From: an uncultured Candidatus Saccharibacteria bacterium
GTDB lineage: Bacteria > Patescibacteriota > WWE3 > UBA101185 > UBA10185
Length of the DNA stretch: 63,946 nucleotides
Direction of reading: 5' to 3'
NCBI GenBank assembly: GCA_964510435.1
Contig: CAZEBU010000003.1
Span: 1-63,946 of the forward strand
Shown here: positions 1 to 63,946 of the stretch, one piece after another
Layout of the letters: each line of letters opens with the position of its first letter
Numbering within the stretch: position 1 is the stretch's first letter
Position numbers and translations under genes: made by a program
The notes under the pieces: model-generated
The model's input: only the letters and a program-made list of their open reading frames with translations
Told to the model about the DNA's origin: nothing
The model's database searches: none

Positions 1-549
1 CCTCGAGCAAAGGACAATTTGTCTGCTTGGATGGTAGCACGCAGCGATGGGGAAAATTACGGCAAGCTGCTAGTATATCGCTTTCCCAAAGATAAGTTGA
101 TCTTTGGACCTAAGCAAATAATCGGGCGTATCAACCAGGATGCAGAGATTAGTCGACAGATCTCGCTTTGGGATCAACGGGGGTCTCAAGTTATTCAAGG
201 ACCGCTTTTGGTTATTCCCATTGAAGAATCGCTGATTTATGTTCGTCCGTTATACTTAAAAGCTGAAACCGGGAAAATTCCAGAACTAAAACGTGTGATT
301 GTGGCCTATGAGAACAAGATTGCTATGGAAGAAACGCTGGAAGCAGGATTGTCTAGAATTTTTGGCCTTGCAACAGAAACACAGCAGACAAGAACCGCGG
401 AAACACCACCCTTACTAACACAAGAAACCCGGGAATTGCTGAAAAGAGCGCTTGAGGCTTATGATGCAGCCCTGCGTGCTCAAAGGGAGGGAAATTGGAC
501 CCGATATGGAGAAGAAATTAAGAAGTTGGGAGAAATTCTAAAGCAATAA
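1..549 (+). CDS. UPF0182 family membrane protein, C-terminal fragment (5' end lies outside the window)
   Basis: Frame is open from base 1 to the TAA at 547-549. The tail ([38 protein letters not shown]) resembles the conserved UPF0182 C-terminus as I recall it. Confidence 0.7.
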
Positions 550-589
550 AACCCCACGAAGGCGGGTTAAAAATGATAGGTGCATATAC

Positions 590-848
590 ATGATCTACTA
601 TATTTATATAGTTGAGTGTTCTGATAGCACATATTACTGTGGTTACACAAACAATTTAGACACAAGAATGAAGGAACACAATTATTTAAAGGACCGGTGC
701 AAAATATACAAAGTCCCGAAGACCTATCGAATTAGTATATTCAGAAAAACTACCATCGAAGACGCAGGCCATGAAACGTGAATTTGAAATAAAAAAACTT
801 ACTAGAAGAGAAAAAGAAGCACTTATTTTGTCTTTCAAAAGCTATTAA
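590..848 (+). pseudogene. GIY-YIG nuclease family gene, frameshifted paralog of 4970-5227
   Basis: The N-terminus MIYYIYIVECSDSTYYCGYTNNLDTRMKEHNY parallels the intact copy. The frame is then lost, and the conserved C-terminal MKREFEIKKLTRREKEALILS is readable only in another frame (771-848). Confidence 0.7.
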
Positions 849-931
849 TTATTGGCTGGCCATTAGATACCAAATTCGAACTATTTTTAAGAATTTTCCT
901 AATCATGAACAAAAAAACTGCATATGTTTTA

Positions 932-1501
932 CTAGGTAAGATATTCAAGACTTTGAATCATTCCTTGCGGTATTCCCCAACTATCTCTATAAGTATTATT
1001 TTCAATATTATGCCGTGAAGCAATCATAACTCTTACATCGTTGGTGCCTATAAGAAATCCTACAGTGGTACTTTTGATTATTCCAGGTTTTAGCTTTAGT
1101 ATTTCAATTGTAGCCTCTCTAAAGTTATGTGTAGCATCATGCCAGTTTATAGCTACAATCTCATTTTTACCTGCAGTAGGATTTCCATGTTTTAGTTCAG
1201 CCATACTCGCAATATTCTTATCTGCAATAACCCATGGATTTGTAAATGCATCATTATTTTGTGTTTTAGTTGTTGCGAATATAGTAACACCATCTAAAGA
1301 TGAGATCACGAATCCTATAGCTTCTATATTATAATCCTTCGTTCTTTCTTGAAACACATCCTCCTTCGTTTCTTCAGTAGCATTTGTCCAATAGTTAATA
1401 ATATTTACTTTTTCTGTAGTTACAGCACCAGTACCAAGTCTTACTGGTTTTGGTAAATGAGTTGGACCTCGTTTTAGTTTCAGTAGAAATATATTTTCCA
1501 T
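932..1501 (-). CDS. hypothetical protein (189 aa)
   Basis: Long ORF with no motif I can recognise. The antisense ORF 1041-1334 is its shadow. Confidence 0.5.
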   Translation of the reverse strand: MENIFLLKLKRGPTHLPKPVRLGTGAVTTEKVNIINYWTNATEETKEDVFQERTKDYNIEAIGFVISSLDGVTIFATTKTQNNDAFTNPWVIADKNIASMAELKHGNPTAGKNEIVAINWHDATHNFREATIEILKLKPGIIKSTTVGFLIGTNDVRVMIASRHNIENNTYRDSWGIPQGMIQSLEYLT

Positions 1502-1576
1502 AAAATTTTAAAGTTATAGATAAATCAAGGGGATTAGAGTAAGATTTTTTTTACACCAAAATCCCCTTTTGTGTGG

Positions 1577-1696
1577 CTACTTTTCCGAAGCGCTGTCGTC
1601 CTGATCATCGCCATCGGTGGCTGATGAATCGGTTTCAGCAGCCTCTGCTGCAGCTTCTTCAGCTGCTACTTCAGTAGCGGTTTTATCCGGGTCCAT
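1577..1696 (-). CDS. small highly acidic peptide (39 aa, MDPDKTATEVAAEEAAAEAAETDSSATDGDDQDDSASEK)
   Basis: ATG at 1694-1696 sits 9 nt downstream of GGAGG (complement of 1706-1710), with TAG at 1577-1579. It is locally GC-rich and lies upstream of, and co-oriented with, 932-1501. It is below the ORF-track length cutoff. Confidence 0.4.
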   Translation of the reverse strand: MDPDKTATEVAAEEAAAEAAETDSSATDGDDQDDSASEK

Positions 1697-1962
1697 TATT
1701 ACTTACCTCCTTTCCTTGGATTTGTTAATCGAAGTATACTTTAATTTCGATTTAGTTTCCAGGCATATTTACCTAGTTCCAATCATGGAATTTGTCACCA
1801 TACCACATATTGTGTTGATTCACATGACAAAAGTCTCATTAGTCGTATACTCCTTCATTGAATGTAATACTTTATTTTTTTAACCACTATTATGTAGTAT
1901 TTCTTCTGGGTATGACCGCTTACTAAGTGGTGGTGGGAATTGACCATCTGTCTTTAATGGCT

Positions 1963-1973
1963 GGGGGGGGGGG
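1963..1973. repeat. homopolymeric G11 tract
   Basis: ctGGGGGGGGGGGct was read directly. This is exceptional in an AT-rich context. Confidence 0.95.
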
Positions 1974-2210
1974 CTGGCAATTTGTCGCTTTGCTCCTATT
2001 GCATCCAAAACCACTAAACTCACTTTGTTCGTTAAGTGTATTGTAAGACTCATTCTCATCTCTGACCCAATCAAAGAATTGTCTACCTGTACTTTTCCGG
2101 CACAGCTGGTCAATTCTCTGGCTGGGCGTTAGGGAACAAGTTCGAACTCTCTGCCAGCCCCCAAGAATAAGTTGCAATAATATATACAGAAGTGTATATT
2201 ATATTTAAAC

Positions 2211-2750
2211 GTGGATAAGTACGAAACTTTACTAAAACAGGATAAAAAAACATTCCATGCTTCAGATTTAGCTCTGTTGTGGGGTATAGACAATCAAGGC
2301 ACATTAAACATGACGCTCAAGAGATTTGTGGATAGAGGTATATTAAAGCGAATTCACAAGGGTTTTTATGCTACAACGAATATAGGGGATTTAGACCCTC
2401 TGGATTTGGGTTTTTCCCACCTAAACACTTATAGTTATGTTTCTTTAGAAACTATTTTGGCAAGAGAGGGTGTTATATTCCAGGAAATTAAGTACGTTAC
2501 TTTTATAAGCTCTAAATCAACTATCTTTGAAATCGAAGGAACACAATACAAGTCTCGTCAATTAAAGGATGAGTTTTTAAATAATACTGCTGGTGTAAAT
2601 AAAGTAGATAACCATTTTGAAGCCATTGCAGAGAGGGCGGTTGCCGACATTCTTTATTACAGCCCAAAATATTACTTAGATAATTCCGCTGCGGTAGATT
2701 TTGATAAAGTAAAATATTTACAAAAGGAAATCGGCTATGTTAAGGGCTAA
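2211..2750 (+). CDS. AbiEi-family antitoxin (type IV TA system)
   Basis: GTG start. The N-terminal wHTH-like segment (FHASDLALLWG..NMTLKRFVDRGILKRIHKGFY) is typical of AbiEi_4 proteins. It overlaps the downstream toxin gene by 14 nt. Confidence 0.75.
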   Translation: MDKYETLLKQDKKTFHASDLALLWGIDNQGTLNMTLKRFVDRGILKRIHKGFYATTNIGDLDPLDLGFSHLNTYSYVSLETILAREGVIFQEIKYVTFISSKSTIFEIEGTQYKSRQLKDEFLNNTAGVNKVDNHFEAIAERAVADILYYSPKYYLDNSAAVDFDKVKYLQKEIGYVKG

Positions 2751-3459
2751 TAATAAGACGGCGTTGCATAAGTCAGTTATGTTTAGAGTTTTAATTAATA
2801 TCTTGGATGATTCATTACTTTCCCAAAATATGTATTTTAAAGGGGGCACGTGTGCGAGCATGCTAGGTTATTTGGATAGATTTAGTGTAGATCTCGATTT
2901 TGATATTAGTCGAAAAGATCTTCAAGTAGATCTCAAAAGAAAGTTGGAGGAGATATTTAAGAATATTGGTTTGACTGTAAATGATAGAAGTGAAAATACC
3001 GTTCAGTACTATCTAAAGTATGAGTCCCCGCCTAATTCTAGAAACACTTTAAAGATTGATGCGGTAGATACTCCTTATGAAAACAATAAATATGAAAAGG
3101 CCTTGCTGGACGAAATTAACCGTTACTCTATTTGTCAAACAAGAGAAACCTTATTTACAAATAAACTAGTAGCACTAGTTGACCGCTATGAACAAAGCGG
3201 ATCTATTGCAGGGAGAGATCTTTATGATATACATCATTTCTTGCAAAAAGGCTTTGATTTTAATGAGGAACTTATAGAGGAACGGAGAGGTACTAATGGA
3301 AAAGAGTATCTAGAATACCTAATTGAGTTTATTGAGGATAAGGCTACTCAAACAGTTATAAATCAGGATCTTAATTTTCTATTAGAGTATGAGAAGTTTA
3401 AAGCAATAAGGAAGACTTTAAAGACTGAAGCTATTGCGCTTTTGAAGTCTAGGATTTAG
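2737..3459 (+). CDS. AbiEii/AbiGii nucleotidyltransferase toxin
   Basis: Carries FKGGTCASMLGYLDRFSVDLDFD, the GS..DxD nucleotidyltransferase signature of the AbiEii family. It is coupled to the AbiEi gene. Confidence 0.8.
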   Translation: MLRANNKTALHKSVMFRVLINILDDSLLSQNMYFKGGTCASMLGYLDRFSVDLDFDISRKDLQVDLKRKLEEIFKNIGLTVNDRSENTVQYYLKYESPPNSRNTLKIDAVDTPYENNKYEKALLDEINRYSICQTRETLFTNKLVALVDRYEQSGSIAGRDLYDIHHFLQKGFDFNEELIEERRGTNGKEYLEYLIEFIEDKATQTVINQDLNFLLEYEKFKAIRKTLKTEAIALLKSRI

Positions 3460-3480
3460 TAGCGGTAGTGAAAATATTTT

Positions 3481-3531
3481 GGCTGAGCATACGGGTGTAG
3501 TACCATTTCATTCTCTGGGATGTAAATAAGG
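3481..3531 (+). repeat. 51-nt repeat, copy A (partner at 5233-5283)
   Basis: ggctgagcatacgggtgtagtaccatttcattctctgggatgtaaataagg. About 46 of 51 positions match copy B by eye. Confidence 0.85.
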
Positions 3532-3592
3532 AAACCTTGTTTTTTCGTTCCACTCAGAAGTGAGACAAGTGAGAAGTATGAAAAGCGTAGGT

Positions 3593-4780
3593 TTAAGCTA
3601 CAAATGAAAGTGCAATTCCTGTTTTGTTAACTCTACCTGTTCTACCAATTCTGTGGATATAAACCTCATAACTTTCAGGTAGGTCATAGTTAATAACGTG
3701 ACTGATATCATCAATATCTAATCCTCGTGAGGCTACGTCTGTAGCAATCAATATATTTACTCTACCTTGGCTAAATTTATCTAGTGACCGTTGTCTTTGG
3801 TTTTGAGACTTATTTCCGTGCAAAACAGCTGTCTGGAACCCAACCTTCGAAAGGTTGCGATGCAACACATCTGCACTTCTTTTTGTTCGCATAAATATAA
3901 GTGTCTTGGAAACTTCCTCTTTTTTCAAAAGTTCACGTAAAATACTAGATTTGTTTCTGCCTTTAAGTTCTATAATATCTTGTCGTACATTTGTTCTTGT
4001 CTCAGCTGTTTTAACTGAAATCATTACAGGGTTTGCAGTAAACTTTCTCATTACACTTTTCACTTTCTCATCCATAGTTGCTGCGAAAAAAAGTGATTGT
4101 CTATTTTGAGGAAATTTTGAAATAATTTTGTTCATGTCATGAACAAATCCCATATCAAGCATACGATCCACTTCATCCAAAACAATTGAATCAAATCTAC
4201 TAAAATCAATTTTTCTTCGCTCTACTAAGTCAAGTAGTCTTCCTGGGGTCCCTATCACAAAGTGAGGGTTTCTTTGAAGATTATTAATTTGACCACGAAT
4301 TGAGACTCCTCCAATACAGACTGTAGAGTGTATGCCCAATCCTCGTGAAAAACTTTTAAACTCTCTGTTAATTTGTACGGCCAGCTCACGAGTTGGTGTA
4401 ATTATCAGAACGCGAGAGTTTCTATTAAGACAAACTTTATTAATTAATGGAATCAAAAATGCGGCTGTTTTTCCGGTACCAGTGTTTGCAACACCTACAA
4501 CATCGCAACCTGATGTAATTTTAGGTATGGCCTGATCTTGAATTGGTGTAGGTCCAGCAAATCCACAAGACTCAATATTATTAGAAAGCTTATTATTAAG
4601 AGTAAAGTCTGAAAACTTATTTTTGACCTTATAAACCTCAGAAGACGTACTTTGCGAATTACCTATAACAGTCCTTGGGTCAAAGGTACGGGTTGTGTGT
4701 CTTCGTTGATTAGATTTAAATCTACGAGGACCATAGTATTTTTTTCGCGAAGAACGCGAATAGTTTTTCTGTTTGTACAT
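3593..4780 (-). CDS. DEAD-box ATP-dependent RNA helicase (RhlE/CshA-like)
   Basis: Q motif GFAGPTPIQ, motif I ANTGTGKTAAF, motif II DEVD (a DEAD variant), motif III AAT, motif VI HRIGRTGR, and a basic N-terminal extension. Confidence 0.9.
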   Translation of the reverse strand: MYKQKNYSRSSRKKYYGPRRFKSNQRRHTTRTFDPRTVIGNSQSTSSEVYKVKNKFSDFTLNNKLSNNIESCGFAGPTPIQDQAIPKITSGCDVVGVANTGTGKTAAFLIPLINKVCLNRNSRVLIITPTRELAVQINREFKSFSRGLGIHSTVCIGGVSIRGQINNLQRNPHFVIGTPGRLLDLVERRKIDFSRFDSIVLDEVDRMLDMGFVHDMNKIISKFPQNRQSLFFAATMDEKVKSVMRKFTANPVMISVKTAETRTNVRQDIIELKGRNKSSILRELLKKEEVSKTLIFMRTKRSADVLHRNLSKVGFQTAVLHGNKSQNQRQRSLDKFSQGRVNILIATDVASRGLDIDDISHVINYDLPESYEVYIHRIGRTGRVNKTGIALSFVA

Positions 4781-4969
4781 ATGAGTTTCAATCGAAACTG
4801 TTTATAGTAATGGAAAAAGTGTTTAAAGAAAGGATACGTTGCTAAGGGCCTTACTTACGAACTCAATTCTGATTAAAAAAACAGTCTACAGAACAGAAAG
4901 TAGTTTAACAGGTTATATGTGTATGTCAAGTTTAAAGGTTAAGTTTATGGACTGTGGTAACTTATTTAT

Positions 4970-5227
4970 ATGTCGTTTTATGTTTATATAGTCGAGTGCT
5001 CTGATGGTACATATTACTGTGGCTATACAAACAATTTAGACTCCAGAATGAAAGTACATAATTATTCAAAAACCGGAGCTAAATATACAAAGTCCCGTAG
5101 ACCCGTTAAGTTAGTGTACTCAGAAAAGATATCTTCGAAAATACATGCTATGAAACGTGAAATTCAAATTAAAAAACTTTCTAGAAGTAAAAAGGAAATG
5201 CTTATCTTGTCTAAGTTAAATTTGTGA
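4970..5227 (+). CDS. GIY-YIG nuclease family protein (UPF0213-like, 85 aa)
   Basis: FYVYIVECSDGTYYCGYTNNL..R..HN is a GIY..YxG motif with a conserved Arg/His-Asn. Confidence 0.8.
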   Translation: MSFYVYIVECSDGTYYCGYTNNLDSRMKVHNYSKTGAKYTKSRRPVKLVYSEKISSKIHAMKREIQIKKLSRSKKEMLILSKLNL

Positions 5228-5232
5228 TTGCT

Positions 5233-5283
5233 GGCTGAGCATACGGGTGTAGAACCATTTCATTCTATAGGATGTAGATGAGG
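5233..5283 (+). repeat. 51-nt repeat, copy B (partner at 3481-3531)
   Basis: Lies immediately downstream of the intact GIY-YIG gene. Confidence 0.85.
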
Positions 5284-5465
5284 CAGTATAAAAGAAGTAT
5301 ATATGTTCGAAAATATTTGTTTCATTGAGTTCCCCAGACCATCAATTACCATACCGTTTTCAACAAATCTATAAATTTAGATTTTTATGTATTTTAGTAG
5401 CATTAGTAGTGGGTTACTACAAATGTAATGGTGACTGGCCAGGCTCCCTACGATAGAATTAGTTT

Positions 5466-7373
5466 ATGCAGGTAACAAATATCTTGGCGAATAAAAAAAT
5501 ACGCCTTTTGATCATTGCACTTTTATTTATTGCTCCATTGGTAATACTTGCATTTGTGAATATCCACCTCCCACTTTGGTTCGAGTTACCTCTTTTTCTG
5601 TTTATTATTTTCTTTTTTGGAAAAGACGTTTTCTCTAACGGCATTAGGTCTTTAACACAACTTAATTTTTCAGATATTAACCTTTTGATGACAATTGCGG
5701 TTATTGGAGCATTATATTTGCAAGAATTTGAAGAAGCTGCAATTGTTGTAATCCTTTTTGCATTGGGCAATGCTTTAGAAGATTTTGGTATTGAAAGAAG
5801 TCAAACGGCTCTAAAGGAACTGGTTGAAAAATCTCCTAAAACAGCAACCATAAAAAATTCAGATAAGGAAACCCCTATTGATGAGATTTCGATTGGAAGT
5901 GTTCTAATCATAAAACCAGGAGATTATATTCCCCTAGATGGAAAAGTTGTCGAAGGAAGCTCCTTAGTTGATGAAACTTCTATAACTGGTGAACCTCTTC
6001 CTAAAAACAAGCAGATAAATGATCTTGTTTATGCTGGGACAATTAATGGTTCGGGGTACTTAGAAGTTGAAGTTACAAAAAAAGCCAAAGACACGTCACT
6101 CGCTAGGATAATTGAACTTACATATCAATCGGCAGCGCAGAAGCTACAATCACATAGATTCATAGAGCGGTTTGCTCGAGTTTACACTCCTGCAGTAGTA
6201 GTTATCGCTACATTGCTATTTATTGTCCCAGTCTTTTTATTTAATCAGCCGCTTGAGCAGTGGTTAACTTCATCGTTAACCTTGCTTTTAATTGCATGTC
6301 CGTGTGCGCTAGTAATATCTACTCCTATTACGGTATTTTCCGCAACAGGAAATGCAACCAAGCGAGGAATATTAATTAAAGGAGGAAAATATTTGGAAGA
6401 AATGGGAAAAATGAAAGTTATAGCCTTTGATAAAACTCGTACATTGACAAAAGGAGTACCTAAAGTAACAGATATTATTCCTTTTGAGGATGTGACAGTT
6501 GAGGAATTGCTGGCTTGCGCTGCAGGCATAGAGATACACTCAGAACACCCCTTGGCACAGAGCATAATAGAGCGAGCAGAGCAAGATAATATTGATCCAC
6601 ATACCTTTAAGGATTTTAGAGCTGTAACGGGGAAAGGGGTGATGGGAGAATGTCTTGTATGTACAGATAAAGAACACTGTCTTGGAAATTTAAAGTTTAT
6701 TTCAGAAAATAGTTCTGTAGAAGATAGGGTGATAGAAATTGTTGAACAGTTTGAACAACAAGGCAAAACCACTATAGTTATGAGTGACAACAACAAAGTA
6801 ACGGGTGTTATAGGAATATCTGACGAAATACGTGAGGAGAGTAAGGCTACAGTTAACATTTTAAACAAAATGGGGGTTTCTTCCGTTATGCTTACAGGGG
6901 ATAATTCCTTAACAGCTAAATACGTAGCGGATGCAATTGGTATTGAAAAGGTTTATGCCGAACTGTTACCTGACGAAAAAGTTTCTCATATAAATGATTT
7001 AGTTAAAGAATATATGCACGTTGGGATGGTAGGAGACGGTGTTAATGATGCCCCTTCACTAGCAACTGCTTCGGTAGGAATTGCTTTGGGTTCTGTTGGT
7101 TCTGATGTAGCTGTAGAGAATTCAGATATAGCCTTGATGAACAATAATCTTAGTCACATCCCCTTTTTAGTACAACTTGGTAAAGTTAGTGTTAGGACGA
7201 TACGTTTTAATATATTGCTTGCGATTGCTGTTAAATCTTTATTTCTAATTTTTGCTATTTTTGGGAGGGGTAATCTAACATTAGCTATAATCGCTGATGT
7301 TGGTGTTACCATATTTGTAGTTTTAAATAGTTTGCGTCTTTATGACTATAAAGGAGGTAGGTATGAGTATTAA
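5466..7373 (+). CDS. heavy-metal translocating P1B-type ATPase (Cd/Zn/Co-like), no N-terminal metal-binding domain
   Basis: TGEPLP, CPC (ACPCALVISTP), SEHPLA, GDGVNDAP and MLTGD are present. The phosphorylation motif reads DKTRT instead of DKTGT. Confidence 0.85.
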   Translation: MQVTNILANKKIRLLIIALLFIAPLVILAFVNIHLPLWFELPLFLFIIFFFGKDVFSNGIRSLTQLNFSDINLLMTIAVIGALYLQEFEEAAIVVILFALGNALEDFGIERSQTALKELVEKSPKTATIKNSDKETPIDEISIGSVLIIKPGDYIPLDGKVVEGSSLVDETSITGEPLPKNKQINDLVYAGTINGSGYLEVEVTKKAKDTSLARIIELTYQSAAQKLQSHRFIERFARVYTPAVVVIATLLFIVPVFLFNQPLEQWLTSSLTLLLIACPCALVISTPITVFSATGNATKRGILIKGGKYLEEMGKMKVIAFDKTRTLTKGVPKVTDIIPFEDVTVEELLACAAGIEIHSEHPLAQSIIERAEQDNIDPHTFKDFRAVTGKGVMGECLVCTDKEHCLGNLKFISENSSVEDRVIEIVEQFEQQGKTTIVMSDNNKVTGVIGISDEIREESKATVNILNKMGVSSVMLTGDNSLTAKYVADAIGIEKVYAELLPDEKVSHINDLVKEYMHVGMVGDGVNDAPSLATASVGIALGSVGSDVAVENSDIALMNNNLSHIPFLVQLGKVSVRTIRFNILLAIAVKSLFLIFAIFGRGNLTLAIIADVGVTIFVVLNSLRLYDYKGGRYEY

Positions 7374-7384
7374 CGAAACCAGGA

Positions 7385-7588
7385 ATGACTTCTAATCTTG
7401 GGTATTATCCTGTACCAAGTCTCTCCAGGATGGCTGGCGAAGTAGCCCTTAGGTGGAACACCATTTACCCCTCATTGTATAGAACATATAGAAGATTAAA
7501 AGAGCTTGGTTATCGTTATGAAAACGGTTCTATTGTTGTCCCCAAAGTGATAAATAAAAAACCCAGAAAGGAGGTGTATTATGACTAA
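7385..7588 (+). CDS. hypothetical small protein (67 aa) translationally coupled to the PLD nuclease gene
   Basis: Its stop overlaps the next start (ATGACTAA, 8-nt overlap). No recognisable motif. Confidence 0.4.
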   Translation: MTSNLGYYPVPSLSRMAGEVALRWNTIYPSLYRTYRRLKELGYRYENGSIVVPKVINKKPRKEVYYD

Positions 7589-8114
7589 TTTTGTTATGCC
7601 CAAAATTAATATATCTGCGATTGCAGGCCTTAGACAGCACTCGCCCGAATTAGTAGCATCAAAGCTTTACAACGAACATACGTTTTATAAGAAATTTTCC
7701 CAAGACTTGAAGAAAAGCAGACAGGAGGTAATTGTAGAAAGCCCTTATATTACTTCGACCAGGATGTATTCGCTAGCTCCCCTATTCCGATCATTGGTAG
7801 CACGAAAAGTAAAATGCTATGTAATAACTCGTGACCCCATTGATCATGATCTATCTATGAAGCAACAAGCCGAAAAAGAAATCCGAAAATTCCAAACAAT
7901 TGGAGTTCAGGTTATTTTGACCAATGAATATAGCCATCGAAAACTAGCAATTATTGATCGCAAGGTTTTATGGGAAGGCAGCCTAAATATTTTGTCACAA
8001 ACCAGTAGTCAGGAGTTTATGCGCCGGATTGAAAATGAGAAGCAAGCACAAGATTGCTTTAAGTTTGTGAAGTTTGGCAAGTTTATTTATGAAACGAGAA
8101 GGCCACGTTCTTAA
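7581..8114 (+). CDS. phospholipase D-family (Nuc/BfiI-like) nuclease, single HKD domain
   Basis: HRKLAIIDRKVLWEGSLN matches HxK(x4)D(x6)GSxN exactly. Size is about 177 aa, similar to Nuc. No obvious signal peptide. Confidence 0.75.
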   Translation: MTNFVMPKINISAIAGLRQHSPELVASKLYNEHTFYKKFSQDLKKSRQEVIVESPYITSTRMYSLAPLFRSLVARKVKCYVITRDPIDHDLSMKQQAEKEIRKFQTIGVQVILTNEYSHRKLAIIDRKVLWEGSLNILSQTSSQEFMRRIENEKQAQDCFKFVKFGKFIYETRRPRS

Positions 8115-8209
8115 ATACGTGGCTACGAGCTAAGTATTCTCGTAAGTAAAGAAGATGTCGCAGACAGATTCATTTACTAAAAGGGGGTGTTTAGATATAT
8201 AATACCCAT

Positions 8210-8419
8210 ATGACTGGATATCAGATAAATGAAAAAGATATTGATGGGATGCTTGATTTTCTCAAAGTAACCGATCCTGATAATGCTACGCTGGAAATGG
8301 CCATAGAGTTATTGGAATATCTCAAGGCACGCTTCCATACTATGGCTCATGAGAACCCAGAGGAATTAGAAAAACTCTACGAGGAGCTAAAGAAACAAAA
8401 AGAGTTGAAAAAGAATTAG
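8210..8419 (+). CDS. hypothetical small acidic helical protein (69 aa)
   Basis: ORF only. It overlaps the HTH gene 3' end convergently by 4 nt. Confidence 0.4.
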   Translation: MTGYQINEKDIDGMLDFLKVTDPDNATLEMAIELLEYLKARFHTMAHENPEELEKLYEELKKQKELKKN

Positions 8420-8637
8420 TAAGGTAAAATACTTGAGGATTTGACACCAAGGGCCCTAACTAGTTTGAGTAAGGTTATCACAGATAAACTAGCTTCCCCG
8501 CGCTCCACTTTGGCATAATAATTGCCATTAATACCTGCTTTTCTGGCAACCTGCTGTTGTGTCAGGTTTTGTTTGAGCCTAGCTGTTTTGAGTTTGTCGG
8601 CAATTGAATCTAGTGTTTTTTTATCCGTTTTCATCAT
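8416..8637 (-). CDS. XRE-family helix-turn-helix transcriptional regulator
   Basis: LTQQQVARKAGINGNYYAKVERGE is a Cro/CI-type HTH. The start was chosen at the MMKTDKK methionines. It is divergent from the recombinase operon. Confidence 0.7.
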   Translation of the reverse strand: MMKTDKKTLDSIADKLKTARLKQNLTQQQVARKAGINGNYYAKVERGEASLSVITLLKLVRALGVKSSSILPY

Positions 8638-8664
8638 ATGTTTGTAGTATAACACTCTGGATAT

Positions 8665-8976
8665 GTGAATTCCTGGCAAAAACCAAAGCCATTACTCGAG
8701 TATGCTAAGTTAATAATGATGCTTAAACCCATGTCCCATAACAATACTCATGAAAAACCTTTCCTACACTCTCCCCTGGAAACACCTGATGAAGAGAAAC
8801 TTCAAAAGGCAAAGGATATTTTGGGATCGCTATGTGAGCAACTAACTGATGAGCAAATAAAAACCATTATCACAGAAATTCAGTTTTTAACGGACACCTG
8901 GCTGGACGAATTTGAGCGAGAGATATTTAATGGGAAAACCATTCAAGAGTTGTTATCCGAGGAGATCCTGTTGTGA
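8665..8976 (+). CDS. hypothetical protein coupled to the serine recombinase (start uncertain; alternative ATG at 8716)
   Basis: Its stop overlaps the recombinase GTG start (GTGA). Confidence 0.4.
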   Translation: MNSWQKPKPLLEYAKLIMMLKPMSHNNTHEKPFLHSPLETPDEEKLQKAKDILGSLCEQLTDEQIKTIITEIQFLTDTWLDEFEREIFNGKTIQELLSEEILL

Positions 8977-10439
8977 GAAAAAATAATACTGTTATATATT
9001 TGAGAGTTTCCACCGATGAGCAGATTGATAATTTTTCTCTGGAAACACAGCTGGAAATCTGCCAAAACGAAGCAGATCGTCGGAAATTAGAAGTTGTAAA
9101 AATATTTCGAGAAGAAGGTAAATCTGCCAAGAATATTACTGGCAGACCCACGCTGGTTCAATTGCTAGCGTATTGCCGCAAAAACAAAAATAGTGTTGTA
9201 GCTGTAATTGTTTATCGTATTGATCGCCTATCTCGTCAAATTGCAGATTATTTGGCTATTCGCAAAAAACTGTCAGATAGTGGGGTCACTTTATATTCTG
9301 CCACAGAGCCTACGGGAGATAGTCCTACAGAAAAGCTGGTGGAGACAATGCTGGCTGGGTTTGCTCAGTTAGACAACGATATTAGATCTGAACGATCCAG
9401 CAACGGAATGAAAGCAAGATTTTTGGCAGGACATTGTAATGGTAAACCCCCTTTGGGTTATTTAATGAAGGATAAGGTGGTAGTCAAGGATCCGGAAACT
9501 TGGGACAAGGTAAAAGCATCCTGGGATTTAATGGCTACAGGCACAAAAAGTCTTAAAGACATGGCTAATTATATGAATGACCTAGGATTGCGCCATAAAC
9601 GTAGAGCAAAATCTTTCAGGATCAGGCCTCAATCGGCAGGCCGAATATTTCGACACAAGTTTTATACCGGTATATTAACTTCTAAGACTTATAAACTGGA
9701 GGTTCAAGGGCAACACTCACCCATGATCTCCCAAGCTCAATTTGATGAAGTTCAAGACATTTTGGATGGTAGGAATGTTAGAAATATTCCAGCGCAAAGA
9801 AAAGTAAGAGATAATACAGATTTCCCTCTTAGAAGAATTGTTAAATGTGGAAAGTGTGGCAGTGGTTTGACGGGAGCTTGGAGTAAGGGCAGAAAAGCAA
9901 AATATCCCTACTATCGATGTGGCAAACCATGTAACAGCAAATCTATTCGCTGGCAAGATGTGCATAATGAGCTAATTAATGTTCTCAGGAGCATTGAAGT
10001 AAAACCACAGACCAAGGCATTATTTGAATATTGCTTTGCTTCTACGTTCAAGGCTAGGAAAGAAGTGCTACAACAAAGAAAAAAACGCGTAAACGCTGAT
10101 ATTAGCAAATTTAAAGAATCAAAGAAGACAATTGTTAAGAAAAATCTTGCAGGAATATATTCTGATGAGATTTACAAAGAGCAAATGGCAATGGTAGCCT
10201 CCAAGTTGAACAGATTGACTATGCTCAAACAAGAACAGATCTACAAACAATATGACTTGACGAAACTAAATATAATGCTCGGCAAGAAACCAAAGCGGCT
10301 AGATAAAACCTACCAAGAACTATCCCCCAGTCAAATACGTGTATTTATTAGCTTGGTTTTTCAGGAGGGTTTGACTTGGGAGTATGAGGGAAAGCTGAGG
10401 CGTAAGGTGATTAATTTATGGGAAGATATAGAAAATTGA
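8973..10439 (+). CDS. large serine recombinase (integrase) 1
   Basis: VIYLRVSTDEQ (catalytic Ser), YRIDRLSR, a recombinase domain, a zinc-ribbon CGKCGS..YYRCGKPC and a coiled-coil tail. Confidence 0.9.
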   Translation: MRKNNTVIYLRVSTDEQIDNFSLETQLEICQNEADRRKLEVVKIFREEGKSAKNITGRPTLVQLLAYCRKNKNSVVAVIVYRIDRLSRQIADYLAIRKKLSDSGVTLYSATEPTGDSPTEKLVETMLAGFAQLDNDIRSERSSNGMKARFLAGHCNGKPPLGYLMKDKVVVKDPETWDKVKASWDLMATGTKSLKDMANYMNDLGLRHKRRAKSFRIRPQSAGRIFRHKFYTGILTSKTYKLEVQGQHSPMISQAQFDEVQDILDGRNVRNIPAQRKVRDNTDFPLRRIVKCGKCGSGLTGAWSKGRKAKYPYYRCGKPCNSKSIRWQDVHNELINVLRSIEVKPQTKALFEYCFASTFKARKEVLQQRKKRVNADISKFKESKKTIVKKNLAGIYSDEIYKEQMAMVASKLNRLTMLKQEQIYKQYDLTKLNIMLGKKPKRLDKTYQELSPSQIRVFISLVFQEGLTWEYEGKLRRKVINLWEDIEN

Positions 10440-10480
10440 TTGGGAAATCAAGCTAGTGTGTAGATTGTCATCAAGCTCGC

Positions 10481-11401
10481 TTAAAGCTTTTTGTCAAATG
10501 CCTCTAGTTCAGAAATATCTTTATGTTCTGTTATGTTGCTCACTTTTCTTTCAAAAGAAAACTCCTGTAAACCATCACTATATTTTGATGTGATAAATAA
10601 TTCAAAACTTAACTTTGAAGATTTCGAGTCTATGTAAATTCCTTCATTAATAAGCAAAATCGGTCGTCCCTTCTTTAAATCTCGTAAATTACAGCTTATA
10701 GATTTAGTGCTGTACTCAAGATTTGTCCTATACATCTCTCTTTCCCGAGTGTCTATACGCCCGAGAAAAGAAAATATATCTTTAGCTGGATCTGAAGGTA
10801 ACCAAGGACAATTTAAATCATGAACGCTAGCTATGCTTCCCGTTTTTAAGATAAATTCAACAGATATTTTTTCATCAAATTTATTAGATTCAAGTTTGAT
10901 GAAAATTCCAACCAAATACCTACTCTTATTGTAGAAAGATCGTAACTCGTCTTTGTAGTCCTTCAAAGATTGAATGTACTCCAAATTACTCTCTTGTGTT
11001 TTATGCCTACGAAATCCAACGGAGGCAAGTCTGCCAAATATACCTGCAGAAGGTAGAGTAGGTGTTTCACCTTCTAATATTTTAATCTGTTTATCGATTG
11101 CCTTAAGATGCTCATCAATTCTAATTTTAAAATATTCAGGTGTAACAGTAAATTTTGTCTTTTTGCTTTGTAAAGATTGCAGTGCCAAGTGCTCTTTTCT
11201 CCAGGTTTGATAAATTGCAACAAATACCGCCGACGCTATAAAAAAAGATTTGTAAAAATTTGAAAATTCAAATGATTTTATTGGCTCAGGAAAGTATGTA
11301 TGAAGAAGATCATATAATGTTGGTAGCAAAAGTAGTAATGTTGCCCACTGGAAAATAGTCTTAGAAATAAAAACAAGTAGGTATTTTATCTCTTTTTTCA
11401 T
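10481..11401 (-). CDS. membrane protein (two N-terminal TM helices, 306 aa), last gene of the LexA-SIR2 operon
   Basis: Hydrophobic segments LLVFISKTIFQWATLLLLLP and FFIASAVFVAIY. Only a 3-nt gap after the SIR2 stop. No known domain recognised. Confidence 0.55.
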   Translation of the reverse strand: MKKEIKYLLVFISKTIFQWATLLLLLPTLYDLLHTYFPEPIKSFEFSNFYKSFFIASAVFVAIYQTWRKEHLALQSLQSKKTKFTVTPEYFKIRIDEHLKAIDKQIKILEGETPTLPSAGIFGRLASVGFRRHKTQESNLEYIQSLKDYKDELRSFYNKSRYLVGIFIKLESNKFDEKISVEFILKTGSIASVHDLNCPWLPSDPAKDIFSFLGRIDTREREMYRTNLEYSTKSISCNLRDLKKGRPILLINEGIYIDSKSSKLSFELFITSKYSDGLQEFSFERKVSNITEHKDISELEAFDKKL

Positions 11402-11404
11402 GAC

Positions 11405-12412
11405 TTATGTCTTTAAAGGAAGATTTAATGCACTAAATATTTCAGACAATTCTGGGTTTATTGTTCTTTGGTTACGTGGAAAAATTTGACTGAATCTATA
11501 TGGAAAATAGCCAGCTACCCCATCCCAGATGCTAGTTCCAACTTCATTCGCGCTTCTTATTTGACCCTGACCTCTGTATAAAAGGTTGTCTAGAAATTTT
11601 TCTACATTTTGAGGTGATACGATAAAAAGTTTTAGACCGTTATTCGTGCAAGCATCCGCTAATAACTTGTTTATGTGGGGATCTCTAAATCCATAACCAA
11701 TTATGAGTAATTTCACGTTCCCGGCAGATATAGCTTGTTGAAATAGTACGAAATACCAGTTCAGCAAAGGAATTCTTGCTATTGTATTCATTTTATTGAT
11801 CCCTATTACCTTGCTATCTGCTCCATTAGAAGTTATCCATCTGAGCGATCCATGTAGCTTAACGTAGTATTTTGCGTCTCCCATCTGTGCTTTGAATGTT
11901 TCCAACTCACTCTCAATAGGAAGTTGTTTAAAAGTTTCGGCATCAAGGTCTGAATTGCTCACATCCCCCCAACTGCCAGCATAGTTCATTGATTGAGGTG
12001 TTAAGGGTCTCCAACCAAACCTTTTTTCCATCACCATATCTTGGTTTAAAGTAAAACAAGCATTTGAGGACGCTACGAATCTGTCTAAAAATCTACGAAC
12101 GTCACTAGGGTGAAGGGGTAATGAATCCCATCTGGACTGAATAACTCTATCCATAGAAACATAAGCTTCATTTACTATGTCTTTAAATATCTGAACCTCA
12201 TTCTCTGGAAGTCCACTTCTTTCGTCAAACACATCTGAATAAATTTCTTCAAAATCAAACTGTTTTCTCAATTTGATTTTCAGTTGTCCAGCATCATTTA
12301 ATTTTGGATTATTAAAAATCCAAGACCACATTTCTCTGGCCAAAAAGCCACCGAAATTAGCTGTAAACCCTGCGCCTGTCAAAAGTAAGGTGTTTCCAAA
12401 AGCAATTGTCAT
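11405..12412 (-). CDS. SIR2-like (SIR2_2 family) protein, putative NAD+-consuming effector
   Basis: LLLTGAGFT (GAGxS/T), FTLNQDMVMEK (catalytic Asn region), YVKLHGSLRW (catalytic His) and LLIIGYGFRDPHIN. Confidence 0.75.
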   Translation of the reverse strand: MTIAFGNTLLLTGAGFTANFGGFLAREMWSWIFNNPKLNDAGQLKIKLRKQFDFEEIYSDVFDERSGLPENEVQIFKDIVNEAYVSMDRVIQSRWDSLPLHPSDVRRFLDRFVASSNACFTLNQDMVMEKRFGWRPLTPQSMNYAGSWGDVSNSDLDAETFKQLPIESELETFKAQMGDAKYYVKLHGSLRWITSNGADSKVIGINKMNTIARIPLLNWYFVLFQQAISAGNVKLLIIGYGFRDPHINKLLADACTNNGLKLFIVSPQNVEKFLDNLLYRGQGQIRSANEVGTSIWDGVAGYFPYRFSQIFPRNQRTINPELSEIFSALNLPLKT

Positions 12413-12423
12413 AATTTACACTT

Positions 12424-12732
12424 TCATTTTTTCCTTTTCTCTTTAGCCATCTTTAACCTAAAATCTGCATTCAGTTTTTGAGCACCTTGCTTTAGGGATT
12501 TCAATTGAGAGTCATCGCCTTTTAGGCTAGTGGGGGTTTCAACCTCTCCTATCATTTTTATTTTGCTACCTTGTTTGACCATAACATCAGGGATCTTCCC
12601 ATGAACAGGATCTGGTTTATTGTATCCTGGTAAATCAGCAAGCACCGTTTTACCCGGTCCTTTAAGCCTGTTGGCCCACTGGCTAACTTTTGTATCATGA
12701 GTCTTCTGTCCTCTTTTTGTTCTTAAAGCCAT
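12424..12732 (-). CDS. small basic protein (102 aa), possible minimal PD-(D/E)xK-like fold
   Basis: IPDVMV..x11..IGEVET resembles a D..ExK-type core but lacks the Lys. Its start shares 1 nt with the lexA stop (TAATG). Confidence 0.45.
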   Translation of the reverse strand: MALRTKRGQKTHDTKVSQWANRLKGPGKTVLADLPGYNKPDPVHGKIPDVMVKQGSKIKMIGEVETPTSLKGDDSQLKSLKQGAQKLNADFRLKMAKEKRKK

Positions 12733-13349
12733 TAGTCACCACCACCCTTCAATACATCTACAGCTATACCTTGAACTGTGAAGTCATCAAACATATAAAA
12801 TGGTTTATTTTTGTCATTATCAGATTCTGGCATAAGTTTTATACACCCTTCACCTTCTACCATTTTTTTAACTGTTGCATCATCGCCAATCAATGCAACA
12901 ACTCGAGAGCCAAAGTCTGCGGTTGGTTGTTTTTTTACCAAAACACAGTCTCCATCATCGATCGTTTTATCATTGATATTTGATTTATTCATACTATCGC
13001 CAGTTGCACGTAGGAAAAAATAATCATCGGCATCACCCTGAAGTTTCGAGCTGTCATATGGAACATAAGCCTCAACATTTTCTATAGCTAATAGTGGAGT
13101 GCCTGCTGAAATCTGACCTACCAGGGGAATTTGAACTTTCTCACTGTCTTTGATAAGTGAAATACCTCGTGAATCAACCAGGTACCCCTTTCTTTTCAAC
13201 TCATCGGTATGCCGTTGAACAGAACTAAGGCTGGTGTAATTTAACAATTTCCTTATCGCTTCCAGAGTAGGTGAAATACCGTTTTTATGTGCATAATCTC
13301 GAATTGCTACTAGTACTTCTTTTTGCTTTGATGTTAGTTGCCTGTCCAT
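12732..13349 (-). CDS. lexA: LexA repressor (S24 peptidase)
   Basis: N-terminal LexA wHTH (LTSKQKEVL..GISPTLEAI..KGYL), Ala-Gly cleavage site in VGQISAGTP, Ser nucleophile in GDSM and Lys in ATVKKM. Confidence 0.9.
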   Translation of the reverse strand: MDRQLTSKQKEVLVAIRDYAHKNGISPTLEAIRKLLNYTSLSSVQRHTDELKRKGYLVDSRGISLIKDSEKVQIPLVGQISAGTPLLAIENVEAYVPYDSSKLQGDADDYFFLRATGDSMNKSNINDKTIDDGDCVLVKKQPTADFGSRVVALIGDDATVKKMVEGEGCIKLMPESDNDKNKPFYMFDDFTVQGIAVDVLKGGGD

Positions 13350-13356
13350 GCGTAGT

Positions 13357-13385
13357 ATTATACGCTATAACGCGTGGTATTTCAA
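13357..13385 (-). promoter_or_regulatory. sigma70-type promoter of the lexA operon (TTGAAA-N17-TATAAT), near-leaderless
   Basis: The -10 is the complement of 13357-13362 and the -35 is the complement of 13380-13385. There are only 7 nt between the -10 and the ATG. Confidence 0.55.
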
Positions 13386-13386
13386 G

Positions 13387-13403
13387 TAGAATGGTACATT
13401 CTA
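13387..13403. promoter_or_regulatory. palindrome TAGAAT-N5-ATTCTA abutting the -35; candidate LexA operator
   Basis: tagaatggtacattcta was read directly. A second palindrome, TTATAcgcTATAA (13358-13370), overlaps the -10. Confidence 0.35.
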
Positions 13404-13526
13404 GTATTCTGTTATCCCTCAAGGTGATGTAATATAATGGTAACTAATGGTAGATACTACAAAAGACAACACAACACCAAACTGCCTGAACTAATAACCT
13501 TAAAAGAAGCTTGCGAGATAGAGATT

Positions 13527-13943
13527 TCAGGCCGAGTTTATAAAGTCAATAACTCTTTTAATCTCTTTGGAAAACCAGTTTTTATTATTTAACTCGCATT
13601 CCCACAATACTAATATCTCCCATCCCAAGCTTTTTAGTTTGATGATGTTTGCCTTGTCTCTTTTTTTGTTTCCAAGTAGTTTTTCTTTCCAAAACTTCTT
13701 ATTAGTTACAGGTAGCATGGCTTTTTTACAGTTATGTTGATGCCAAAAACACCCATGCACAAATATGGCAATCTTTTTTTCAATAAAAACAATATCGGGT
13801 CTTCCTGGAAGTTTATAGTGTATGCGATATCTCATGCCCTCAGCAAAAAAAGCTTTTCTTACGCTAAGTTCCAAAGCCGTGTCTTTTCCCTTTACTCGGG
13901 ACATATTCTTACTTCTTTGTCTTTTGGTAATCCTATCCGCCAT
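13527..13943 (-). CDS. vsr: very short patch repair endonuclease
   Basis: RSKNMSRVKGKDTALE, PGRPDIVF, AIFVHGCFWHQH and WECEL. The start was trimmed to MADRITK (the ORF-track 5' extension overlaps the methylase gene). Confidence 0.9.
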   Translation of the reverse strand: MADRITKRQRSKNMSRVKGKDTALELSVRKAFFAEGMRYRIHYKLPGRPDIVFIEKKIAIFVHGCFWHQHNCKKAMLPVTNKKFWKEKLLGNKKRDKANIIKLKSLGWEILVLWECELNNKNWFSKEIKRVIDFINSA

Positions 13944-13986
13944 ACTGTATTTTTGTATTATAATAGATTTATTGAAGTAACATCCT

Positions 13987-14991
13987 ATGAAAAACAAAAA
14001 CACCGCACATACATTTACATTTATTGACCTTTTTGCAGGGATCGGAGGTATTAGGATTGCTTTTGAAAAAGTGGGGGGAAAGTGTTTATTTACGTCCGAA
14101 TGGGACAAATATTGCCAAGAAACATATCATAAGAATTTCGGTGAAATACCCCATGGAGATATAAGAAAAATAGACATTTCCGATATTAAAGATCATGATG
14201 TTTTGCTGGCAGGATTCCCTTGTCAAGCTTTTTCTATAGCAGGTAAACGCGGTGGTTTCGAAGACACTAGAGGTACATTGTTCTTTGAGACTGCAAAAAT
14301 AATAAAGGAAAAACAACCTAAAGCTTTTTTCTTAGAAAACGTCAAGGGACTAGTTAACCACAGAAGCGGGCAGACTCTTTCAACAATACTTAATGTTTTA
14401 AGAAATGAATTGGGTTACTTTGTACCAGAACCTAAAATAGTGAATGCTAAGGATTTTGGAGTTCCTCAAAACAGAGAAAGAATATTTATTTTAGGTCTCA
14501 GGCAAGACTTAGGCATAAAAGACTTTAACTACCCCAAGCCTTTAGTTACAGAAGTCAAGATAAAGGATATTTTGGAAAAAAATCCCGTATCAGTTAAATA
14601 TTATCTATCAAATCAATATCTTGAGTCGCTTAGAAAACACAAGAGAAGACACGAAAGCAAAGGTAATGGATTCGGTTACGAAATACTTAATGAAAATGGA
14701 ATAGCTAATGCCCTGGTAGTAGGTGGTATGGGGCGCGAAAGAAACCTCATAATAGATACCCAGTTAAAAAACTTTACTCCTGTAACAAACATAAAGGGAG
14801 AGGTTAATCGGGAGGGAGTAAGAAGACTAACTCCACGGGAGTGCGCACGTCTTCAAGGATTTCCCGAAAGCTTCGACATCCCCGTTTCGGATGCACAAGC
14901 CTATAAACAATTCGGTAACTCTGTTGCAGTCCCCGCTGTACATGCAACTGCCAAAAAACTAGTTTATAAGTTGAAAGGGGTACTTGTATGA
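13987..14991 (+). CDS. DNA (cytosine-5)-methyltransferase
   Basis: Motif I FIDLFAGIGG, motif IV GFPCQAFS, ENVKGL, QNRERIF, TPRECARLQGFP and GNSVAVP. Confidence 0.92.
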   Translation: MKNKNTAHTFTFIDLFAGIGGIRIAFEKVGGKCLFTSEWDKYCQETYHKNFGEIPHGDIRKIDISDIKDHDVLLAGFPCQAFSIAGKRGGFEDTRGTLFFETAKIIKEKQPKAFFLENVKGLVNHRSGQTLSTILNVLRNELGYFVPEPKIVNAKDFGVPQNRERIFILGLRQDLGIKDFNYPKPLVTEVKIKDILEKNPVSVKYYLSNQYLESLRKHKRRHESKGNGFGYEILNENGIANALVVGGMGRERNLIIDTQLKNFTPVTNIKGEVNREGVRRLTPRECARLQGFPESFDIPVSDAQAYKQFGNSVAVPAVHATAKKLVYKLKGVLV

Positions 14992-16070
14992 TTACAGGAA
15001 ATAAAGGTGAATGGAGTGAAATTTACGCTTTTTTTAAACTGCTGTCCAATGGTAAATTGCATGCTGCAGATGAGAATTTGGAAAAGATTAAGGACATCTA
15101 CTATCCGATAATAAATATTCTTAAAGAAAACGGACTTGAATATAAAAGAAATTCGAGTATCAAAATCATTGATGGGGAAACGGGGAATGAAATAATGTCC
15201 CTACCTGTAGATGAATTCACAAATGCATCAAAGCAGTTGTTAGCAAGAATTAAAGAAGATAAGAAGAAAAACGGTACATTCTCGTTCAAAGAAATAGAGG
15301 GATTTTTAGAAAAAATAAAAATCAGGTCCATAAAATCCCCATCGAAGAAAAAGGAAGATATAACGCTTATTGTGCACGATTTTAGAACAGGGTTAAAACC
15401 AAAACTTGCGTTTAGTATAAAGTCTATGCTGGGAAGTGCATCAACTTTGCTTAATGCAAGCAAATCAACCAATTTCATTTACAAACTGATAACCAACAGG
15501 CTTTCCGTTCGAGAAGAGGAAGTCCCTTATGGAACAGACACTAAAATGAGAATACGAGATGCCTTGGTACAAAAACTCAACGAAGATTACAAGATTATTT
15601 TTTCGGAAATCCCAAACAAAACCTTTAAATCCAACTTGCAAATGATAGATAGCATGTTACCCGATCTGTTGGCATGGGTGGTTTTTTACTACTACACTAC
15701 AAACAATAATTCTCTTGTTGACTTAACAAAACTGTTGGAAAAAAATAATCCGCTAGGTTACGACAAAGATGTAGCTCATAAATTTTATAGACACAAAATT
15801 AAAAACTTTCTACTTGACGTTGCCTTAGGAATGACGCCTTCGACACCATGGAAGGGAAAATATGATGCTACAGGGGGTTATTTGATTGTAAAAAGTGATG
15901 GAGATATTGTCTGTTACCACATCTACAACATTAATGAGTTTAAAGAATATCTGTTTAAAAATACGAAATTGGATACACCTTCAACATCTCGACATGACTT
16001 TGGAAAAATTTATGCGGGGGATAGTACCTTGGAAGTGAAGCTAAACCTCCAAATAAGATTTATAAAATGA
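14988..16070 (+). CDS. type II restriction endonuclease, HpaII-family-like
   Basis: The N-terminal NKGEWSEIYAFFKLL matches my recollection of the HpaII family. It overlaps the methylase stop by 4 nt. A Vsr gene next door fits a C5-methylase system. Confidence 0.65.
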   Translation: MITGNKGEWSEIYAFFKLLSNGKLHAADENLEKIKDIYYPIINILKENGLEYKRNSSIKIIDGETGNEIMSLPVDEFTNASKQLLARIKEDKKKNGTFSFKEIEGFLEKIKIRSIKSPSKKKEDITLIVHDFRTGLKPKLAFSIKSMLGSASTLLNASKSTNFIYKLITNRLSVREEEVPYGTDTKMRIRDALVQKLNEDYKIIFSEIPNKTFKSNLQMIDSMLPDLLAWVVFYYYTTNNNSLVDLTKLLEKNNPLGYDKDVAHKFYRHKIKNFLLDVALGMTPSTPWKGKYDATGGYLIVKSDGDIVCYHIYNINEFKEYLFKNTKLDTPSTSRHDFGKIYAGDSTLEVKLNLQIRFIK

Positions 16071-16110
16071 GCAATGAGGTGATGGCGTAAAAGCGAACAC
16101 TATTAAGAAT

Positions 16111-16317
16111 TTGGACGATAAACAAAAAGAATTTCTCGATTTAGTTTCATCCAAGTATGCAGAGAAAGGTTTGGATGAAGAGAAATTGCTGGTGTTGTTG
16201 AACTTGAAGTACCACGCCATCGCAAATGCCGAGCAGGTTTTGGGTGATGTTAGTCAACACCGCTCTGTGTTTATCAACATGCAGGAGGGTTTGTATAGGG
16301 AGTTTTCAGCGGCTTGA
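16111..16317 (+). pseudogene. remnant of a type I restriction enzyme R-subunit C-terminal domain (EcoEI_R_C-like)
   Basis: LLNLKYHAIANAEQVLGDVSQHRSVFINMQEGLY resembles the LKY..a..lG....F..fQ..LY C-terminal signature. Only 68 codons with a TTG start and no upstream helicase part. Confidence 0.45.
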
Positions 16318-16320
16318 TGT

Positions 16321-17319
16321 TCACAAACTGCTTTCGTAAATGTGGTTTCTACTAAACTTTTTACAAGTGCGTATTTGATCATTGCCTTTTGTCCTGGTTT
16401 GCAAAACTGGCTTGATTAACATCAATTCAGCAAACTCTTCCAATTTAAATCCTTGGGTTTTAGAAACCTGTTTCGTAAAACTCACTAGACCCTGTATTTT
16501 GTTGTATTTGCTAGACGGAATAAAATCTTTGAACTTGGCATTTTCAATGATGAGATTCCTTATTTCTTGAAATTGTTGCCTGTTTATTGATAATTTGGCA
16601 TTGACAGTTATTCCAGTAACTTTTTGACAATAACCTGAAGTGATAACCTTTACCTTACGTCTTTTCACTGCATACTTGTTTTTCAATAGAACTCTAACTA
16701 TGTATTCGATCGCCTCTTCAACTTCTTTTCTATCCCCAGAAATAGTGATGTCATCAATAAACATGGAGGCGTCCAACCCTGTTTTTTCACTATATTTTTT
16801 AAAGTCATTAAATATTGGAGTAAGTACATAGTTGCATAGTAATGGACTAGTTGGAGCACCCTGAGGTAACCTGTGTTGGAATGTTGTGAGTTTGGTTAAA
16901 ATATTTGCTGTTTTTGCACCACAACCAAAGCAATCTATCCAAACTCGATGTACTTTATTGTGGCTAATATTTGGAAAACAGTTCTTAATATCAACTATGC
17001 CAATACAGTCCTTACCTACGTGGACTTTTGCGTTATCAACAATTGATTTACCAGAAACCCCACCTGTCATTCCAGGAGGTAATTGACATAATTCCTTATT
17101 GAGAATTCTTTTTAGTATCTTCTTTTGGATACCTTTTAAAGGATATTGCGGGTTGTCTATATGTCTCCATTTATTGGTACCTTTTTTGTGAAGGTCAAAT
17201 GGTTTGTAGAATCTACCTGAAGTGTTGGCCAATTGCTGAAGTTCAATGCGATCGCAGTCTAGTAAAGACTCTAAATATTTCAATGATAATATTTGAACTG
17301 AGGTGTGTAATTTACTCAC
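16321..17319 (-). CDS. retron-type reverse transcriptase
   Basis: IVDIKNCFPNI, LPQGAPTSPLLCN, FIDDITISG (YxDD box) and QKVTGITVN (the retron-typical VTG motif). Size is 332 aa. Confidence 0.8.
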   Translation of the reverse strand: MSKLHTSVQILSLKYLESLLDCDRIELQQLANTSGRFYKPFDLHKKGTNKWRHIDNPQYPLKGIQKKILKRILNKELCQLPPGMTGGVSGKSIVDNAKVHVGKDCIGIVDIKNCFPNISHNKVHRVWIDCFGCGAKTANILTKLTTFQHRLPQGAPTSPLLCNYVLTPIFNDFKKYSEKTGLDASMFIDDITISGDRKEVEEAIEYIVRVLLKNKYAVKRRKVKVITSGYCQKVTGITVNAKLSINRQQFQEIRNLIIENAKFKDFIPSSKYNKIQGLVSFTKQVSKTQGFKLEEFAELMLIKPVLQTRTKGNDQIRTCKKFSRNHIYESSL

Positions 17320-17321
17320 AT

Positions 17322-17603
17322 TTAATTCCCCAATAATGCAAGAAGTAGGTTTTTACCAATCTTTTCAATCTCATTTTTATCAGCGTTTTTAAGATCGTCT
17401 TTATCAGATGCTAATAGGGAAAGAAGGTAAAAAGGTATTTCGAGTTTTCTCGAAATCTCTTCTAATAATTTTACACTGGGAGTTCTTTCACCTTTCTCTA
17501 TTCTTGATAGGTAGCTTGCATCAAGTTTTAGCTCCTCACTCAAGTCTTTTTGTGAAATCCCTTTGGCAGCGCGAATAGTTTTTATTGCTTTTCCGTAGTT
17601 CAT
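17322..17603 (-). CDS. XRE-family HTH protein, retron accessory candidate
   Basis: ISQKDLSEELKLDASYLSRIEKGERTPS. Its stop lies 2 nt from the RT start. Confidence 0.7.
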   Translation of the reverse strand: MNYGKAIKTIRAAKGISQKDLSEELKLDASYLSRIEKGERTPSVKLLEEISRKLEIPFYLLSLLASDKDDLKNADKNEIEKIGKNLLLALLGN

Positions 17604-17661
17604 ATTAAATTGATTCCTTATATAAAAATCTGAGGGTTATCTCAGGTTCTTATAAAAGAAG

Positions 17662-17868
17662 TTAAGGATTAATGTTGTGCATTATTTCCAATAATCTCTT
17701 ACAGATTTTATTTACAATAAACTCCGCTTTTTTAGTGTTTTTAACACTTAGCGAATGTTTTAAATCCTTTAGAGCTTTTTTTAGAAATTGCTCGTCATCC
17801 GATCCCAAAATTCCTGATTTTACAAGAGTGTTGATTGAATCAACAATTTGTCTAAATCTTTTTGCCAT
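17662..17868 (-). CDS. small helical hypothetical protein (68 aa)
   Basis: GGAGGTG RBS upstream of MAKRFRQ. First gene of the RT operon. Confidence 0.45.
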   Translation of the reverse strand: MAKRFRQIVDSINTLVKSGILGSDDEQFLKKALKDLKHSLSVKNTKKAEFIVNKICKRLLEIMHNINP

Positions 17869-18353
17869 ATTAATCACCTCCTTCTTCTGTAGGTGGCTTC
17901 CTCAGATTAATGAGAGGACTACAGTACCACATTCGCCCTCTGTAGAGAAAATATTGGGATCTCCTTAACTCTTTACGTACCACTTGGTTAGTATTCAGCA
18001 ATTAGCTGTTGTTGATAAACGTTTCAGGCAATCAAAACATACACATACAGCCGACACACGCCCCAGGGTAAGAGCGGAAAAATTTACAAGTAGTAAATAT
18101 CCGCGACTTATTTTTTTATAAAATAGTCATCAGTAGCTCTTAATGAGCTGAGCTAGAAGTATAAGTTCTAACTGTTAGGTGCGATATTATACGAGGTGAT
18201 ATTAATGTGCGATGCGGTTTCCACCGTCTCAATTGTCAATATATCAGTTTGTTTTTAGATTGTCAATTATAATGTCTGTTAGACATTTGTCATCTGGAAT
18301 GATATGATTCTGATACTCATATATGAGCGTTGCAAAATTAGGACCACCATTAG

Positions 18354-19874
18354 ATGAATAAACAAAAAATAACACTCTCAAAATCCGACTACATGCTTTT
18401 TCTTCGCCACCCTGCTTGGTTTTGGTTGAAGAAGTTTGATAAGGCTAAGTTGCCTGCCGTTGACGATAATTTGCAGGCAATGTTTGATGCAGGGCATGAG
18501 TTTGAAGGGTATGCAGAACAGCTTTTTCCTGCCGGAGTTAAGCTTGGGTTTAATAACTATCAGGAGTACCTTTCTCTACCTCAACGAACCAAAAACGCAT
18601 TAGTTGAAGATGTTTCTACCATTTTTCAAGGCCGTTTTGAAGCAGATGGGATTACTTGCATTATTGATGTACTAAACAGAGTTGAGGGTAATACTTTTGA
18701 TTTAGTAGAGATAAAAAGCAGTACCAAAGCCAAGCTGGAGCATTACTATGATCTAGCCTTTCAGACTATCGTTTTGGAGAAATCAGGACTTACAATTCGG
18801 AATATCTCTGTAATTCATATAAATAATGAATACATGCGCCAGGGCAAGATTAATCCCCAAACGCTGACTACAGAAACTGATGTTACCGAGGAGGTGAAAG
18901 CCTTGATCAATCTCACCCAAGAACAAATAGACAAAGCATTTGTGATCTTGTCTACAAAAACCATGCCCGATATCTCACCCCGTTTTGTCAATCAGCTTGG
19001 TGTCCCTAGAGTAAACTGGTTTGCAGAATGGCTGGATATCTACAAGAGTCTAAAGCCTGAGCTTGATCCATACAACATCTACAATCTAGGCTATTCGAAT
19101 GCTGAGCAAATAGGCAAACTAGAAGACGAAGGTATTGAGCTAATTGCAGATATTCCAGAGGAACTGGCTTTGCGACCTAAACAAATTACCCAAATCAAAA
19201 CTACTCGCGACAACAAGCGCATAATTGAAAGCCAAATGATCAGAGAGTTTTTGGATACCTTTGAATACCCCCTATATTTCTTTGACTACGAGACATTTTC
19301 CTCGGTGATTCCCGCCTTTGATGGCTGTAAACCCTACAAAGATTACCCTTTTCAGTATTCCTTACATATTCTAGACATACCAGATGCAGAAGTAAGGCAT
19401 GAAGAATATTTGCATGCTGACAACTCCAACCCTATGCCAGTGCTTATCGAAAAACTAAAGGTTGATATCGGAGACAAGGGCACCATTCTTACTTGGAACA
19501 TGAGCTATGAAAAGGGATGCAACACTAGAATGGCAGAATTTTACCCAGAGCATAAAGAGTATTTAGAAAGTTTGAACGAGCGCATTAATGATCTAATGAT
19601 TCCATTTTCGCAAATGTGGTTTGTAGACAAAGATTTCTTTGGCAGTGCAAGCGTCAAAAACGTTTTGCCGGTACTGGCACTGGAGCTAAGCTACAAAGAA
19701 CTAGACGTATCAGATGGCCTCAAGGCGCGCAGAATGTGGACACAAACTGTTTTGGAGGGTAAGAATGGGAAGGATTGGGAAAAGATAATGTCAGATTTGA
19801 GCAAATATTGTACACTTGACACCTTTGCCATAGTAAGGATTTTGGAAGAATTAAAGAAAATAGTTTCCAACTAA
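18354..19874 (+). CDS. DUF2779-family protein (N-terminal PD-(D/E)xK nuclease plus C-terminal exonuclease-like domain)
   Basis: IIDVL..FDLVEIKSSTK (D..ExK) and YFFDYETFSSVIPAFDGCKPYKDYPFQYSLH, which I recognise as the DUF2779 hallmark. Confidence 0.65.
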   Translation: MNKQKITLSKSDYMLFLRHPAWFWLKKFDKAKLPAVDDNLQAMFDAGHEFEGYAEQLFPAGVKLGFNNYQEYLSLPQRTKNALVEDVSTIFQGRFEADGITCIIDVLNRVEGNTFDLVEIKSSTKAKLEHYYDLAFQTIVLEKSGLTIRNISVIHINNEYMRQGKINPQTLTTETDVTEEVKALINLTQEQIDKAFVILSTKTMPDISPRFVNQLGVPRVNWFAEWLDIYKSLKPELDPYNIYNLGYSNAEQIGKLEDEGIELIADIPEELALRPKQITQIKTTRDNKRIIESQMIREFLDTFEYPLYFFDYETFSSVIPAFDGCKPYKDYPFQYSLHILDIPDAEVRHEEYLHADNSNPMPVLIEKLKVDIGDKGTILTWNMSYEKGCNTRMAEFYPEHKEYLESLNERINDLMIPFSQMWFVDKDFFGSASVKNVLPVLALELSYKELDVSDGLKARRMWTQTVLEGKNGKDWEKIMSDLSKYCTLDTFAIVRILEELKKIVSN

Positions 19875-19879
19875 CCAAG

Positions 19880-21640
19880 CTAGTCTTCATATTTCAAATT
19901 ACCCTTACTAATCCTACACTTTACAACCCTTAAGTTACTTTGAGGTAAATAATTTAGCAATGCCGATCTTTTTCCAATCAATTTATTACGAAGACGGTCA
20001 AATACCTTAAAAGAAACAATGGCACAAGACCTTTTGGCTCTTGTCAGCGCAACAACAAATCTATAGATATCCTCCCCAGTTATATTATATGGGCTTGCTG
20101 GTAGTACCCCATTGTGGCATTCCCAAATGATTACGTGTAATGCTGATAGTCCTTTAGAGCCAAGATAATTTGTGAGTTTGACGCGGACTTTGTTGGGATT
20201 TTCGGTAATAATCTCATTAGATGTGTTTTTCTCTGAAAAGTACTCTTCAATTTTGACCATATGTTTGTTTTTGTAGACTTCTGGCAACAATTCAAAAATA
20301 GGGACACTTTCCCTATGCGATCGTTTTATTATTGTAGCTATGCTCTCCAGTGGATCCTCACGTAGAATGATTCTCCATCCTAAGTTGTTTTTCTCATCAG
20401 CGCGCACCATTTTATAACCAACCACAATTTCATTGTTGCTTTCATTTTCCTTTTTTTCAATCATAAATAAGTCCATATCTAAGTTACTTACAAGGTATTT
20501 TGCTAGGGAATCTAGCCTGTGTTGCGATTCGGCACCAATGACAAGAAATTGAATGTCCTTTTCTGTACCAACCAGGCTTTCATTGTTTGTAATAGTCTCA
20601 ATATGGTTTTTAATAAATTTAAAAGCTGTCTTTTCAACGGAGCATTGTACTTCAATAATTTGAGGGTATTTTGTATCTAATGCAAATTTGTCAGGCCAGT
20701 AGCTAATATACTTTTTATCATTGATACGATCATGCAGAAGACCAGTACTTATAGCTTTTTTGATGAGACTATTTACGGAATTCACCAATACACTAGTGCA
20801 CCTACTTGAGAAAGGGAGGTTAAATTTTTGATTTGAAGGAAGGCTATTGTACAAATTTATAATAAACTTTTTTGATGCTTTTCTAAAGCCATACAAGGAT
20901 TGATCATCATCTCCCGCTACCAAGATTGGATTTTTTGAAGACAATACGTTAATAAATGAGGACTCGAGTTTATTGAAGTCTTGATACTCATCGGCTATAA
21001 CAAGGTCATACTGAGGGATAAGATAGCTATTTGAGGAAAGTGCTTTGTATACTTTATATACGGAATCCTGATGACTGATTGCACTATAATACGAGGATCT
21101 GCTAAGAAAAAATAGTAAGCTAGCATTTTCTTCATCTAAATTTGCAAATGCAGCATGGAAGTTCTTTTTGGAATAGCTGAGTTCAAGAATGGCAGCATCG
21201 CTTTCAATTATCGTAGCTAGGTTCGGGTAATATATGCCATCAAAACCTAATTTTGAATAAAGAAGTTCTTTGCAATATCCGTGGAATGTACTAGCTTTTA
21301 CATTCGCAAATTCCGGTTTATCAAACTCATTTATCAAATCATTAGCTAGGTTATTTATCAAAGTGAAAATGCGTGCATTGGAATTTGGAGGCATTTTTTT
21401 GATAACTTGCATAAAAGTGAATGTTTTCCCAGTTCCTGGACCTGAAACAATTAGTCGTAAATGAGCTTTTGAATCTGTCACTAATTTCAACTTTTCTTTT
21501 CTCTCTTTGTGAAAAGATGCACATTTTTCGCAAACTGCAAGTGAGCCTGTTAGCTTCTTAGCTATATTAATTCTGAATTCCTTGGCACTGAAAGCATATG
21601 TTTTTTCAGTTTGCAAACCACAATTTTGACAGCATTTCAT
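19880..21640 (-). CDS. UvrD/Rep-like SF1 helicase with N-terminal zinc ribbon
   Basis: CQNCG..CEKC, Walker A SGPGTGKT, DExQ-type VIADEYQDFN, VAGDDDQSLY and C-terminal VALTRAKRS. Confidence 0.75.
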   Translation of the reverse strand: MKCCQNCGLQTEKTYAFSAKEFRINIAKKLTGSLAVCEKCASFHKERKEKLKLVTDSKAHLRLIVSGPGTGKTFTFMQVIKKMPPNSNARIFTLINNLANDLINEFDKPEFANVKASTFHGYCKELLYSKLGFDGIYYPNLATIIESDAAILELSYSKKNFHAAFANLDEENASLLFFLSRSSYYSAISHQDSVYKVYKALSSNSYLIPQYDLVIADEYQDFNKLESSFINVLSSKNPILVAGDDDQSLYGFRKASKKFIINLYNSLPSNQKFNLPFSSRCTSVLVNSVNSLIKKAISTGLLHDRINDKKYISYWPDKFALDTKYPQIIEVQCSVEKTAFKFIKNHIETITNNESLVGTEKDIQFLVIGAESQHRLDSLAKYLVSNLDMDLFMIEKKENESNNEIVVGYKMVRADEKNNLGWRIILREDPLESIATIIKRSHRESVPIFELLPEVYKNKHMVKIEEYFSEKNTSNEIITENPNKVRVKLTNYLGSKGLSALHVIIWECHNGVLPASPYNITGEDIYRFVVALTRAKRSCAIVSFKVFDRLRNKLIGKRSALLNYLPQSNLRVVKCRISKGNLKYED

Positions 21641-21693
21641 ACTTCAATTATACATCGATGGTAATGACCCCCTTCTAATATTGACTGTCTTTT

Positions 21694-21811
21694 AGGGGTC
21701 TTACCCCTCATTTTGCAAGGGCTTCGTAAATTGCTCCCTTTGCTCGCAACCCTTGCAAAACTCACCCCGCTTTTTTGTTTCTTCAGGTACGAGAGCAGGC
21801 GTGCTGCTCTC
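21694..21811. promoter_or_regulatory. cluster of inverted repeats; candidate oriT / leading-region element
   Basis: AGGGGTcttACCCCT (21694-21708), TTTTGCAAGGG..N28..CCCTTGCAAAA (21711-21760) and GAGAGCAGgcgtgCTGCTCTC (21791-21811). Confidence 0.3.
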
Positions 21812-21841
21812 ATATAAAAATTTGAAGAGAAGGAAAAGCAA

Positions 21842-22601
21842 ATGAAACTATCTACCAAAGCACAAGCTAGCATTAACAAAGTCATAGAAAAGTTCAAAAC
21901 TGGTGATCTATCGTCCATTAGTAGAGTTGCCAGAATTAGGCTTGATAAATCAGCCCCAGCACACAAATGGAGTTTATCTAATAAAGTAATTGCTTTTGTT
22001 CAAGCTGAAGAACTAGATTGCAGGGGGTTTAGACAATGGCAAGATGTAGGACGACAAGTCAAAAAAGGTAGCAAGGCTGTATACATCTTTCGCCCCCACA
22101 CTATCAAAAAAGATGATGAGAATGGAGAAAAAGAAAATATTTGCATTGGATTTTCAACTGCTCCGGTATTTGCCGCCTCTTGTACGGAGGGGGAAAACAA
22201 CTTGCCAGGATATACCCCCGCAGAGCTTCCCCCTCTGGCAGACATAGCCAAGAAATTTAATATTTCAGTTGAATATGTACCAGTAACTCCCGATAAGCTA
22301 GGAGACTGTAAAGCAGATGGAAGCAAGATAAGACTAGGCAGTCAGGACACAAGAGTATTTTTCCACGAATTAAGCCATGCCATACAACGCTAGGATTGAT
22401 GGAAAGCTTAAAGGAGGGCAACAGATAGATCAAGAAACCATAGCCGAATTCACAACAGCGGTACTGATGGATTTCTACGGTTTGGGAGATCACACCGGCA
22501 ATGCCTGGAAATATATCAGTCAATACGCAGGTGATCCACTAGTTGCCATTACTAAGGCTCTGGGAACGGTTGAGAAGGTGTTGGGGGTATTACTCCAGTA
22601 A
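21842..22601 (+). pseudogene. ArdC-like antirestriction / ssDNA-binding metalloprotease gene, split by a frameshift near 22377-22393
   Basis: ArdC-N-like FRQWQDVGRQVKKGSKAVYIF, then FFHELSHAI followed by a TAG. The expected continuation (RIDGKL..QETIAEFTTAVLM..NAWKYI) lies in the adjacent frame. Confidence 0.55.
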
Positions 22602-22910
22602 TTTTCTCAGAAATATCTTTTCAACCCCAGTAACTGCAAATCCCACGAGAACAAAGGTAGTTAAATAGGAGAGTAAAAAATTAGGCCACGAAATATTGGA
22701 AGGATTTTCCCATGGAGAACTAAAGCTATACTTCCAGGGGAACGGAGGATCATAGCGCGTTAGATTTTGTGTCACAAATGGGATCGGGTAGCCAAATTTC
22801 ATAGCTTTCATGTCTGCTTTGCTGTGCACAGTTTTAGGTATTGATAACATCACTGCAACAATAACAAATGATAAAAAACCAGTAAGTAAATATTTTGTTG
22901 ATTTCTTCAT
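22590..22910 (-). CDS. membrane protein (106 aa)
   Basis: N- and C-terminal hydrophobic helices. No family recognised. Confidence 0.45.
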   Translation of the reverse strand: MKKSTKYLLTGFLSFVIVAVMLSIPKTVHSKADMKAMKFGYPIPFVTQNLTRYDPPFPWKYSFSSPWENPSNISWPNFLLSYLTTFVLVGFAVTGVEKIFLRKLLE

Positions 22911-22980
22911 ATTGTCTAAATTATAACAAGAGGTCCTATTTTGTAATAGAAAGAAATTGCTAAGTGTTCAATGCTTTTGC

Positions 22981-23757
22981 CTAATTTTCTTCCACCTTTT
23001 CCCAAACATCCCCTTGCAACTCACTATCCTTAACTATTTCCTTGGTGGTCAGAAAAAAATCAATCTCGTCTTCTGCTTCTTCCTCTAATACCTGGGCAAT
23101 GTGTTTGTGTAAAAAGGTCTTGATAGTTTCATTAGGACACACAAAAAGCAACTTTGGGTCTGGATGGCCTGTTTTCTCCTGCCATGTGCCCTCATCAAAA
23201 TATTCCACATATTGGGCAATTTTGCTCCTGAGCATAAAACGCGGAGTACCTTCGTCAATTATTTCCAAGAAATATCTTTTTGTTTGGTCTTTTGATTCGA
23301 TCGCAATATATGCATCGGGTCTTTTGTAAGGTAAATAGTAATGATTTGATAAATCAGTTTTGGTGAAAAAGTATAGCTTGCTGTTGTTTTTGGTTTGCTT
23401 TTCAAGATAAAAACATATGTTAGCTATAAACAAACAATGTTTTATTAGTCTTTGTGACCTGGTTTTATCTCGATATACACGTTTTAATATATTTTCGTTT
23501 ATATCTGGATGATTTAGTAGTAGCTTTCTGGATTTAGTGGCTAAGCAGTATATAGCAGGTTTGGTGTTTTCTTTGAGCTTTTGTGAATATTTTCTACTGA
23601 TAATGTTTTTATTGGTTAGGTCTTTTAACCATGCATTTATTCGTTTACGGTCTTTGTGGTTTAAAAGTCTTTGAATGTGAGTTCTGTCTAGGAATCTAAA
23701 TCTATATAGCAGGAGAAGTATTTGAAATTGTTTAGGTGTAATTTTTAGGTTTTCCAT
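22981..23757 (-). CDS. replication-relaxation family protein
   Basis: ITPKQFQILLLLYRFRFLDRTHIQRLL..RINAWLKDLTNKNIISR fits the Replic_Relax N-terminal wHTH pattern. Confidence 0.6.
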   Translation of the reverse strand: MENLKITPKQFQILLLLYRFRFLDRTHIQRLLNHKDRKRINAWLKDLTNKNIISRKYSQKLKENTKPAIYCLATKSRKLLLNHPDINENILKRVYRDKTRSQRLIKHCLFIANICFYLEKQTKNNSKLYFFTKTDLSNHYYLPYKRPDAYIAIESKDQTKRYFLEIIDEGTPRFMLRSKIAQYVEYFDEGTWQEKTGHPDPKLLFVCPNETIKTFLHKHIAQVLEEEAEDEIDFFLTTKEIVKDSELQGDVWEKVEEN

Positions 23758-23954
23758 AGTGTATTCGACTATGGGCAGTTTCGTTTTTACTTTGGAGGCA
23801 TGATAACATTTCTCTCCCTTATATATAAGGGAATAGGGGTAAATAATAAATCAATAAATGCCTATATACTGGGTAATGTATAGATATAATTGTCCTCGCA
23901 GGTGGGGACAGAATATAGGATAAATCAATGTAGAAAGGGTATAATATCGACATT

Positions 23955-24665
23955 ATGTCAGACTCCGATATACAGGCAGTATCAAAAGCAGCAGCAGAAG
24001 CGTCAAAATTTGGGACTAAGGCGTTAGATACCACGGATAAAATACTCAAATTTATAGCACGGGTATTTAGTGAACCTATTCAAGAAACTTCAGGGATGCT
24101 TGGCGACAGCATGAAGTATCTAAGATGGAAGAGGCAAATTAGAATAGTAGATAGAGTAAATAGCATTTTGGAAGAGAGAGGAGTTGAGAAAACAACTCCA
24201 ATACCACCTAAATTTGCAATTCCAATGTTACAAAATGCCAGCCTAGAAGATGAGAATTATCTTCAAAATATTTGGATCAGACTAATTTCTAACAGCATGG
24301 ATCCCGATTTTGAAGGAGAGTTGAGATTTGCTTTTATTGAAATAATTAAAAGCTTAAACTCACTTGATGCAACAATATTAGATTTCTTTTATAGCACACT
24401 TAAAAAAGATTCAAAAGTTGATTGGGGGCAAATTACAAGTTATTCCTTGACCAAAGAGCAGATTTGTAAGGAATTGGATCTTGATGTAAGTGATTATTTT
24501 GTAAGTATTTATAATTTATTCAGAGTTCAGTGTCTAGCCCCAGCAATATTTAAGGGTGGAGTCAAAATGGGAAACGAAAGTCTTACCGTTTATAAGGGAG
24601 CCGATGCTGTTACATTAACTCCTCTAGGGAAGAATTTTATTAAAATGTGTATTGCTACTAATTAG
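23955..24665 (+). CDS. Abi-alpha (DUF4393) family protein
   Basis: LRWKRQIRIVDRVNSILEERGV..PIPPKFAIPMLQNASLEDENYLQNIWIRLISN matches the Abi_alpha pattern as I recall it. Confidence 0.6.
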   Translation: MSDSDIQAVSKAAAEASKFGTKALDTTDKILKFIARVFSEPIQETSGMLGDSMKYLRWKRQIRIVDRVNSILEERGVEKTTPIPPKFAIPMLQNASLEDENYLQNIWIRLISNSMDPDFEGELRFAFIEIIKSLNSLDATILDFFYSTLKKDSKVDWGQITSYSLTKEQICKELDLDVSDYFVSIYNLFRVQCLAPAIFKGGVKMGNESLTVYKGADAVTLTPLGKNFIKMCIATN

Positions 24666-27382
24666 GGTAAAACTTTAGAGTTCTGGTTTTTTACTGATTT
24701 TTTCTTCTTTGATACTTTTGCTCTTTTTTGTTGGGTCTTAATTGTGTTTTCAGGTTTATATTTTGTTGCATAGTTTTGTCTTGATGATGCAATCAATCGA
24801 TCTACTATTTTTATGTCCTTCCCCCTGCCCATTGGAATCGTTTCCCCTGAAAATGGCTCTTCTGGCTCAACTGCTGCAAGCCTGATATAAAACCTGTATC
24901 TTGGCAAGTTGTTGATATCCCCTACGTCAGCATATGGCTTGAACTGATCTGCCATGAGTTTGGCATCTATTGGGCTGGCAGTTCTAAAACAAATAACCGT
25001 ACCTGTGTTAGCCAAGATAACATTTACTACATTTCGATCATCTTGTTGCGCTGTGGATTGTTCTGCAATGGTCACGCGCAAGCCAAACTTTCGTCCACCT
25101 GACAATAGTTTGGTAAATGATGAAGTAGCGAAATTTTGAAACTCGTCTACAAATACGTAAAAGGGTTTGCGCTTCCCCCCACCTTGACGTTCTCTGCGCA
25201 TAGCAGCTTGTTGGATTTTGGTAATAATGGTTGTACCAAGTAATTGAGAAGTGTCTTCTCCAAGTTTTCCCTCGCCTAGGTTGCAGATCATTATCTTGCC
25301 GGATCCCAAAATCTCATTAAAGTTAATTGTTGATTTTGGTTGTTCTAGGATTCTTTTAGCGGAAGGTGAAAAGAGAAAGCGACCGATCTTGGCGGTAACA
25401 CCTGAAACCATCTTAACTATTTGGAAGTTGCCGGCTTTCCCAAATTCATTTTTCCAAAAGTTTTTTAGGTTCTCATCCGCTAGGTTTCTTGTAGTTCGCT
25501 TTCTAAACTTAGGATTATTGAGCAACTCATAAACTGTAAAGATAGTTGCATCCGGAATTGTAAAAGCTGTGTAGATAGCGTTTCTTAATATATATTCAAT
25601 CCTGTGAGCATTGGCTTTTTCGTCATTGCTAAAAATTCTTCTAAAAATAGATATAACACCCTCACAAACCATTTCTTTTTCTTGCTCAAGTGTGTCTCCC
25701 TCTAAATCCTGAGGTAGTTCCAATAGATTAATGCCAATAGGGTAACTTAAGTCGAAAGGGTTGAAATAAATGCAGTCCGCTATTCTTTCTTTTGGAATTG
25801 TGGCCAACAAATCCTCTGCCAAATCTCCATGAGGGTCTACAACTGCAACACCCCTGCCTTTTCGAATATCGTCTTTAGCCATGTGGTAAATGATGGTAGT
25901 TTTTCCCGATCCCGTCTGACCTAGGATATATACATGTCTAGAGCGGTCTTCATCGGTTAAGCCAATGTCTACCTGAGAGTTAGCATAGGTGTTTTTTCCA
26001 AATACTACGTCAAGATTACTATTATTTTTGACCGACAGCGGTGCTGGCAATTCCTTGCTATGTACTTTCGCAAGATCCTCCACTCTAGTTGATTGAGTAT
26101 TGGGGAAATGATACAGGTCAGATAATTCGGATGCAGAAAAGATGCTGACTACTGCTGTGGAGTGATTGCGCGCCTTTAAGCCGTGCAATAGTACTTTCTT
26201 GAGTATTGGCAACCTAAATAAGTCTAAATGTTTAACAGGAGTAATTGCTTGATGACTGTTTCTATAGGTGGCAAAAGAAGCGCTCAAGCCACGTTCACGA
26301 TCTTTCTGTGCTTTGGGTGAGCTGGTTTTAATTAGCGCCCGAATGGCAACTTCATACAAAGGCTGTTCAAGCTTTTTCTTTATTTGCTCTAGTAGTTTTT
26401 CTTGTCCTTTTGTGTGATGGACTGGTTTTTTGTATTTTCGAAGGAGATATCTGGCAAGATAGAATGCTACGAGTAACCAGCTGAAAATTATGAACAAAAC
26501 TATTCTCATTAGCCATGTCAAAGTAACATTTAACGGGGTTTGTTTTGACAATGATTTAATACTTTCAAAAACGGGACTGTCATCAATAATTTGACTCAAT
26601 AAGTCGTTTTGCACTTTGGTCATTTTTTTACCCGCCGGATGAAGAACAAATTGCAATAACAAAAGTTCGTTATCAGCTAGTTTTCCCATCATGCCGACCA
26701 TATAGGCAATTGGATCTTGTTTCTCCAACTCGTTTTGGGTTCTTAGTGGAAGCGGAAAAGGTTGTGTTTGTCCGTATTCCTTAAGTACATAGTTTTGGCT
26801 TGTGAGTTCGTCCAGTGAATCTGGGAGATAGTCTTTAATTTTGGTAATTTTAAGGTCTGGTAAATGGGCGCGCAGTGCTTTCTGCACAATTTCACTGTTG
26901 CCAATAGGAACTCCTATCACATATCTAATCCCCTCCTTTTTGGTAGAAATAATTTCCAGCGAGTATGCAGACCCTTCATACTTAGATTTGTTCATCCCAG
27001 TAGATGATTGAGCTGTAGAATGCAGGACATTAAATAGTTCTGAGGTGGCTGTTGCGTTTTGTTTATGCGCGTGATGAGGCCGTAGCTCAAAAAACATGAT
27101 ATTTTCGTTTGGGGTTTTTGATCCTCTAAGGACTTTTACAACGATTCGGAGCCAGTTAAAAAAGAAAAAAGCCAAAACAACAACGAAAAAAAGGATAATA
27201 ATCCAAGGCAACACGGCAGATACTTCTGGTCTGATCATGTATAGGAAAAGCTGATCTTTTTGTTCTTGGGAGATAAACGGGGTAATTTGCGCAAAATACG
27301 CAATCACAATCTCGTATATGCCTATTTGCATGGTTTTTAGTTGTGGGTAGCTGTTTAGAACTTCAGTAGGAGATGTCAGCAT
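24662..27382 (-). CDS. type IV secretion coupling-protein-like (TraD/TraG/VirD4/TrwB class) DNA-transfer ATPase
   Basis: N-terminal TM helices, Walker A ILGQTGSGKTT and Walker B FYVFVDEFQNF. 906 aa. Confidence 0.7.
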   Translation of the reverse strand: MLTSPTEVLNSYPQLKTMQIGIYEIVIAYFAQITPFISQEQKDQLFLYMIRPEVSAVLPWIIILFFVVVLAFFFFNWLRIVVKVLRGSKTPNENIMFFELRPHHAHKQNATATSELFNVLHSTAQSSTGMNKSKYEGSAYSLEIISTKKEGIRYVIGVPIGNSEIVQKALRAHLPDLKITKIKDYLPDSLDELTSQNYVLKEYGQTQPFPLPLRTQNELEKQDPIAYMVGMMGKLADNELLLLQFVLHPAGKKMTKVQNDLLSQIIDDSPVFESIKSLSKQTPLNVTLTWLMRIVLFIIFSWLLVAFYLARYLLRKYKKPVHHTKGQEKLLEQIKKKLEQPLYEVAIRALIKTSSPKAQKDRERGLSASFATYRNSHQAITPVKHLDLFRLPILKKVLLHGLKARNHSTAVVSIFSASELSDLYHFPNTQSTRVEDLAKVHSKELPAPLSVKNNSNLDVVFGKNTYANSQVDIGLTDEDRSRHVYILGQTGSGKTTIIYHMAKDDIRKGRGVAVVDPHGDLAEDLLATIPKERIADCIYFNPFDLSYPIGINLLELPQDLEGDTLEQEKEMVCEGVISIFRRIFSNDEKANAHRIEYILRNAIYTAFTIPDATIFTVYELLNNPKFRKRTTRNLADENLKNFWKNEFGKAGNFQIVKMVSGVTAKIGRFLFSPSAKRILEQPKSTINFNEILGSGKIMICNLGEGKLGEDTSQLLGTTIITKIQQAAMRRERQGGGKRKPFYVFVDEFQNFATSSFTKLLSGGRKFGLRVTIAEQSTAQQDDRNVVNVILANTGTVICFRTASPIDAKLMADQFKPYADVGDINNLPRYRFYIRLAAVEPEEPFSGETIPMGRGKDIKIVDRLIASSRQNYATKYKPENTIKTQQKRAKVSKKKKSVKNQNSKVLP

Positions 27383-27476
27383 TTAAATAATTTAGGCTGA
27401 GCAGATAACCTAATGAATTAATATATTATCTGGCTTGAAGTATACCAGAGACGGCCATAATATGAAGATAAAAGAC

Positions 27477-27506
27477 TTGACATTATCCCTCTAGAGATAC
27501 TATACT
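27477..27506 (+). promoter_or_regulatory. promoter TTGACA-N18-TATACT with an overlapping inverted repeat (CCTCTAGAGATA..TATCTCTAAGAGG)
   Basis: Read directly. It lies 30 nt upstream of the small ORF / recombinase 2 operon. Confidence 0.5.
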
Positions 27507-27536
27507 ATCTCTAAGAGGATAGAGGCAAAAACACTT

Positions 27537-27713
27537 ATGGCAAGACTAAAAGGCTCGAAAAATGAAAAGACTCAATCTGGTAGAAGACCATCATCAACAC
27601 TGTCCTCATCTGAGCGTATTCAACTGCTTACAAGTCTTGTAATAGACCGAATCATTCAGGACAAAAACAACGGTTCGCCACTTCTACACAAAATCAGGAG
27701 GGATTATCGATGA
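27537..27713 (+). CDS. small basic protein (58 aa) translationally coupled to recombinase 2
   Basis: MARLKGSKNEKTQSGRRPSS... Its stop overlaps the recombinase start (ATGA). Below the ORF-track cutoff. Confidence 0.4.
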   Translation: MARLKGSKNEKTQSGRRPSSTLSSSERIQLLTSLVIDRIIQDKNNGSPLLHKIRRDYR

Positions 27714-29551
27714 ATAATATCCCTGCCCTACAAAACGCTGTAGCTGCCATTCGTGTTTCTTCTGTTAAACAAGGCGTTGCTGGCGATTCCCCAGAAGCTC
27801 AAAAAGAACAGATTGGGCAGTTTGCCAAAGCTCACAATTATAAAATAACCAAATTTTTCACTTTCTTAGAATCTGCATCAAAAGAGCAACAGCCCATCCA
27901 AGAAGCTATTGATTATTGTGTTAAGCCAAAAAATGGTGTGCAGGTCTTTATTATCAAATCAATTGATAGGTTTACTCGTGGCGGATCTTATTTGTATGAA
28001 GATCTAAAAATGCAGCTAGAAAAACAAGACGTGCAGCTGATTGATATTTACGGCGTTATTGGGAGTCAACAAATCAACACTTTAGAGCACTTGGGAGTTG
28101 AGTTTAACTGGAGTGTTTATTCGCCTACTAAAAAAGCTGAAATGTTGGAAGCAGAACGGGCAAAAGATGAAATGCGGGACATTATGAGCCGTATGATTGG
28201 GGCCGAAATCCGCTATTCTCGAATGGGATATTGGGTTCGCAGAGCGCCCATGGGCTATATGAACGAAAAAGTAGAAACCCCTAATGGCAAACGAACAATT
28301 CTTAAAGCCCACCCGATCGAATCTATTTGGTTTAAAAAGATGTTTGAACTACGTTGTCGGGGAAACCTAACCGATTACCAAATTGTCGACGAAATAAATA
28401 GATTAGGATTTAAAACTAGAAAACTTGTGCACCGGGATAAACATGATCGCACTAAAATATTGAAAATCAGGGGAGAAAACAAACTAAATGTAAAAAGTTT
28501 TCGCAGATACATCCAAAATCCCCTCTATGCAGGTATCAACCTAGTTAAGTGGACAAAGGATGCTCCTCATAAAGGTCAATTTGAAGGGCTTGTTTCTATA
28601 AAGACTTTTAACAAAGTAAATAAAGGCAAAATCGCAATTATCGAAGAGAAAAATGGCAAGATTAGAATTGAAAAAAAGAAAACTCCAGAATATTTACTTA
28701 AAAAGGGAGTAAGAAATCCCGATTTTCCATATAAACGAGTAGTAATGTGCCCGCACTGTGAAAAACCCCTATACGGCAGCGCCTCCCGAGGCAAATTAGG
28801 TAAATACTACCCTGCTTACCACTGCAACAAACGAGGTCATTATTTTAGAGTGCCAAAAAAGCAATTTGATGAAACTTTACACAAGTTTGTCAAAAATATT
28901 CAGCTAGCCCCCAAATATGTGGAAACACTTATAGAGACTGTTACTAAAGAGTGGGAACGTCGTGAGAAAGAATCAAATAAAGACAAGGTAAATATAGATG
29001 AGCGTATTAACGAACTAAAAATGCAAGCACAACTAGTAGCCGACAAAATACGCTATCTAAACTCTGAGGTTGCCATCAAATATGTGGAAGAAGATCTGAT
29101 AAAAATTGATAAAGAAGTTGAAGATTTGCTAATACAAAAAGAAAAGGAAATAAGCGAAAAACCAGCCGATATTGATGAGGTTATGACCTACGTTAAATAT
29201 TTTCTGGAACACATGGAAGAGTTGCTTATACACGGGGAAGATCCCGAAGCGAGAGCCTTGCATTTTGGGATACTTTTTGACCAAGCCCCAACCTATGAAG
29301 AATTAAATTCTGGAACACCAAAATTAGCCCAAGCTATCAAGCTAAATGAGGTCTTTACAATGTCAAAAGGTTACTTGGCTGGGGGACAGGGATTCGAACC
29401 CCGATCTTCGGGACCAAAGCCCGACGTGCTGCCATTACACCATCCCCCATCAAAATACATGAGCATTAAGCTGCATCATTATACATTAGAAATGAATTAC
29501 CGATCATTAGCTTTCACACTTAAGCACAAGATCATGAGTTTTATTTTCTGA
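27710..29551 (+). CDS. large serine recombinase (integrase) 2; the 3' ~60 codons read antisense through tRNA-Gln
   Basis: AAIRVSSVKQ (catalytic Ser), IKSIDRFTRG, zinc-ribbon CPHCEKP..YHCNKRGH and a coiled coil. The tail GGQGFEPRSSGPKPDVLPLHHPP is the translated tRNA complement. Confidence 0.85.
   Translation: MNNIPALQNAVAAIRVSSVKQGVAGDSPEAQKEQIGQFAKAHNYKITKFFTFLESASKEQQPIQEAIDYCVKPKNGVQVFIIKSIDRFTRGGSYLYEDLKMQLEKQDVQLIDIYGVIGSQQINTLEHLGVEFNWSVYSPTKKAEMLEAERAKDEMRDIMSRMIGAEIRYSRMGYWVRRAPMGYMNEKVETPNGKRTILKAHPIESIWFKKMFELRCRGNLTDYQIVDEINRLGFKTRKLVHRDKHDRTKILKIRGENKLNVKSFRRYIQNPLYAGINLVKWTKDAPHKGQFEGLVSIKTFNKVNKGKIAIIEEKNGKIRIEKKKTPEYLLKKGVRNPDFPYKRVVMCPHCEKPLYGSASRGKLGKYYPAYHCNKRGHYFRVPKKQFDETLHKFVKNIQLAPKYVETLIETVTKEWERREKESNKDKVNIDERINELKMQAQLVADKIRYLNSEVAIKYVEEDLIKIDKEVEDLLIQKEKEISEKPADIDEVMTYVKYFLEHMEELLIHGEDPEARALHFGILFDQAPTYEELNSGTPKLAQAIKLNEVFTMSKGYLAGGQGFEPRSSGPKPDVLPLHHPPSKYMSIKLHHYTLEMNYRSLAFTLKHKIMSFIF
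29376..29449 (-). tRNA. tRNA-Gln (anticodon UUG)
   Basis: Manual cloverleaf: U1-A72, G73, anticodon loop CUUUGGU, T-loop TTCGAAT, encoded CCA. Confidence 0.85.
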
Positions 29552-30277
29552 TAAAGACAAGGTTGTAGTCCTATTCATTAGCGACTCCCCGTCGAAAATT
29601 ACATCCGTATATCTACTTGGGAGAGAAAATTTTCCGCCAAATCCAAGTGCAGTAAAAGAACTACCACCTGATTTTCTAATATTCACTTCAACATCTACAC
29701 CCGGAATTTTGATAACCTCGGTATTTCCACTTTCTATAGATCCGGAAGGTAAGCTAAAGCCCGGGATATTTATCGATATTTCACTGACCATATGTATAGC
29801 TGGGCATCCGGAGTTTTTAACGTTAATTTCCACAGATTTATTATTTAAAAATATACTAACTCCTACGATCGCAGCTGCAGCTATCGTAATTAAGCCTAGA
29901 GGCCCTTTCAGAGTTGTAAGCACCTTTAAAGCACCTGTAGTTGAAGCAGTGCTGTATAGCTTGTCTAGTCTTGTAACCTCTGACTTTAAGCTATCCCAGC
30001 TACTTATTAAAAGAATAATTAGTTTTTTGCGTTTTTTTTGCTCCTTTGTCTTTTCCGGAAGATTTTCTGCAGACAAACCGATTACGTCACCTTCCTGGAC
30101 TACTTGGATTTTTTCGATTATTTTGTTAATTACCTCCAGTTGCCCATCAATTTTTGGATCCGTATTTCTTAGCATAGTCGTTAGTTTATCGATTTTACTG
30201 AGTGTGGTGTTTTCCTCGCTCAGGAGTTCGAGGCCAAGTTTAATATTTTCTTTTTGCAAATCTGTGATCTTTTTCAT
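29507..30277 (-). CDS. hypothetical coiled-coil / single-TM protein (256 aa)
   Basis: ORF with a central hydrophobic helix (LGLITIAAAAIVGVSIFL). The antisense ORF 29709-30290 is its shadow. Confidence 0.5.
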   Translation of the reverse strand: MKKITDLQKENIKLGLELLSEENTTLSKIDKLTTMLRNTDPKIDGQLEVINKIIEKIQVVQEGDVIGLSAENLPEKTKEQKKRKKLIILLISSWDSLKSEVTRLDKLYSTASTTGALKVLTTLKGPLGLITIAAAAIVGVSIFLNNKSVEINVKNSGCPAIHMVSEISINIPGFSLPSGSIESGNTEVIKIPGVDVEVNIRKSGGSSFTALGFGGKFSLPSRYTDVIFDGESLMNRTTTLSLSENKTHDLVLKCES

Positions 30278-30385
30278 TAAAGTATTCTAACATTTCATCA
30301 AACAACAAGGATAAAAAAAGGAAAGCCCTATAATTGTTTTTACACATTTATAGGGCTCCAGCCGAGCAACAGACGTTCGTACCTG

Positions 30386-30601
30386 CTATCCCTGGGCAGA
30401 TATGCAGTAAACTCTGGCTTTGCCAAATCTGCGAGTGGGTCCGACGACGTTGAAGGTCCTGGTCTCGCTGCCATATTTACCGTTGATCTGCGCTTGCAGC
30501 ATTCGAAGGTTCACAGGGGTGTCTCCGGAATCTGTATCAAATTCCAGCATCTTACCTACTACGAGACGTCCTGCATTCTCAACAACACCTGTTTGGCTCA
30601 T
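30386..30601 (-). CDS. hypothetical small protein (71 aa)
   Basis: AGGAGAGGAG RBS 5-8 nt upstream of the ATG. Locally GC-rich. Confidence 0.45.
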   Translation of the reverse strand: MSQTGVVENAGRLVVGKMLEFDTDSGDTPVNLRMLQAQINGKYGSETRTFNVVGPTRRFGKARVYCISAQG

Positions 30602-30706
30602 GTTACTCCTCTCCTTTTTTTGTTCGTACTACTTATTTGGGATTAGCAAATTATAAAATAGTTATTTACTCTTGTAAAACACTCTTTGCTACTAGATGGC
30701 AACCCA

Positions 30707-30735
30707 TTGACTCAACAAGAGGCCTATAGTATAAT
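30707..30735 (+). promoter_or_regulatory. consensus-like promoter TTGACT-N17-TATAAT
   Basis: Read directly, 50 nt upstream of the ATG at 30785. Confidence 0.5.
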
Positions 30736-30784
30736 CAATCCAACTGTTGTAATAAATACAAACAATATTATGAGGAGGAGTGGT

Positions 30785-31015
30785 ATGGCTAACCACGGTA
30801 GGAAAATGAGGTTTAAGCTAGACTCGAAAAGATCGATCACTGTTGATGTGCGGCATTCCATACCGGGTGTCCAAACGAATATTCTTGTACAGGAAATCCG
30901 TGGAGGAAGCAAAATCATGGTCACCGCAGGAGTAACTTTTGCCGATGGGAGAACTATAGGAAAAATTAAGGAATATCCCAGAGGCAAGAAGTCAGTAGTG
31001 ATCAATCTCAAATGA
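30785..31015 (+). CDS. hypothetical small basic protein (76 aa)
   Basis: GAGGAGGAG RBS before MANHGRK. The ORF-track 5' extension was trimmed. Confidence 0.45.
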   Translation: MANHGRKMRFKLDSKRSITVDVRHSIPGVQTNILVQEIRGGSKIMVTAGVTFADGRTIGKIKEYPRGKKSVVINLK

Positions 31016-31027
31016 TCTGTTGCCTAC

Positions 31028-31069
31028 GGGCTCTTTGTGAAGCACAAACATAAAGAGCCCTCTTTTTTT
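31028..31069 (+). terminator. rho-independent terminator
   Basis: GGGCTCTTT..N15..AAAGAGCCC followed by TCTTTTTTT. Confidence 0.7.
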
Positions 31070-31106
31070 GTCACTAAAACTACACTTTCTGCTAAAATGT
31101 ATTAAT

Positions 31107-31820
31107 ATGATGCCACCTACGCAAGTAAAGGCTAAAGTGCTAACTAAAAGTCGATTGTCAGACAACGTTATTAGGTTGAAAATAAAAAACATTGATCCTG
31201 TGGAAGTTGAATTTACCCCCGGACAGTTCATCTCTCTTAAAATTGACGAAACTACATATAGATCTTATTCTATTTATCGATACGACACGGATATTCACGC
31301 TTTTGAGATAGCGGTAAGTGTTTATCACGAGGGCCCAGGCCCCAAGTTTTTAAAGGGAATAAGTGTGGGAAGTGATATAGAGTACGTTGGTCCGCGTGGA
31401 AAATTTGTTTTAAACACCGAGTCCGAAGAGGTATATCTTTTTGCTACAGGTACAGGCATCTCACCCTTTATTGCCTATTTGTCTCATGTTGAAAAATCTC
31501 CTTCAAAACCTAGGATCACTCTTTTCTGGGGATTGCGTGAGAAGAAAAATATCTTTTTAGAAAACATGTTTCACAGTTTTACCATGAGCCTTCCCAATTT
31601 TAAACACGAGATCTATCTTTCTCAGGAAAAAGGTGTTTTCCAATATAAAGGTGGCAAAATTACAGAAGCAGCAAAAGATCTAACTTTTGGCGAAGATGCC
31701 GTATTTTATCTTTGCGGTAATCCCGATATGGTTAACGATATGATTAGTATATTAAAAGCCAAGGGTGTAACTGAAGACAGGATCATGTTCGAAAAATATA
31801 CACGCGCCGGAGATTTATAA
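31107..31820 (+). CDS. ferredoxin-NADP reductase-like FAD/NAD(P)-binding oxidoreductase
   Basis: PGQFISLKI, RSYSI (RxYS FAD site), GTGISPF and LCGNPDMV. Confidence 0.7.
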   Translation: MMPPTQVKAKVLTKSRLSDNVIRLKIKNIDPVEVEFTPGQFISLKIDETTYRSYSIYRYDTDIHAFEIAVSVYHEGPGPKFLKGISVGSDIEYVGPRGKFVLNTESEEVYLFATGTGISPFIAYLSHVEKSPSKPRITLFWGLREKKNIFLENMFHSFTMSLPNFKHEIYLSQEKGVFQYKGGKITEAAKDLTFGEDAVFYLCGNPDMVNDMISILKAKGVTEDRIMFEKYTRAGDL

Positions 31821-31840
31821 GTTTCCTCTGTTTTAAATAG

Positions 31841-31882
31841 AAAAAAATAAAGGGTGGCATGCCATGTAGGAATGTCACCCTT
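31841..31882 (-). terminator. rho-independent terminator for 31905-32192
   Basis: On the minus strand: AAGGGTG..N19..CACCCTT followed by TATTTTTTT. Confidence 0.6.
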
Positions 31883-31904
31883 GTGGGTGTTGATCATGCT
31901 ACAG

Positions 31905-32192
31905 CTATTGCTTTATCCCGACAACATTGGGAAAAAGTACGCTGTATAGTTCATGACTCCGCTTTTCTTTGCCGTGGTACGTAACTGCCAGAAGAAGAAA
32001 AGCCGCCAGTGACAAAAGCATGACAATGAAACTGACCAGCGTGACTGTGAAATCGATGAATATTTGGCTCTGGGTGGCTGTTCCCCACTTGAGAACAACG
32101 TTTGCCGCTCCCGATAGGGTGATGATTAAACCTAACAGGCACAGAGCCAAAGTCCCATATAGAGCTAGGGCCTTCACTAAATCTTTGTACAT
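31905..32192 (-). CDS. small membrane protein (95 aa)
   Basis: GAGGAGGGG RBS before MYKDLVK. Three hydrophobic helices. Confidence 0.5.
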   Translation of the reverse strand: MYKDLVKALALYGTLALCLLGLIITLSGAANVVLKWGTATQSQIFIDFTVTLVSFIVMLLSLAAFLLLAVTYHGKEKRSHELYSVLFPNVVGIKQ

Positions 32193-32341
32193 TACCCCTC
32201 CTCGTGGGAATGAAAAAGGTGAGAGAAATCTCACCAACTTAAGTAAATTATACAACGAAAATCAAAAGAAGTCAATACTATAGGTTGTATGTCAATTACC
32301 CCTTAGATGTTATTAAGAAACAGGTGTTACGATCCCTATGC

Positions 32342-32416
32342 TGGTGGGTCTACATGGATTCGAACCATGGACCTCTCGGATGTAAGCCGAGCGCTCTGCC
32401 ACTGAGCTACAGACCC
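32342..32416 (-). tRNA. tRNA-Val (anticodon UAC)
   Basis: GGGTCTGTAGCTCAGTGG..CTTACAT loop..GGTTCGAATCC..ACCA. Confidence 0.9.
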
Positions 32417-32475
32417 AAAACTCTAATATTTTACCAGCTTTTTCATTTTATCAGCAAATACATTATTATAAGCAT

Positions 32476-33369
32476 ATGAGAAAGCTGCTTTTGTTATTTG
32501 CAGGAACAATCTTTGTTTTTTCCGGCTTTATTTACTATTCGCAGACGAGTCAGAATCCTATTATTCTCTCTATTTATGACGAAAATATTTCCGTTTTTCA
32601 AAAATTTGCACCTATTTTTAGTACCAATGAAAAGAAACGTGCTTTTGATAAAGTTTTAGCTGAGGTAAATGATAAAAAAGGTACCTATGGAATTTATATA
32701 AAAGACCTGCAAGACGGCAAAACTTATATGCATAACGAGTCTGAGCTATTTTACGGGGCCTCTCTCTTTAAAGTTCCTATAGGTGCTGCAGTTTTGAAAG
32801 AAATTCAGGATGACGCTCTGCAGGCAGATGAGAAAATAACATATTTGGAAAAGGATTATTTTGGTGGTACGGGAACTATTTATTATTCTAAATTTGGCAC
32901 TAAATTTTCCGTAGAATACTTAGTTGGGAGATTACTTAAAGATTCGGATAATGTAGCACAAGCCATGCTGACAAGGATCGTCCCCCCTTCGAAAATAGGA
33001 GAGGCCTTTGCTCTCATTACCATAAAAAACTATTTTTTTAAAAACAACACAGTAACTCCTGAGCAATTAGGTAATTTTTTTGAAAATCTAATTAGCGGAG
33101 ACTACCTTACCCAAACAAACAAAACTATTTTGCTAAACATCATGTCACAAACTTCTTTTGATGATAGAGTGCATGCCGGGTTGTCGGAAGGTGTTAAATT
33201 CTCTCATAAAATTGGCAATTGGCCGGAAACAGCCGCTTGGCACGATTGTGGCGTGGTTAGTAAAGATGATCAAAAGGTTATCGCTTGTGTTATGAGCCGC
33301 AACACAACTTTTGAAGAATTTTTGAATGTGAGCAAAAAAGTTGGTAAATTTGTCAGCCTGCTTCTTTAA
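32476..33369 (+). CDS. class A beta-lactamase-like serine hydrolase, membrane anchored
   Basis: SLFK (SxxK), SDN in KDSDNVAQ, a KTG-like HKIG, and an N-terminal TM helix. Confidence 0.55.
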   Translation: MRKLLLLFAGTIFVFSGFIYYSQTSQNPIILSIYDENISVFQKFAPIFSTNEKKRAFDKVLAEVNDKKGTYGIYIKDLQDGKTYMHNESELFYGASLFKVPIGAAVLKEIQDDALQADEKITYLEKDYFGGTGTIYYSKFGTKFSVEYLVGRLLKDSDNVAQAMLTRIVPPSKIGEAFALITIKNYFFKNNTVTPEQLGNFFENLISGDYLTQTNKTILLNIMSQTSFDDRVHAGLSEGVKFSHKIGNWPETAAWHDCGVVSKDDQKVIACVMSRNTTFEEFLNVSKKVGKFVSLLL

Positions 33370-33400
33370 TATTACAAAAAAGATTACAATATAATCACCT

Positions 33401-33934
33401 ATGTACTGGTACAAAAACATGCCCGAAAGTCATGCCTACGAAGACTACCAGAAAAGTAGGTCAGGAACAGGTTACATTAGAAGAGCATTTGTCCGTTATT
33501 TTCTTCTAATGCTGGTTTTGGGGGTAGTATTTATTATTTTTAGTGGTATCAGTTACGTGGACGTCCCAAATCAATGTTTCATTAAAATAAAATACGATGT
33601 TATCAAAGGCGACAAGGGCAGTATTGTGGAGGGCCTAAAGGTGATCAAGGAAGAAGATTTTGTTTTGTATAAAAATATTTGCCGGCACATTGACACTATA
33701 TACGAAAAAAGGTGTATTCGTGGCGAAGATGATAAGCCTGATGTGCGTTTCTTAAGTTCGGGGGGTTGTTATATTAAGGGTTCCGGTGCCATTTTGATCA
33801 ATCCCGTTAAAGGCGGAACTAGGGGCGCGGTAGATATCAGAGTGGAAGCCATTTCAAAATATGCACAGATGGCTATTGACTACATAATTTTTGGTGATGA
33901 ATCCGGTAGGGATACTACCGGAATCAGTAAATAG
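33401..33934 (+). CDS. hypothetical membrane-anchored protein, degenerate paralog of 33924-34364
   Basis: Shares the Y+K.C..I.TI and GGCY..G.I.I pattern with its neighbour but lacks HExxH. Confidence 0.45.
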   Translation: MYWYKNMPESHAYEDYQKSRSGTGYIRRAFVRYFLLMLVLGVVFIIFSGISYVDVPNQCFIKIKYDVIKGDKGSIVEGLKVIKEEDFVLYKNICRHIDTIYEKRCIRGEDDKPDVRFLSSGGCYIKGSGAILINPVKGGTRGAVDIRVEAISKYAQMAIDYIIFGDESGRDTTGISK

Positions 33935-34364
33935 TTATTTCTTGCAAAAAGTTATTTCCGGCGGTATAACACTCACTTTCTCCTAAAGTTCGGTTTTCAT
34001 AAGCTTGTATAGCATGGCAGGTTTCGTGAACTAAAAGTGCGGCTGCGAGTGCTATGTTTCCTTGATCGTTACCTATATATATTGTTCCCGGACGTTCTAG
34101 TTCATAGCATCCCCCATCGAACCCACCGCAGCTGGGATTTTTATTGATCGTATTTACGTATTGGCATAATTTTTTGTATTCTTCTTCAGACCCGCTTTTG
34201 ACAATTTTAATAATTTTCTTAGTGTCAAAGTTACTAGGCATAAAATTTGGAATTACTTTAATGGAGCAATTGTAGTCAGGATCTAGGTAAACAAACTTAG
34301 AATACACATAAATACCCAACAAGACGAAAATGAGCAGGATCTTGAGATACTTTTTCATATACAT
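33924..34364 (-). CDS. putative zinc metallopeptidase-like protein (HExxH), membrane anchored
   Basis: LLVHETCHAIQ motif and an N-terminal TM helix. Confidence 0.5.
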   Translation of the reverse strand: MYMKKYLKILLIFVLLGIYVYSKFVYLDPDYNCSIKVIPNFMPSNFDTKKIIKIVKSGSEEEYKKLCQYVNTINKNPSCGGFDGGCYELERPGTIYIGNDQGNIALAAALLVHETCHAIQAYENRTLGESECYTAGNNFLQEITIY

Positions 34365-34461
34365 TTTAATTATATCTTAATGGCTATATCTTATATATCT
34401 CACTTTGTTTGATGTAGTGAACAAGTCATTATGGAGTATAATTTGTTGGGAATTTACGAGT

Positions 34462-35625
34462 ATGACAAAAAACGAACCTTTAGCCTCAATTATTAGGCCA
34501 AAAGATCTAAAAGGTTTTATTGGCCAGGAACACTTAGTAGGTAAAAATAAGCCCATTAAAACAGCCATGGAAAATAATCACCTATTTTCCATGATTTTCT
34601 GGGGGCCTCCGGGTGTAGGTAAGACCACTTTGGCAAAGATCTATGCTTCAATGATGAGGGCTGATCTTATAGAACTGTCTGCTGTTTCTGCCGGTAAAGC
34701 TGATGTGAAAAAGGTTATCGAAGGATCTTATCAGTCTAATAAACCCACGGTGATGTTTTTGGATGAAATTCACAGATTTAACAAAGTACAGCAGGATTTC
34801 TTACTGCCTTATGTTGAAAAAGGGGTAATTACTCTTGTTGGGGCTACTACGGAAAATCCCAGCTTTGAGATTATTCCTCCGCTGCTTTCCAGATGCAGAA
34901 TATTCATCTTAAATGATCTAAACGAAGAAGAAATGCTACTTATTATTGATCGAGCCCTAAAAAAGCTTTCAAAAAAAGAAAGTGTCATCAAATTAGACGA
35001 TGATACCAAACATTGGTTGATCAATTTTGCCAATGGAGACGCTAGACTAGCTATTACTATTTTGGAAAGTACTCATAAGCTTTATAAAAAGATAACTCTG
35101 GAGAGCCTCAAGAATACATTGCAATCTAAGCACTTAAGGTACGATAAAAAGGGTGAAGAGCATTACAACACTATTTCTGCCTTCATAAAGTCCATGCGAG
35201 TTGGAGATGCAGATGCTGCTATTTATTATTTGGCACGAATGGTGGAGGCTGGAGAAGATCCTTTGTTTATAGCACGCAGAATGGTGATTTTTGCTTCTGA
35301 GGACGTGGGTTTGGCTTCTCCCTCAGCATTAGTAGTAGCCAACGAAGTTTTTGAAGCTTGTCGTAATATAGGATATCCGGAATGTGCTATAAACTTGGCG
35401 CACGGTGTGGCATTTTTGTCTCAAAGCAAAAAGAATAGGAAAGCATATCAGGCTCTGAGAAAAGCTCAGGATGATGTCAGAAAACATGGCAATCTTCCCA
35501 TACCTTTAAAGCTTAGAAATCCCGTTACTAAGCTAAATAAGGATATAGGCTATGGGCGCGGATATGAAAAATATGACAAAGACAGCCTTCTCCCCGACGA
35601 GTTAAAAAAGAAGAAGTACCTATAG
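34462..35625 (+). CDS. rarA: replication-associated recombination protein A (AAA+ ATPase)
   Basis: GPPGVGKTT, FLDEIHRFNK, LVGATTENPSFE, LSRCRIF and a MgsA C-terminal domain. The start was trimmed to MTKNEPLA. Confidence 0.9.
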   Translation: MTKNEPLASIIRPKDLKGFIGQEHLVGKNKPIKTAMENNHLFSMIFWGPPGVGKTTLAKIYASMMRADLIELSAVSAGKADVKKVIEGSYQSNKPTVMFLDEIHRFNKVQQDFLLPYVEKGVITLVGATTENPSFEIIPPLLSRCRIFILNDLNEEEMLLIIDRALKKLSKKESVIKLDDDTKHWLINFANGDARLAITILESTHKLYKKITLESLKNTLQSKHLRYDKKGEEHYNTISAFIKSMRVGDADAAIYYLARMVEAGEDPLFIARRMVIFASEDVGLASPSALVVANEVFEACRNIGYPECAINLAHGVAFLSQSKKNRKAYQALRKAQDDVRKHGNLPIPLKLRNPVTKLNKDIGYGRGYEKYDKDSLLPDELKKKKYL

Positions 35626-35760
35626 TATTTACAAAATAGTGAATTGAGGATATAATACCGGAGATGATTCGAAAGAATTGTCCACCCGTGCAAATTTCCG
35701 CGGGTGTACGGCAAGTCACCCCGGAATTGTTCGCAAGAACAAAAAAAGGAGGTGAGTGAC

Positions 35761-35898
35761 TTGTTGTTAAGCAATGCATTAATACGATCACTAATCATAG
35801 CCATTGTGGTTGTGGTTGCGTTTATCGCGGCCACGTTCTCTACAATTGCTGCCTCCTCTAAAAAGGAAACCTCAACAAGCACTCACGTCTACGAGTGA
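35761..35898 (+). CDS. small single-TM peptide (45 aa, TTG start)
   Basis: GGAGGTG RBS 7 nt upstream. Hydrophobic core LIIAIVVVVAFIAATF. Confidence 0.35.
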   Translation: MLLSNALIRSLIIAIVVVVAFIAATFSTIAASSKKETSTSTHVYE

Positions 35899-36135
35899 AT
35901 CTGCTTTAGCTAGGGTTGAGTAAAAGGGTGAGGAGGGAGTCTTACGACTCGGTGATTTTAGATCTTTAAGCTTAAAAAATCTTAATTTTTTTGAAAACGC
36001 AGAGTATCAATTTTTTAATTGGATCAAGTACCTGCGTAAAAGAAACTTTAAGAAACAAGAGAGTGAGCAATCATTTTTTATCATTTTTGATACTTGTTAA
36101 GCGAGAGATCGCAAAAAGGGTTGGATACCTAGCGT

Positions 36136-36675
36136 CTAACCCTTTTTTTGTGTTTTATAAAGGTGCACGTTATTTATGGATCTTACGTGTTTTAGATTTT
36201 TAAAGGTGAATTTATTGGAGATCACTACCGAGCCTTTATCAGCTTCTTGAAGTAATTTACTTTCTACTTTTGGCATCATGCCTTTTATTCCGTAAATGAT
36301 GAAAACATTGAAAGACGAAAAATCACCTTTTAGAAAATCTTTTTCTTCGATAGTTACCAAATTTTCCAAACCAAGTAGGCGAACTTTTAACCTACTAAAC
36401 CAAACCAAAAAAGGATCTATTTCATAACCGTGTGATTTTACATTTTTCTTGGCTAATTTTGTGAGAATTCTGGCGTCACCGCTTCCTAAATCGACTACTC
36501 TATCGTTGTCTTTAAATTTGTATATGTCTAGCATGCTTTTTAGAGCTTTTTTGTTTGATGGCAAGAACGGTGCTCTGTTGAAAAAGAAATTGAGTAAATC
36601 AACAAACAGTGTGAAAACAATAATAGTTACAATAAAAAAGATGATCAGGGACAAGATTATTTTTAATAAAAACAT
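36136..36675 (-). CDS. class I SAM-dependent methyltransferase with N-terminal TM helix
   Basis: Motif I VVDLGSGDARIL. Confidence 0.65.
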   Translation of the reverse strand: MFLLKIILSLIIFFIVTIIVFTLFVDLLNFFFNRAPFLPSNKKALKSMLDIYKFKDNDRVVDLGSGDARILTKLAKKNVKSHGYEIDPFLVWFSRLKVRLLGLENLVTIEEKDFLKGDFSSFNVFIIYGIKGMMPKVESKLLQEADKGSVVISNKFTFKNLKHVRSINNVHLYKTQKKG

Positions 36676-36687
36676 GGCTAACTTATT

Positions 36688-37224
36688 TTATAAGGAAATA
36701 TCCGGAATTTCTGCCCCGTACCAATCGCAGATATCAATTCCCGTGGTAGTGGCTTTTTCTTCTACCAAAAACCGTATAATGGTGTGATCAGTGCATTCTA
36801 CTTTGAGTCCACAACTAACCGCCTCGGTATAGGCCCCTCCGTTTTCCTGCATACCTCTAACGTAAGCAAAAGCAATATATTCTCCTAGCGGTACGTTCTC
36901 CAAAGTGTATTTAGACTGATTCAGTTCGCTGGAAATGACTACATCATCCCTAGTTTCCGTGTTTATAAAATGTAGGTTTAACGGAGGTATGCTTTCGGAT
37001 GGATAGCAAATATCTCCTGTTATAGAACCCTTAGGCATGTCAGCACCAAATATACTATTTTGGCTGGGTGAAGATTCTGCTACCTCTTCTACCCCTTTTT
37101 CTTTATTGCTGTTACCGTTGACCAGAGGGCTTTTAGATTTTTTTAGTCCACTATTAAATAGTAAGCTCACCGCGATAAGGGTTGTTATGACAAGGATCAA
37201 TATTTTTACCGTCTGTTTTTGCAT
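36688..37224 (-). CDS. hypothetical membrane-anchored/secreted protein
   Basis: The start was trimmed to MQKQTVKILILV (signal/anchor helix). Confidence 0.45.
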   Translation of the reverse strand: MQKQTVKILILVITTLIAVSLLFNSGLKKSKSPLVNGNSNKEKGVEEVAESSPSQNSIFGADMPKGSITGDICYPSESIPPLNLHFINTETRDDVVISSELNQSKYTLENVPLGEYIAFAYVRGMQENGGAYTEAVSCGLKVECTDHTIIRFLVEEKATTTGIDICDWYGAEIPDISL

Positions 37225-37277
37225 GGGTGTATTATAGCAAGATAGCAATAATAATTATAGCATTATTGGTATGTAAA

Positions 37278-38420
37278 TTATTTTTTAACAGCCCAGGGGA
37301 GTTTTTGCTTCACAGCAGATTTGGTGTATATATCTATATGTTCACTGCAAATATCATGCATGTCTATGCTTTTGGGATCTTTTTCTTTTCTTTGCGAATA
37401 TTCCTTAAACCAATCGACTACCTCTCCTAATGTATCATGGTGGTCATAAACGGGTTGCCAGCCTAAATAAGCTTTAGCTGCTACCCAATCCAACATGAGG
37501 AGATTGGATTCCAGTTTTTGTTCCTCCTCTTTGCCAACGTTTTCCCAGTTACCTTCACCCCAAAGATCTACTAAAATGTCAGCAATTTCACCAACAGGAA
37601 CACCATGAATAGCTTTTGGTCCGAAGTTCCAGGCTCTGTCATATCCTCCATTGGGATCTTTTAGCAACTTTGCCCCTAGCCAAAGATATCCGCTTAGGGG
37701 CTCTAATACTAATTGCCAAGGTCTGGTACTTTGGGGATTTCTAATTTCTATAGTTTTATTGGTCATAAGTGCTTTGACACAATCGGGAACCAACCTAAAA
37801 TCAGCAAAATCCCCTCCCCCAACGACGTTTCCGGCTCTGGTGGAAGCTACAGAAACCCTTCTATCTCCTAAACTGCCCTCTAAAAAGAAAGAGGTTCTAT
37901 AGGAGTCAATGGCTAGTTCAGCCATGGCTTTACTGGCTCCGTAAGGATCAGTATCACCTAAAGTGTCTGATTCACGGTAGCCCCAGACCCACTCCTTGTT
38001 TTTATAAACCTTATCAGTAGTAATGCTCACTAAAGCTTTGATGGACTCAATGTTTCGAATAGATTCTAAAATATTGACCGTACCGCCTGCGTTTGTATCA
38101 AAGGTTAATTTTGGTTCCTCATAAGCCCTAAGAATGATCGGCTGCGCTGCTAGATGAAAAATGATCTCCGGTTTGTACTTGTTGATGGTTTTAAAAAGAT
38201 GGTCATAATCTCTGATATCACCTCTGATATCGGTGAGCTTGTTTTCCATGTGGCAGAGTTCGTAGTTTGATGGTTCTGTAGGGGGTTCTTCCAGACTGTA
38301 ACCGATCACTTTTGCACCTAATTTTTCGAGCCAGACACTTAGCCAAGAGCCTTTGAAACCGGTGTGTCCGGTGACAAAAACAGTTTTATTATTATAGATA
38401 CCATCAAAGTTTTTTTTCAT
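37278..38420 (-). CDS. rfbG: CDP-glucose 4,6-dehydratase
   Basis: VFVTGHTGFKGSWLSVWLEKLGAKVIGYSL and YGASKAMAE (SDR YxxxK). Confidence 0.85.
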   Translation of the reverse strand: MKKNFDGIYNNKTVFVTGHTGFKGSWLSVWLEKLGAKVIGYSLEEPPTEPSNYELCHMENKLTDIRGDIRDYDHLFKTINKYKPEIIFHLAAQPIILRAYEEPKLTFDTNAGGTVNILESIRNIESIKALVSITTDKVYKNKEWVWGYRESDTLGDTDPYGASKAMAELAIDSYRTSFFLEGSLGDRRVSVASTRAGNVVGGGDFADFRLVPDCVKALMTNKTIEIRNPQSTRPWQLVLEPLSGYLWLGAKLLKDPNGGYDRAWNFGPKAIHGVPVGEIADILVDLWGEGNWENVGKEEEQKLESNLLMLDWVAAKAYLGWQPVYDHHDTLGEVVDWFKEYSQRKEKDPKSIDMHDICSEHIDIYTKSAVKQKLPWAVKK

Positions 38421-38526
38421 ACGTTTCCTCCTACAGATTTGATATTACGTTAATCTATTTGTGATTTCAACTTTCCAGCAATAGTTGGAGTTTATAAACA
38501 AACTCTCCTATGCTAATATAATTTCC

Positions 38527-39321
38527 ATGAAAACAGTTATACTATGCGGTGGAAAGGGTATGCGGCTGCACGAAGAAACCGAGTTTAAACCAAAGCCTAT
38601 GGTTAAAATTGGCGGTGTCCCTATACTGCAGCACATTATGAATATCTACGCCTTTTACGGTCATCGGGATTTTATCTTGGCGCTTGGTTACAAGGGGGAT
38701 GTGATCAAGGATTACTTTCTCACCCTTTCCAGAAATACCGACGATATACTTTTTGATATGAAAACAGGTCAAACCAAACAATTGACTAATAAATCCCAAC
38801 AGTTGGATTATAAGATCACTTTTGCAGAAACCGGACTTAATACTCTTTCGGCAGGCCGAGTAAGAGAAGTTTTAAAGTACATTGACGACGATCATTTTAT
38901 GGTGACCTATGGAGACGGTGTAAGTACCATAAATATTAACAAACTGATCGATTTCCACATGGAGCAAGAGAAAAAGCATGGCACCGTGGCCACTATTACT
39001 ACCGTGCATCCATCGTCAAAGTTTGGCAGGATCACCTATGATGATAAGGGTGTGGTGACCACCTTCGAAGAAAAAGAGCCACTCATGAACGACTACATAA
39101 ATGGAGGATTTCATGTCTACAGTAAGGAGGCCATGAAGTACTTGGAGCCCGAGGAAATGCTGGAAGATAGTTTGATAAAAATCACCGATGATAAGAAACT
39201 TTCTATGTACAAGCATGATGGATTTTGGCAGTGTATGGATACTATGAAGCACTATGTCAATTTAAACGAACTATGGGACGACAACAGGCCTTGGGCAGTT
39301 TGGGAAAAGAGTGTGCAATGA
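38527..39321 (+). CDS. rfbF: glucose-1-phosphate cytidylyltransferase
   Basis: MKTVILCGGKGMRLHEETEFKPKPMVKIGGVPILQHIM. Confidence 0.88.
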   Translation: MKTVILCGGKGMRLHEETEFKPKPMVKIGGVPILQHIMNIYAFYGHRDFILALGYKGDVIKDYFLTLSRNTDDILFDMKTGQTKQLTNKSQQLDYKITFAETGLNTLSAGRVREVLKYIDDDHFMVTYGDGVSTININKLIDFHMEQEKKHGTVATITTVHPSSKFGRITYDDKGVVTTFEEKEPLMNDYINGGFHVYSKEAMKYLEPEEMLEDSLIKITDDKKLSMYKHDGFWQCMDTMKHYVNLNELWDDNRPWAVWEKSVQ

Positions 39322-39878
39322 TATTTACCGAAACAAAAATTCCGGGTGCGTATAAGATAGACCTTGATAGAAAAGGTGATGGCCGGGGGTTTTTTGCCAG
39401 ATTTTTTTGTGTCAACGAATATAAAGAACACGGACTTAACCACGATATTGTGCAGATAAATAATTCCTTTACCGGTGATGAACATACCCTGAGAGGTTTG
39501 CATTACCAAATACCTCCCAAAGCAGAGACAAGAATTGTCAGGTGTTTAAAAGGCGCCCTATATGATATGGTATTGGATTTGCGGACTAATTCTCCTACCT
39601 TTAAACAATCAGTAGGTACGGAGTTGACAGCAGAAAATAGAACTATGATGTATATTCCTCCCGGCTGCGCACACGGGTTTTTTACCTTAGAGGACGATAC
39701 GGAAATGTTGTATTTGGTCACGGAATTCTATTCACCTGAGAATGAGAGGGTCATTAGATGGGATGACCCCGAATTTAGCATGCGGTGGCCGTTTAAGCCC
39801 GAGCATTTATCAAAAAAAGATGCCGAGGCAGGAGATTTCGATCCTGAGTACCATTTAGAAAATATGGAAAACCTTTAA
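39318..39878 (+). CDS. RmlC-like cupin sugar-nucleotide 3,5-epimerase
   Basis: IPGAYKI..GDGRGFF..LRGLHYQ. ATGA overlap with rfbF. Confidence 0.8.
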   Translation: MIFTETKIPGAYKIDLDRKGDGRGFFARFFCVNEYKEHGLNHDIVQINNSFTGDEHTLRGLHYQIPPKAETRIVRCLKGALYDMVLDLRTNSPTFKQSVGTELTAENRTMMYIPPGCAHGFFTLEDDTEMLYLVTEFYSPENERVIRWDDPEFSMRWPFKPEHLSKKDAEAGDFDPEYHLENMENL

Positions 39879-39879
39879 G

Positions 39880-40812
39880 ATGAAAATATTATTTACAGGC
39901 GCTAGCTCACATACCGGTTATTGGTTTGTCAAAGAGCTCGTTGCCCAGGGGCATGAGGTTACTGCGACCTTTACTAAGAATTTTGGGGAGTACGAGGGTA
40001 TTAGAAAACGTCGTGTTATGGAGCTGCAAAATATCTGCAAGCCTCTTAATGTAGTTTCTTTTGGTGACAAGAATTTCTTAAAAGCTATAAAAAAGGAAAA
40101 ATGGGATTTGTTATGCCACCATGGAGCAGAGCTTGGTGACTATAGATCTGATGACTATAATGTTGGTAAAACTCTGAGCAATAATACTCTTAATGTAAAT
40201 AAAGTGCTAAACGAACTAAAAGAATCAGGATGTGGTCATGTTTTGTTGACAGGAACCGTTTTTGAACCAAATGAGGGTGCGGGGACTAAACCTTTAAAAC
40301 CAATCTATCTTTATGGTCTAGCAAAACACTTTACCTGGGAGGTATTTAAGTATCTTGCCGAATTAAAAGGTATGGTGTTAGGCAAGTATGTTATGCCAAA
40401 TACCTTTGGTCCCATGGAAGACCACAAATTTACTGGTTATTTAATTAAAACTTGGTATAACAAGGAAATACCCACCATTTTAACACCCGATTATGTAAGA
40501 GATAACATTCATGTCTCTCTTTCGAGTAAAGTATATGTAGAATTTGCCGAGAAATTGGTGAAAAAAGATAGGAACGTGAAGATTAGTCCCAGCCAATACT
40601 CAGGCAAGCAAGGCGAGTTCGCTAAGATTTTTGCTCAAGAAATGGAACCAAGATTAAATATCCCCTGCCCACTAAATTTTAATGATCAAAAATTATTTCC
40701 CGAGCCAAGAGAAAGAGTGAACACAGATAAGATCGATCCTGCAAAATACCATTGGGACAAAGAAAAGGCTTGGTCTGATATTGCAAATTTCTACATTAAA
40801 GAGTACATTTAA
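39880..40812 (+). CDS. NAD-dependent epimerase/dehydratase family (probable 4-reductase)
   Basis: MKILFTGASSHTGYW Rossmann start. It sits in the sugar operon. Confidence 0.65.
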   Translation: MKILFTGASSHTGYWFVKELVAQGHEVTATFTKNFGEYEGIRKRRVMELQNICKPLNVVSFGDKNFLKAIKKEKWDLLCHHGAELGDYRSDDYNVGKTLSNNTLNVNKVLNELKESGCGHVLLTGTVFEPNEGAGTKPLKPIYLYGLAKHFTWEVFKYLAELKGMVLGKYVMPNTFGPMEDHKFTGYLIKTWYNKEIPTILTPDYVRDNIHVSLSSKVYVEFAEKLVKKDRNVKISPSQYSGKQGEFAKIFAQEMEPRLNIPCPLNFNDQKLFPEPRERVNTDKIDPAKYHWDKEKAWSDIANFYIKEYI

Positions 40813-40815
40813 CTT

Positions 40816-41793
40816 ATGACATCTCATGAACATAAAAAGGATCACCCCACTGTAGGAGTAGCTATCATTACCTATTGGGATAAAAAACACTTGAAGCATT
40901 GCATACCGCCGTTGTTGAATTCACCTTTAAAGCCAAGAGTTTTAGTTTTAAATTCGAGTTCAAACGACGGAACTGTTGAAGAGGCTGAAAGACTAGGCGC
41001 AGAAACATTAGTCATTCCCAGGGCTAGGATGAATCACGGCTTGGCCAGAGAAATGTGTCGAAATCACTTGGGTACCGACATAGTGGTTAATATGACCCCG
41101 GACGCTTACATGGAAGATGAACACATGTTGGAGGTGCTGGTCAGACCGATTGCGGAAGGAAGAGCTTCTATTGCCTATGCCAGACAACTTCCTCATAAAG
41201 AAGCCAGTTTAATAGCCAAGTTTTCCAGGGATTTTAACTACCCTCCTGAGGGGCATATTAGAGGCATCGAGGATGCAGAAAAATATGGTTCTTACATTAA
41301 TTTTTGTTCTGATGCTTGTGCAGCTTGGTCTAATAAGGCTTTAGGAGAAATTGGCGGATTCAGGTGGGTCTTGGCTGGCGAGGATGCAATTGCTACCGCC
41401 ATGTTGCTTAAGAAAGGTCATAAAATAGCTTATGTGGCGGAGGCGCGTGTTTACCATTCGCACAATTATGGTCCTAAAAAAGAATTTGTGAGGCATTTTG
41501 ACACGGGAATTTATCGAAGAAAATGGGGCAAAGTGTTGGATTTTGGCGTGGATGGAGATCAAGGTAGAGGTGTAAAGTATGCTAAGGGACTGTTGAAGAC
41601 ATTTTTAAAGGAGAAACCTCTTAAGACACCGTTAGTCTTTTGGCAGTTAGGTATGGGATATACAGGATATTTATTGGGAAGATTCGCTTATATGTATGTT
41701 CCCAATGAGATAAAGAAAATAATCAGCCACTCCGAGTTTTTTTGGAAGTCTGATGACTTCAAAGCCGGTAGATGGGAAGGTCCCGCGGAATAG
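40816..41793 (+). CDS. family 2 glycosyltransferase
   Basis: VGVAIITYW..NSSSNDGT and a DxD-like GEDA. Confidence 0.6.
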   Translation: MTSHEHKKDHPTVGVAIITYWDKKHLKHCIPPLLNSPLKPRVLVLNSSSNDGTVEEAERLGAETLVIPRARMNHGLAREMCRNHLGTDIVVNMTPDAYMEDEHMLEVLVRPIAEGRASIAYARQLPHKEASLIAKFSRDFNYPPEGHIRGIEDAEKYGSYINFCSDACAAWSNKALGEIGGFRWVLAGEDAIATAMLLKKGHKIAYVAEARVYHSHNYGPKKEFVRHFDTGIYRRKWGKVLDFGVDGDQGRGVKYAKGLLKTFLKEKPLKTPLVFWQLGMGYTGYLLGRFAYMYVPNEIKKIISHSEFFWKSDDFKAGRWEGPAE

Positions 41794-41804
41794 AAAACTA
41801 AATT

Positions 41805-42461
41805 TTATAGAATTGGCCACGCTGTCATAGCGTATTGTACTCTACCTACTTGGTGATCGATAAAATCTTCTCGCTTGGTAAGTTCGTTAGTGGGAATCCA
41901 GGAGACTTCCTTGGTGAACTTATCCTGATAGTCTGTTACATCAACCAGGTAGATGAAAACAGATTCACCCCCTCTGATGGTGAGGTTGTGATAAGGTCCC
42001 ACGAACTGGACCTCATTTATCAGGTTTAGACAATCTTCTTCAGGTAGACCTAGCTCTCTTTGGAAGATCCTCAGCATTACTGAGTGTTCGGTGCTTAGAT
42101 TCCACCAGGATGGTAACTCTTCCTTTACCCTGTTAATGAGTTCTTCGGGAAAGAAGTCAAGAATCTCCTGTGGAGCGTCCTTGTTGATGTAGTTGAGAAG
42201 CATGTGTGCACTGCCTATGCTGTGCAACATACCTTCCCAGGCATCGTCGTCTTCGCGTACTGTGACCAGAAGCTCTGGACCATCATCTGTACCTCGAACG
42301 CAAACCGTTTCCGTGCACGGGGCGGGCATTGGTAGTGTTAGCTTCTGGGTGATCTCATGATCCTGTGGGCCTGCACCCTCCTTCATCCATTCGTTAACAT
42401 ATTCAATAACATATTTGCCAAGCTCTTTTGATGATAGCTTAGATACTTTTTCATCGCTCAT
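41805..42461 (-). CDS. hypothetical protein (218 aa), locally higher GC
   Basis: ORF only. Confidence 0.5.
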   Translation of the reverse strand: MSDEKVSKLSSKELGKYVIEYVNEWMKEGAGPQDHEITQKLTLPMPAPCTETVCVRGTDDGPELLVTVREDDDAWEGMLHSIGSAHMLLNYINKDAPQEILDFFPEELINRVKEELPSWWNLSTEHSVMLRIFQRELGLPEEDCLNLINEVQFVGPYHNLTIRGGESVFIYLVDVTDYQDKFTKEVSWIPTNELTKREDFIDHQVGRVQYAMTAWPIL

Positions 42462-42529
42462 ACTGATATATTATATTACAGGTTCTTGCTATAAGAAATT
42501 TACTTTTTACAATAATATATAATGATTAT

Positions 42530-42733
42530 ATGGATATAAGTATATTCTCAAACCCTTACGTGATTTTAGCCATAACCCTTTGGGAATTGGTGTGGAAAGG
42601 CATAGCTCTTTGGCACGCTGCTAAAAGGGACGAAAAGAAGATCTATATTTTACTACTTGTTTTAAATACCATAGGAATCTTCCCAATTGGCTATCTGGTA
42701 TATATTAAATGGATTGAGAAGAAGAAAAAGTAG
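42530..42733 (+). CDS. DUF5652-family small membrane protein
   Basis: WELVWKGIALWHAAKRDEKK..LNTIGIFPIGYL. Confidence 0.65.
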   Translation: MDISIFSNPYVILAITLWELVWKGIALWHAAKRDEKKIYILLLVLNTIGIFPIGYLVYIKWIEKKKK

Positions 42734-42746
42734 CAAGTTATTAAAA

Positions 42747-43328
42747 TTAAACTTGTTTGTTAATAAATTCCAATAATTTGTTTTGTGTTTCATCAGGTGA
42801 TAGCTTTCCATTGTCGAGGACAAGACCAAAGCACTTTGTGTCAGAAATATCAATATTATATAGTTTCTTAAATCTTTCGATGTCCTTTTTATCCTTCTCG
42901 TTGATGCTCACTATCAAGTCTTCTACAGAATACTCTTTGATGTCCTTTGAGTCATAAGCTATTTTAGCTCTGTCTTTTAGTGAAGGGTTTAAATATATTT
43001 TTATTAAATTATGGTTTTTGCTTCTCCAAGGAAGTGTTCTTGATTCGAAAAATATATTGTTCGAGGAGTTGCAAAGTTCTAATAAATAGTCATCAACCTG
43101 TTCATCTAAGTTATTAGTATTTCTCAAATTTTCAATTTGCTTTTTATTTTCCTTTCTAATCCAAAAATGTCTTTGATCATCCTCGTTGATGTTTTGTTTA
43201 CTTCGCAAATTTTTAAGTAGCACGTCTGAGGCGGAGATATGATCAAAACCCAGGATTTTAGCTAGTCTGCTAGACTGGTACGATTTTCCACATGCTGTAA
43301 GACCTGTGATGATAATATTCATGCTCAT
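42747..43328 (-). CDS. P-loop nucleotide/nucleoside kinase-like protein (cytidylate kinase-like)
   Basis: IIITGLTACGKS Walker A. Confidence 0.5.
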   Translation of the reverse strand: MSMNIIITGLTACGKSYQSSRLAKILGFDHISASDVLLKNLRSKQNINEDDQRHFWIRKENKKQIENLRNTNNLDEQVDDYLLELCNSSNNIFFESRTLPWRSKNHNLIKIYLNPSLKDRAKIAYDSKDIKEYSVEDLIVSINEKDKKDIERFKKLYNIDISDTKCFGLVLDNGKLSPDETQNKLLEFINKQV

Positions 43329-43347
43329 TAATTATACTCACGTATGC

Positions 43348-43671
43348 TTAGTGGAGTATTTCGTATGCGTTCTCTACTACCAGATATAGAAATATTGTGC
43401 CTAGTAGTAGAAAATTAAACAAGATAATGTATAGATTAAATCGTCTTGATTTTCCTATTCTCAACATTATATATAAATTTAGAATAATGGAGACTATCAG
43501 TCCTCCGACAATTACTACGGGATTGAAAATAAATAGATTGGGGTTAAGTAAATTTGCAATCAGAGGCGAATGGAAAACACTGAACAATATACCCCCAGTA
43601 ACAAGTACTAATGCAGGGAGTATTAGCAAAACACTAACTATTCCAAGTATCCTATTGTAAGTTGTAAGCAT
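43348..43671 (-). CDS. small membrane protein (start uncertain; the ORF track extends to 43746)
   Basis: Three hydrophobic helices. The upstream 25 codons coincide with a repeated intergenic element. Confidence 0.45.
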   Translation of the reverse strand: MLTTYNRILGIVSVLLILPALVLVTGGILFSVFHSPLIANLLNPNLFIFNPVVIVGGLIVSIILNLYIMLRIGKSRRFNLYIILFNFLLLGTIFLYLVVENAYEILH

Positions 43672-43705
43672 TTTTCTCCAGCAATTAAAACAATCTATGG
43701 TTGGC

Positions 43706-43733
43706 CACTGTGAACGATGTTGCGAACTTTTTT
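43706..43733. repeat. 28-nt 3'-flank repeat, copy 1 (partner 45414-45441)
   Basis: cactgtgaacgatgttgcgaactttttt. 26 of 28 positions are identical to copy 2. Confidence 0.85.
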
Positions 43734-43746
43734 TCTTATCCAACAA

Positions 43747-44721
43747 TTAAGCTAAGTTATGAGGTAACATAGAGAATTCCATTACATCCCTATGTAAAGA
43801 TTTGTTCTTGTGGTATTCAGTTGAAGAATTACCAGAATAATCCTTATAACCCCCTATAATTCTTTGAGCCAACATGGATTTAAAGCTTTTTATAAGATAC
43901 TTTTTCTCCTTAGCATCCATAGATTCAAATAAATTTTCCAAATATATTTCTGCCAGTTTTGGACTTCCATCTCGTGTATAAGTTCTATGATATACATATG
44001 CAGGCTCATATCCCCAAAACCAAGCACCACCAGTTAGTTCCCAATCGTAAATTTGGTATTTATCCTTACCTAAATCAACTAAATGCCGCGCAACTAAATC
44101 TCCATGAACTGTAACTGGAGGTAGTTCATTAATTGGATATTCATTCATAATGTCTACTAAATCATCAATGTTGTCTGAAAATTCTTTGCTCCATTCCAAT
44201 GCTATGTCATCTAACTTTTTTAACAGTTTATACGCATCTCCATTTTCAATAGACTCAAGTCTTTTTTCATCTTTAAGGGGAACTTTTAATCCACTTCTTA
44301 TTACGGATACTGTAGCTTTGCTAAGTATATCAATATCTTTCTTAGAGTTTCCTTTGAGATAGTTCTCAGAAACCCTATCTGTAATGAACCAGAGAAATTT
44401 ATCATCTGTAAACCCAAAATCCAGTATCTTTGGTGTTCTAAATTCTTTATCTAACTTTCCATCAAGTTGAATCAATGTGTAAATTTCTGTAAGTGTTCGT
44501 GAGGCAAATGAAGGGTTCGAGACAGTTTTAAGAACCATCGGTTTGCCACTCTTAGTACCAAAAATAACACTATGATTACCATTTGGTCTCGCTTTTTCTT
44601 TTGGTTTATCAATTTGGACACGCTTTGAAAATTCTGCGATATATTTTTTGTCTATAATATCTTGTTCGGAAAAATTACGATTGTGTACTTTGGTAAGGAT
44701 TTTAGCAAATTTATCGAGCAT
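43747..44721 (-). CDS. aminoglycoside/choline-kinase-like phosphotransferase (APH family)
   Basis: VHGDLVARHLV (HxDxxxxN-like) and IYDWE. Confidence 0.55.
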   Translation of the reverse strand: MLDKFAKILTKVHNRNFSEQDIIDKKYIAEFSKRVQIDKPKEKARPNGNHSVIFGTKSGKPMVLKTVSNPSFASRTLTEIYTLIQLDGKLDKEFRTPKILDFGFTDDKFLWFITDRVSENYLKGNSKKDIDILSKATVSVIRSGLKVPLKDEKRLESIENGDAYKLLKKLDDIALEWSKEFSDNIDDLVDIMNEYPINELPPVTVHGDLVARHLVDLGKDKYQIYDWELTGGAWFWGYEPAYVYHRTYTRDGSPKLAEIYLENLFESMDAKEKKYLIKSFKSMLAQRIIGGYKDYSGNSSTEYHKNKSLHRDVMEFSMLPHNLA

Positions 44722-44766
44722 AATTCAATTATATCAGTTCGATTTTACCACCCACCATCCTAAAAT
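44719..44766 (-). promoter_or_regulatory. repeated leaderless-type promoter module, copy 1 (partner 46100-46147)
   Basis: Minus strand TGATATAAT (extended -10) 6 nt upstream of the ATG. 40 of 48 nt are identical to copy 2. Confidence 0.5.
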
Positions 44767-44793
44767 CGCTACTTATACTGATAGAATATAGTA

Positions 44794-45372
44794 GTGAAAA
44801 TAAGAAGCATAACCGTAGGTTCAATAAATACAAATTGTTATATAGTTACCGACGAAAAGGAAACACTTATTATAGATCCGGGCGGCGACAGCGACAGGAT
44901 CATTAAAGTAATTGAAGATAAATTGTTAAAACCAAAACTGTGTTTACTTACGCACGCGCACTTTGACCATGTTTTAGCAGTTAACGAAATCATTGAAAGA
45001 TATAAAATACCACTTTTACTGAGCCGAAAAGATTTGTTTCTACTAAAAGAGGTCACTGACTTTGAGAAAGTAGAAAAATCTCTAGAATTTATCGATGAGG
45101 AATCGTCAATCTCTTTGGGAAACACAACATTTCAAATTATTGAAACTCCGGGTCACACACCTGGGAGTGTGAGTTTATATTCTGAAGAGAAGAAAGTAGC
45201 TTTTGTTGGCGATTTGCTTTTTGTAGAGGGCTTTGTGGGTAGAACTGATTTTGAATATGGTAATGAGCGTACATTGCACAATTCTATAGAGAGGGTTCTT
45301 ATGCTACCTTCCTCCATTTGTATTTACCCCGGCCACGGCCCATCCTTTTTGATTAGTGAATGGGGAGTATAA
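44794..45372 (+). CDS. MBL-fold metallo-hydrolase
   Basis: LLTHAHFDHV and TPGHTPGS. GTG start. Confidence 0.8.
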   Translation: MKIRSITVGSINTNCYIVTDEKETLIIDPGGDSDRIIKVIEDKLLKPKLCLLTHAHFDHVLAVNEIIERYKIPLLLSRKDLFLLKEVTDFEKVEKSLEFIDEESSISLGNTTFQIIETPGHTPGSVSLYSEEKKVAFVGDLLFVEGFVGRTDFEYGNERTLHNSIERVLMLPSSICIYPGHGPSFLISEWGV

Positions 45373-45413
45373 GTTTTTATTGTGGCGACTCTTTGCTGTT
45401 CTACATGGTGAGC

Positions 45414-45441
45414 TACTATGAACGATGTTGCGAACTTTTTT
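45414..45441. repeat. 28-nt 3'-flank repeat, copy 2
   Basis: tactatgaacgatgttgcgaactttttt, immediately after the stop of 45440-46102. Confidence 0.85.
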
Positions 45442-46102
45442 ACATCTGAGTGGGGTCTGTTGTAGTATTCATAGAACCAGTTGCGCCACTAGCACTACTA
45501 CCTCTAGCGGTATGGGTTTCGGTGCCATCGTCAGGCGGTGCGCCTGCGCTTGGTGTTGCGTTTTCGTCATCATTAGGATGTAGTTCGAGGTTATCTATGT
45601 AGCTTTTATGTGTTTTCTTAAATTTTGCTATTTTTTCTAAAGTTTCTTGCATCCTTTTTTCATATTTCTCATCTTCGAGCTTTTCTTTGAATACATCTAG
45701 TGATGTAATGAAATCTATTACAAGGGTTTCTGCATCTAATACAATATCGAAAGTCTTACCTTTATTAATTGCAGGATGCCATCCATTTCTGCTGATAGCA
45801 CCACGAGGAAAATAGTCATGAGACAACCCATTTCTTATCAAGTCTTTGAGAATTATAGTTGGATACTCTCCTACATTAGGAAAACACTCAGAAGTGTAAG
45901 AATCAACGTTCCCAAAGAAACCGTCGTCTTTACCTAGCAGAAATCCTCCTAAGTATTCCATGTACGATAGTGTACATAGTGCAAGCGGAAAGTTTATATT
46001 TCCAACCTCAGTTTTATCGGGTCGGATATTAGTTATCATCCGTTCCAAATCACTTTTCATCCACCCAAATACCACAGTATTAAGAAAGTCAGTTTTTTTC
46101 AT
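45440..46102 (-). CDS. hypothetical protein (220 aa) with a GC-rich, low-complexity C-terminal tail
   Basis: ORF only. Confidence 0.5.
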   Translation of the reverse strand: MKKTDFLNTVVFGWMKSDLERMITNIRPDKTEVGNINFPLALCTLSYMEYLGGFLLGKDDGFFGNVDSYTSECFPNVGEYPTIILKDLIRNGLSHDYFPRGAISRNGWHPAINKGKTFDIVLDAETLVIDFITSLDVFKEKLEDEKYEKRMQETLEKIAKFKKTHKSYIDNLELHPNDDENATPSAGAPPDDGTETHTARGSSASGATGSMNTTTDPTQM

Positions 46103-46147
46103 AATTTGATTATATCAGTTCGACTGTACCGCCCACTATCCAAAATT
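46100..46147 (-). promoter_or_regulatory. repeated leaderless-type promoter module, copy 2
   Basis: The same TGATATAAT sits 6 nt from the ATG. Confidence 0.5.
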
Positions 46148-46185
46148 ATCACCAGTTTTTGGCTGTTGTTATAGGAAATAAGGTC

Positions 46186-46261
46186 TGGTGGGGAGGGTGG
46201 GAATCGAACCCACATCGCCGGTTTTTCAGACCGGTGCCGTGACCGCCTTGGCTACCGCCCC
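46186..46261 (-). tRNA. tRNA-Phe (anticodon GAA), atypical D-arm
   Basis: Anticodon stem CCGGT/ACCGG with loop CTGAAAA, T-arm GTGGG-TTCGATT-CCCAC, A73 and CCA. One C5:U68 mismatch. Confidence 0.75.
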
Positions 46262-46300
46262 AAATTACCTTCACATTTTACCAAGAATCAGGTGCACTTT

Positions 46301-47476
46301 CTAACCTTTTAGAGTAATAATCGGTTTTAGTTTATATAAAACTTCTATTAGATCTTTTTGGTTATCCACTACCTTATTGATATCTTTATAGGCCTCAGGC
46401 GCTTCGTCAACGAACTTCATGCTAACGTCGGTGTAAGTCTCTTTCATGGTCTTCTGCAGTTTTTCTTTGGAAATGGTCTTTTTAGCTTGTTTACGGCTCA
46501 TCACCCTTCCGGCACCATGAGAACAGGATTCGTAGCTGTCTGGATTTCCTTTTCCGTTAACAATATAGCTGGCGGTTCCCATTGATCCCGGAATAATACC
46601 TATCTGATTATATTGTGCCTGCGTGGCGCCCTTTCGATGAATAATAACGTTTTCTCCAAAGTGTTTTTCTAAGTTAGCAAAATTATGATGGATATTTATC
46701 CCTTCTTTTCGAACATCTTTTGTGGGCTCATTTAATTTTTCGAAAAAGGAATCGACGCTATGTTGCAGCATTCTCCATCTACTTTCCAACGCATAGTCAA
46801 TAGCCCAGCTCATGTCTGTATGGTAGTTTTGTCCGCTTTCGCTGTCCAATTTCAAAAACCATAAATTGCTTGGTGTCTCTTCTTTGTTTTTAATATTCTC
46901 ATCCTTTGCAACGTCGTTATAATACTTAGCAATTCTAAAGCCTATATGTCTCGACCCTGAATGGATCATAAACCAGACATGGCGATCTTTGTCTGTCTGT
47001 GCTTCGATAAAATGATTGCCTCCTCCTAGTGTGCCTAATTGTTTACCGGCTCCATCAAGAAGCTTTAGTAATTCTACAGCTTTTAATTGTTTATCTAAGT
47101 GGCGCATGCTTTGTTTATCGCAGTAACTATCAAAGCCAAGAGGTATCTTTGCCTTAACATTGTAGTACCAATCTTGCCAAAATCCCCGATTATTAAGCTT
47201 TTCATCAAGAACTATTTCCGTTTGATAGGCACTTATGCCACAACCTATATCCACACCCACGATATTGGGAACAATAATATCTTTGGTGGCCACCACACTG
47301 CCTATTACAGCACCCTTTCCTAGATGAGCGTCGGGCATAATAGCGATGTGTTTAAACAAGTGAGGAAGTTCTAGCATTTTGTCTATTTGTTCGAGTGTTA
47401 TTTCTTCAATATCTGATTTTCTTTTTACCCATATCTTGGCCACTTTACCTGTATTTTTGTTTTCGTGAATGATCAT
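46301..47476 (-). CDS. rtcB: RNA-splicing ligase RtcB
   Basis: MPDAHLGKG, GVDIGCG, GGGNHFIE, HSGSRHIG, PGSMG and SCSHGAGR. Confidence 0.92.
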   Translation of the reverse strand: MIIHENKNTGKVAKIWVKRKSDIEEITLEQIDKMLELPHLFKHIAIMPDAHLGKGAVIGSVVATKDIIVPNIVGVDIGCGISAYQTEIVLDEKLNNRGFWQDWYYNVKAKIPLGFDSYCDKQSMRHLDKQLKAVELLKLLDGAGKQLGTLGGGNHFIEAQTDKDRHVWFMIHSGSRHIGFRIAKYYNDVAKDENIKNKEETPSNLWFLKLDSESGQNYHTDMSWAIDYALESRWRMLQHSVDSFFEKLNEPTKDVRKEGINIHHNFANLEKHFGENVIIHRKGATQAQYNQIGIIPGSMGTASYIVNGKGNPDSYESCSHGAGRVMSRKQAKKTISKEKLQKTMKETYTDVSMKFVDEAPEAYKDINKVVDNQKDLIEVLYKLKPIITLKG

Positions 47477-47482
47477 GGGCTA

Positions 47483-47557
47483 TGGAGCGAGAGACGGGAT
47501 TTGAACCCGCGACCTCTTCCTTGGCAAGGAAGCGTTCTACCACTGAACTACTCTCGC
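47483..47557 (-). tRNA. tRNA-Gly (anticodon GCC)
   Basis: GCGAGAGTAGTTCAGTGGTAGAAC..TTGCCAA loop..GGGTTCAAATCCC..TCCA. Confidence 0.9.
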
Positions 47558-47656
47558 AGATGTACTCATCAAGAGAGCAAGGTTCTTGCGAAGCAAGGTT
47601 CTTCCTCTCGTGTAAATCGTTCTTTATTATAAGACAAATAAGCTCCTGAGCAAAGG

Positions 47657-49384
47657 CTACCAGCTTCCGCCGCCACCACCGCCTCCGCCACCACCGGAAA
47701 ATCCTCCCCCACCTGAAAAACCACTGGAAAAGCCGCTGGAACTGGTAGAACTTGAATAATAACTCATGGATGATTGCACTGAGCTGCCGATATCATGGGA
47801 AATGGCGGAAAATGCCGCTACATTAGCTAAATTGCCTTGGTACCAGTCAGTTTCAGTTATAAGCTGTAGATCAGCAAATCTTTTCACCCAAACATCTTCT
47901 ACACCAAATGCGGTGGCATAAGGCAGTAATTTTTCGAAGAACATCATATTTTGAGCTTGAAAATCCAGTTGCTCATCCTGTGAGATCAAAAAGTTATATA
48001 AAGAAGACGTTTCAGAATATTTTTGTATGCCTTTTTTGGTAAATTTTATGTAGTGATTTCTCAGTAAAATAGAAACAATGAGAAGCGGCAAGTTAATGGT
48101 CATAAAAGCAAACATGTCCAAAGCAATTTTTTTATTTTTCTCTTTTGATAAATCCTTCTCAAATAATCCTCTTTTTTCCAGCTCGTCTGTAACTTCGGTC
48201 ATGAAATTGGTGATTTTCTTGGCAAATTCAGTGGATGTTCTAAGATCTTTGGTGCTGATAATATCCTTTTTTGAAAATAACCCATCTAATAGTAGTGTTT
48301 CGTATTTAAAAAGGTTTTTGTCGTTTTTGTGGTCTTTCAACTGCATAAAGGTATAGTTTGGTAATTTTTTAAACAAGCCGGATTCCTCACCTGGCACTAT
48401 TTTAAGATATCCTCTCTGAGCTAAGTGTATTAAGGTAGCTGTTACCTCTTTGTAATCAGGTTTTTTATCAATAAGGACACCAGTTTCCGCCGGTGTATAT
48501 GGATTTTTCTCATCGTCTTTTGGAGGATCGAACCAAGCAGCCACGATCTTTTGGTTATTGCGATAAAATTTTCTAATGTCTAATCTTTTCTTTAATACTT
48601 TAAGGGGAACAACTATGTACCAGTAAATTAATCCCAATAGGATCCCTAAGCCAACAAGCTTTCCTATTAAGCCGGACCGATCTGGCGCAGGTTTTAAAAC
48701 TTCTACAAATCCCTTAGGAAAACCAATAACACCACTTATCCCCCAACTAGGTTTTAGTACCTGGTTTGAGGAAATCACTACACCTTTTTCACTCAAGACA
48801 ATTTTGCAATTACTAGCGCTCGAACCAAAAGGACCGGTGTAACAAGCTGAATTTGTTTCTTTTAAAGAAATGTCATTGGGCAGGATAACCAAATTCTGAG
48901 ATCTTAAAATAGGCACCCTCCAATCATTACCGGTAAAATTCCAAAATAACTCATCGTGGTCTTCAAAGTAGGTCACAGCACCTGAAACGGTATAGCTGAT
49001 TTCGTAAAGCACTTCCCCGGAAACATACTTATCAGCATCCCCTATTTTTAGGGTAATTTCTCCGGCTGATTTTTTATCAGATTTGGTAAAGTTATGAAGA
49101 TTACCTTTTCCGTCCTTGATACTAAAGTCCCCTAATTTCATCAAAAATTCTTTTTTATCCTGGTTAGTCTTTTTATAGGGAATTGTTCGAAAAATACCAT
49201 GCCTTGAATCAGATCCGAAATCGTACAAAATATCCTCTTTTACGTAGAGCATGCCGTTTGGAATTATTCTCACGGTAGTATTGAACTCTTTTATCTGCTC
49301 TTGGGCAAAGGTATTTTGTTGTAAGGATAAGAAAAATAAAGAGAAAATGATTATTTTTAATATTTTAGACAGTCTATAGCTCAT
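47657..49384 (-). CDS. DUF2207-family membrane protein with C-terminal Gly/Ser-rich tail
   Basis: Signal peptide, an extracellular domain, TM helices and a tail SSGFSGGGGFSGGGGGGGGGGSW typical of DUF2207. Confidence 0.7.
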   Translation of the reverse strand: MSYRLSKILKIIIFSLFFLSLQQNTFAQEQIKEFNTTVRIIPNGMLYVKEDILYDFGSDSRHGIFRTIPYKKTNQDKKEFLMKLGDFSIKDGKGNLHNFTKSDKKSAGEITLKIGDADKYVSGEVLYEISYTVSGAVTYFEDHDELFWNFTGNDWRVPILRSQNLVILPNDISLKETNSACYTGPFGSSASNCKIVLSEKGVVISSNQVLKPSWGISGVIGFPKGFVEVLKPAPDRSGLIGKLVGLGILLGLIYWYIVVPLKVLKKRLDIRKFYRNNQKIVAAWFDPPKDDEKNPYTPAETGVLIDKKPDYKEVTATLIHLAQRGYLKIVPGEESGLFKKLPNYTFMQLKDHKNDKNLFKYETLLLDGLFSKKDIISTKDLRTSTEFAKKITNFMTEVTDELEKRGLFEKDLSKEKNKKIALDMFAFMTINLPLLIVSILLRNHYIKFTKKGIQKYSETSSLYNFLISQDEQLDFQAQNMMFFEKLLPYATAFGVEDVWVKRFADLQLITETDWYQGNLANVAAFSAISHDIGSSVQSSMSYYSSSTSSSGFSSGFSGGGGFSGGGGGGGGGGSW

Positions 49385-49391
49385 TTATTAG

Positions 49392-49478
49392 TGGTGGGCG
49401 AGACAGGACTTGAACCTGCACGGGTTTTATCCCACAACGTCCTCAACGTTGCGCGTCTACCAATTCCGCCACCCGCCC
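49392..49478 (-). tRNA. tRNA-Leu (anticodon GAG), type II
   Basis: GGGCGGGTGGCGGAATTGGTAGACGC..TTGAGGA loop..long variable arm..ACCA. Confidence 0.9.
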
Positions 49479-49534
49479 TTAAAATCAATGAAAAACTCCC
49501 TGTGCTTGGCCTAATACTTCGTATTATAGCAGTT

Positions 49535-49622
49535 TGGTGCCAGAGGTGGGATTTGAACCCACACCCCATTATCTGAGACACGGCTCTGAACCGTGCGCGT
49601 CTACCAATTCCGCCACTCTGGC
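49535..49622 (-). tRNA. tRNA-Leu (anticodon CAG), type II
   Basis: GCCAGAGTGGCGGAATTGGTAGACGC..TTCAGAG loop..long variable arm..ACCA. Confidence 0.9.
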
Positions 49623-49643
49623 AAGGTTGGCCAGCTAGATTAT

Positions 49644-49745
49644 AACTCACTTCGTTCGTTGCGTCCTTTCGGGACTAAACTCACTTCGTTCGTTGCGTCC
49701 TTTCGGGACTAAACTCACTTCGTTCGTTGCGTCCTTTCGGGACTA
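49644..49745. repeat. perfect 34-bp tandem repeat x3 (AACTCACTTCGTTCGTTGCGTCCTTTCGGGACTA)
   Basis: Three identical units were read directly. It lies immediately 5' of the minus-strand tRNA-Leu(CAG) gene and overlaps its putative -35 region. Confidence 0.95.
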
Positions 49746-49746
49746 A

Positions 49747-50364
49747 TTATATTAGCTTTAAAATATCTTCGGGGGTTTCAAATAGATAATCGGGGTTTTG
49801 ATTTTTAAGTATTTCTTTCCCATTTAATCCCCAAGTGACGGCACCGGACATTATTTTAGCTTTTTTTGCGGCTTCAATGTCTCTGACTTCATCGCCAATG
49901 TATATTGTTTCTTTGCGGCCAAGTCTGTGTTTTCTCAAAGCCTTTTTGATCATACGATCCTTTTTAAAGATACCGGGATTACTTTCGATGAAGTCAAAAT
50001 ATTGTAAATTGTTTATAGAAAGATATTTTTCTACTATCTCCTGCGAATTAGAGGTAATAATGCCAAGTATCTTGCTACTTTCTATTAGCTTTTTAAGCAC
50101 CATATCAATGTTTTTAAAGGGTTTTATGGAATCTATTGCTTTGTGATAATCCTTTCGAAACTTCATTATGTGTTTGGGAACATGCTTTAACGGTATATTA
50201 AATTTCTTCATGAGTTTTTTAGGTGGCATGTTTTTATATTCATCGATCTTTTTTGTATCCACGTCTTTTATACCGTGCTCATTAACAAATTCCAACATTT
50301 TTTCTATTATGAAATCATTCGAATTAGCTATTGTGCCGTCAAAATCGAAAATTATAAAGTGCAT
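49747..50364 (-). CDS. HAD-superfamily hydrolase (phosphoglycolate phosphatase-like)
   Basis: FIIFDFDGTIANS, ITSNS and GDEVRDIEAAKKA. Confidence 0.8.
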   Translation of the reverse strand: MHFIIFDFDGTIANSNDFIIEKMLEFVNEHGIKDVDTKKIDEYKNMPPKKLMKKFNIPLKHVPKHIMKFRKDYHKAIDSIKPFKNIDMVLKKLIESSKILGIITSNSQEIVEKYLSINNLQYFDFIESNPGIFKKDRMIKKALRKHRLGRKETIYIGDEVRDIEAAKKAKIMSGAVTWGLNGKEILKNQNPDYLFETPEDILKLI

Positions 50365-50385
50365 TTATTAGATTTTAGCAGTAAT

Positions 50386-50460
50386 TGGTGAGGGCGGTGG
50401 GAATCGAACCCACGACCGACTGGTTAAGAGCCAGTTGCTCTACCTCTGAGCTACGCCCCC
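50386..50460 (-). tRNA. tRNA-Lys (anticodon CUU)
   Basis: GGGGGCGTAGCTCAGAGGTAGAGC..CTCTTAA loop..GGGTTCGATTCCC..ACCA. Confidence 0.9.
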
Positions 50461-50918
50461 AAATTTTTTTTCTTTAGCTTATCAACCTCTTTTTCCAGAT
50501 GGTTGATCTGTTCAGCTCTTTTTAAGCTAAACATAATAAAGAAGAAAATAACTACCACAATAACCATTACCAGTATAACTGCGCTGGAGTTAAATGCTTC
50601 TTCAACACCAAAATCTTCACCAAATATTTTCTCTAAATACTTTGATTCTGTGCCTAGTTTTTCTGAAGAGGTGTCAATTTTAGATTTTTCACCTCCTAGA
50701 TCCAAAACCACATCCGTATCCGGCGTTATCCTACCCGGCTTATTAAATTCTATAAAAGTATCCGGGTCTACATCAGGTAACAAATCCCTAATGTTTTTAG
50801 GCTCTTCTGCCGGTGTATTTAGTATGGCAGGATTTATACTATCCATATTTTCCTGAAGGGCTTCGTAGTCCCCTTCATTTTGATTTTGATTAGTATCCAT
50901 TTTGTGCCTATTATACAA
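50451..50918 (-). CDS. hypothetical acidic protein with C-terminal TM helix; its last 10 nt overlap the tRNA-Lys 5' end
   Basis: ORF only. Hydrophobic segment AVILVMVIVVVIFFFIMF. Confidence 0.4.
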   Translation of the reverse strand: MYNRHKMDTNQNQNEGDYEALQENMDSINPAILNTPAEEPKNIRDLLPDVDPDTFIEFNKPGRITPDTDVVLDLGGEKSKIDTSSEKLGTESKYLEKIFGEDFGVEEAFNSSAVILVMVIVVVIFFFIMFSLKRAEQINHLEKEVDKLKKKNLGA

Positions 50919-50939
50919 ATAAAAATAAATGGCGCCCCC

Positions 50940-51016
50940 AGAGAGATTCGAACTCCCAACCCCTCGGTTCGAAGCCGAGTGCTCTAGTCCATTGAGCTAT
51001 GGGGGCAAGCCCTCAA
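50940..51016 (-). tRNA. tRNA-Arg (anticodon UCG)
   Basis: GCCCCCATAGCTCAATGGA..CTTCGAA loop..GAGTTCGAATCTC..GCCA. Confidence 0.9.
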
Positions 51017-51065
51017 ATTATATCTCGTTTTACTCGATATATCACTTCGTGATTTAACTCACTCC

Positions 51066-51100
51066 GTTCGTTGCGTCACTTTGTGGCTAATCTATAAACG
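51066..51100. repeat. single diverged copy of the 34-bp tRNA-upstream motif
   Basis: aactcactccgttcgttgcgtcactttgtggctaa. The first 22 nt match the tandem unit at 21 of 22 positions. It lies about 50 nt 5' of tRNA-Arg. Confidence 0.75.
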
Positions 51101-51127
51101 CTATAATAAATTTGTTATCATTTATCT

Positions 51128-51496
51128 ATGGAGAAATACAAGCCCCTATTTCTTGCGCTGGCTGTTGCTATACTTTTTATACCTTTATCAATTCATATCC
51201 GAAAATTTGCCAATATAGATAGACCCTTAAAATACGCCGTAAATTTTAATCCTATGGAATGCTACGCTTGCCGAGGATGCCCTTGTGAATTTACTTTGGA
51301 CGACGATAGTTCTTATTTACTAAATAGATACGACAAATCGGTTTGCAAGGTGGATTACAATGAGATAAATAGAGGAATGAGGGAAGGTTTAACAAATATG
51401 TCCGTTGAAATGAGTATACGTGATTATAGAGAGTTTTCCGACTGTCTTAAGTGGTATTCCGAACACCCATCAACCTATGGGGTTAAATTTGAATAG
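51128..51496 (+). CDS. hypothetical membrane-anchored Cys-rich protein
   Basis: ORF with an N-terminal TM helix. Confidence 0.4.
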   Translation: MEKYKPLFLALAVAILFIPLSIHIRKFANIDRPLKYAVNFNPMECYACRGCPCEFTLDDDSSYLLNRYDKSVCKVDYNEINRGMREGLTNMSVEMSIRDYREFSDCLKWYSEHPSTYGVKFE

Positions 51497-51512
51497 CTGA
51501 TATAATCAAATC

Positions 51513-51953
51513 GTGAAATTTCTCAACAAGTATTTCCCTATTTTTTACATTTCCTTACTTTTTCTGGGGTATTTTTATGTTAGAGATATTATAGGTCGTG
51601 AGGAATTAAAAGTAGGCGTGATAGATGATCAGAAAGAATCCATTGAAATTAAACCCATAGATGTGACTCTCATGGTTAAAACCAGATCCTCGAGCGTGGA
51701 ATACTTAGCAAACATGAAAAATATTAATACCCTTGATGACTTATTGGAGGATTTGCGGGATGAGGTAGATTTTTTCTTCGAAAAGACAGAATATACTTAT
51801 GGTACGGAATATGACCTTGTTAATCACACTAAAGCACAAGAAGGTTATGCCTGGAAAGTTTATGAGGATGATGAGGATATAACTCAAAATACTAGCGGCC
51901 GTGTATTGAAAGATAAGGCTGTATATATACTCTCTTTGGAAAAAGTCAAATAA
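51513..51953 (+). CDS. hypothetical membrane-anchored protein (GTG start)
   Basis: ORF with an N-terminal TM helix. Confidence 0.4.
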   Translation: MKFLNKYFPIFYISLLFLGYFYVRDIIGREELKVGVIDDQKESIEIKPIDVTLMVKTRSSSVEYLANMKNINTLDDLLEDLRDEVDFFFEKTEYTYGTEYDLVNHTKAQEGYAWKVYEDDEDITQNTSGRVLKDKAVYILSLEKVK

Positions 51954-51965
51954 CCTCTACACTCC

Positions 51966-53150
51966 CTATTCGTACCTTAGAGCTTCAATAGGATCCTTTC
52001 TGCTAGCCTTAATAGCGGGATAGGTTCCAAAAATTACTCCTACTAAAACTGAGAAACCAAAAGCCAGCAGTACAGCCCAAATAGGAACTTCTGTTCTTAC
52101 AAAACTTCTGGCGGCTAAGGCAACTACCCATCCAAAAAACAAACCGATAAGTCCCCCACCCACACTGATCATGACTGATTCCATTAAAAATTGTAGCGCA
52201 ATATCTCTGGAGGTTGCTCCAATAGCCTTCCTCAAACCAATTTCTTTTATTCTTTCTGTCACTGAAACCAACATGATATTCATGATACCTATTCCACCCA
52301 CCAGTAAAGAAATACCGGCAATTGCACCGATACCGGCCGTTAAAATTGAAAGTATTTTTTGGATTGATTCAAGTATGTCTTCCGGGGAAAATATCTGAAA
52401 GTCATCTTCGTCCAAATCTCTTAGGAGAGCCATTTTTACCTGTTTTGTGGCTATTTCTACATCTTCCTGCCTATTTACCTTAACAATCATGCCGGTGAAA
52501 TTTTCAATTTCAAAGTCCTCCATGGCCGTAGTATAAGGAATATAGACGTTATCATCATAATCCTGCCCTTTTTTCTGGGTATAGCCAATGATTTCATAGT
52601 TAAATCCTTCTACATCTATTTTTTTGCCAATGGGATTTGCATTAGGAAAAAGCTCCTCCACCACGTTTGGTCCCAGTAAAACCACTCTGTTTTTATTTTT
52701 TTGTTCTGACTCATTAAAAAATCTACCTTCCTGGACAAACAGGTCAAAAGCCTCTTGAGCTTGATAATTAGGTGCGTAAATAGATGAGTAGAAAGACTTA
52801 GTTTTGTATTTTACCGTTCCCGAAAATCTCACTGAAGGTGAGGCTACGCTTATGTATTCTCCGGCATACCTTTCTATGAGCTCAATATGTCTTTCATCAA
52901 ATTTCAATCTGCCAAACAAAGTTGCAGGATCTTCAGTAAAACCGGCGTTGCTGGGAGCTATAAATAGTACATTCGAGCCAATAGACTCAAATTGATCCTC
53001 AACATAGTTTTGCACGCCTATTCCCATAGAAACCAAACTAACTACAGCAAAAACACCAATTACCACACCTAACATGGTTAGGACAGTTCTTCCTTTGTGA
53101 CGTAATAAAGATCTGTTGGAGGTTTTATAGATCTCTAATAACCTGCTCAT
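51966..53150 (-). CDS. MacB/FtsX-type ABC transporter permease
   Basis: N-terminal TM helix, a periplasmic MacB_PCD-like domain and a C-terminal FtsX domain (RIKEIGLRKAIGA). Confidence 0.85.
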   Translation of the reverse strand: MSRLLEIYKTSNRSLLRHKGRTVLTMLGVVIGVFAVVSLVSMGIGVQNYVEDQFESIGSNVLFIAPSNAGFTEDPATLFGRLKFDERHIELIERYAGEYISVASPSVRFSGTVKYKTKSFYSSIYAPNYQAQEAFDLFVQEGRFFNESEQKNKNRVVLLGPNVVEELFPNANPIGKKIDVEGFNYEIIGYTQKKGQDYDDNVYIPYTTAMEDFEIENFTGMIVKVNRQEDVEIATKQVKMALLRDLDEDDFQIFSPEDILESIQKILSILTAGIGAIAGISLLVGGIGIMNIMLVSVTERIKEIGLRKAIGATSRDIALQFLMESVMISVGGGLIGLFFGWVVALAARSFVRTEVPIWAVLLAFGFSVLVGVIFGTYPAIKASRKDPIEALRYE

Positions 53151-53815
53151 TTAATTATTTTCCCATCCGCTAAATTAATCTTTTTGTCTGCGATCTTTGA
53201 GATATCCTCATCGTGTGTAACTACAACGATCGTTTTTCCTTGTTTGTGAAGCTTTTTTAGTAAATTTTCAATTTCTTGACCGGTTTTTGTATCTAAGTTA
53301 CCCGTAGGTTCATCAGCAAAAATTATAGAGGGATCGTTTACCAAGGCCCTGGCAATAGCCACTCTCTGCAGCTGGCCTCCCGACAGTTCATTAGATTTGT
53401 TGTAAAGTCTATCTCCCAGTTCAACAAGGTTTAATACCTCTGTAGCCTTCTCCTTCCATTTTTTTCTTGGCAAGTCACTATAATGCAAAGGCAGCATGGT
53501 GTTTTCGAGTGAATTAAATCTGGGAAGTAAGTTAAACGACTGAAAAATAAAACCAATCTCTTTGTTTCTGGTTTTAGCCAATAGTTTTTCAGGTAGGCTA
53601 CTTACATCCCTGTCATTTAAATAAACTTTTCCGGAAGTTGGCGTATCTAGTAGTCCTAAAATATGCATAAGAGTAGATTTTCCTGAACCTGATTTACCTA
53701 TAATGGAAAGAAAATCCCCTTGGTTGATGTTCAAACTAACGCCATCCAAGGCGTGAATTTTTGTATCACCTAGTTCGTAAATTTTAAAAATATTTTTAGC
53801 TGAAAGAAGAGGCAT
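53147..53815 (-). CDS. ABC transporter ATP-binding protein (MacB/LolD class)
   Basis: [24 protein letters not shown] and [11 protein letters not shown]. Confidence 0.92.
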
Positions 53816-53816
53816 A

Positions 53817-54866
53817 CTACCTAACGATCTTTACTTTTAATCCTTCTTCTAATTTATACTTGGCATTGCTTACTTGTACTACTGGCTTATCGTTTTTGTT
53901 TTTGATCTCTATGTATATATCACCTCGTAAACCTAATTCAAGGTATTCTCTGACTATTTTTCCGTTTTCTTCAACGTAAACAAACGGTTTTTCTTGGATA
54001 TCATAATCAATCTCATCAAAAGTAAGAGCGGAAACTTCAGAATCAGTACGTGATAATATTATAAAAGCATCTCCGGTCATTCCTAAAAGAACTTTGTCTC
54101 TATTTTCACTCTTTAAAATAATTTCTAAGATAAAGTCTCCCCCATTATCAGTTGCAACGTAATCAGGGAGTTTTTTCACCATACCCGTAAATATTTCATT
54201 TTCAAAAGCGTCAAGCGTCACTTCCACTTCCTGACCTTCTTCTATAAAGGCAAAGTCTTCTTGATCCAGTTCAATTTCAAAGATCATCTTATCAGTATCC
54301 GCTATTTTTAATACAGGGGTGCCCGCAGAAACTGTTTCGCCCTCATTTTTATAAATATCGATGATCTTGCCGCTAAAAGGCGCGTAAAGGTACGTTTTAC
54401 CAAAGTTTCCTAACTGAGCTTGGTAAGCAGCCTCGGCCTTACTAAGAAGTTCCTGGTATCTCCTTACTTGAATATTGTATTCGTCAAGTCCTCCGGCACC
54501 GTCAAGATTAGAGGCGTAGTTTTCAATAAACAAATCCAGGTCTCTCTGAGCAACATCTCTAGTATCTTTAAGAGATTGAGTGGTTTCGGATTCCACAAAA
54601 TTCTCCAGCATACTCAAATATTTACCTTGTGCAACATCTTCTCCTTTTTCTACGTTGATATCCGATATTTTTCCCAATAAGGCAAAACTTAGATCAGCGT
54701 CATTTTCCGATGACATCGTTCCAGCCGCACTAACTGTTCTCTTTACTTTTAGATGCTTGATGGGAATTTCTTTTACAGGAATGGCTTTTTCTCTACCAAA
54801 TAGAAAGTATAAAGCTATTAGTACAAAAGTTACGGAGATTACTAAATACCACTTTTTTATCTTCAT
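53817..54866 (-). CDS. HlyD/MacA-family periplasmic adaptor
   Basis: N-terminal anchor, a coiled-coil hairpin and a beta-barrel pattern. It leads the ABC operon. Confidence 0.7.
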   Translation of the reverse strand: MKIKKWYLVISVTFVLIALYFLFGREKAIPVKEIPIKHLKVKRTVSAAGTMSSENDADLSFALLGKISDINVEKGEDVAQGKYLSMLENFVESETTQSLKDTRDVAQRDLDLFIENYASNLDGAGGLDEYNIQVRRYQELLSKAEAAYQAQLGNFGKTYLYAPFSGKIIDIYKNEGETVSAGTPVLKIADTDKMIFEIELDQEDFAFIEEGQEVEVTLDAFENEIFTGMVKKLPDYVATDNGGDFILEIILKSENRDKVLLGMTGDAFIILSRTDSEVSALTFDEIDYDIQEKPFVYVEENGKIVREYLELGLRGDIYIEIKNKNDKPVVQVSNAKYKLEEGLKVKIVR

Positions 54867-54913
54867 GACTGCACAATATTATCATAACTTATGTTGTTTT
54901 ATAAAGTGTGTTG

Positions 54914-54958
54914 AAAATAATAAAAGGGCATGACCACGGTGTTTTGTGAGTCATGCCC
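54914..54958 (-). terminator. rho-independent terminator after 54971-55165
   Basis: Minus strand GGGCATGAC..N15..GTCATGCCC followed by TTTTATTATTTT. Confidence 0.65.
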
Positions 54959-54970
54959 TCTTCGGCACCA

Positions 54971-55165
54971 TTAGTTAGATTCCGACCCCTCCCTTGCCAT
55001 GCGAATTATTTCGCTTAAAAAAACCAGAAAAGGTCCAAACAGCAATAACAGCCCGTTCTTTATCCATTTGCTCCTACCAGCAAAAATACCTAGAAAAAAG
55101 GTGAAAATACCAGCTATGATAAAGACCAAATGAATGAAAACATATCCCACTACGAATGGATCCAT
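54971..55165 (-). CDS. small two-TM membrane protein (64 aa)
   Basis: ORF with a terminator just downstream. Confidence 0.45.
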   Translation of the reverse strand: MDPFVVGYVFIHLVFIIAGIFTFFLGIFAGRSKWIKNGLLLLFGPFLVFLSEIIRMAREGSESN

Positions 55166-55278
55166 GGCAAACTCCTATTGTCGTATTGAAAATGGATTAA
55201 TTGTATTATACTATAGGGCTATTTGACATGCAAATTAAAATTCTTGCCATAACAATAGATACAACCTAAAATAATGGT

Positions 55279-55665
55279 ATGAAGAGATTTTTTAAGGATC
55301 ATCTCCCAAAAAGACACGCTAGGAGTTTTAAATATGCCTTTTCCGGCTTGTTTCATGCGCTAGTTAATGAGCCAAATTTTAGAGTGCAGCTCATCATAAT
55401 AACCTTATTTGTTTTTTTTGGTTTTAAGTACCATATTTCAAATGTAGAGTGGGGTTTACTAGTAGTTTCAACCGGTTTACTGCTTTCTGCGGAGATGGTC
55501 AATACAGTTGTAGAAAACTTCATTGATTCTTTGATAAACGATGACGACGACGGAGCAAAGATCATTAAAGACCTTTCCGCCGGTTTTGTTTTGATAGCAG
55601 CAATAACTACCTTAATCGTTTTTTATCTTATTTTTTGGAAATATTTTATGGGTATTTCTATCTAA
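55279..55665 (+). CDS. dgkA: diacylglycerol/undecaprenol kinase
   Basis: RSFKYAFSGL..EPNFR..SAEMVNTVVENFID. Confidence 0.75.
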   Translation: MKRFFKDHLPKRHARSFKYAFSGLFHALVNEPNFRVQLIIITLFVFFGFKYHISNVEWGLLVVSTGLLLSAEMVNTVVENFIDSLINDDDDGAKIIKDLSAGFVLIAAITTLIVFYLIFWKYFMGISI

Positions 55666-56145
55666 CCAAATTAGAAGAACAAGGAATATTATCCCAAAAA
55701 AATATCCGGCAACGATGTCTTTTAAAGAATGCATTCCTAGAGCTACTCTGGAGGCACCTATGGATATTATTAGATAAATGGCTAACCATCGTAGTACATG
55801 TAAATACAGTTTGGCCTCTTTCGTGTATTTATAAGTGAGATAGATCACAAAACCCCAAAAAGTAGTATAAAAAACCACGTGCGAACTTGGAAATCCGTAC
55901 ACATCTAGAAAGTAAAAGGTATCACCGGCAGTTAATGGCCTTGGCATCCTAAATAACTGTTTTAAATATAATGAGTATAGATAACTCACAGAAGTAAGCA
56001 GGGCTATGAGGGCTGTTTTTAGATGCTTTTGTCTATATAGAAATAAAAAGACGATAGAGAAAGAGAAAAATAGAAATATTAAATTATCTCCAAAAAGACT
56101 GACTGCTTTTAGTTGTTGGCTTATTAAAGAATATAATTCTTGCAT
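55612..56145 (-). CDS. PAP2-family lipid phosphate phosphatase
   Basis: FRMPRP, PSSHV and SRVALGMHSLKD. Convergent 54-nt overlap with dgkA. Confidence 0.75.
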   Translation of the reverse strand: MQELYSLISQQLKAVSLFGDNLIFLFFSFSIVFLFLYRQKHLKTALIALLTSVSYLYSLYLKQLFRMPRPLTAGDTFYFLDVYGFPSSHVVFYTTFWGFVIYLTYKYTKEAKLYLHVLRWLAIYLIISIGASRVALGMHSLKDIVAGYFFGIIFLVLLIWLDRNTHKIFPKNKIKND

Positions 56146-57732
56146 TTAGTACCCTTTTGCTATTATTTCCTCCAAAGTACCGGTTTCCATATAATAAACT
56201 CTTACCAGATCTTTACCGCTTCGGCTGAAGGTAAAGATTGGATGGTATCTCTCCGACCAATAGACAGCTTTTTCTTGTTGTATCTTGTTTGTAAAACTTT
56301 GCGGGTTAATGATGTGAATGAAGTGGCCTGCTTTGTCGGTACTTTTCTCAAAAGGTACAAAAAACCTAGCAATGCTTTTCCTCTCGTTTGTGGAATAAAA
56401 ACCATTACTATCAGAAGACATGATAGCGTCTCTGATACCCTCCCAATTTCTATAATAAGGAAATCCAAACATGCTCAAGTGGTAAATTGGGGTGGGTTGA
56501 GGGAACTCCCATATTAGAAATTTTTCACTTTCCCATGGATATTCTCTCGAATTATCCACAAACACTGCATAAGACTGCAAATAGATAAATGTAAACAAAA
56601 CAAATAGTCCGGTAAATGAAATTACTTCAGGTATGAACATATTACTAAATATTTTTAAAGATTCTTCTACAAATTTGATACCAAAAGCAAGTATTACCGT
56701 CATGGGAAGTAGATAGTTATATATATGCGTACCGGGTATATATACAATTATCTCCAAGAATATAAAAGGAAGTAAAAACCAGAGGAATATAAAAAGCACC
56801 TTGAACCTGCTAAATGTCAGCTTTGGGATAACTTTAACAATATTGTATTTACGTACGAACCTATTAATGACCGATATGCCAAAATAAAAAGAACCTAGCA
56901 AAAACAACGAGACGTAAAAATGTACCACATAGATAGGTTGATAAACAGTGAACAAATACTTTGAGCTTGAGATCTTTGCTGACACATCACCCGATAATCT
57001 ACCACCCCAATACTGAAGAGTATTTTGGCTAATATTAAATACAAAAGGTACATAAAAAAGTGAAAGAAATATACCGTTGGTTAATAGAGTGACTAAAAAA
57101 AATCTGAAGTATGGGTCTCTTTTATTTAATTGCTTAACATTATCCTTAAACCATTTGCCAACAAGGAAAACCGCAAAGGGAAAAATAAAAATTCCGTCAT
57201 AATGAAAAAGCATTGATAAAACCCAAAAGAAAAAACCAAAGAACAGTCCTTTATACCTGTACCCCTCTTCCGTGACAGCTAAAGTAAACATGTATAACGT
57301 TAAAACCATAAACAATATTACAAACGCTTGGTATTGAACAATTCTAGAAAGAGCCAAAAAGAATCCATTGGTGGCAAAGAAAAAAGAGGCATAGAAAGCG
57401 ATCTTATTATCAAAATGCTTCACCAAAAACTTATAGAAAAAATAAACGGCAAGAGCACCTGCCAGTGCAAAGGGTAGTCTAAATAAGAATTCATTGGAAA
57501 AAGTACTATCAAATTGCTGGATAATGGAGGTGATGAAGAATTGTCCAGGGCCTTTCCGTTGATTTAATAAGAATTCAGCTACAGATTGACCGGGAGCTAG
57601 TCTAAGAAATGCTTTTATTTCATCACCTTGGTAGTCAGAATATCCCAGATTTATAAATCTCAATGAAAATGAAATGATGATAATTAAAACCAGTGGCAGA
57701 TTCTTCTTTAGAAGCAAATATAATTTTCTCAT
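56146..57732 (-). CDS. GT39/ArnT-like polyprenyl-phosphate-dependent glycosyltransferase
   Basis: Polytopic membrane protein with LRFINLGYSDYQGDE in the first loop. Confidence 0.55.
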   Translation of the reverse strand: MRKLYLLLKKNLPLVLIIIISFSLRFINLGYSDYQGDEIKAFLRLAPGQSVAEFLLNQRKGPGQFFITSIIQQFDSTFSNEFLFRLPFALAGALAVYFFYKFLVKHFDNKIAFYASFFFATNGFFLALSRIVQYQAFVILFMVLTLYMFTLAVTEEGYRYKGLFFGFFFWVLSMLFHYDGIFIFPFAVFLVGKWFKDNVKQLNKRDPYFRFFLVTLLTNGIFLSLFYVPFVFNISQNTLQYWGGRLSGDVSAKISSSKYLFTVYQPIYVVHFYVSLFLLGSFYFGISVINRFVRKYNIVKVIPKLTFSRFKVLFIFLWFLLPFIFLEIIVYIPGTHIYNYLLPMTVILAFGIKFVEESLKIFSNMFIPEVISFTGLFVLFTFIYLQSYAVFVDNSREYPWESEKFLIWEFPQPTPIYHLSMFGFPYYRNWEGIRDAIMSSDSNGFYSTNERKSIARFFVPFEKSTDKAGHFIHIINPQSFTNKIQQEKAVYWSERYHPIFTFSRSGKDLVRVYYMETGTLEEIIAKGY

Positions 57733-57737
57733 AATTA

Positions 57738-59786
57738 CTACTTTATATAATATACATTTAATTCATTCATAGCTCTAGTAACAGCAATGAAGGCTTTTTT
57801 AGCTTCAATGATATTGTCAATGTGATCAATGTTTAAATTAAAAACATAGAGCTGGGAAAACTCTAATCCTTTGCAATCTTCGAAGTCAGCAAAATATATG
57901 CCTTTAGATGTGTAGTTAATGTTTGTATTTTTTTCAAGAACTATTACTCTATCTTTACTGGTATTAAGACCCCAAACAATTTTTAGTACTGAGCTGAGTG
58001 TTTGTTTATCGAAAGCAATAATCCCTACAGTTTTATCCGTTTTTTTAAGGTCGCTTATTATTTTTTTTCTAAAACTCTTTAACATCTCTTTCTGGTTAGT
58101 AAAACCATTAATTTGAGGTTCTTTTCCTACCCTATTTATAGATTTAGGAAGATATTTTTTTGTATAAGGTTTTAGTATACTGCGCGCCATGGTTATAATA
58201 GGCCTTGTACTTCGGTAGTTTGTTTCCAACCTAAAAACACGGGCTTTTTTAGCTTCTTTAATGACCAAAGATATATCTTCCCAGCTGGTAATACCTTCGT
58301 CCGAGTAACCCTGGTTTAAATCTCCTAAGATGCAAAACCTCTCCCTTAAGACAAGTTTTTGAAGAACAAGGTATTCTAATAAGCTGAAATCCTGGCCTTC
58401 ATCCACGATGCAATATTCGTATTTTTTAAATTTGTTTAAGCCGACGATCTCCAAGTAGACATAGACGTAAATTAGGGATTCCAAATAGCCCAATTTCTCA
58501 TTTGTACTTATCCTCAAGTCTTTAAGAAGTCTTTTTAGTACCTTTTGTTTGATCTCAAGACGGTATTTTTTTATTTTAGTAATTAATTTTTTAAGTATCT
58601 TTACATTCTCTTTATGAAAAACCGCTTTTATCGACTTAGGATTTTCTTCTACGGAGTCTTTTTGTCTGGAAAGCTCTTCTTCCAGCTCACTTATTAATTC
58701 TGAAAGGTTTTCAAAGGGGGTTTCATTTTTACTGTATTTAAAACCGCCAAATGATTCATAATCTTCCAGTGAAAAGAGTTCGCTTATCTTTTGGTCATAC
58801 GTTTTGTGAACATGCTCTATTTTTTGATATATTTTCCGAATATTTTCAATTTTAAAATGTGCTGTTTTTACACTTTTATCTAAGTCTACTTCTATCTTTA
58901 GTTTCTCTCTAAAAATTAAATTAACTATTAGTTCACGTATTGTCTTGTAATTGATGTCGAAAATACCCAATTTTGGGAACAGGGTAGATAGGTAACTGAC
59001 TAAAATTTGATTTTTGGCAATTAATAAAGACCTTTGAGGAGTGATCAATTTAGCGTAATTAAAAAATATATGAGAAAGTTTATGAATAGCTACGGTGCTT
59101 TTGCCACTACCTACACATCCTTGTACTATGCAGATCTGCCTAGGGTCGGCCTCTATAATGTCCAGCTGCGATTCTTGAATTGTCGCTATTATGTCCTCTA
59201 AGACACCTCCGGTCCTTTTCTCTATTTTTTCTTTGATTATCGCCGACTCATCCAACTGAAGATCATTATTGTAATATTTTAGAAGCTTTCCTTCTTCTAC
59301 GTCAAAGGTTCTTTTTAGCCTTAAATCTCTTACTTTTATACCTTCGGGTGTGTCATATTTCACATTTTTTTGCGGGTATCTGTAGCGATAATAAACCGAA
59401 GCTATTTTAGCTCTCCAGTCCGTAATGATAGGTTTTTCTTCTGTATATCCAAACTTTCCTATATAAAGATTAGAGAGACTGCCCTTTTCATTATCAAAAA
59501 GGTCTATGCGGGCAAAATAGGGCTCTTTTTCCAAAAAGCTTAATTCCTCTATCTGTTGGTACTTGTCTTTGATATTAAAAGTGAGATTTTCCTGATGCAG
59601 CTGCTCTAAAAATAAAAAGAAATCCGTACCGCTGGTTTCCGGATTCTCTCTCAACTCTTTTAATCTATTTAGGTTTCCTTGACCCAGAACTTTTAGCCTT
59701 TCCGTTAAAAAATCTTTGGCACGTACTACTCTTTTTACACTGTCTTGTAATTTTAATTTTTCTTGTTTTAATATTTTATTTTGCAT
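57738..59786 (-). CDS. HelD/helicase IV-like UvrD-family ATPase
   Basis: EPYFARIDL N-terminal signature, GCVGSGKST, CIVDEGQDFS, NYRSTRPI and AVTRAMNEL. Confidence 0.65.
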   Translation of the reverse strand: MQNKILKQEKLKLQDSVKRVVRAKDFLTERLKVLGQGNLNRLKELRENPETSGTDFFLFLEQLHQENLTFNIKDKYQQIEELSFLEKEPYFARIDLFDNEKGSLSNLYIGKFGYTEEKPIITDWRAKIASVYYRYRYPQKNVKYDTPEGIKVRDLRLKRTFDVEEGKLLKYYNNDLQLDESAIIKEKIEKRTGGVLEDIIATIQESQLDIIEADPRQICIVQGCVGSGKSTVAIHKLSHIFFNYAKLITPQRSLLIAKNQILVSYLSTLFPKLGIFDINYKTIRELIVNLIFREKLKIEVDLDKSVKTAHFKIENIRKIYQKIEHVHKTYDQKISELFSLEDYESFGGFKYSKNETPFENLSELISELEEELSRQKDSVEENPKSIKAVFHKENVKILKKLITKIKKYRLEIKQKVLKRLLKDLRISTNEKLGYLESLIYVYVYLEIVGLNKFKKYEYCIVDEGQDFSLLEYLVLQKLVLRERFCILGDLNQGYSDEGITSWEDISLVIKEAKKARVFRLETNYRSTRPIITMARSILKPYTKKYLPKSINRVGKEPQINGFTNQKEMLKSFRKKIISDLKKTDKTVGIIAFDKQTLSSVLKIVWGLNTSKDRVIVLEKNTNINYTSKGIYFADFEDCKGLEFSQLYVFNLNIDHIDNIIEAKKAFIAVTRAMNELNVYYIK

Positions 59787-60474
59787 TGTATTTAAATTCT
59801 TCCTTGGCTACCACAACAACATACTCACCTTTTTCTTTGATTTCAGAATTTAAAATCACTGATACTTTGTCTGTGAGAATGTTTTCGAATTTTTTTGTCA
59901 TATCTTTTGCAAGACAAATATATCTATCACCTAGTGTTTCATGTATTTCACTAATTAGTTTTTTTATTCTATGGCTGGATTCATAAATAACCATACTCGC
60001 AGGTAATACACCATATTTTTGTAATAGTTTCTTTCTTTTTAACTTGCCTTTAGGTAAAAATCCTAAAAAAACAAAGTTATCTGTGGGTAGTCCGCTAATA
60101 GAAAGTGCAGTTATCGCGGCGTTTGGACCAGGAAGAGCTTGAACCATAAAACCTTTCCTTTTTAAAACCGAAACTAACCTAAATCCCGGGTCGGATATTA
60201 ATGGCGTGCCGCTATTGGATATAAGGGCAATGTTTTTACCTATTCTTAGATCGTTTTCTATCTTGTTTGCTAACTTGTTGTGTTTCTGATCCGTATAGGG
60301 AATAGTAGCTTTTTTTATCTTATATTCTCTGAGAACTTTATCAGCTTCTCTGGTATCTTCCGCCAGTAAATAATCAACTTCCTCCATTACCTCAAGAGCC
60401 CTAATAGTTATATCTTTGAGATTTCCAATAGGGCTTGCTAAAACATATAATTTTCCCCATTTTGAGCCATTCAT
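59776..60474 (-). CDS. rsmI: 16S rRNA (cytidine1402-2'-O)-methyltransferase
   Basis: GKLYVLASPIGNLKDITIRALEVMEEVDYLLAEDTR. Confidence 0.85.
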   Translation of the reverse strand: MNGSKWGKLYVLASPIGNLKDITIRALEVMEEVDYLLAEDTREADKVLREYKIKKATIPYTDQKHNKLANKIENDLRIGKNIALISNSGTPLISDPGFRLVSVLKRKGFMVQALPGPNAAITALSISGLPTDNFVFLGFLPKGKLKRKKLLQKYGVLPASMVIYESSHRIKKLISEIHETLGDRYICLAKDMTKKFENILTDKVSVILNSEIKEKGEYVVVVAKEEFKYNAK

Positions 60475-60517
60475 AAAGGCTATTTTACCATTGTTGAGGG
60501 GAAAACTATATTATAGG

Positions 60518-61279
60518 TTATAATTTAATTATTTCTAGTGCGTTAACAACAGTATCGAGCGGTACAGCGCCTTGCAACGCTACCGCATCACCGGTCTCTA
60601 GATTTAGTAAGAAATTACCTGGGGTACCCTGCACGCCGGCAGTTTGTGCTGATTTTATATCTGCATTAACTCTGTCTATAGCCTGTCTATTGTTGAGACA
60701 ATTAGAAAATGTTGAGGCATTGACCCCTACCTGAGCAGCCTTATCTGCTAAGTAAGAGGATAGGTCATCAGCGCCGGTAAATTGCTGGCTTTGTTCAGCA
60801 AACAAAATATCTGCGTAGTCCCAGAAAGCTTCATCGCCGCCTTGCACAGCTACACATTCACTAGCAATAGCTTTGGTTTCAGCATTAGGGTGCAATGCAC
60901 TCAGCGGAAAGTGTCTGTAAACCCACATAGCCTCGCTGCCTACCTCTTCCAAGAATTGCTGACCGGTAGTGTGGAATGTACTGCAGAAAGTACAATCAAA
61001 ATCGGAATACTCAACTAAGGCATACTTGGCTTCGGAATTACCTAAGATATGATCTGCCTCTGTAATATTAGCCACGTCGGGGTTACCTATGGGTGCACTA
61101 GGCACGTTGGGTGCGTTAGGGTTAGTAGGTTGTCCGGCGGTTCTGCTGCCAGCCTGTTTGCTTAGAGTATCTTGATAAAATTTAACTTTAGCGGAAAGTG
61201 AGCCTATATAGTACGCCCCGGTTAGCAGTCCAAGTACAACTAAGATCTTTAAAAAATGGGGTTTTAATTTACCAAACAT
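60518..61279 (-). CDS. DsbA-family thiol:disulfide oxidoreductase, membrane anchored
   Basis: YSDFDCTFCSTFH (CxxC) and an N-terminal TM helix. Confidence 0.65.
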   Translation of the reverse strand: MFGKLKPHFLKILVVLGLLTGAYYIGSLSAKVKFYQDTLSKQAGSRTAGQPTNPNAPNVPSAPIGNPDVANITEADHILGNSEAKYALVEYSDFDCTFCSTFHTTGQQFLEEVGSEAMWVYRHFPLSALHPNAETKAIASECVAVQGGDEAFWDYADILFAEQSQQFTGADDLSSYLADKAAQVGVNASTFSNCLNNRQAIDRVNADIKSAQTAGVQGTPGNFLLNLETGDAVALQGAVPLDTVVNALEIIKL

Positions 61280-61319
61280 GTCTAATATTTAACCTCTTAC
61301 ACCAACTTGTGTCAATGTA

Positions 61320-61493
61320 TTACTTAGAAACAAACTCCTTTAAGTTAATTTTTGTTGAAAATCCAAGTTCCTTTTCTGCCTTTTTAATACTGTAGATATC
61401 AAATAATGTGATTAGAACTGCAACTATTACAATAAGGTAGAAAGTAAGACTAAATTTTCTTTTTTTAGGTCGTTCTTGCGAAATCAATTCCAT
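61320..61493 (-). CDS. small single-TM protein (57 aa) downstream of rpmG
   Basis: MELISQERPKKRKFSLTFYLIVIVAVLITLF.. was read manually. It occupies the position SecE often holds but lacks the SecE signature. Below the ORF-track cutoff. Confidence 0.35.
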   Translation of the reverse strand: MELISQERPKKRKFSLTFYLIVIVAVLITLFDIYSIKKAEKELGFSTKINLKEFVSK

Positions 61494-61497
61494 AAAA

Positions 61498-61677
61498 CTA
61501 CTTTAGTTTGGAGACCTCTTTGTGAATGGTATGCCTTTTTAACTTTGGGTTATACTTTTTTAATTCCAGCTTGTCGGGAGTATTTACCCTGTTTTTTTGT
61601 GTTACATACATTCTCATACCGGTTTCGGTACATTGCAAACCAATCAGTACTCTATTGCTCTTTTTCTTTTTAGCCAT
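61498..61677 (-). CDS. rpmG: 50S ribosomal protein L33
   Basis: MAKKKKSNRVLIGLQCTETGMRMYVTQKN..KLELKKYNPKLKRHTIHKE. The start was trimmed. Confidence 0.9.
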   Translation of the reverse strand: MAKKKKSNRVLIGLQCTETGMRMYVTQKNRVNTPDKLELKKYNPKLKRHTIHKEVSKLK

Positions 61678-61751
61678 AACAGAGAAAATATAATACAAAT
61701 GCTTGATGTTTTCAAGTAAAATGGTTATGTTTATCAGTTTTTTAAAATAAT

Positions 61752-63146
61752 ATGTTAGCAAAAATAAAAAGAAGTGAACAATACGCGCAAAAAGTTTTCG
61801 AAGGCCATATAAGACTTTGTGGTGAAACTTTGTATCGTCATGCTACAAATGTACGCAGAAGATTGATCGATATAGGTATCAAAGACGAAAATTTGCTCAT
61901 TGCGGCAATTTTGCACGATATAAATAAATTTAAAGAAAAAAGGATATTAGAGGAAATCAAGAAAGAGTTTGGAAATGACGTATACAACATATTGGTTTTA
62001 TATAAAAAATTCCACGATACAGATATAAAAATTGATTCCCCAAGCAAGAACAACAGTGAGTACATAATTCAGGCATACATAAATATGGCAGAAAACCCAA
62101 ATGTTCTACTTTTACTGCTAGCTGATAAGACTGAGAATTCCAAAACTTTGTATGCGCTAAGTAAGAGTTCAAGAATTAGTGCGGCAAAAAAAGCACTATA
62201 CTTATATGCTCCGATATGCAGGCTGGTGGGATTGTATTTCTATGCTTTAGAGCTCGAAAAGAATAGTTTTATGATCCTCTATCCTAGCGAGTACTTTAAA
62301 ATTACCAAGGTACTTAAAGAAAAATCTATCATCACCAAGAACGTGCTGGAAAACCTAAGAGAATTAATTTATGAATATCTGGAAAAAAATAATGTAGCAT
62401 CAACCATTAAATACAGGATAAAGAGTGAATACTCAATTTTTAGAAAAGTTGTTAAGTACAGGAAAGATAAGAGACAGCGGATAAAGTACGAGGAACTCTA
62501 TGACGTTGCTGCTATAAGAATAGTCGTCGACACAGTGGAGGAATGTTATATGGTTGAAGATCTTTTAAAAAAGATATGGCCGGCTCATGAAGAAGAAAGA
62601 GATGATTATATCACTAACCCCAAACCATCCAATTACCAATCGTTGCACAACATTTTTACCATTGAAGAGAGATTTGATGTTGAAATACAAATTAGAACGC
62701 GGGAAATGCATCGGGAAAGTGAATTTGGTAATGCCAGCCATCTGTTTTATAAGTTTGGTGAAAGGTTCAAAAAATACCTTTCTAAAAACCCCGAGTGGAT
62801 AAAATCGCTCTGGCTAATAGATTCTGACAAAAAAATTGCACTTTCCCATTTTAGTGACTTTGTCTATGTCTTTACTCCTAAAGGGGATATTATCGAGCTA
62901 GTAAGAGGGTCCTCAGCTCTTGACTTTGCCTACGCTATCCATGAAGAAATTGGTAATAGATGTATCGGAGTGTTGGTAAACAAGCAAATTAAAAAACTAT
63001 CTTATGAACTAAACGATGGAGACAAGGTAGAGGTAAAAATATCCAGCGCTAAAAATAACGCTAACCGTGATTGGTTAGATTATGTAAAAACAAAGTATGC
63101 AAAAAAGTGTATTCGTAAAGTGATCAGGAACAAAAAAAGACTCTAG
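61752..63146 (+). CDS. RelA/SpoT-family (p)ppGpp synthetase/hydrolase (short form with TGS domain)
   Basis: HD (AAILHDI), RIKSEYSIFRK, YDVAAIRIVV, NYQSLH, EIQIRTREMH and TGS VFTPKGDIIEL. Confidence 0.85.
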   Translation: MLAKIKRSEQYAQKVFEGHIRLCGETLYRHATNVRRRLIDIGIKDENLLIAAILHDINKFKEKRILEEIKKEFGNDVYNILVLYKKFHDTDIKIDSPSKNNSEYIIQAYINMAENPNVLLLLLADKTENSKTLYALSKSSRISAAKKALYLYAPICRLVGLYFYALELEKNSFMILYPSEYFKITKVLKEKSIITKNVLENLRELIYEYLEKNNVASTIKYRIKSEYSIFRKVVKYRKDKRQRIKYEELYDVAAIRIVVDTVEECYMVEDLLKKIWPAHEEERDDYITNPKPSNYQSLHNIFTIEERFDVEIQIRTREMHRESEFGNASHLFYKFGERFKKYLSKNPEWIKSLWLIDSDKKIALSHFSDFVYVFTPKGDIIELVRGSSALDFAYAIHEEIGNRCIGVLVNKQIKKLSYELNDGDKVEVKISSAKNNANRDWLDYVKTKYAKKCIRKVIRNKKRL

Positions 63147-63186
63147 TTACGTGATTTAGTAGACCTATTTTGATAAGATTAAGCGG

Positions 63187-63946
63187 ATGTCACCTTTTAA
63201 TCACAAGAAAATTGAAGATAGTTGGAAAGATAAATGGTACGAAGATAATATCTACGAAGCAATAGATTTTTCTGAAAAGCCTAAAAAATATATATTGGCT
63301 GAACTTCCTTATCCTTCAGGCAGCTACCTGCATTTAGGACACATGATGCGCTATACGGTACCAGAAATATATTCACGATACCTTAGAATGCAGGGCTTTA
63401 ATGTGATGTACCCCATGGGGTGGGACTCCTTTGGGTTGCCTGCGGAAACATATGCTATAAAAGCTGGTAAAACACCTAAGCAAGTAATTGACGAAACAAA
63501 GGAAAGCTTCAGAAATTCCATGAAAGATATGGGCTATGCTATTGATTGGAATAGGGAAGTAAATACTTCTGACCCGAAATATTACAAATGGACCCAATGG
63601 ATCTTTTTGAAATTATGGGAGAAAGGCTTGGTTGAACAGAAAGAAATGCCTGTTTGGTGGTGCGATGAGCTGGGAGTCTTAGCAGACGAGGAGGTTCTAC
63701 GTGACCCTGATAGCCCCACCGGTAAAAAATCGGAAAGGGGTGGCTACACTGTTTACAGAAAATATCTAAAGCAATGGGTCTTAAAAATAACTAATTATGC
63801 CGAAAAATTACTGGAAGGATTAGACAAGGTTAACTATTTTGAATCGGTAAAAATAGGTCAAATTAACTGGATTGGCAAAAAAAAGGGATTAAATATTATC
63901 TATCCTGTAGTTGGCGAGGAAGATCTAATATATTGTTTTACTACCC
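63187..63946 (+). CDS. leuS: leucine--tRNA ligase, N-terminal fragment (3' end outside the window)
   Basis: Manual translation gives MSPFNHKKIEDSWKDKWYED..LPYPSGSYLHLGH (HIGH)..GWDSFGLPAE. The frame is open to the window end. Confidence 0.9.
   Translation, partial: MSPFNHKKIEDSWKDKWYEDNIYEAIDFSEKPKKYILAELPYPSGSYLHLGHMMRYTVPEIYSRYLRMQGFNVMYPMGWDSFGLPAETYAIKAGKTPKQVIDETKESFRNSMKDMGYAIDWNREVNTSDPKYYKWTQWIFLKLWEKGLVEQKEMPVWWCDELGVLADEEVLRDPDSPTGKKSERGGYTVYRKYLKQWVLKITNYAEKLLEGLDKVNYFESVKIGQINWIGKKKGLNIIYPVVGEEDLIYCFTT

What the first reader, a model, noticed from the sequence alone, without database searches (positions are those of the whole stretch)
8210..29449. About 21 kb integrated mobilisable element stacked with defence cargo, ending at tRNA-Gln and carrying two large serine recombinases
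Seen in sequence:
- Integration and regulation: recombinase 1 (8973-10439) with a divergent XRE regulator, and recombinase 2 (27710-) directly abutting tRNA-Gln.
- Mobilisation: a T4CP-like ATPase, a replication-relaxation protein and an ArdC-like gene.
- Defence cargo: the LexA-SIR2 operon, Vsr/C5-MTase/HpaII-like REase, an HsdR remnant, a retron RT, a DUF2779 nuclease, an SF1 helicase and Abi-alpha.
- No VirB4/VirB6-type mating-pore genes are present.

Inference: this is an integrative mobilisable element, or two elements accreted in tandem (one per recombinase), rather than a self-transmissible ICE. The left boundary cannot be fixed from sequence because serine recombinases leave only about 2-bp crossover repeats. 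The PLD nuclease pair (7385-8114) and even the metal ATPase might belong to it.
Basis: partly seen in the sequence, partly recalled or inferred. Interest (0 to 1): 0.65.

Follow-up and report, generated by a model that had tools for sequence, protein, structure and literature searches.

The report
tRNA-targeting serine-integrase mobile defence island
This is a roughly 22 kb mobilisable island full of anti-phage genes, inserted at the very 3' end of a tRNA-Gln gene by a divergent large serine integrase; that integrase belongs to a large, apparently undescribed family that always sits with its own gene end running into a tRNA gene.

Summary
The island is one element spanning window ~7431-29379, not 8210-29449.

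- **Right end.** The rec2 ORF (27710-29551) does not merely abut tRNA-Gln. It reads through the antisense tRNA. In 74 of 87 loci with rec2 homologues, a minus-strand tRNA of ten isotypes starts within 12 nt of the codon equivalent to L556.
- **Crossover.** Identical recombinase 3' ends sit beside three different tRNAs. This places the crossover at the CCA/discriminator end.
- **Left end.** A sharp four-locus homology break fixes it at 7431. A pseudo-tRNA end lies there, with its T-loop motif 5 bp further out than in real tRNAs. That is the known attP-versus-attB half-site rule of large serine integrases.
- **Excised form.** Joining attR to attL in silico fuses rec2 in frame to a conserved ~50-aa tail. 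The tail is under purifying selection and has no start codon of its own in 5 of 6 loci.
- **rec1.** It belongs to a conserved left-end module (tail-PLD-orf69-XRE-orf103-rec1), not to a second accreted element.
- **Transfer genes.** Replic_Relax and a T4CP-like ATPase form the conserved mobility backbone. No mating-pore genes are present.
- **Not informative.** Composition does not differ from the flanks, and no empty site was found.

The parts
7431..7462 (+). attL. The 7-nt core TGGCTGG (7431-7437) is shared with attR. It is followed by the P' arm, a pseudo-tRNA-Gln 3' end (TGGCTGGCGAAGTAGCCCTTAGGTGGAAC) with GAAC at nt 26-29 instead of 21-24.
   Evidence: Homology to L088, L089 and L092 begins exactly here.
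7385..7588 (+). 'orf67'. From 7430 onward it is the detached C-terminal tail of rec2 (MAGEVALRWNTIYPSLYRTYRRLKELGYRYENG...). Its stop codon overlaps the PLD start codon.
   Evidence: In-frame fusion in silico in three elements. The tail is conserved in 6 loci. Sequence differences concentrate at third codon positions. There is no in-frame start codon in 5 of 6 loci. No Pfam family matches.
7581..8114 (+). PLD-like nuclease (PLDc_2), first gene of the conserved left-end module.
   Evidence: Syntenic in L022, L060, L072, L088, L089 and L092.
8210..8419 (+). orf69, a small acidic helical protein of the left-end module. It is a candidate accessory or directionality factor.
   Evidence: No Pfam family matches.
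8416..8679 (-). XRE/HTH_3 regulator.
   Evidence: Homologues occur in 8 rec2-type loci.
8665..8976 (+). orf103, a small ORF coupled to rec1.
   Evidence: Conserved upstream of rec1 in L088-L092.
8973..10439 (+). rec1, a canonical large serine recombinase. It sits at the border between the conserved left module and the variable cargo.
   Evidence: Genomic context.
10481..13349 (-). Four-gene operon: LexA-like S24 repressor (12732-13349), 102-aa ORF (12424-12732), SIR2_2 (11405-12412) and a 306-aa membrane protein (10481-11401).
13527..16070 (.). HpaII-type type II restriction-modification system with Vsr. Vsr is on the minus strand; its Pfam match starts at residue 57, so the likely gene is 13527-13943. 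M.C5 is 13987-14991(+) and R.HpaII is 14988-16070(+).
16111..16317 (+). Remnant of the C-terminus of a type I HsdR (EcoEI_R_C, profile positions 103-163 of 163).
16321..17603 (-). Retron type VI pair: RT (16321-17319) and HTH (17322-17603). The ncRNA was not located.
   Evidence: RT_VI 3e-73, HTH_VI 1e-24. Rfam gave no hit.
18354..21640 (.). DUF2779/Cas4-like nuclease (18354-19874, +) and UvrD/GajB-like SF1 helicase (19880-21640, -).
21842..22393 (+). ArdC-N-like anti-restriction / ssDNA-binding protein, a backbone gene.
   Evidence: Identity of 58-75% in 8 related loci.
22981..23757 (-). Replication-relaxation protein (PF13814), a backbone gene.
   Evidence: Present in 31 of 35 related loci with more than 6 kb upstream. 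PHROG 'replication initiation by nicking'.
23955..24665 (+). Abi_alpha (PDC-S47-like), cargo.
24662..27382 (-). Membrane-anchored T4CP / HerA-FtsK-like ATPase (TrwB_AAD_bind, DUF87, TraG-D_C), a backbone gene.
   Evidence: Present in 26 of 35 related loci, with a median gap of 496 nt to the recombinase.
27537..27713 (+). orf58, a small basic ORF that overlaps the rec2 start by 4 nt. A small ORF occupies the same position in related loci. It is a candidate accessory factor.
   Evidence: Equivalent 57-70-aa ORFs appear.
27710..29551 (+). rec2, a divergent large serine integrase. The family-conserved part ends at L556 (29375-29377). Residues 557-613 are read-through of the antisense tRNA-Gln and host DNA.
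29376..29449 (-). tRNA-Gln(ttg), the host target. The attR core TGGCTGG is 29376-29382, and the B' half-site is the CCA end, acceptor stem and T-arm.

Best explanation
Window ~7431-29379 is a single ~22 kb integrative mobilisable element. It belongs to a family that is abundant in low-GC, candidate-phyla-radiation-type bacteria.

**Integration (inferred).** The integrase rec2, a divergent large serine recombinase, recombined an attP site lying across the 3' end of its own gene with the extreme 3' end of the host tRNA-Gln gene. The crossover lies within, or immediately next to, the antisense CCA/discriminator sequence TGGC. The whole tRNA body therefore stays host-derived and intact. Only a 7-nt core (TGGCTGG) is repeated at the two ends.

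**Site recognition (inferred).** The host half-site (B') is the acceptor/T-arm of the tRNA. The element's half-site (P') is a mimic of that tRNA end, with the T-loop motif moved 5 bp outward. This is the geometry that distinguishes attP from attB half-sites of large serine integrases.

**Tail swap.**
- Shown by in-silico joining: in the excised form the rec2 ORF continues across attP into a conserved ~50-residue tail and then into PLD.
- Shown in the sequence: integration replaces this tail with meaningless antisense-tRNA read-through.
- Inferred: the swap has a regulatory meaning.

**Backbone and cargo.**
- The backbone is the left module (tail-PLD-orf69-XRE-orf103-rec1) and the right module (ArdC-N, Replic_Relax, T4CP-like ATPase, orf58, rec2).
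- Between them lies exchangeable defence cargo: a LexA-SIR2 operon, a Vsr/M/R HpaII-type system, a type VI retron, a DUF2779 nuclease with an SF1 helicase, and Abi_alpha.

**Transfer (inferred).** It would rely on the Replic_Relax protein and the single translocase-like ATPase, using either a helper's pore or an FtsK-like route. No pore genes are on board.
For: **A tRNA at the gene end is a family property.**
- 74 of 87 loci with rec2 homologues have a minus-strand tRNA starting within 12 nt of the L556-equivalent codon: Gln 20, Glu 16, Lys 15, Asn 6, Ser 5, Arg 3, Val 3, Asp 3, Leu 2, Ile 1.
- Homologous proteins align up to '...SKGxLA' and then diverge into antisense-tRNA peptides.

**Crossover position.**
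- L067, L068 and L071 share an identical 80-nt recombinase 3' end but lie beside tRNA-Lys, tRNA-Glu(ttc) and tRNA-Glu(ctc).
- Identity ends after TGGTGA.

**Left end.**
- Homology among the window, L088, L089 and L092 starts abruptly at 7431-7433.
- The same module lies at the far end of the complete elements in L022 (9.7 kb, tRNA-Gln) and L060 (6.6 kb, tRNA-Val).

**The +5 bp geometry.**
- GAAC/T lies at nt 21 in 33 of 40 distinct tRNA ends that begin with TGG. It lies at nt 26 in 9 of the 12 P'-type sites and also at the L097 junction.
- The 5-bp shift of the ZD motif between attP and attB is the published rule (PMC3783163, read).

**The tail.**
- In-frame fusions arise in the window, L022 and L060.
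- Differences fall mainly at third codon positions: 12-19, against 3-9 at positions 1 and 2.
- The frame has 0 stops, against 2-6 in the other two frames.
- No start codon in 5 of 6 loci.

**rec2 is a large serine integrase.**
- Resolvase domain at E 6e-9 and PHROG integrase at 1e-35 over residues 8-504.
- The AF2 model matches full-length serine integrase complexes, Bxb1 and PhiC31 at E 1e-13 to 1e-8.
- The RVSS catalytic serine and the zinc-ribbon C347, C350, H371 and C372 are invariant.

**Backbone.** Of 35 loci with more than 6 kb upstream, Replic_Relax is in 31, T4CP in 26 and both in 24.
Against: - No empty site and no circular form of this particular element was found. The host lineage is barely sampled: the best flank homologue is 59% identical, and the exact-match contigs carry the same arrangement.
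- The contigs with P-O-P' junctions (L066, L069, L072, L082, L097) may be tandem arrays rather than excised circles. L097 clearly is one. Excision is therefore not directly shown.
- The +5 rule was seen in one half-site only. I found no convincing mirror motif in the P or B arms.
- Composition does not set the island apart.
- The AF2 model is of moderate quality (mean pLDDT 61) and the tail of the integrated form is disordered.
- Replic_Relax is not a proven relaxase, and no oriT was identified.
Confidence: 0.8

Rival explanations
1. These are two independent elements accreted in tandem, one mobilised by rec1 (left) and one by rec2 (right).
For: - Two intact large serine recombinases are present.
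- Tandem arrays do occur in this family: L097 has two recombinase-bearing units in series, with the distal recombinase reading into the next unit's P' arm.
- rec1 always sits at the border with the variable cargo.
Against: - rec1 lies inside a module (tail-PLD-orf69-XRE-orf103-rec1) that is conserved as a block in L088, L089/L090 and L092. The homology break, and therefore the att site, lies to the left of the whole block.
- That att arm is a tRNA mimic in frame with rec2, not with rec1.
- The same left module occurs without rec1 in complete rec2-type elements (L022, L060).
- No second att-like junction or tRNA fragment lies between rec1 and rec2.
Confidence: 0.1
2. The island is a fixed, no longer mobile remnant: a domesticated defence island whose recombinases persist without activity.
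For: - No empty site or circle was found.
- Composition equals that of the flanks.
- Some decay is visible: the HsdR remnant at 16111-16317 and possible older relics at 1957 and 2119.
Against: - All backbone genes are full-length, with the catalytic serine and zinc-ribbon residues intact.
- The attL and attR cores and the P' arm are intact and match relatives.
- The tail ORF, which would be useless in a permanently integrated element, is still open and under purifying selection.
- Near-identical recombinases occur at different tRNAs in different samples, so the family moves.
Confidence: 0.12
3. The element is a prophage or phage satellite rather than a conjugation-type element.
For: - Both recombinases match the PHROG integrase family. 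The T4CP-like ATPase weakly matches a PHROG of unknown function and a terminase-like family.
Against: - No capsid, portal, tail or lysis genes were found by Pfam or PHROGs.
- No relative was found in 2.9 million IMG/VR viral contigs.
- The conserved partners are Replic_Relax, a membrane-anchored TrwB/TraG-type ATPase and ArdC-N.
Confidence: 0.04

Closest known systems
Large serine integrases of phages and ICEs (A118/LI, Bxb1, PhiC31, TP901-1)
   Same: - Domain order: N-terminal resolvase catalytic domain with an RVSS-type serine, then recombinase domain, zinc ribbon and long coiled-coil helices.
- Fold matches to full-length integrase-att complexes.
- The attP-type arm carries the distal motif 5 bp further out than the attB-type arm, as in the LI integrase model (PMC3783163).
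   Different: - No sequence-level match to any solved structure, and about 15% identity in the structural alignments.
- The target is the 3' end of tRNA genes of many isotypes. [quoted passage not shown] The large LSR survey does not mention tRNA at all (PMC10083194).
- attP lies inside the integrase ORF, so integration changes the protein's C-terminus.
tRNA-gene genomic islands that use tyrosine integrases (Islander-type islands)
   Same: - Insertion at the 3' side of a tRNA gene that remains functional.
- The integrase gene lies next to the tRNA.
- Cargo-rich islands.
- Serial occupation of one tRNA site.
   Different: - A different recombinase superfamily and different chemistry.
- No displaced tRNA fragment of tens of nucleotides. 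Only a 7-8 nt core is shared.
- The tRNA-like sequence at the far end is a spaced mimic, not a displaced copy.
Integrative mobilisable elements with serine recombinases (Tn4451, streptococcal IMEs)
   Same: - A serine integrase plus a few transfer-related genes, with no mating-pore genes.
- Very short repeats at the ends (review PMC5704250).
   Different: - Those elements insert within dispensable protein-coding genes or have low site specificity.
- The mobility set here is different: Replic_Relax, a DUF8128/TrwB/HerA-type ATPase and ArdC-N.
- The host range here is uncultivated low-GC lineages.
Integration-dependent switches: mycobacteriophage BPs-type immunity (attP inside the repressor gene) and SSV-type archaeal integrases split by integration
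   Same: attP lies inside an element-encoded ORF, so the integrated and excised states encode different C-termini (PMC4557955 and PMC3694055, listed; PMC8371274, listed).
   Different: - Those systems use tyrosine integrases.
- In BPs the switched protein is the repressor. In SSV the integrase is cut in two.
- Here a serine integrase loses only a ~50-residue tail, and any regulatory role is untested.
Actinomycete integrative and conjugative elements (AICEs) (from my own knowledge, not tested here)
   Same: A compact integrase + replication protein + single FtsK/HerA-like DNA translocase layout, inserted at tRNA genes.
   Different: - AICEs mostly use tyrosine integrases and TraB.
- No sequence relationship was tested here.

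Membership tests
Large serine recombinase (rec2) | N-terminal resolvase-type catalytic domain with the nucleophilic serine and conserved arginines | tested here: met
   PF00239 at E 5.7e-9 over residues 11-113. IRVSS and SIDRFTRGG are invariant in 14 homologues.
Large serine recombinase (rec2) | C-terminal recombinase domain, zinc ribbon and coiled-coil | tested here: met
   - Pfam does not detect the Recombinase or Zn_ribbon domains in rec2 itself. PF07508 is on record for some homologues.
- phrog_95 integrase covers residues 8-504.
- C347, C350, H371 and C372 are invariant.
- Helices 403-482 appear in the AF2 model.
- Foldseek matches full-length integrases over 500-590 alignment columns at E 1e-13 to 1e-8, though TM scores are low because of domain flexibility.
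Large serine recombinase (rec2) | attP and attB half-sites with a distal motif offset by 5 bp, and a 2-bp crossover | tested here: inconclusive
   The +5 offset is seen for the P' versus B' arms. The other arms show no clear motif. The crossover dinucleotide cannot be read from sequence beyond a 6-8 nt shared core.
Large serine recombinase (rec1) | Resolvase + Recombinase + Zn_ribbon_recom domains | tested here: met
   All three Pfam domains are above cut-off. Sequence matches to the A118 and Bxb1-type integrase structures.
Integrative mobilisable element (IME) | Own integrase and defined att sites at both ends | tested here: met
   attR at the tRNA end and attL at 7431, fixed by homology breaks and a shared core.
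Integrative mobilisable element (IME) | Relaxase and oriT, or another DNA-processing function | tested here: inconclusive
   A Replic_Relax (PF13814) protein is present and conserved. Relaxase activity is not established for it and no oriT was identified.
Integrative mobilisable element (IME) | Excision to a circle and transfer with a helper | not testable with these tools
   P-O-P' junction contigs exist for relatives, but tandem arrays explain them equally well.
Self-transmissible ICE | VirB4-type ATPase and mating-pore (T4SS) genes | tested here: not met
   No such domains in any ORF of 85 aa or more between 7431 and 29379.
Tyrosine-integrase tRNA island | Tyrosine recombinase and a displaced tRNA fragment as a direct repeat | tested here: not met
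   No tyrosine recombinase was found. No tRNA-Gln fragment of 23-25 nt with 3 or fewer mismatches exists in the window. None lies within 10 kb upstream in related loci.
Retron type VI | RT of clade VI with an adjacent HTH protein | tested here: met
   RT_VI at 3.1e-73 and HTH_VI at 1.2e-24.
Retron type VI | msr-msd non-coding RNA | tested here: inconclusive
   No Rfam hit. The region upstream of the HTH gene is structured (z = -4.4), but it also contains a 71-aa ORF with a strong ribosome-binding site.
HpaII-type type II restriction-modification with Vsr | C5-methyltransferase, RE_HpaII endonuclease and Vsr mismatch endonuclease, adjacent to one another | tested here: met
   PF00145 at 5e-108, PF09561 at 3e-115, PF03852 at 8e-29.

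The most novel reading that the evidence does not exclude
rec2 may represent a large, undescribed clade of serine integrases with three unusual properties.
- They read the universal features of a tRNA 3' end (CCA/discriminator, acceptor stem, T-loop) as their attB half-site.
- They carry a tRNA mimic with a 5-bp spacer as the attP half-site.
- Their own C-terminus is rewired by the reaction they catalyse. The excised form has a conserved ~50-residue tail. The integrated form has a junk tail.

Under this reading the tail swap is a built-in sensor of integration state that biases directionality or stability. The reliance on the tRNA half-site also lets new elements insert next to an already occupied tRNA, building tandem defence islands.
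Probability: 0.35. Interest if true: 0.85.

Novelty: new variant of a known kind. Interest (0 to 1): 0.72.

Why it matters
- **Textbook division.** Tyrosine integrases are said to use tRNA genes and serine integrases to use protein-coding genes. [quoted passage not shown] Here a family with more than 1,600 members at E <= 1e-5 does so consistently. It achieves this with a crossover at the very end of the tRNA, so the gene is never broken.
- **Natural test of the half-site rule.** The att logic can be read directly from sequence: a real tRNA arm against a mimic with 5 extra base pairs. The '5-bp' half-site rule was derived from one phage integrase, so this is an independent case.
- **Candidate switch.** The C-terminal tail swap is a concrete, easily tested candidate for a directionality or occupancy switch that needs no separate factor.
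- **Practical uses.** The family marks the borders of defence islands in poorly known small-genome bacteria. It also offers integrases whose targets, tRNA ends, exist in every genome.

Tried and rejected
- **Direct repeat of the tRNA-Gln 3' half in the window.** Exact and 3-mismatch searches and low-stringency blastn found none of tyrosine-island type. Only a 7-nt core and spaced mimics exist.
- **The same search in 50 related loci, within 10 kb upstream.** Nothing above chance. This led to the spaced-mimic scan.
- **Empty-site search.**
  - The genome-contig scan with the flanking oxidoreductase returned only a 33%-identical Roizmanbacteria hit without tRNAs.
  - The homologue search gave best hits of 59% identity on contigs shorter than 5 kb.
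  - Exact-protein look-ups of the ATPase and the right-flank ORF returned only short contigs with the same arrangement.
  - Exact look-up of rec2 found nothing on record.
- **Viral contigs.** No relative of rec2.
- **Composition.** GC is identical. The tetranucleotide distance is only marginally higher (p = 0.017), and the comparison is biased because the flank windows contribute to the reference vector. It cannot be used for boundaries.
- **rec1 3' end.** I tested whether rec1 has a read-out 3' end or a homology break there. The window and L088 stay similar past the stop codon, while L089 and L092 diverge gradually, so no att site was identified.
- **A weak tRNA-like match inside the rec1 3' end (10319-10341, E = 2.7).** Treated as chance.
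- **Mirror-image motif in the P and B arms.** None was convincing (manual inspection of the sequences).
- **Pfam and PHROG searches of the tail, orf69, orf103 and orf58.** No families.
- **Window arm left of 7431 as a decayed recombinase 3' end, as in L022.** Only 3 of 21 residues match, so this is not claimed.
- **Profile search of rec2 against PDB sequences.** No hit. Fold comparison was needed instead.

Full report
**1. What is in the window**

- Between 7.4 and 29.4 kb lie two large serine recombinases: rec1 (8973-10439) and rec2 (27710-).
- There is an XRE regulator.
- A four-gene minus-strand operon runs LexA / 102-aa ORF / SIR2 / membrane protein.
- A complete HpaII-type restriction-modification system is present, with Vsr.
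- A short remnant of the HsdR C-terminus lies at 16111-16317. Its score is just under the Pfam cut-off.
- A reverse transcriptase and its neighbouring HTH protein best match the PADLOC models for retron type VI.
- There is a DUF2779/Cas4-like nuclease beside a UvrD/GajB-like helicase.
- Also present are an ArdC-N protein, a Replic_Relax protein, Abi_alpha and a 906-aa membrane-anchored T4CP-like ATPase.
- No VirB4 or pore proteins are present.
- tRNA-Gln(ttg) lies at 29376-29449 on the minus strand.

**2. The unexpected feature at the right end**

The rec2 ORF has no stop codon before the tRNA. It reads through the antisense tRNA-Gln and ends at 29551.

This is not an accident of this locus.
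- A homologue search returned more than 1,600 proteins. They are conserved at 56-85% identity up to about residue 556 and then differ in length and sequence.
- In an alignment of 14 of them, conservation stops at '...SKGxLA'. What follows is the translation of an antisense tRNA T-arm ('G-F/L-E-P').
- I fetched 86 loci with homologues from public assemblies and ran ARAGORN on all of them. Counting the window, 74 of 87 loci have a minus-strand tRNA beginning within 12 nt of the position equivalent to L556. The isotypes are Gln 20, Glu 16, Lys 15, Asn 6, Ser 5, Arg 3, Val 3, Asp 3, Leu 2 and Ile 1.
- Most exceptions are contig ends or the junction types discussed in section 5.

**3. Where the crossover is**

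- Three loci from different metagenomes (L067, L068, L071) carry the same recombinase 3' end, identical over 80 nt. They lie next to tRNA-Lys(ttt), tRNA-Glu(ttc) and tRNA-Glu(ctc). Identity ends after TGGTGA, the antisense of the CCA end, the discriminator and the first two acceptor bases.
- The tRNA body is therefore host DNA, and the crossover is at the extreme 3' end of the tRNA gene.
- This explains why no displaced tRNA fragment exists in the window or within 10 kb upstream in relatives.

**4. The left end**

- A tblastn of all window proteins against the loci showed three things. The T4CP and Replic_Relax genes are the common partners of the recombinase. ArdC-N recurs at 58-75% identity. 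The PLD and XRE genes at 7.6-8.7 kb recur together in L022, L060 and L072.
- In L022 and L060 the module (small ORF - PLD - orf69 - XRE) lies at the far end of complete elements of 9.7 and 6.6 kb. Those elements end at tRNA-Gln and tRNA-Val.
- The closest rec1 homologues (65-75% identity) all sit in the same block: small ORF - PLD - orf69 - XRE - orf103 - rec1, followed by different defence cargo.
- Aligning the four loci shows no similarity upstream of window 7431 and 70-80% identity from 7431-7433 onward.
- The first conserved bases, TGGCTGGCGAAGTAGCCCTTAGGTGGAAC, share the 7-nt core TGGCTGG with attR (29376-29382).
- The element is therefore ~7431-29379, about 21.95 kb. PLD is inside it. 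The P-type ATPase (5466-7373) is outside.

**5. The tRNA mimic and the 5-bp rule**

- In real tRNA ends that begin with TGG, the T-loop GAAC/T lies at nt 21 in 33 of 40 distinct sites.
- In the left-end arms it lies at nt 26. This holds for window 7431, L089, L092, L022 and L060. In L088 the motif is mutated.
- It also lies at nt 26 in the arms that follow a recombinase gene without a tRNA: L066, L072, L082 and L097. L069 has it at nt 25.
- The structural study of the Listeria phage integrase showed that the zinc-ribbon-domain motif occupies positions 16-24 of an attP half-site. It sits 5 bp closer to the centre in attB (PMC3783163).
- The observed pair fits this rule: a tRNA arm as B', and a tRNA-like arm with five extra base pairs as P'. 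This is an inference from geometry. I could not find the mirror motif in the other arms.

**6. The tail**

- Relative to TGG, the reading frame of rec2 and that of the 67-codon ORF at 7385-7588 coincide.
- Joining attR-left to attL-right in silico gives in-frame products of 607 residues (window), 602 (L022) and 604 (L060). Each ends in a conserved peptide of the form LAGEvxxRWNxIyPSLxxTYxxLKELGyxYxxG...KKPRKEVYY.
- Among four loci, differences in this stretch fall mainly at third codon positions: 12-19, against 3-9 at the other positions. The frame has no stops, while the other two frames have 2-6.
- In five of six integrated loci there is no in-frame start codon between the upstream stop and the junction.
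- The simplest reading is that this peptide is translated only as the C-terminus of the integrase when attP is intact.
- Its stop codon overlaps the PLD start, so PLD and orf69 would also be coupled to the integrase transcript in that state.
- What the tail does is unknown. No family matches it.

**7. Is rec2 really a large serine integrase?**

- Pfam sees only the catalytic domain, and a profile finds no solved relative by sequence.
- PHROG family 95 (integrase) covers residues 8-504 at 1e-35.
- The catalytic serine and the zinc-ribbon cysteines and histidine are invariant.
- An AlphaFold model (mean pLDDT 61, with good recombinase-domain confidence) matches full-length serine integrase-att complexes, Bxb1 and PhiC31 at E 1e-13 to 1e-8.
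- rec1 is a canonical member.

**8. One element or two?**

- rec1 is inside the conserved left module, whose boundary is the rec2-type P' arm.
- Tandem accretion does nonetheless happen in this family. In L097, one unit (Replic_Relax, T4CP, small ORF, recombinase A) is followed by a second unit (LTD, S24 peptidase, HTH, small ORF, recombinase B). The two are joined by a P'-type arm with GAAC at nt 26. Recombinase B runs into a real tRNA end at the contig edge.
- The distal recombinase thus reads into the next unit's arm. This also explains L022, where the arm left of attL is 84% identical over 69 nt to the 3' end of a recombinase gene.
- For the same reason, the 'attP-like' contigs cannot be taken as proof of excised circles.
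- In the window there are weak hints of older events further left: a second P'-type pseudo-tRNA-Gln end at 2119 (TTCGAAC shifted by exactly 5) and a 10/10 match to the tRNA end at 1957. Host-like genes lie between them and 7431, so I leave this unexplained.

**9. Mobility mechanism**

- Of 35 related loci with more than 6 kb upstream, 31 have Replic_Relax, 26 have the ATPase and 24 have both. The ATPase is nearly always divergent from the recombinase, at a median gap of 496 nt.
- The conserved core is therefore integrase + small ORF + ATPase + Replic_Relax, sometimes with ArdC-N. No pore genes are present.
- This makes the element mobilisable rather than self-transmissible. It would use either a helper's pore or an FtsK/HerA-like single-protein route. 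This step is inferred.

**10. What could not be shown**

- No empty site or circle was found for this element.
- Composition is uninformative.
- The host is only inferred to be a candidate-phyla-radiation-type bacterium, from names attached to relatives (WWE3, Levyibacteriota, Roizmanbacteria).

**11. Literature**

- Within the library I could search, serine integrases are stated not to specify tRNA genes (PMC4383910).
- A survey of thousands of large serine recombinases does not mention tRNA (PMC10083194).
- Reviews place serine-recombinase mobilisable elements inside protein-coding genes (PMC5704250).
- Recent island resources do not report otherwise.
- Searches combining serine recombinase, tRNA and candidate-phyla terms found nothing relevant.
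- Integration-dependent changes of a protein's C-terminus are known for tyrosine-integrase systems.

**12. Verdict**

The interpretation as a mobilisable defence island is right.
- The boundaries can be set at ~7431 and ~29379, and it is one element with two recombinases.
- The integrase family, its tRNA-end targeting, the spaced tRNA mimic and the tail swap make this a new variant of a known kind and well worth an experiment.

Noticed in passing
window 1957-1966 and 2119-2149: There are two further tRNA-Gln-3'-end-like sequences left of the element. TGGCTGGGGG is a 10/10 match to the tRNA end. TGGCTGGGCGTTAGGGAACAAGTTCGAAC is a pseudo-tRNA arm with TTCGAAC shifted by exactly 5 bp, as in attP-type arms. 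They may be relics of older insertions at the same tRNA.
   Followed up: partly
window 584-863 vs 4964-5242; 3480-3531 vs 5232-5283: A GIY-YIG gene is duplicated at 74-81% identity. A 52-nt sequence that follows copy 2 recurs at 90% identity after the AbiEii gene. This suggests that 864-3479, which includes an AbiEi/AbiEii pair at 2211-3459, was inserted next to copy 1.
   Followed up: no
L097 1-12860: This contig is a tandem array of two recombinase-bearing units at one tRNA. Recombinase A (70% identical to rec2) reads into the attP-type arm of the next unit. Recombinase B (33% identical to A) runs into a real tRNA end at the contig edge.
   Followed up: yes
L022 1918-1986 vs 11607-11675: A 69-nt direct repeat at 84% identity links the arm left of attL to the 3' end of the element's own recombinase gene. 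It looks like the last trace of a displaced older element.
   Followed up: partly
L069 887-4054: A rec2-like gene and a second large serine recombinase (27% identical to rec1) converge. Their 3' ends overlap by ~56 nt, right over an attP-type arm.
   Followed up: no
L028 / L029 (rec 3' end and +84 nt): The recombinase abuts a tRNA-Gln 3' fragment, and a complete tRNA-Gln follows 84 nt downstream. This is a different junction type from all the other loci.
   Followed up: no
L067, L068, L071 (also L081 / L086): The same recombinase 3' end, identical over 80 nt, is found next to tRNA-Lys, tRNA-Glu(ttc) and tRNA-Glu(ctc) in different samples. One integrase variant therefore uses several tRNA isotypes that share TGGTGA and the T-arm.
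   Followed up: yes
window 10481-13349 (minus strand); L089 9871-10488; L097 8605-9255: A LexA-like S24 repressor heads the SIR2 operon in the window. S24 or LexA-like genes also recur in the cargo of related elements, next to type I R-M/SduA and LTD-domain genes. This suggests damage-responsive control of defence cargo.
   Followed up: no
window 17604-18353: The retron ncRNA was not found. Upstream of the retron HTH gene lies a 71-aa ORF (17662-17877, minus strand) with a strong ribosome-binding site, within a structured region (z = -4.4).
   Followed up: partly
window 46186-51006: A cluster of six tRNA genes (Phe, Gly, Leu x2, Lys, Arg), all on the minus strand, lies in the host flank. None has an adjacent recombinase.
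   Followed up: no
L034 402-7172: This may be a minimal element of 6.8 kb (ArdC-N, Replic_Relax, T4CP, recombinase) at tRNA-Lys. It has a candidate left arm with the motif at nt 27.
   Followed up: partly

Follow-up and report, generated by a model that had tools for sequence, protein, structure and literature searches.

A LexA-type repressor paired with a small protein of predicted nuclease fold heads variable cargo in CPR/Patescibacteria-type islands

Repressor-headed cassettes and the LexA-p102 pair

Small regulatory modules placed immediately in front of exchangeable defence operons, CBASS among them, have been described in several forms, including the WYL protein CapW/BrxR, CapH with CapP, and CapK with CapS. 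These modules lie on the same strand as the operon or on the opposite one and repress it, and repression is lifted after DNA damage; the papers examined on them do not mention LexA. The LexA-p102 pair that we describe here, found in a window of 63,946 nucleotides (the whole stretch of DNA analysed), is in the equivalent position, in both orientations, before CBASS, SIR2 and restriction-modification (R-M) cargo. In contrast to a WYL protein, an XRE-HTH/metallopeptidase pair or a kinase/repressor pair, the repressor is a LexA-type wHTH joined to an S24 domain, its regulation by damage is one that we infer, and its partner, unlike the Cap modules, is a protein of Hjc/AHJR-like nuclease fold.

A LexA-headed multi-gene cassette is known from lexA2-imuA-imuB-imuC (dnaE2) of Pseudomonas putida and other Proteobacteria, where a self-repressed LexA paralogue is the first cistron and the genes are expressed as one transcript after DNA damage. 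The cargo of that cassette is a translesion-synthesis mutasome, and the cassette is chromosomal, conserved as a whole and without a p102-like gene; in the present case conservation is limited to LexA-p102 and the cargo is variable. SOS-cleavable repressors of the SetR/CI type control ICEs and prophages (SXT/R391 family), and the present locus resembles them in having a self-cleaving LexA/CI-family repressor on an integrative element with variable anti-phage cargo. However, SXT has its defence genes in hotspot 5 and not beside setR, they are not known as cistrons of the repressor's operon, and the LexA of the window passes the LexA equivalog model, not a CI-like one.

A four-gene operon in an integrative island

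The initial annotation had described four co-oriented genes with near-zero spacing, and the open reading frames and junctions match that description exactly. The genes and the nearest element gene are as follows.

12732..13349, minus strand: lexA, a LexA-type repressor of 205 aa in which a wHTH at the N terminus is followed by an S24 self-cleaving domain at the C terminus
12424..12732, minus strand: p102, a very basic protein of 102 aa (pI 10.3) with a predicted minimal restriction-endonuclease (Hjc/AHJR-like) fold
11405..12412, minus strand: SIR2, a single-domain SIR2_2-family protein of 335 aa with no sensor domain
10481..11401, minus strand: TM306, a protein of 306 aa that begins with two hydrophobic helices and has a mostly-beta domain at the C terminus
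8973..10439, plus strand: large serine recombinase (Pfam Resolvase, Recombinase and Zn_ribbon_recom)

One base, 12732, belongs both to the stop of lexA and to the start of p102 (TAATG), and the gaps between p102 and SIR2 (11 nt) and between SIR2 and TM306 (3 nt) are too short to hold a promoter or terminator; none was predicted between the operon genes on the coding strand. The four tightly packed genes lie behind one near-consensus promoter and are probably co-transcribed as a single unit. LexA is complete, as had been claimed: its score with the NCBIfam equivalog TIGR00498 (134 bits) is above the cutoff of 110.95, it matches Pfam LexA_DNA_bind (PF01726) and Peptidase_S24 (PF00717), and it has the cleavage site Ala82-Gly83 and the catalytic residues Ser119 and Lys161. 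When the p102-linked LexAs were aligned, G83, S119 and K161 were invariant and position 82 was Ala or Cys; TIGR00498 is also passed by six of the seven other p102-linked LexAs.

The 102-aa protein has no direct family match, Pfam included, and its earlier classification as PD-(D/E)xK-like agrees with both the structural model and the AHJR-like relatives. The AF2 model (pLDDT 84) has a predicted alpha-beta-beta-beta-alpha-beta fold, and its top Foldseek matches are all PD-(D/E)xK folds, albeit weak ones (E at least 0.05). Pfam AHJR-like (PF18743) is matched by 42 of the 54 p102 relatives detected by profile, and the sole PDB sequence match is 2eo0 (ST1444; E 0.04), which we take to be the Sulfolobus Hjc resolvase and with which the D...E-x-(K) core of p102 aligns. 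Conserved residues are H12 (invariant), D33, P48-D49, E63-x-E65 and Q76, along with the basic N- and C-terminal tails. Thus p102 is similar to Hjc and AHJR-like proteins in size, predicted fold and core motif, but differs from them in the lack of a Pfam match, the basic tails, the invariant His12 and a Lys-to-Glu change. p102 has Glu where the (D/E)xK motif usually has Lys (E63-V-E65), so that nuclease activity is uncertain; the same change is present in BamHI.

The SIR2 assignment held up as well, with a score above the gathering score of PF13289 (29.1 bits versus 24.5) and with the catalytic residues N123, D125 and H187 invariant among 32 homologues; the GAG motif at residues 13-15 is close to invariant in the same set. 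PADLOC matches are partial (SIR2 and Aga_SIR2, 5e-13), and the protein is far under the cutoff of NCBIfam SIR2_antiphage (40.6 versus 500). The nearest solved relatives by sequence are 8yhx (8.6e-13) and 8j4u, deposited as SIR2 family/SIR2-like; these chains are presumably the SIR2 subunits of SIR2-HerA systems. With Thoeris ThsA, DSR1/DSR2, SIR2-HerA and SIR2-pAgo/SPARSA the protein shares a SIR2_2-type domain with conserved Asn/Asp and His, but unlike those systems it has no SLOG domain, long sensor region or adjacent HerA, pAgo or TIR partner. We presume that it is an NAD+-consuming effector with a predicted NADase activity. TM306 was expected to have N-terminal transmembrane helices and no recognisable domain; it has no family match, and hydropathy indicates two N-terminal hydrophobic segments, one clear and one weaker, with long helices at residues 2-36 and 48-78 in the AF2 model (pLDDT 67), for which a fold search gave no informative match.

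The operon is, as had been proposed, in a mobile island between a serine integrase and an R-M system. The serine recombinase is convergent with the operon, its stop 41 nt from that of TM306, and a Vsr/M.HpaII/R.HpaII block is found on the other side at 13527-16070, which leaves lexA with mobile-element and defence genes on either side. Beyond the operon, the wider ICE/IME-like island carries another serine recombinase as well as a relaxase-like gene, ArdC-N and a type IV coupling protein (T4CP); it is integrative, probably mobilisable or conjugative, and of a CPR/Patescibacteria-type host. Base composition of the operon region is the same as that of its flanks.

Conservation of LexA-p102 and exchange of the cargo

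The conserved unit of this operon is LexA plus p102, not SIR2 or TM306. The p102 subfamily is small, with only 20 cluster representatives in a set of 5.8 billion clusters, and LexA adjoins p102 in eight of the ten independent loci with visible upstream DNA (the window, L011, L016, L017, L019, L020/L024, L025 and L026-28), co-directionally in three and divergently in five. A neighbouring LexA is absent beside p102 in L023, probably in L021, and also beside a 42%-identical p102 relative in L031. Every LexA-p102 locus is part of an island of the CPR/Patescibacteria type, and a large serine recombinase is often present too; the recombinases lying within a few kb of p102 in L020/L024, L025 and L026/L027 are about 27% identical to that of the window. 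Conservation of p102 is 56-77%, compared with 30-41% identity to the window LexA for the adjoining LexAs, except for 59% in L011.

These findings bear on the possibility that LexA is the CI/SetR-like master repressor of the island and that p102 serves the element, for example as a resolvase of junctions or branched DNA when the island excises, replicates or transfers, or as an early establishment gene switched on upon arrival in a repressor-free cell. Co-expression of the cargo would then be incidental, with a hotspot behind p102. The recurrence of large serine recombinases at p102 loci, the relaxase-like gene, T4CP and ArdC-N of the window island, the predicted Hjc/AHJR-like fold of p102, one found in junction resolvases, and the established SOS control of ICEs by SetR-type repressors are consistent with such a switch, as are the ParB-MTase-type genes typical of element establishment in operons on the LexA side. 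That p102 is far better kept than the LexAs also fits a conserved element function with interchangeable repressors. On the other hand, the low identity among the recombinases indicates no conserved backbone beyond LexA-p102, and the tight coupling of p102 to the cargo makes expression of the two hard to separate. We consider this explanation possible though rather unlikely, and it is compatible with damage-gated defence, not exclusive of it.

In almost every case p102 is joined to the next gene by translational coupling or separated from it by a few nt. Strong support for the earlier idea of a LexA-headed defence cassette comes from L011, a 247-kb CPR contig, where a LexA and a p102 with 59% and 75% identity to those of the window are followed, at 1-nt spacing, by the genes of a complete CBASS operon, namely a 1TM CBASS effector (1e-56), a CD-NTase (8e-48) and an E2 (7e-34). 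L018 keeps the p102-to-CBASS order at 79% DNA identity. Other cargoes are an MmeI/Eco57I-type (type IIG) R-M gene in L016, an NYN protein in L019, a ParB-MTase and an MTase in L025 and a DUF2130 protein in L026. Where the pair is divergent, lexA is itself the first gene of methyltransferase or R-M operons.

When genes 2-4 were checked for synteny with lexA elsewhere, the outcome was split: p102 is syntenic (8/10 informative loci), SIR2 (0/15 other loci) and TM306 (0/2 other contexts) are not, so that the four genes are not one conserved LexA-SIR2-TM system. Rather, SIR2 and TM306 together are one of several swappable cargoes behind a conserved LexA-p102 head. Their links to LexA are confined to the window and its identical fragment L022, and the cargo could thus be a recent passive insertion, in which mobile SIR2 and TM306 genes arrived independently downstream of LexA-p102 with no functional link to LexA, p102 or each other. 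Consistent with this, LexA, p102 or TM306 was found near none of the 15 other SIR2 loci, SIR2 relatives have many and varied downstream partners, and TM306 relatives (11 cluster representatives are known for the family) occur in two other, unrelated operons without SIR2 or LexA. We nevertheless regard chance juxtaposition as improbable, given the short gaps between the genes, the tightly coupled known defence systems that hold the slot behind p102 elsewhere, and the expectation that an unregulated stand-alone NADase without a sensor domain would be quickly lost to selection.

The lexA promoter and proposed control by DNA damage

The promoter of the operon and both of the palindromes previously noted around it were located.

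13357..13385, minus strand: sigma-70-type promoter TTGAAA-N17-TATAAT, matching at 11 of 12 positions
13387..13403, minus strand: perfect 7-3-7 inverted repeat TAGAATGtacCATTCTA (TAGAATG-N3-CATTCTA), ending 1 nt upstream of the -35 hexamer
13358..13375, minus strand: candidate LexA operator in the spacer and -10, with ACGC-N6-GCGT (13362-13375) overlapping TTATA-GCG-TATAA (13358-13370)

This promoter is the best promoter-like site within 10200-13800, and only 7 nt separate the end of its -10 from the lexA ATG, as first reported, so that lexA is probably translated from a leaderless or almost leaderless mRNA. In L011 and L025, which also have lexA and p102 in the same direction, lexA is preceded by the same -35/N17/-10/7-nt/ATG geometry, each time, as in the window, with a spacer palindrome. 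In the window the palindrome TTATAGCGTATAA maps to 13358-13370, and ACGC-N6-GCGT is present once in 64 kb versus 0.11 copies expected; L011 carries ACGC-N6-GCGT at the matching promoter position (TACGCCAGTTGGCGTA), and the L025 palindrome differs (TTAAA-N6-TTTAA). Palindromes differ among the loci, and no operator is common to all p102-linked LexAs. The 7-3-7 repeat is single-copy in the window, even at up to three mismatches. Of its two halves only the left one (TAGAATG) is present at the equivalent position of the orthologous L011 promoter; the repeat may serve as a second operator or as an UP-like element.

An ordinary SOS locus, with the bacterium's only lexA, p102 as a lineage-specific SOS repair gene and islands that tend to insert beside it, might be expected from the full LexA equivalog, the flank-like base composition and the classical nature of divergent lexA/SOS-gene arrangements, as in lexA-yneA of Bacillus. 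We find this very improbable. The window LexA lies between mobile-element and defence genes, the L026 LexA is inside a block flanked as a whole by host genes, neighbours on the LexA side are methyltransferases and R-M genes, the candidate operator is single-copy in 64 kb, and p102 is far too rare for a general SOS gene of the CPR.

The reading that we prefer, at about even confidence, is that an island-borne, autoregulated LexA-p102 head puts interchangeable defence cargo under DNA-damage control. LexA would bind the palindrome in the spacer/-10 of its own promoter and keep the whole unit nearly silent. DNA damage, or ssDNA from phage or plasmid attack, would activate RecA and lead LexA to self-cleave at Ala82-Gly83, upon which p102 and the cargo would be transcribed. 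The SIR2 cargo would then use up NAD+, alone or aided by the membrane protein, and phage growth would be limited or the cell killed. LexA binding and autoregulation, RecA-dependent induction, a defence phenotype and a role for p102 are all predictions of this reading. Counting against damage gating, one RNA-seq survey found that expression of E. coli defence systems tends down, not up, with recA induction. Overall, a LexA-p102 pair located before interchangeable anti-virus genes suggests a new way to switch on bacterial immunity after DNA damage.

The lexA operon and the island that carries it

The four co-oriented genes described in the initial annotation, and the junctions between them, were reproduced exactly on the minus strand, and the near-consensus promoter and its two bracketing palindromes were likewise present.

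Genes and promoter elements of the operon
13349..12732, minus strand: lexA, 205 aa
12732..12424, minus strand: p102 gene (102-aa protein), whose ATG start shares base 12732 with the lexA TAA stop
12412..11405, minus strand: SIR2 gene (335 aa), 11-nt gap after p102
11401..10481, minus strand: TM306 gene (306-aa membrane protein), 3-nt gap after SIR2
13385..13357, minus strand: promoter TTGAAA-N17-TATAAT, sigma-70 type, 11/12 positions matching
13387-13403: perfect palindrome TAGAATGtacCATTCTA, abutting the -35 and unique in the window
13358-13370: palindrome TTATAgcgTATAA, overlapping the -10

Between 10200 and 13800 this promoter is the only strong sigma-70-type site, and a scan of the coding strand between the operon genes found no promoter-like or terminator-like site. 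Because only 7 nt separate the end of the -10 from the lexA ATG, the lexA mRNA is probably leaderless.

Judged by its sequence, the first protein is a genuine LexA. At full length it scored 134 bits against the TIGR00498 equivalog (cutoff 110.95), with an N-terminal winged-helix domain (PF01726, residues 3-57, E 5.6e-11, 42.5 bits versus 23.7) and a C-terminal S24 peptidase domain (PF00717, 1e-21). The Ala82-Gly83 cleavage site, Ser119 and Lys161 are all present, in agreement with the initial description of a complete LexA.

The operon lies within an island of ~22 kb (about 7.5-29.5 kb of the window). A mobile location between a serine integrase and an R-M system had been proposed initially, and LexA does sit inside the mobile element, not beside one.

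Features of the island (strand given where recorded)
7581-8976: PLD-like nuclease, small ORF, XRE-HTH and 103-aa ORF
8973-10439: large serine recombinase
13527-14108: divergent Vsr very-short-patch repair endonuclease
13987-14991: M.HpaII-like C5 methylase
14988-16070: R.HpaII
16321-17603, minus strand: retron-like RT and HTH gene (PADLOC RT_VI, 3e-73)
17322-17603, minus strand: 93-aa XRE-type HTH gene, immediately before the RT
18354-29551: ICE/IME-like backbone (DUF2779/Cas4-like nuclease, UvrD-like helicase, ArdC-N, Replic_Relax, Abi_alpha)
24662-27382: TrwB/TraG-type type IV coupling protein
27710-29551: second serine recombinase ORF, whose 3' end overlaps tRNA-Gln
29376-29449: tRNA-Gln, on the strand opposite to the second recombinase ORF

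The lexA promoter is immediately preceded by a complete HpaII-type R-M system with Vsr (13527-16070). The RT and its XRE-HTH neighbour fit a type VI retron in gene content; no msr/msd RNA was identified for the RT, and an Rfam scan of the window returned tRNAs only. The PLD-like/XRE-HTH genes may constitute a separate conserved module of the island. A PLD/HTH module is also seen at a database locus with a SIR2 homologue (L002:9035-10303, PLD 48% identity), where it lies beside that homologue on a T4SS-bearing element. The borders of the island are not fixed, because a search of the window for att-type direct repeats gave nothing convincing. An AbiEi/AbiEii type IV toxin-antitoxin pair (2211-3459) is found just outside it.

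We regard it as very improbable that this is an ordinary host lexA locus. The equivalog match is what such a locus has in its favour; on the other side stands the position of lexA inside the island. The 64-kb window holds no recA gene. The great majority of relatives of the encoded proteins come from CPR/Patescibacteria (Curtissbacteria, Microgenomates, Gribaldobacteria, Woesebacteria).

Proteins encoded behind lexA

The initial SIR2 call and its catalytic landmarks were borne out. The protein matches PF13289 at 29.1 bits (gathering threshold 24.5), and N123, D125 and H187 are invariant in an alignment of 32 homologues, in which the Rossmann residues G13-A14-G15 are nearly invariant. When compared with the PDB, the family profile matched SIR2 family/SIR2-like chains (best 8.6e-13); the nearest solved relatives by sequence, 8yhx and 8j4u, are deposited under that description, and we take them to be SIR2 subunits of SIR2-HerA systems. 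The window protein is a bare 335-aa single domain without a sensor region, and the PADLOC SIR2 and Aga_SIR2 models match it partially (best Aga_SIR2, residues 118-272 only). It falls outside Thoeris, SIR2-HerA, DSR and SPARSA because a required partner or domain is absent. Against Thoeris, the protein lacks a SLOG or Macro domain, and the neighbouring genes that were scanned include no TIR gene. Its neighbours are p102 and TM306 and not HerA (Nezha), the sole DUF87-like match being the T4SS coupling protein 13 kb off. DSR1/DSR2 proteins have ~1000 aa with a long C-terminal sensor region, versus 335 aa in a single domain here, and no pAgo gene accompanies the partial Aga_SIR2 match in the neighbourhood (SIR2-pAgo, SPARSA). 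A stand-alone SIR2 that lacks a sensor makes sense if its control is transcriptional.

For p102 itself no direct family match was found, including in Pfam. The protein is strongly basic (pI 10.3), and its AF2 model (pLDDT 84) is a small alpha-beta-beta-beta-alpha-beta protein whose top Foldseek matches are REase-like, VRR-NUC, FAN1, TnsA and cap-snatching endonucleases, all weak (E >= 0.05). A search of 1.84 billion proteins with a profile built from 20 subfamily members recovered 405 representatives, most of them ~100 aa long, and among 54 relatives sampled, 42 matched AHJR-like (PF18743, best 7.8e-9) and 14 matched Hjc (PF01870). The sole PDB match by sequence was weak (2eo0, ST1444, E 0.04); we take this entry to be the Sulfolobus Hjc resolvase, and the alignment places the Hjc D and E-x-K opposite D49 and E63-x-E65 of p102. 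Thus the initial assignment as PD-(D/E)xK-like probably holds at the level of fold and family, but the D...(D/E)-x-K triad is incomplete: D49 and E63 are conserved, while the lysine position is Glu65, which is invariant in the subfamily (E-V-E-T). Nuclease activity is uncertain because the motif lysine is replaced by glutamate, and from its sequence p102 may be either an ExE variant like BamHI or a protein without catalytic function. It could serve the element as a nuclease or a junction-processing enzyme induced in the SOS response, act as a toxic effector, or be a sensor/amplifier feeding RecA activation.

TM306 belongs to a family of 11 members without annotation. As initially described, its N-terminus carries two hydrophobic helices, and it has no recognisable domain; its C-terminal domain is beta-rich and poorly modelled (AF2 pLDDT 67, low confidence), and Foldseek gave only generic Ig-like beta-sandwich adhesins at a TM-score of ~0.2, from which we assign no function. 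TM306 showed no homology to the genes that follow SIR2 elsewhere. Relatives were found in two other operons, both without SIR2 and LexA, and across such candidate defence operons TM306 behaves like a mobile module. In one of the two (L012:1-3458) the relative comes last in an RloB - SLFN/AlbA_2 - 164 aa operon; in the other (L029:7001-11937) it is the first of six genes, the other five being unknowns. Searches of phage genomes, plasmids and IMG/VR gave no matches to p102 or TM306.

The LexA-p102 pair and its variable cargo

The initial annotation placed all three downstream genes under a LexA-headed operon. For p102 this linkage recurs: among 10 independent loci whose upstream DNA is readable, the window included, 8 have a LexA-type gene beside it. 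It does not extend to SIR2 (0/15 other loci) or TM306 (0/2 other operons). The p102 sample is small, with ~12 distinct loci from metagenomes.

Arrangement of lexA and p102, and neighbouring genes
Window: lexA and p102 co-directional; SIR2, TM306
L011 (JGI Ga0366824_1000010): co-directional; CBASS operon
L025: co-directional; 64-aa and 205-aa ORFs, ParB-MTase, MTase and others (cargo ParB-MTase, MTase and unknowns)
L016: divergent; 103-aa ORF before p102, type IIG R-M gene after (cargo MmeI/Eco57I-type R-M gene)
L017: divergent; 57-aa ORF, then contig end
L019: divergent; 115-aa ORF before p102, NYN after (cargo NYN protein)
L020/L024: divergent; 117-aa ORF, then serine recombinase
L026-28: divergent; 68-aa ORF, DUF2130, then serine recombinase (cargo in L026: 68-aa ORF and DUF2130)

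An exception to the linkage, L021, has a tRNA 200 bp upstream of p102, and L023 has no LexA in the 8 kb upstream. The L023 protein (L023:6105-8306) is a p102 relative of 56% identity with an Exo_endo_phos gene upstream and a small opposite-strand ORF between. A more distant relative (42% identical, L031:5376-6306), without an adjacent LexA, has an Exo_endo_phos gene directly upstream and lies beside an RHS toxin locus.

Across the LexA-linked loci p102 is 56-77% identical, while LexA identity is 30-41%, but 59% in L011. That p102 is well conserved beside divergent LexAs argues that LexA-type control of p102 is conserved, not a specific LexA-p102 contact. All 7 other p102-linked LexAs retain the cleavage site and the dyad (G83, S119 and K161 are invariant in the alignment of 8), and 6 of the 7 pass the TIGR00498 cutoff.

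The gene after p102 nearly always overlaps it or lies a few nucleotides away, and its identity varies between loci. At L011:6342-9634, LexA (59% identical to that of the window) and p102 (75%) head a complete CBASS operon, in which PADLOC recognised a 1TM effector (1.2e-56), a CD-NTase (8e-48) and an E2 (7e-34). The genes are spaced by 1-2 nt, and the effector begins 1 nt after the LexA-p102 pair. The order from p102 to CBASS is retained in a second locus (L018:8-1380) at only 79% DNA identity. In the divergent loci L016, L017, L020/L024 and L026-28, LexA is the first cistron of its own operons, which encode N4/N6 or C5 methyltransferases, Eco57I/MmeI-type enzymes and an HNH protein; by gene content, LexA-headed R-M operons seem to recur in these islands.

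Taken together, the loci best support a modular unit in which LexA, carried by the island and controlling its own gene, and p102 as its conserved first target would form a head with interchangeable defence cargo behind it, a reading to which we give an even chance. In the window the cargo would be the sensor-less SIR2 and the membrane protein TM306, transcribed behind LexA-p102.

That SIR2 and TM306 were inserted behind p102 recently and by chance is, in our view, quite unlikely, and it is here that the SIR2 neighbourhoods bear on the argument. The family is large (~1060 matches); the sample comprised seven loci from L001-L010 (46-73% identity) and eight IMG/VR loci, L034-L041 (27-33%). In the flanks of all 15, LexA (six variants tested), p102 and TM306 were absent, as such an insertion would have it, and the downstream genes are mutually unrelated; the near-seamless junctions of the window operon and the changing cargo of other p102 loci have to be set beside this. 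By synteny, the data suggest that this SIR2 family forms two-gene systems in which the partner changes. Tightly coupled partners of SIR2 homologues include a 275-aa PD-(D/E)xK-like protein with a PD...EIK motif (L001:7008-7835), a 358-aa nucleoside-deoxyribosyltransferase-like protein (L005:6928-8004) and a Cas4-like fragment (L008:5159-5311).

A switch for the life cycle of the element, with the cargo carried passively, is in our view rather unlikely. Large serine recombinases recur near p102 loci (only ~27% identical), and SOS-cleavable repressors are known on ICEs with defence hotspots (SetR in SXT); to be weighed with these are that low identity and the close coupling of the cargo to p102.

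Candidate operator and relation to known regulators

Under the modular reading, LexA self-cleavage would be triggered by RecA-ssDNA arising from DNA damage or foreign-DNA replication, a trigger that we presume because of established LexA biology; regulation and activity are throughout inferred from sequence. The co-directional lexA genes (window, L011, L025) have a common -35/N17/-10/7 nt/ATG geometry and a palindrome in the spacer.

Spacer regions of the co-directional lexA promoters
Window: cACGCgttataGCGTa
L011: TACGCCagttGGCGTA
L025: TTAAAgaatgaTTTAA

ACGC-N6-GCGT occurs once in the 64-kb window (0.11 expected) and, among p102-linked lexA promoters, is common to the window and its L011 orthologue only. 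Of the candidate LexA operators we take this spacer palindrome to be the likeliest; of the TAGAATG...CATTCTA repeat upstream of the promoter only half is kept in L011. One operator for all p102-linked LexAs was rejected: a palindrome is present in each promoter region, but it is not the same sequence throughout. There is no universal LexA box, since the palindromes of the divergent loci differ from these; L017 and L020, for example, have CTACTTttgtcAAGTAG. Nor do extra copies of the window palindromes point to a wider regulon, as none beyond chance was found in the window. Matches to TACGC-N6-GCGTA were at chance level (11 found, 8.3 expected) and include sites with 2 mismatches that precede the ArdC-N gene by ~40 bp (21788-21803) and the second recombinase gene by ~95 bp (27603-27618).

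The closest analogues of LexA-p102 in function and position are CapW/BrxR, CapH/CapP and CapK/CapS, DNA-damage-responsive regulator modules upstream of diverse immune operons. The likeness is one of position and presumed logic only. CapW/BrxR is a wHTH-WYL-WCX repressor, CapH/CapP an XRE-HTH protein with a Zn-metallopeptidase and CapK/CapS a kinase with a repressor, and membership was rejected as none of their domains was found in LexA or p102. LexA was not mentioned in the CapH/CapP and CapK/CapS literature searched, and literature searches returned no report of a LexA-headed SIR2 or CBASS operon. A precedent for LexA as the first cistron of a self-repressed cassette is lexA2-imuA-imuB-imuC. 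What is new here is the type of regulator (LexA with an AHJR-like protein), the lineage (CPR) and the combination of cargo (SIR2 and TM306).

A more specific proposal, which we offer as doubtful, is that LexA and p102 together are an SOS switch for immune operons, complete in itself and portable, with p102 an obligatory sensor/amplifier and not cargo. As a junction- or branch-specific nuclease-fold protein, p102 would recognise or process invading or replicating foreign DNA into RecA-activating ssDNA, or alternatively might directly stimulate LexA cleavage; positive feedback would then commit the cell to abortive effectors such as SIR2 or CBASS. If this is true, LexA-p102 would add a fourth class, distinct in mechanism, to the DNA-damage-responsive regulators of defence, and would be the first of them in CPR bacteria.

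How toxic, cell-killing immune systems stay silent and then switch on is an active question, and the three regulator modules known so far (WYL repressors, CapH/CapP and CapK/CapS) are all DNA-damage-responsive. The modular reading makes the locus a directly testable system, with a single promoter, a single repressor, an uncharacterised partner and a SIR2 that stands alone, and guilt by position behind p102 yields new defence-gene candidates, among them TM306, DUF2130 and several unknown ORFs. To our knowledge, almost nothing is known experimentally about immunity or SOS control in the tiny genomes of CPR/Patescibacteria. Overall, these results suggest that the classical SOS repressor itself has been taken up by islands as a portable switch, paired with a small, conserved nuclease-fold protein and set before interchangeable defence cassettes, including bona fide CBASS.

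Follow-up and report, generated by a model that had tools for sequence, protein, structure and literature searches.

A probable Type VI retron in a Patescibacteria genome, with a covarying hybrid RNA that includes the small-protein gene and a recurrent divergent nuclease neighbor

The minus strand of contig CAZEBU010000003.1, whose 63,946 nucleotides are referred to below as the window, carries in succession genes for a small protein (SP, 68 aa), an XRE helix-turn-helix (HTH) protein (93 aa) and a reverse transcriptase (RT, 332 aa), and the question that this locus raises is what kind of RT system it encodes, and where the RNA and the effector of that system lie. The order SP-HTH-RT is the published organization of Type VI retrons (Mestre et al., 2020, NAR, PMC7736814). 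We conclude that the locus is very probably such a retron, that is, an anti-phage toxin-antitoxin system built around an RT, carried on an integrative mobile element in a Patescibacteria (CPR) host. The family was classified in 2020 and dissected in 2025–2026, and the locus is a further member of it, not a new system.

The RT gene (16321–17319, minus strand) begins with GTG, and its translation contains the LPQGAP-type, FIDD and VTG motifs named in a preliminary description of this DNA, as RLPQGAPTSPLL, FIDD (YxDD) and QKVTGITVN, plus NAKVH (NAxxH). The protein matched Pfam RVT_1 (2.5e-24), and its 25 best PADLOC matches were retron RT models, with RT_VI (3.1e-73, 244.5 bits, residues 9–290) clearly first and RT_III-A next at 193.8 bits; the place of this RT in the Type VI clade (clade 3 of Mestre et al., 2020) is an assignment by HMM score. 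Across 21 RT relatives, N96, H100, D189 and T235 were invariant and D190 and G236 nearly so, showing that the catalytic motifs are intact here and have been kept in the relatives.

Could the likeness to retrons be superficial, and the RT belong to another defense class (DRT/UG/Abi), to a group II intron or to a DGR? An RVT_1 core is common to every prokaryotic RT, and the NCBIfam retron models remained under their curated cut-offs (retron_St85_RT, 161 against 235). However, the NCBIfam group II model TIGR04416 reached 38 bits where its cut-off demands 300, the Drt2 model 21 bits where 390 are needed, Rfam returned neither a group II intron nor any other RNA in the region, and template or variable repeats of the DGR kind were absent. 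With the retron-specific NAxxH and VTG motifs in the RT, and a neighboring HTH protein that matches a Type VI-specific model, we regard this alternative as exceedingly unlikely; the earlier reading of a retron-type operon, as opposed to a group II, DGR or DRT one, agrees with the retron identity of all top PADLOC matches.

The stop codon of the HTH gene (17322–17603, minus strand) lies 2 nt from the RT start, as had been described. Its product is a Cro/C1 (XRE) protein (Pfam HTH_3, 8.4e-15) for which HTH_VI was the best PADLOC model (1.2e-24), and Type VI is indeed a retron class with a standalone HTH partner, of the sort that the preliminary description had invoked; its HTH proteins are Cro/C1-type members of cluster 2_1 whose genes immediately precede or overlap that of the RT. 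An orthologue of 91–97 aa was found directly 5′ of the RT in related loci with upstream sequence, fused to SP in L115 and L116. Homology suggests that this HTH protein serves as antitoxin, repressor and partner of the RT, as in other Type VI retrons.

The 68-aa gene reported before the HTH gene was also present: within a small ORF at 17662–17877, a conserved ATG at 17868 marks the start of SP (17662–17868, minus strand). Orthologues in related loci with upstream sequence measured 64–68 aa, shorter than the 75–79 aa of cl2075, cl2760, cl3272 and cl3897 in a comparison of length alone; their consensus begins MAxRFQQIVDSINSLVKSGVLGSED, and a word-indexed search retrieved only 3 close relatives. 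The AlphaFold2 model of SP (pLDDT 88) predicted three helices (residues 2–17, 23–41 and 45–66), in keeping with the three-helix bundles that Mestre et al. (2020) describe for small auxiliary proteins of this retron type. By analogy of architecture with this family, SP would be the toxic effector. A system of this family does not lack a known effector: SP is the toxin in the characterized Type VI retrons Vpa2 and Sen3, and the earlier suggestion that the effector is among the small proteins appears, on the same analogy, to be correct.

As for the host, the nearest RTs came from Woesebacteria, Levybacteria and Paceibacterota metagenome-assembled genomes (MAGs), and the RarA protein of the window had named relatives from Patescibacteria and Microgenomates. 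The RT of one Levybacteria MAG locus (L083) was 53% identical to that of the window over the matched segment. The expectation that a retron in a CPR-like genome would be unusual did not survive this comparison, because the closest RTs are from CPR MAGs and a Type VI retron of Ca. Levybacteria (Mestre-729) has already been catalogued and tested by experiment. Expressed in E. coli, Mestre-729 gave no detectable msDNA, and it is one of six Type VI retrons whose msDNA went undetected under standard conditions. Such a lack of msDNA is usual for Type VI retrons that have not been induced.

Upstream of the operon, a sigma-70-type promoter (TTGACA, 17 nt, TG-extended TATATT; 11/12 matches) occupies 18238–18266 on the minus strand, from which transcription of the retron would start near 18231. 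Its position was kept in the 11 aligned loci that reach it, and it was refound in L115, L121, L122 and L123. On the plus strand, the promoter of a divergent nuclease gene (18280–18308; 10/12 matches) has an extended −10 element, TGaTATGAT, and a −35 element, TAGACA, that falls within the palindrome ATGTCTaacAGACAT (18271–18285) between the two divergent promoters; this layout was the same in loci with each of three nuclease types. The palindrome was recognizable in most loci, with single-base changes of a half-site in a few, a symmetric variant (TGACT..AGTCA) in L003 and L121, and a degenerate form in L122. Previously listed among the stems, it proved to be conserved; because its position is upstream of both the −35 box and the predicted start of either transcript, however, it is a DNA palindrome (operator) and not an RNA stem. 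We consider it a likely operator candidate for the HTH protein, which would bind there. The direct repeats that had been pointed out, ATTGTCAAT and GTGCGAT (two copies each), were where they had been reported, although their counts in the window did not rise above chance; one copy of ATTGTCAAT is the −35 box, and both copies of GTGCGAT, which reads ATCGCAC in the RNA, occupy conserved positions in the leader.

The region between the nuclease gene and SP (17878–18353) had been described as hairpin-rich, without a credible ORF and adjoining the operon. We found only non-conserved ORFs of 43–45 aa in it, and the region was conserved in 14 related loci, mostly CPR. That it encodes a structured RNA was upheld; that this RNA merely adjoins the operon was not, as it continues across the coding sequence of SP as far as a terminator (17621–17654). 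[quoted passage not shown]

Its 5′ leader (18193–18226) consists of P1 (helix 1, 18215–18226; 100% paired, with covariation in 3/4 pairs) and the 5′ inverted repeat or anti-SD, GCACAUUAAUAUCACCUC (18193–18210). There follow the stem-loops of an msr-like part (helices 2–5, 18074–18173), namely P2 (18151–18173), P3 (18136–18148), P4 (18105–18128) and P5 (18074–18104), which were 89–94% paired and had compensatory changes in 17 pairs. The 91-nt hairpin at 17978–18068 (helix 6) has a conserved base, GCCG/CGGC (here UACC/GGUA), and although the stretch as a sequence could not be aligned, it folded as a single long hairpin, with closure close to the two ends, in 14/15 loci, L121 being the less clean case. 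By analogy with SL3 of Retron-Sen3 and with the 63–86 nt msDNA stem-loop of Vpa2, this hairpin is likely the template for reverse transcription (msd).

A junction at 17948–17973, made up of IR1, AAGAGUUAAGGA (17962–17973), and the 5′ strand of P7, GAUCCCAAUAUUUU (17948–17961), is the point from which the arms of the predicted hybrid RNA extend. IR1 pairs (helices 7–8) with IR2, UCCUUAACUUCUU (17656–17668), which lies over the SP stop codon, and the related loci display the compensatory variants GGA/UCC, GGU/ACC, GGG/CCC and AAAGG/CCUUU. The 3′ strand of P7 (helix 9, 17801–17814) is located within SP codons (..ILGS..); of its 12 pairs, 96.7% paired, 8 showed compensatory change. Between the junction and SP stand P8 (helix 10, AGAGGAC/GUCCUCU, 17912–17942), 94% paired with compensatory change in 5 pairs and with the second copy of a direct repeat in its loop, and a hairpin, CUGUAG..CUACAG (17887–17924), which shares two alignment columns of its 5′ strand with the 3′ strand of P8. 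Near-invariant in sequence and situated directly 5′ of the SD, this hairpin is the CTGTAG..CTACAG stem of the preliminary description, and it was kept in 15/15 loci (97% pairable).

The SP SD, AGGAGGUG, and the start codon (17864–17882) form the 3′ partner of the anti-SD. The duplex was calculated at −17.3 kcal/mol, a value that 2/200 shuffles reached, and its four core pairs (46–49 with 407–410) were standard wherever letters exist; L122 has lost both TCACC and GGTGA. Pairing of 18193–18210 with 17864–17882 would close the ncRNA in the manner of a1/a2, with little covariation; because both this helix and the CUGUAG hairpin barely covary, what speaks for them is conservation. No canonical a1/a2 pair or branching G could be assigned in the window RNA. 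At the other end, the terminator, conserved in position between SP and HTH (helix 11, 17621–17654), consists of a hairpin and a U-run (terminator-like site 17645–17630 plus TTTTT), was 98% paired with compensatory change in 3 pairs, and covers the HTH ribosome-binding site with its 3′ flank; it is likely the 3′ end of the abundant hybrid RNA.

We assessed this structure on an alignment of 15 loci (the window and 14 others, with RTs 45–66% identical), in which the upstream region and the SP-HTH spacer could be aligned. In the curated structure of 74 pairs, 91.7% of cells were paired, compared with 39–50% in slid controls, and 41 pairs showed compensatory change, compared with 11–18; none of 500 shuffles reached the observed values. 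The fold of the 610-nt window transcript had a z-score of −5.3 against shuffles. Conserved structure in homologous loci, whose absence the preliminary description had named as a refutation, was found as covariation across 15 loci. Among the stems it had named, GCGG..CCGC corresponds to P5 and AGCTC..GAGCT to P3, both with compensatory changes, while CTCATATATGAG (18316–18327) was not kept in relatives.

Sequestration of the SD and AUG by a conserved 5′ segment would also be expected if the upstream RNA were a cis-regulatory leader of SP, resembling an attenuator or thermosensor and holding no RT template, with a non-templating or different role for the RT. The same could be said of the missing branching G and canonical a1/a2 pair, and of the six Type VI retrons without detected msDNA. 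Against such a leader, the RT has kept its catalytic motifs intact, and a long hairpin of variable sequence with conserved shape and base is a typical msd signature; RT-dependent ssDNA maps to the equivalent stem-loop in both Vpa2 and Sen3, and defense by Vpa2 requires RT activity. Nor does a plain attenuator need five further covarying stem-loops. We judge the leader-only account improbable, and retain the reading of the RNA as that of a Type VI retron.

The arms of this RNA (msr-msd, RBS and coding sequence) match what has been described for the hyRNA of Vpa2 and the ncRNA of Sen3. Retron-Vpa2 of Vibrio parahaemolyticus (Zhang et al., 2025, bioRxiv 10.1101/2025.10.22.683967) likewise joins msr-msd to the coding sequence of SP within a single structured hybrid RNA, sequesters the SD and AUG, uses a long stem-loop as template (a candidate here), ties the 3′ end to the first arm by inverted repeats and holds direct repeats in loops; the likeness is one of layout as read from the sequence, and the Vpa2 hyRNA is ~470 nt compared with a predicted ~610 nt here. 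[quoted passage not shown] The hosts of Sen3/cl2075 are Beta- and Gammaproteobacteria, in contrast to the CPR host here, and the locus likely has its home in the ‘Large’ heterogeneous lineage of the same study.

The mechanisms described for the two systems differ, control being translational in Vpa2 and post-translational in Sen3, which makes ssDNA constitutively. Here, the sigma-70-type promoter at 18266–18238 (minus strand) would drive the hybrid RNA, and read-through of the terminator would yield HTH and RT. If Vpa2 and Sen3 are a guide, SP would act as the toxin, and the HTH protein would bind the RT, neutralize or repress SP and restrain reverse transcription, probably binding the palindrome at 18271–18285 as well. 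In the uninfected cell, sequestration of the RBS and AUG would hold SP translation low; upon infection, phage recombination or anti-nuclease proteins would cause msDNA to accumulate or the HTH protein to be released, SP would then be made or freed, and growth would stop.

Divergent from the retron lies a 506-aa DUF2779 protein (18354–19874, plus strand), with a DUF83/Cas4-like PD-(D/E)xK domain at its N-terminus and an RNase H-fold DEDD-type 3′-5′ exonuclease domain at its C-terminus. The match to DUF2779 (PF11074; 3.4e-37) scored 128 bits against a gathering score of 23.3, that to Cas_Cas4 (2.7e-4) fell just below its cut-off, and the D..ExK, FDYET and YCxLD motifs were visible. A Cas4-like domain joined to a 3′-5′ exonuclease has been reported for the DUF2779 family (Majorek et al., 2014, PMC3985635; mSphere, 2026, PMC13621843), whose DUF2779/solo-Cas4 fusions have the same two-domain build; these papers report no link to retrons, whereas here the gene has a bidirectional control region in common with one. 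A conserved divergent nuclease is outside the published definition of Type VI, and we found no mention of a nuclease partner in the published accounts of these retrons that we consulted, which could mean that such a partner is new or that it was judged insignificant.

The preliminary description had raised the recruitment of this nuclease, an idea that gains support from conserved synteny and the shared promoter region. Taken together with its promoter and operator, the nuclease may be a new feature of this lineage, a candidate fourth component, and from its genomic context we think that it probably takes part in the retron process there. A stronger proposition is that a divergent nuclease (PD-(D/E)xK, DEDD or a fusion of them) is integral to the retron in this lineage and not a bystander; it could turn over msDNA, replacing host RecBCD as the target of phage anti-nuclease proteins, or it could instead process msDNA or serve as a second effector. 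A nuclease was divergent from the retron in 13/15 close loci with upstream sequence (12 PD-(D/E)xK, 1 DEDD) and stood beside ~8 of ~100 other RT-related loci (Fisher p = 4e-10, a value that ignores relatedness). Genes past the nuclease and past the RT varied between loci, so that conservation ends at the nuclease, and the one slot is filled by three nuclease types, the shorter of which carry D..DxK and QxxxY motifs as well as four Cys. In Acidobacteria relatives a DEDD exonuclease lies directly 3′ of the RT on the same strand, and both nuclease families recur beside a second RT lineage, ~31% identical (L039, L042). The nuclease promoter is itself conserved, with its −35 element inside the palindrome common to the retron promoter, and RecBCD features in both characterized systems, its inhibition triggering Sen3 (10.64898/2026.04.27.721009) and its activity shaping Vpa2 msDNA (10.1101/2025.10.22.683967). 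On the other hand, this link is an association; a nuclease is missing from two close loci (L082 and L122), as it is from the majority of distant Type VI loci, the nucleases are better conserved than the RTs across lineages, as independent mobility or a common insertion hot-spot might produce, and DUF2779 is widespread without retrons and quasi-essential in a minimal Mycoplasma. On balance we see an integral nuclease as a serious contender that we stop short of favoring.

A wider version, which we put forward more tentatively, is that CPR and at least two other lineages have four-part Type VI retrons with their own nuclease, expressed from a bidirectional promoter with a common operator and acting as a RecBCD stand-in and guarded decoy. 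In the Vpa2 model msDNA is turned over by host RecBCD, whereas the lineage studied here encodes a RecB-family/DEDD nuclease next door. Under this proposal, the self-encoded nuclease would hold msDNA low in place of host RecBCD, phage anti-nuclease proteins would inhibit it, and the retron would guard a decoy and not a host pathway.

Taken simply as a Type VI retron, this is an ordinary locus whose value is comparative. It anchors a CPR sub-lineage of ~15 loci with an alignable and strongly covarying RNA, lends independent support to the toxin-gene-in-retron-RNA architecture lately proposed from two proteobacterial systems, and offers elements that can be mutated, namely the anti-SD, IR1/IR2, the part of P7 that falls within SP, and the variable hairpin proposed as template. 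On the activation of Type VI retrons by infection two preprints are at odds, yet both point to RecBCD (10.1101/2025.10.22.683967; 10.64898/2026.04.27.721009), and the recurrent nuclease neighbor with its common operator may be what connects the trigger with activation. If the nuclease belongs to the system, this would explain how such a retron could work without reliance on host RecBCD, and, provided that the clone lacked the nuclease gene, the silence of the Levybacteria retron in E. coli would be accounted for as well.

The operon lies on the minus strand, where the genes for a 68-aa small protein (SP), a 93-aa XRE protein (HTH) and the 332-aa reverse transcriptase (RT) follow one another, with the RT start 2 nt past the HTH stop, just as the preliminary description had it. 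The SP open reading frame spans 17662-17877, and a conserved ATG at 17868 gives the 68-aa product, for which we found no Pfam match; the HTH gene (17322-17603) matched Pfam HTH_3 and the RT gene (16321-17319) matched Pfam RVT_1. The RT translation contains RLPQGAPTSPLL, FIDD and QKVTGITVN, the motifs that had led to the proposal of a retron-type RT operon with an HTH partner, plus NAKVH. The combination of NAxxH, VTG and YxDD is the sequence hallmark of retron RTs. The proposal was borne out by PADLOC, whose best model was RT_VI for the RT (3.1e-73, 244.5 bits, with the runner-up model at 193.8 bits) and HTH_VI for the HTH protein (1.2e-24).

We weighed this assignment against other classes of RT and against a degenerate locus. 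A comparison by model scores with group II and DRT enzymes, the alternatives named beforehand, came out on the retron side, as retron models headed the NCBIfam ranking and the class-specific models for group II intron maturase and Drt2 fell far under their cut-offs. An Rfam scan of the whole window at gathering thresholds returned tRNAs only, with no intron and no curated family over the ncRNA. Because of the Pfam, PADLOC and NCBIfam scores and the lack of an Rfam intron, we assign the RT to Type VI of the retron scheme of Mestre et al. 2020 (PMC7736814); on the PADLOC, Rfam and NCBIfam results together we reject a group II, DGR or DRT identity. We likewise reject the idea of a decayed relic, since the catalytic motifs are all intact and 15 loci (the window and 14 related ones) have kept RNA and proteins alike.

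A protein search at E <= 1e-20 gave a set of 481 RT homologues, ~20 of which showed 45-66% identity, one of these ~20 being named Candidatus Paceibacterota. Genome and metagenome scans with contig look-ups yielded related loci, with RT identities of 61% in Ca. Woesebacteria, 55% in Ca. Paceibacterota and 53% in Ca. Levybacteria (L083), and many more on unbinned contigs. Where upstream sequence was available, these loci encode a well conserved SP of 64-68 aa, then an HTH protein of 91-97 aa, then the RT. A search for SP homologues returned 3 relatives, which is no measure of family size, as small ORFs are rarely called. Named relatives of the window RarA protein come from Patescibacteria and Microgenomates, which argues that the host is CPR-like. 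The earlier view that a retron would be unusual in such a genome did not hold: a Type VI retron of Ca. Levybacteria (Mestre-729) was already in the 2020 catalogue, so finding one in a CPR host is not surprising. L083 may be Mestre-729 itself. When tried in E. coli, Mestre-729 was msDNA-negative, like all six Type VI retrons tried (10.64898/2026.04.27.721009). Two gene fusions were seen among the relatives. In two independent assemblies (loci L115, 866-1414, and L116, 857-1405) the SP stop is lost (TAA to CAA), and read-through gives a natural 182-aa SP-HTH, or toxin-antitoxin, fusion. A 435-aa RT relative (P0065) carries an XRE HTH and RVT_1 in one polypeptide, consistent with reports that the HTH and RT proteins associate physically.

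Type VI is defined by a Cro/C1 HTH protein and small auxiliary proteins forming three-helix bundles (Mestre et al. 2020, PMC7736814), and AlphaFold2 modeled the window SP as a confident three-helix bundle (pLDDT 88). In Retron-Vpa2, toxicity comes from the SP, whose gene sits with the msr-msd part in a structured "hybrid RNA" (hyRNA) of ~470 nt that is bound by HTH and RT; msDNA is scarce until triggered by phage recombination proteins, and then derepresses SP translation (10.1101/2025.10.22.683967). Retron-Sen3 has the SP-HTH-RT order with the HTH as antitoxin, makes ssDNA constitutively and is triggered by RecBCD inhibition (10.64898/2026.04.27.721009). In its conserved ncRNA, a stem-loop precedes the 5′ inverted repeat, the basal stem holds the RBS, the centre of a long internal stem-loop is variable, and the SP coding sequence lies between IR1 and IR2; two RNA conformations were proposed, and RNA-structure constraint was reported inside the SP coding sequence of the cl2075 lineage (10.64898/2026.04.27.721009). 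By homology of architecture, the question of which protein is the effector would thus already be answered, with the SP as the presumptive toxin.

The ORFs between 17878 and the start of the divergent gene at 18354 are all 43-45 aa long and not conserved in relatives, in keeping with the claim that 17878-18353 has no credible ORF. The 410-485 nt upstream of the SP and the SP-HTH spacer could be aligned across loci. Read along the minus strand, the region begins with a TG-extended sigma-70 promoter matching at 11/12 positions (TTGACA at 18266-18261, TATATT ending at 18238), followed by stem-loop P1 (18215-18226), then GCACAUUAAUAUCACCUC (18193-18210), a conserved single-stranded stretch nearly complementary to the Shine-Dalgarno (SD) region, and stem-loops P2 to P5 (18074-18173). 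The next 91 nt (17978-18068), which are unalignable, are predicted to form in 14/15 loci, and less cleanly in L121, a single long hairpin closed by a conserved GCCG/CGGC base. Beyond it lie IR1 (17962-17973), the 5′ strand of P7 (17948-17961), hairpins P8 and CUGUAG/CUACAG (17887-17942), the SD AGGAGGUG with its AUG (17864-17882), the 3′ strand of P7 within the SP coding sequence (17801-17814), IR2 over the SP stop codon (17656-17668), and a hairpin with a U-run (17621-17654). This layout of an msr-like arm with the putative template hairpin, an RBS arm and an arm with the remaining coding sequence, tied by inverted repeats, is that of the Retron-Vpa2 hyRNA, and it also fits the ncRNA and IR1/IR2 framework of Retron-Sen3 and cl2075. 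The hyRNA has a direct repeat with the consensus CGGCAC. In the window both copies (17977-17983 and 17925-17931, minus strand) read GUGGUAC, and the base of the template hairpin (5′ strand, UGCC to UACC) and P1 (GCCG to ACCG) have changed to match, a possible sign of alternative pairings or of a site shared by one protein.

RNAalifold recovered most of the local helices and P7 and missed IR1/IR2; this helix was added by eye, the closing base of the long hairpin was added as well, and the set was then tested on the alignment. Across the 15 loci, the 74 pairs of the model were paired in 91.7% of alignment cells versus 39-50% with slid partners, 41 pairs had changes on both sides (versus 11-18), and the covariation score was 0.364 (versus 0.08-0.14), with 0/500 shuffles reaching any of these measures. 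P7, which joins the leader to SP codons, showed compensatory change in 8/12 pairs, so RNA structure constrains the SP coding sequence itself. The window transcript by itself also folded more stably than expected (z = -5.3). A naive all-against-all covariation scan served as a lead only, being noisy from G-U pairing of purine-rich with U-rich runs. Thus the structured RNA anticipated for the "non-coding" region is present, conserved and covarying, together with adjacent RNA; the branching G that was to be sought with it could not be assigned in the window RNA.

The 5′ segment approximates the reverse complement of the SD-AUG region, and in the window the predicted duplex (-17.3 kcal/mol) was matched by 2/200 shuffles. 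Its core UCACC/GGUGA can pair in every sequence with letters there, and both sides are lost in L122; the case for this anti-SD helix comes from conservation, as it otherwise hardly varies. The helix would cross P7 and IR1-IR2, which suggests alternative conformations or a pseudoknot. This conserved masking of the SD and AUG is compatible with the Vpa2-like regime, in which msDNA derepresses translation, and sequence alone cannot decide between it and Sen3-like post-translational control.

A palindrome, ATGTCTaacAGACAT (18271-18285), borders the retron -35 box on its upstream side and precedes the inferred starts of both transcripts. Most loci have it in recognisable form; it is degenerate in L122 and altered by single-base changes in one half-site in a few others, and L003 and L121 share the symmetric variant TGACT..AGTCA; such symmetric variation is how a dimer-binding operator would be expected to behave. 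On the opposite strand, the right half of the palindrome supplies the -35 box (TAGACA) for a second promoter, which is conserved, has the extended -10 TGnTATGAT and would drive the divergent gene from 18354 onward.

The product of that gene (18354-19874, plus strand), 506 aa long, matches DUF2779 (3.4e-37) and is Cas4-like in its N-terminal domain. DUF2779 proteins fuse a PD-(D/E)xK Cas4-like domain to an RNase H-fold 3′-5′ exonuclease and share a clade with PF13482 (PMC3985635; PMC13621843), and the window protein shows the motifs FDYET and YCxLD. A PD-(D/E)xK gene occupies the divergent slot in 12/15 close loci with upstream sequence: two encode DUF2779 fusions and the remainder Cas4-like proteins of 212-264 aa, four of which are truncated at a contig end; those of full length have four Cys plus D..DxK and QxxxY motifs. 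In L121 the slot holds a 202-aa DEDD exonuclease of PolB-exo/RNase_H_2 type, and neither nuclease type was found in 2/15 close loci (L082, L122). A nuclease neighbour thus occurred in 13/15 close loci versus ~8/100 other RT-related loci (Fisher p = 4e-10, loci being counted without correction for shared ancestry). Among more distant Type VI-like operons, a Cas4-like gene is divergent in L039/L087 (a Gammaproteobacteria MAG) and convergent, just behind the RT, in L055; a DEDD exonuclease is divergent in L042 and lies on the same strand, right behind the RT, in five loci of Acidobacteria type, three having been assigned to Acidobacteria MAGs. Nucleases stand beside Type VI or Type VI-like retrons in the window, L001, L003, L006, L110-L115, L119-L121 and L123, and further in L039, L042, L055, L063, L072, L090, L091 and L093; in the CPR clade they are divergent and have the palindrome and promoter region in common with the retron. 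Across lineages the nucleases are better conserved than the RTs.

A sequence search of solved structures with the DUF2779 protein gave nothing significant. In profile-profile comparison its N-domain aligned weakly, with motifs in register, to the short Cas4-like nucleases (E = 0.002, probability 14%), and its C-domain aligned to DEDD exonucleases at YCxxD only (E = 0.17, from a two-sequence profile); the fold is hence assigned from the literature and the visible motifs. The Mestre 2020, Vpa2 and Sen3 papers do not mention a nuclease partner, and our literature search linked no paper to one. A functional link between nuclease and retron is plausible but unproven. A UvrD-like helicase gene with an N-terminal Cys-rich segment (19880-21640, minus strand; best PADLOC matches GajB and a DRT-associated helicase) is convergent with the DUF2779 gene, ending 6 nt from its end, and the two could form a separate nuclease-helicase pair.

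The retron sits within a block at ~8.9-29.5 kb bearing marks of an integrative mobilisable element with defence genes. The block includes serine recombinases (8973-10439 and 27710-29551), SIR2_2, SIR2-like (11405-12412), a LexA-like S24 repressor (12732-13349), a Vsr/Dcm/HpaII set (13527-16070), the UvrD/GajB-like helicase, an ArdC-N protein (21842-22393), a Replic_Relax relaxase (22981-23757), Abi_alpha (23955-24665), a VirD4-like coupling protein (24662-27382) and a tRNA (29379-29449). Another tRNA gene lies at 32345-32416, and six lie within 5 kb amid housekeeping genes (46189-51006, minus strand). What lies past the nuclease on one side and past the RT on the other varies from one related locus to the next, with restriction-modification systems of various types downstream. 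In L039/L087 (3882-6014), which has the Cas4-like gene and SP-HTH-RT, the RT is directly followed by a Vsr-like gene, a 251-aa ORF and a Dcm-type methylase, the same sort of neighbour as the window Vsr/Dcm/HpaII set. Convergent on the window RT, a 68-aa ORF (16111-16317, plus strand) had a sub-threshold match to EcoEI_R_C, the C-terminus of type I R subunits (9e-5), and may be a gene remnant; it showed no similarity to the RT-adjacent HsdR of L110, and an origin from an HsdR of that kind was not supported.

The window system therefore belongs to the known Type VI retrons. The analysis extends these by a CPR sub-lineage whose hybrid RNA covaries strongly, by a mapped set of predicted promoter, operator and terminator, and by a recurrent nuclease neighbour, which we call co-regulated and which may be a fourth component of the system.
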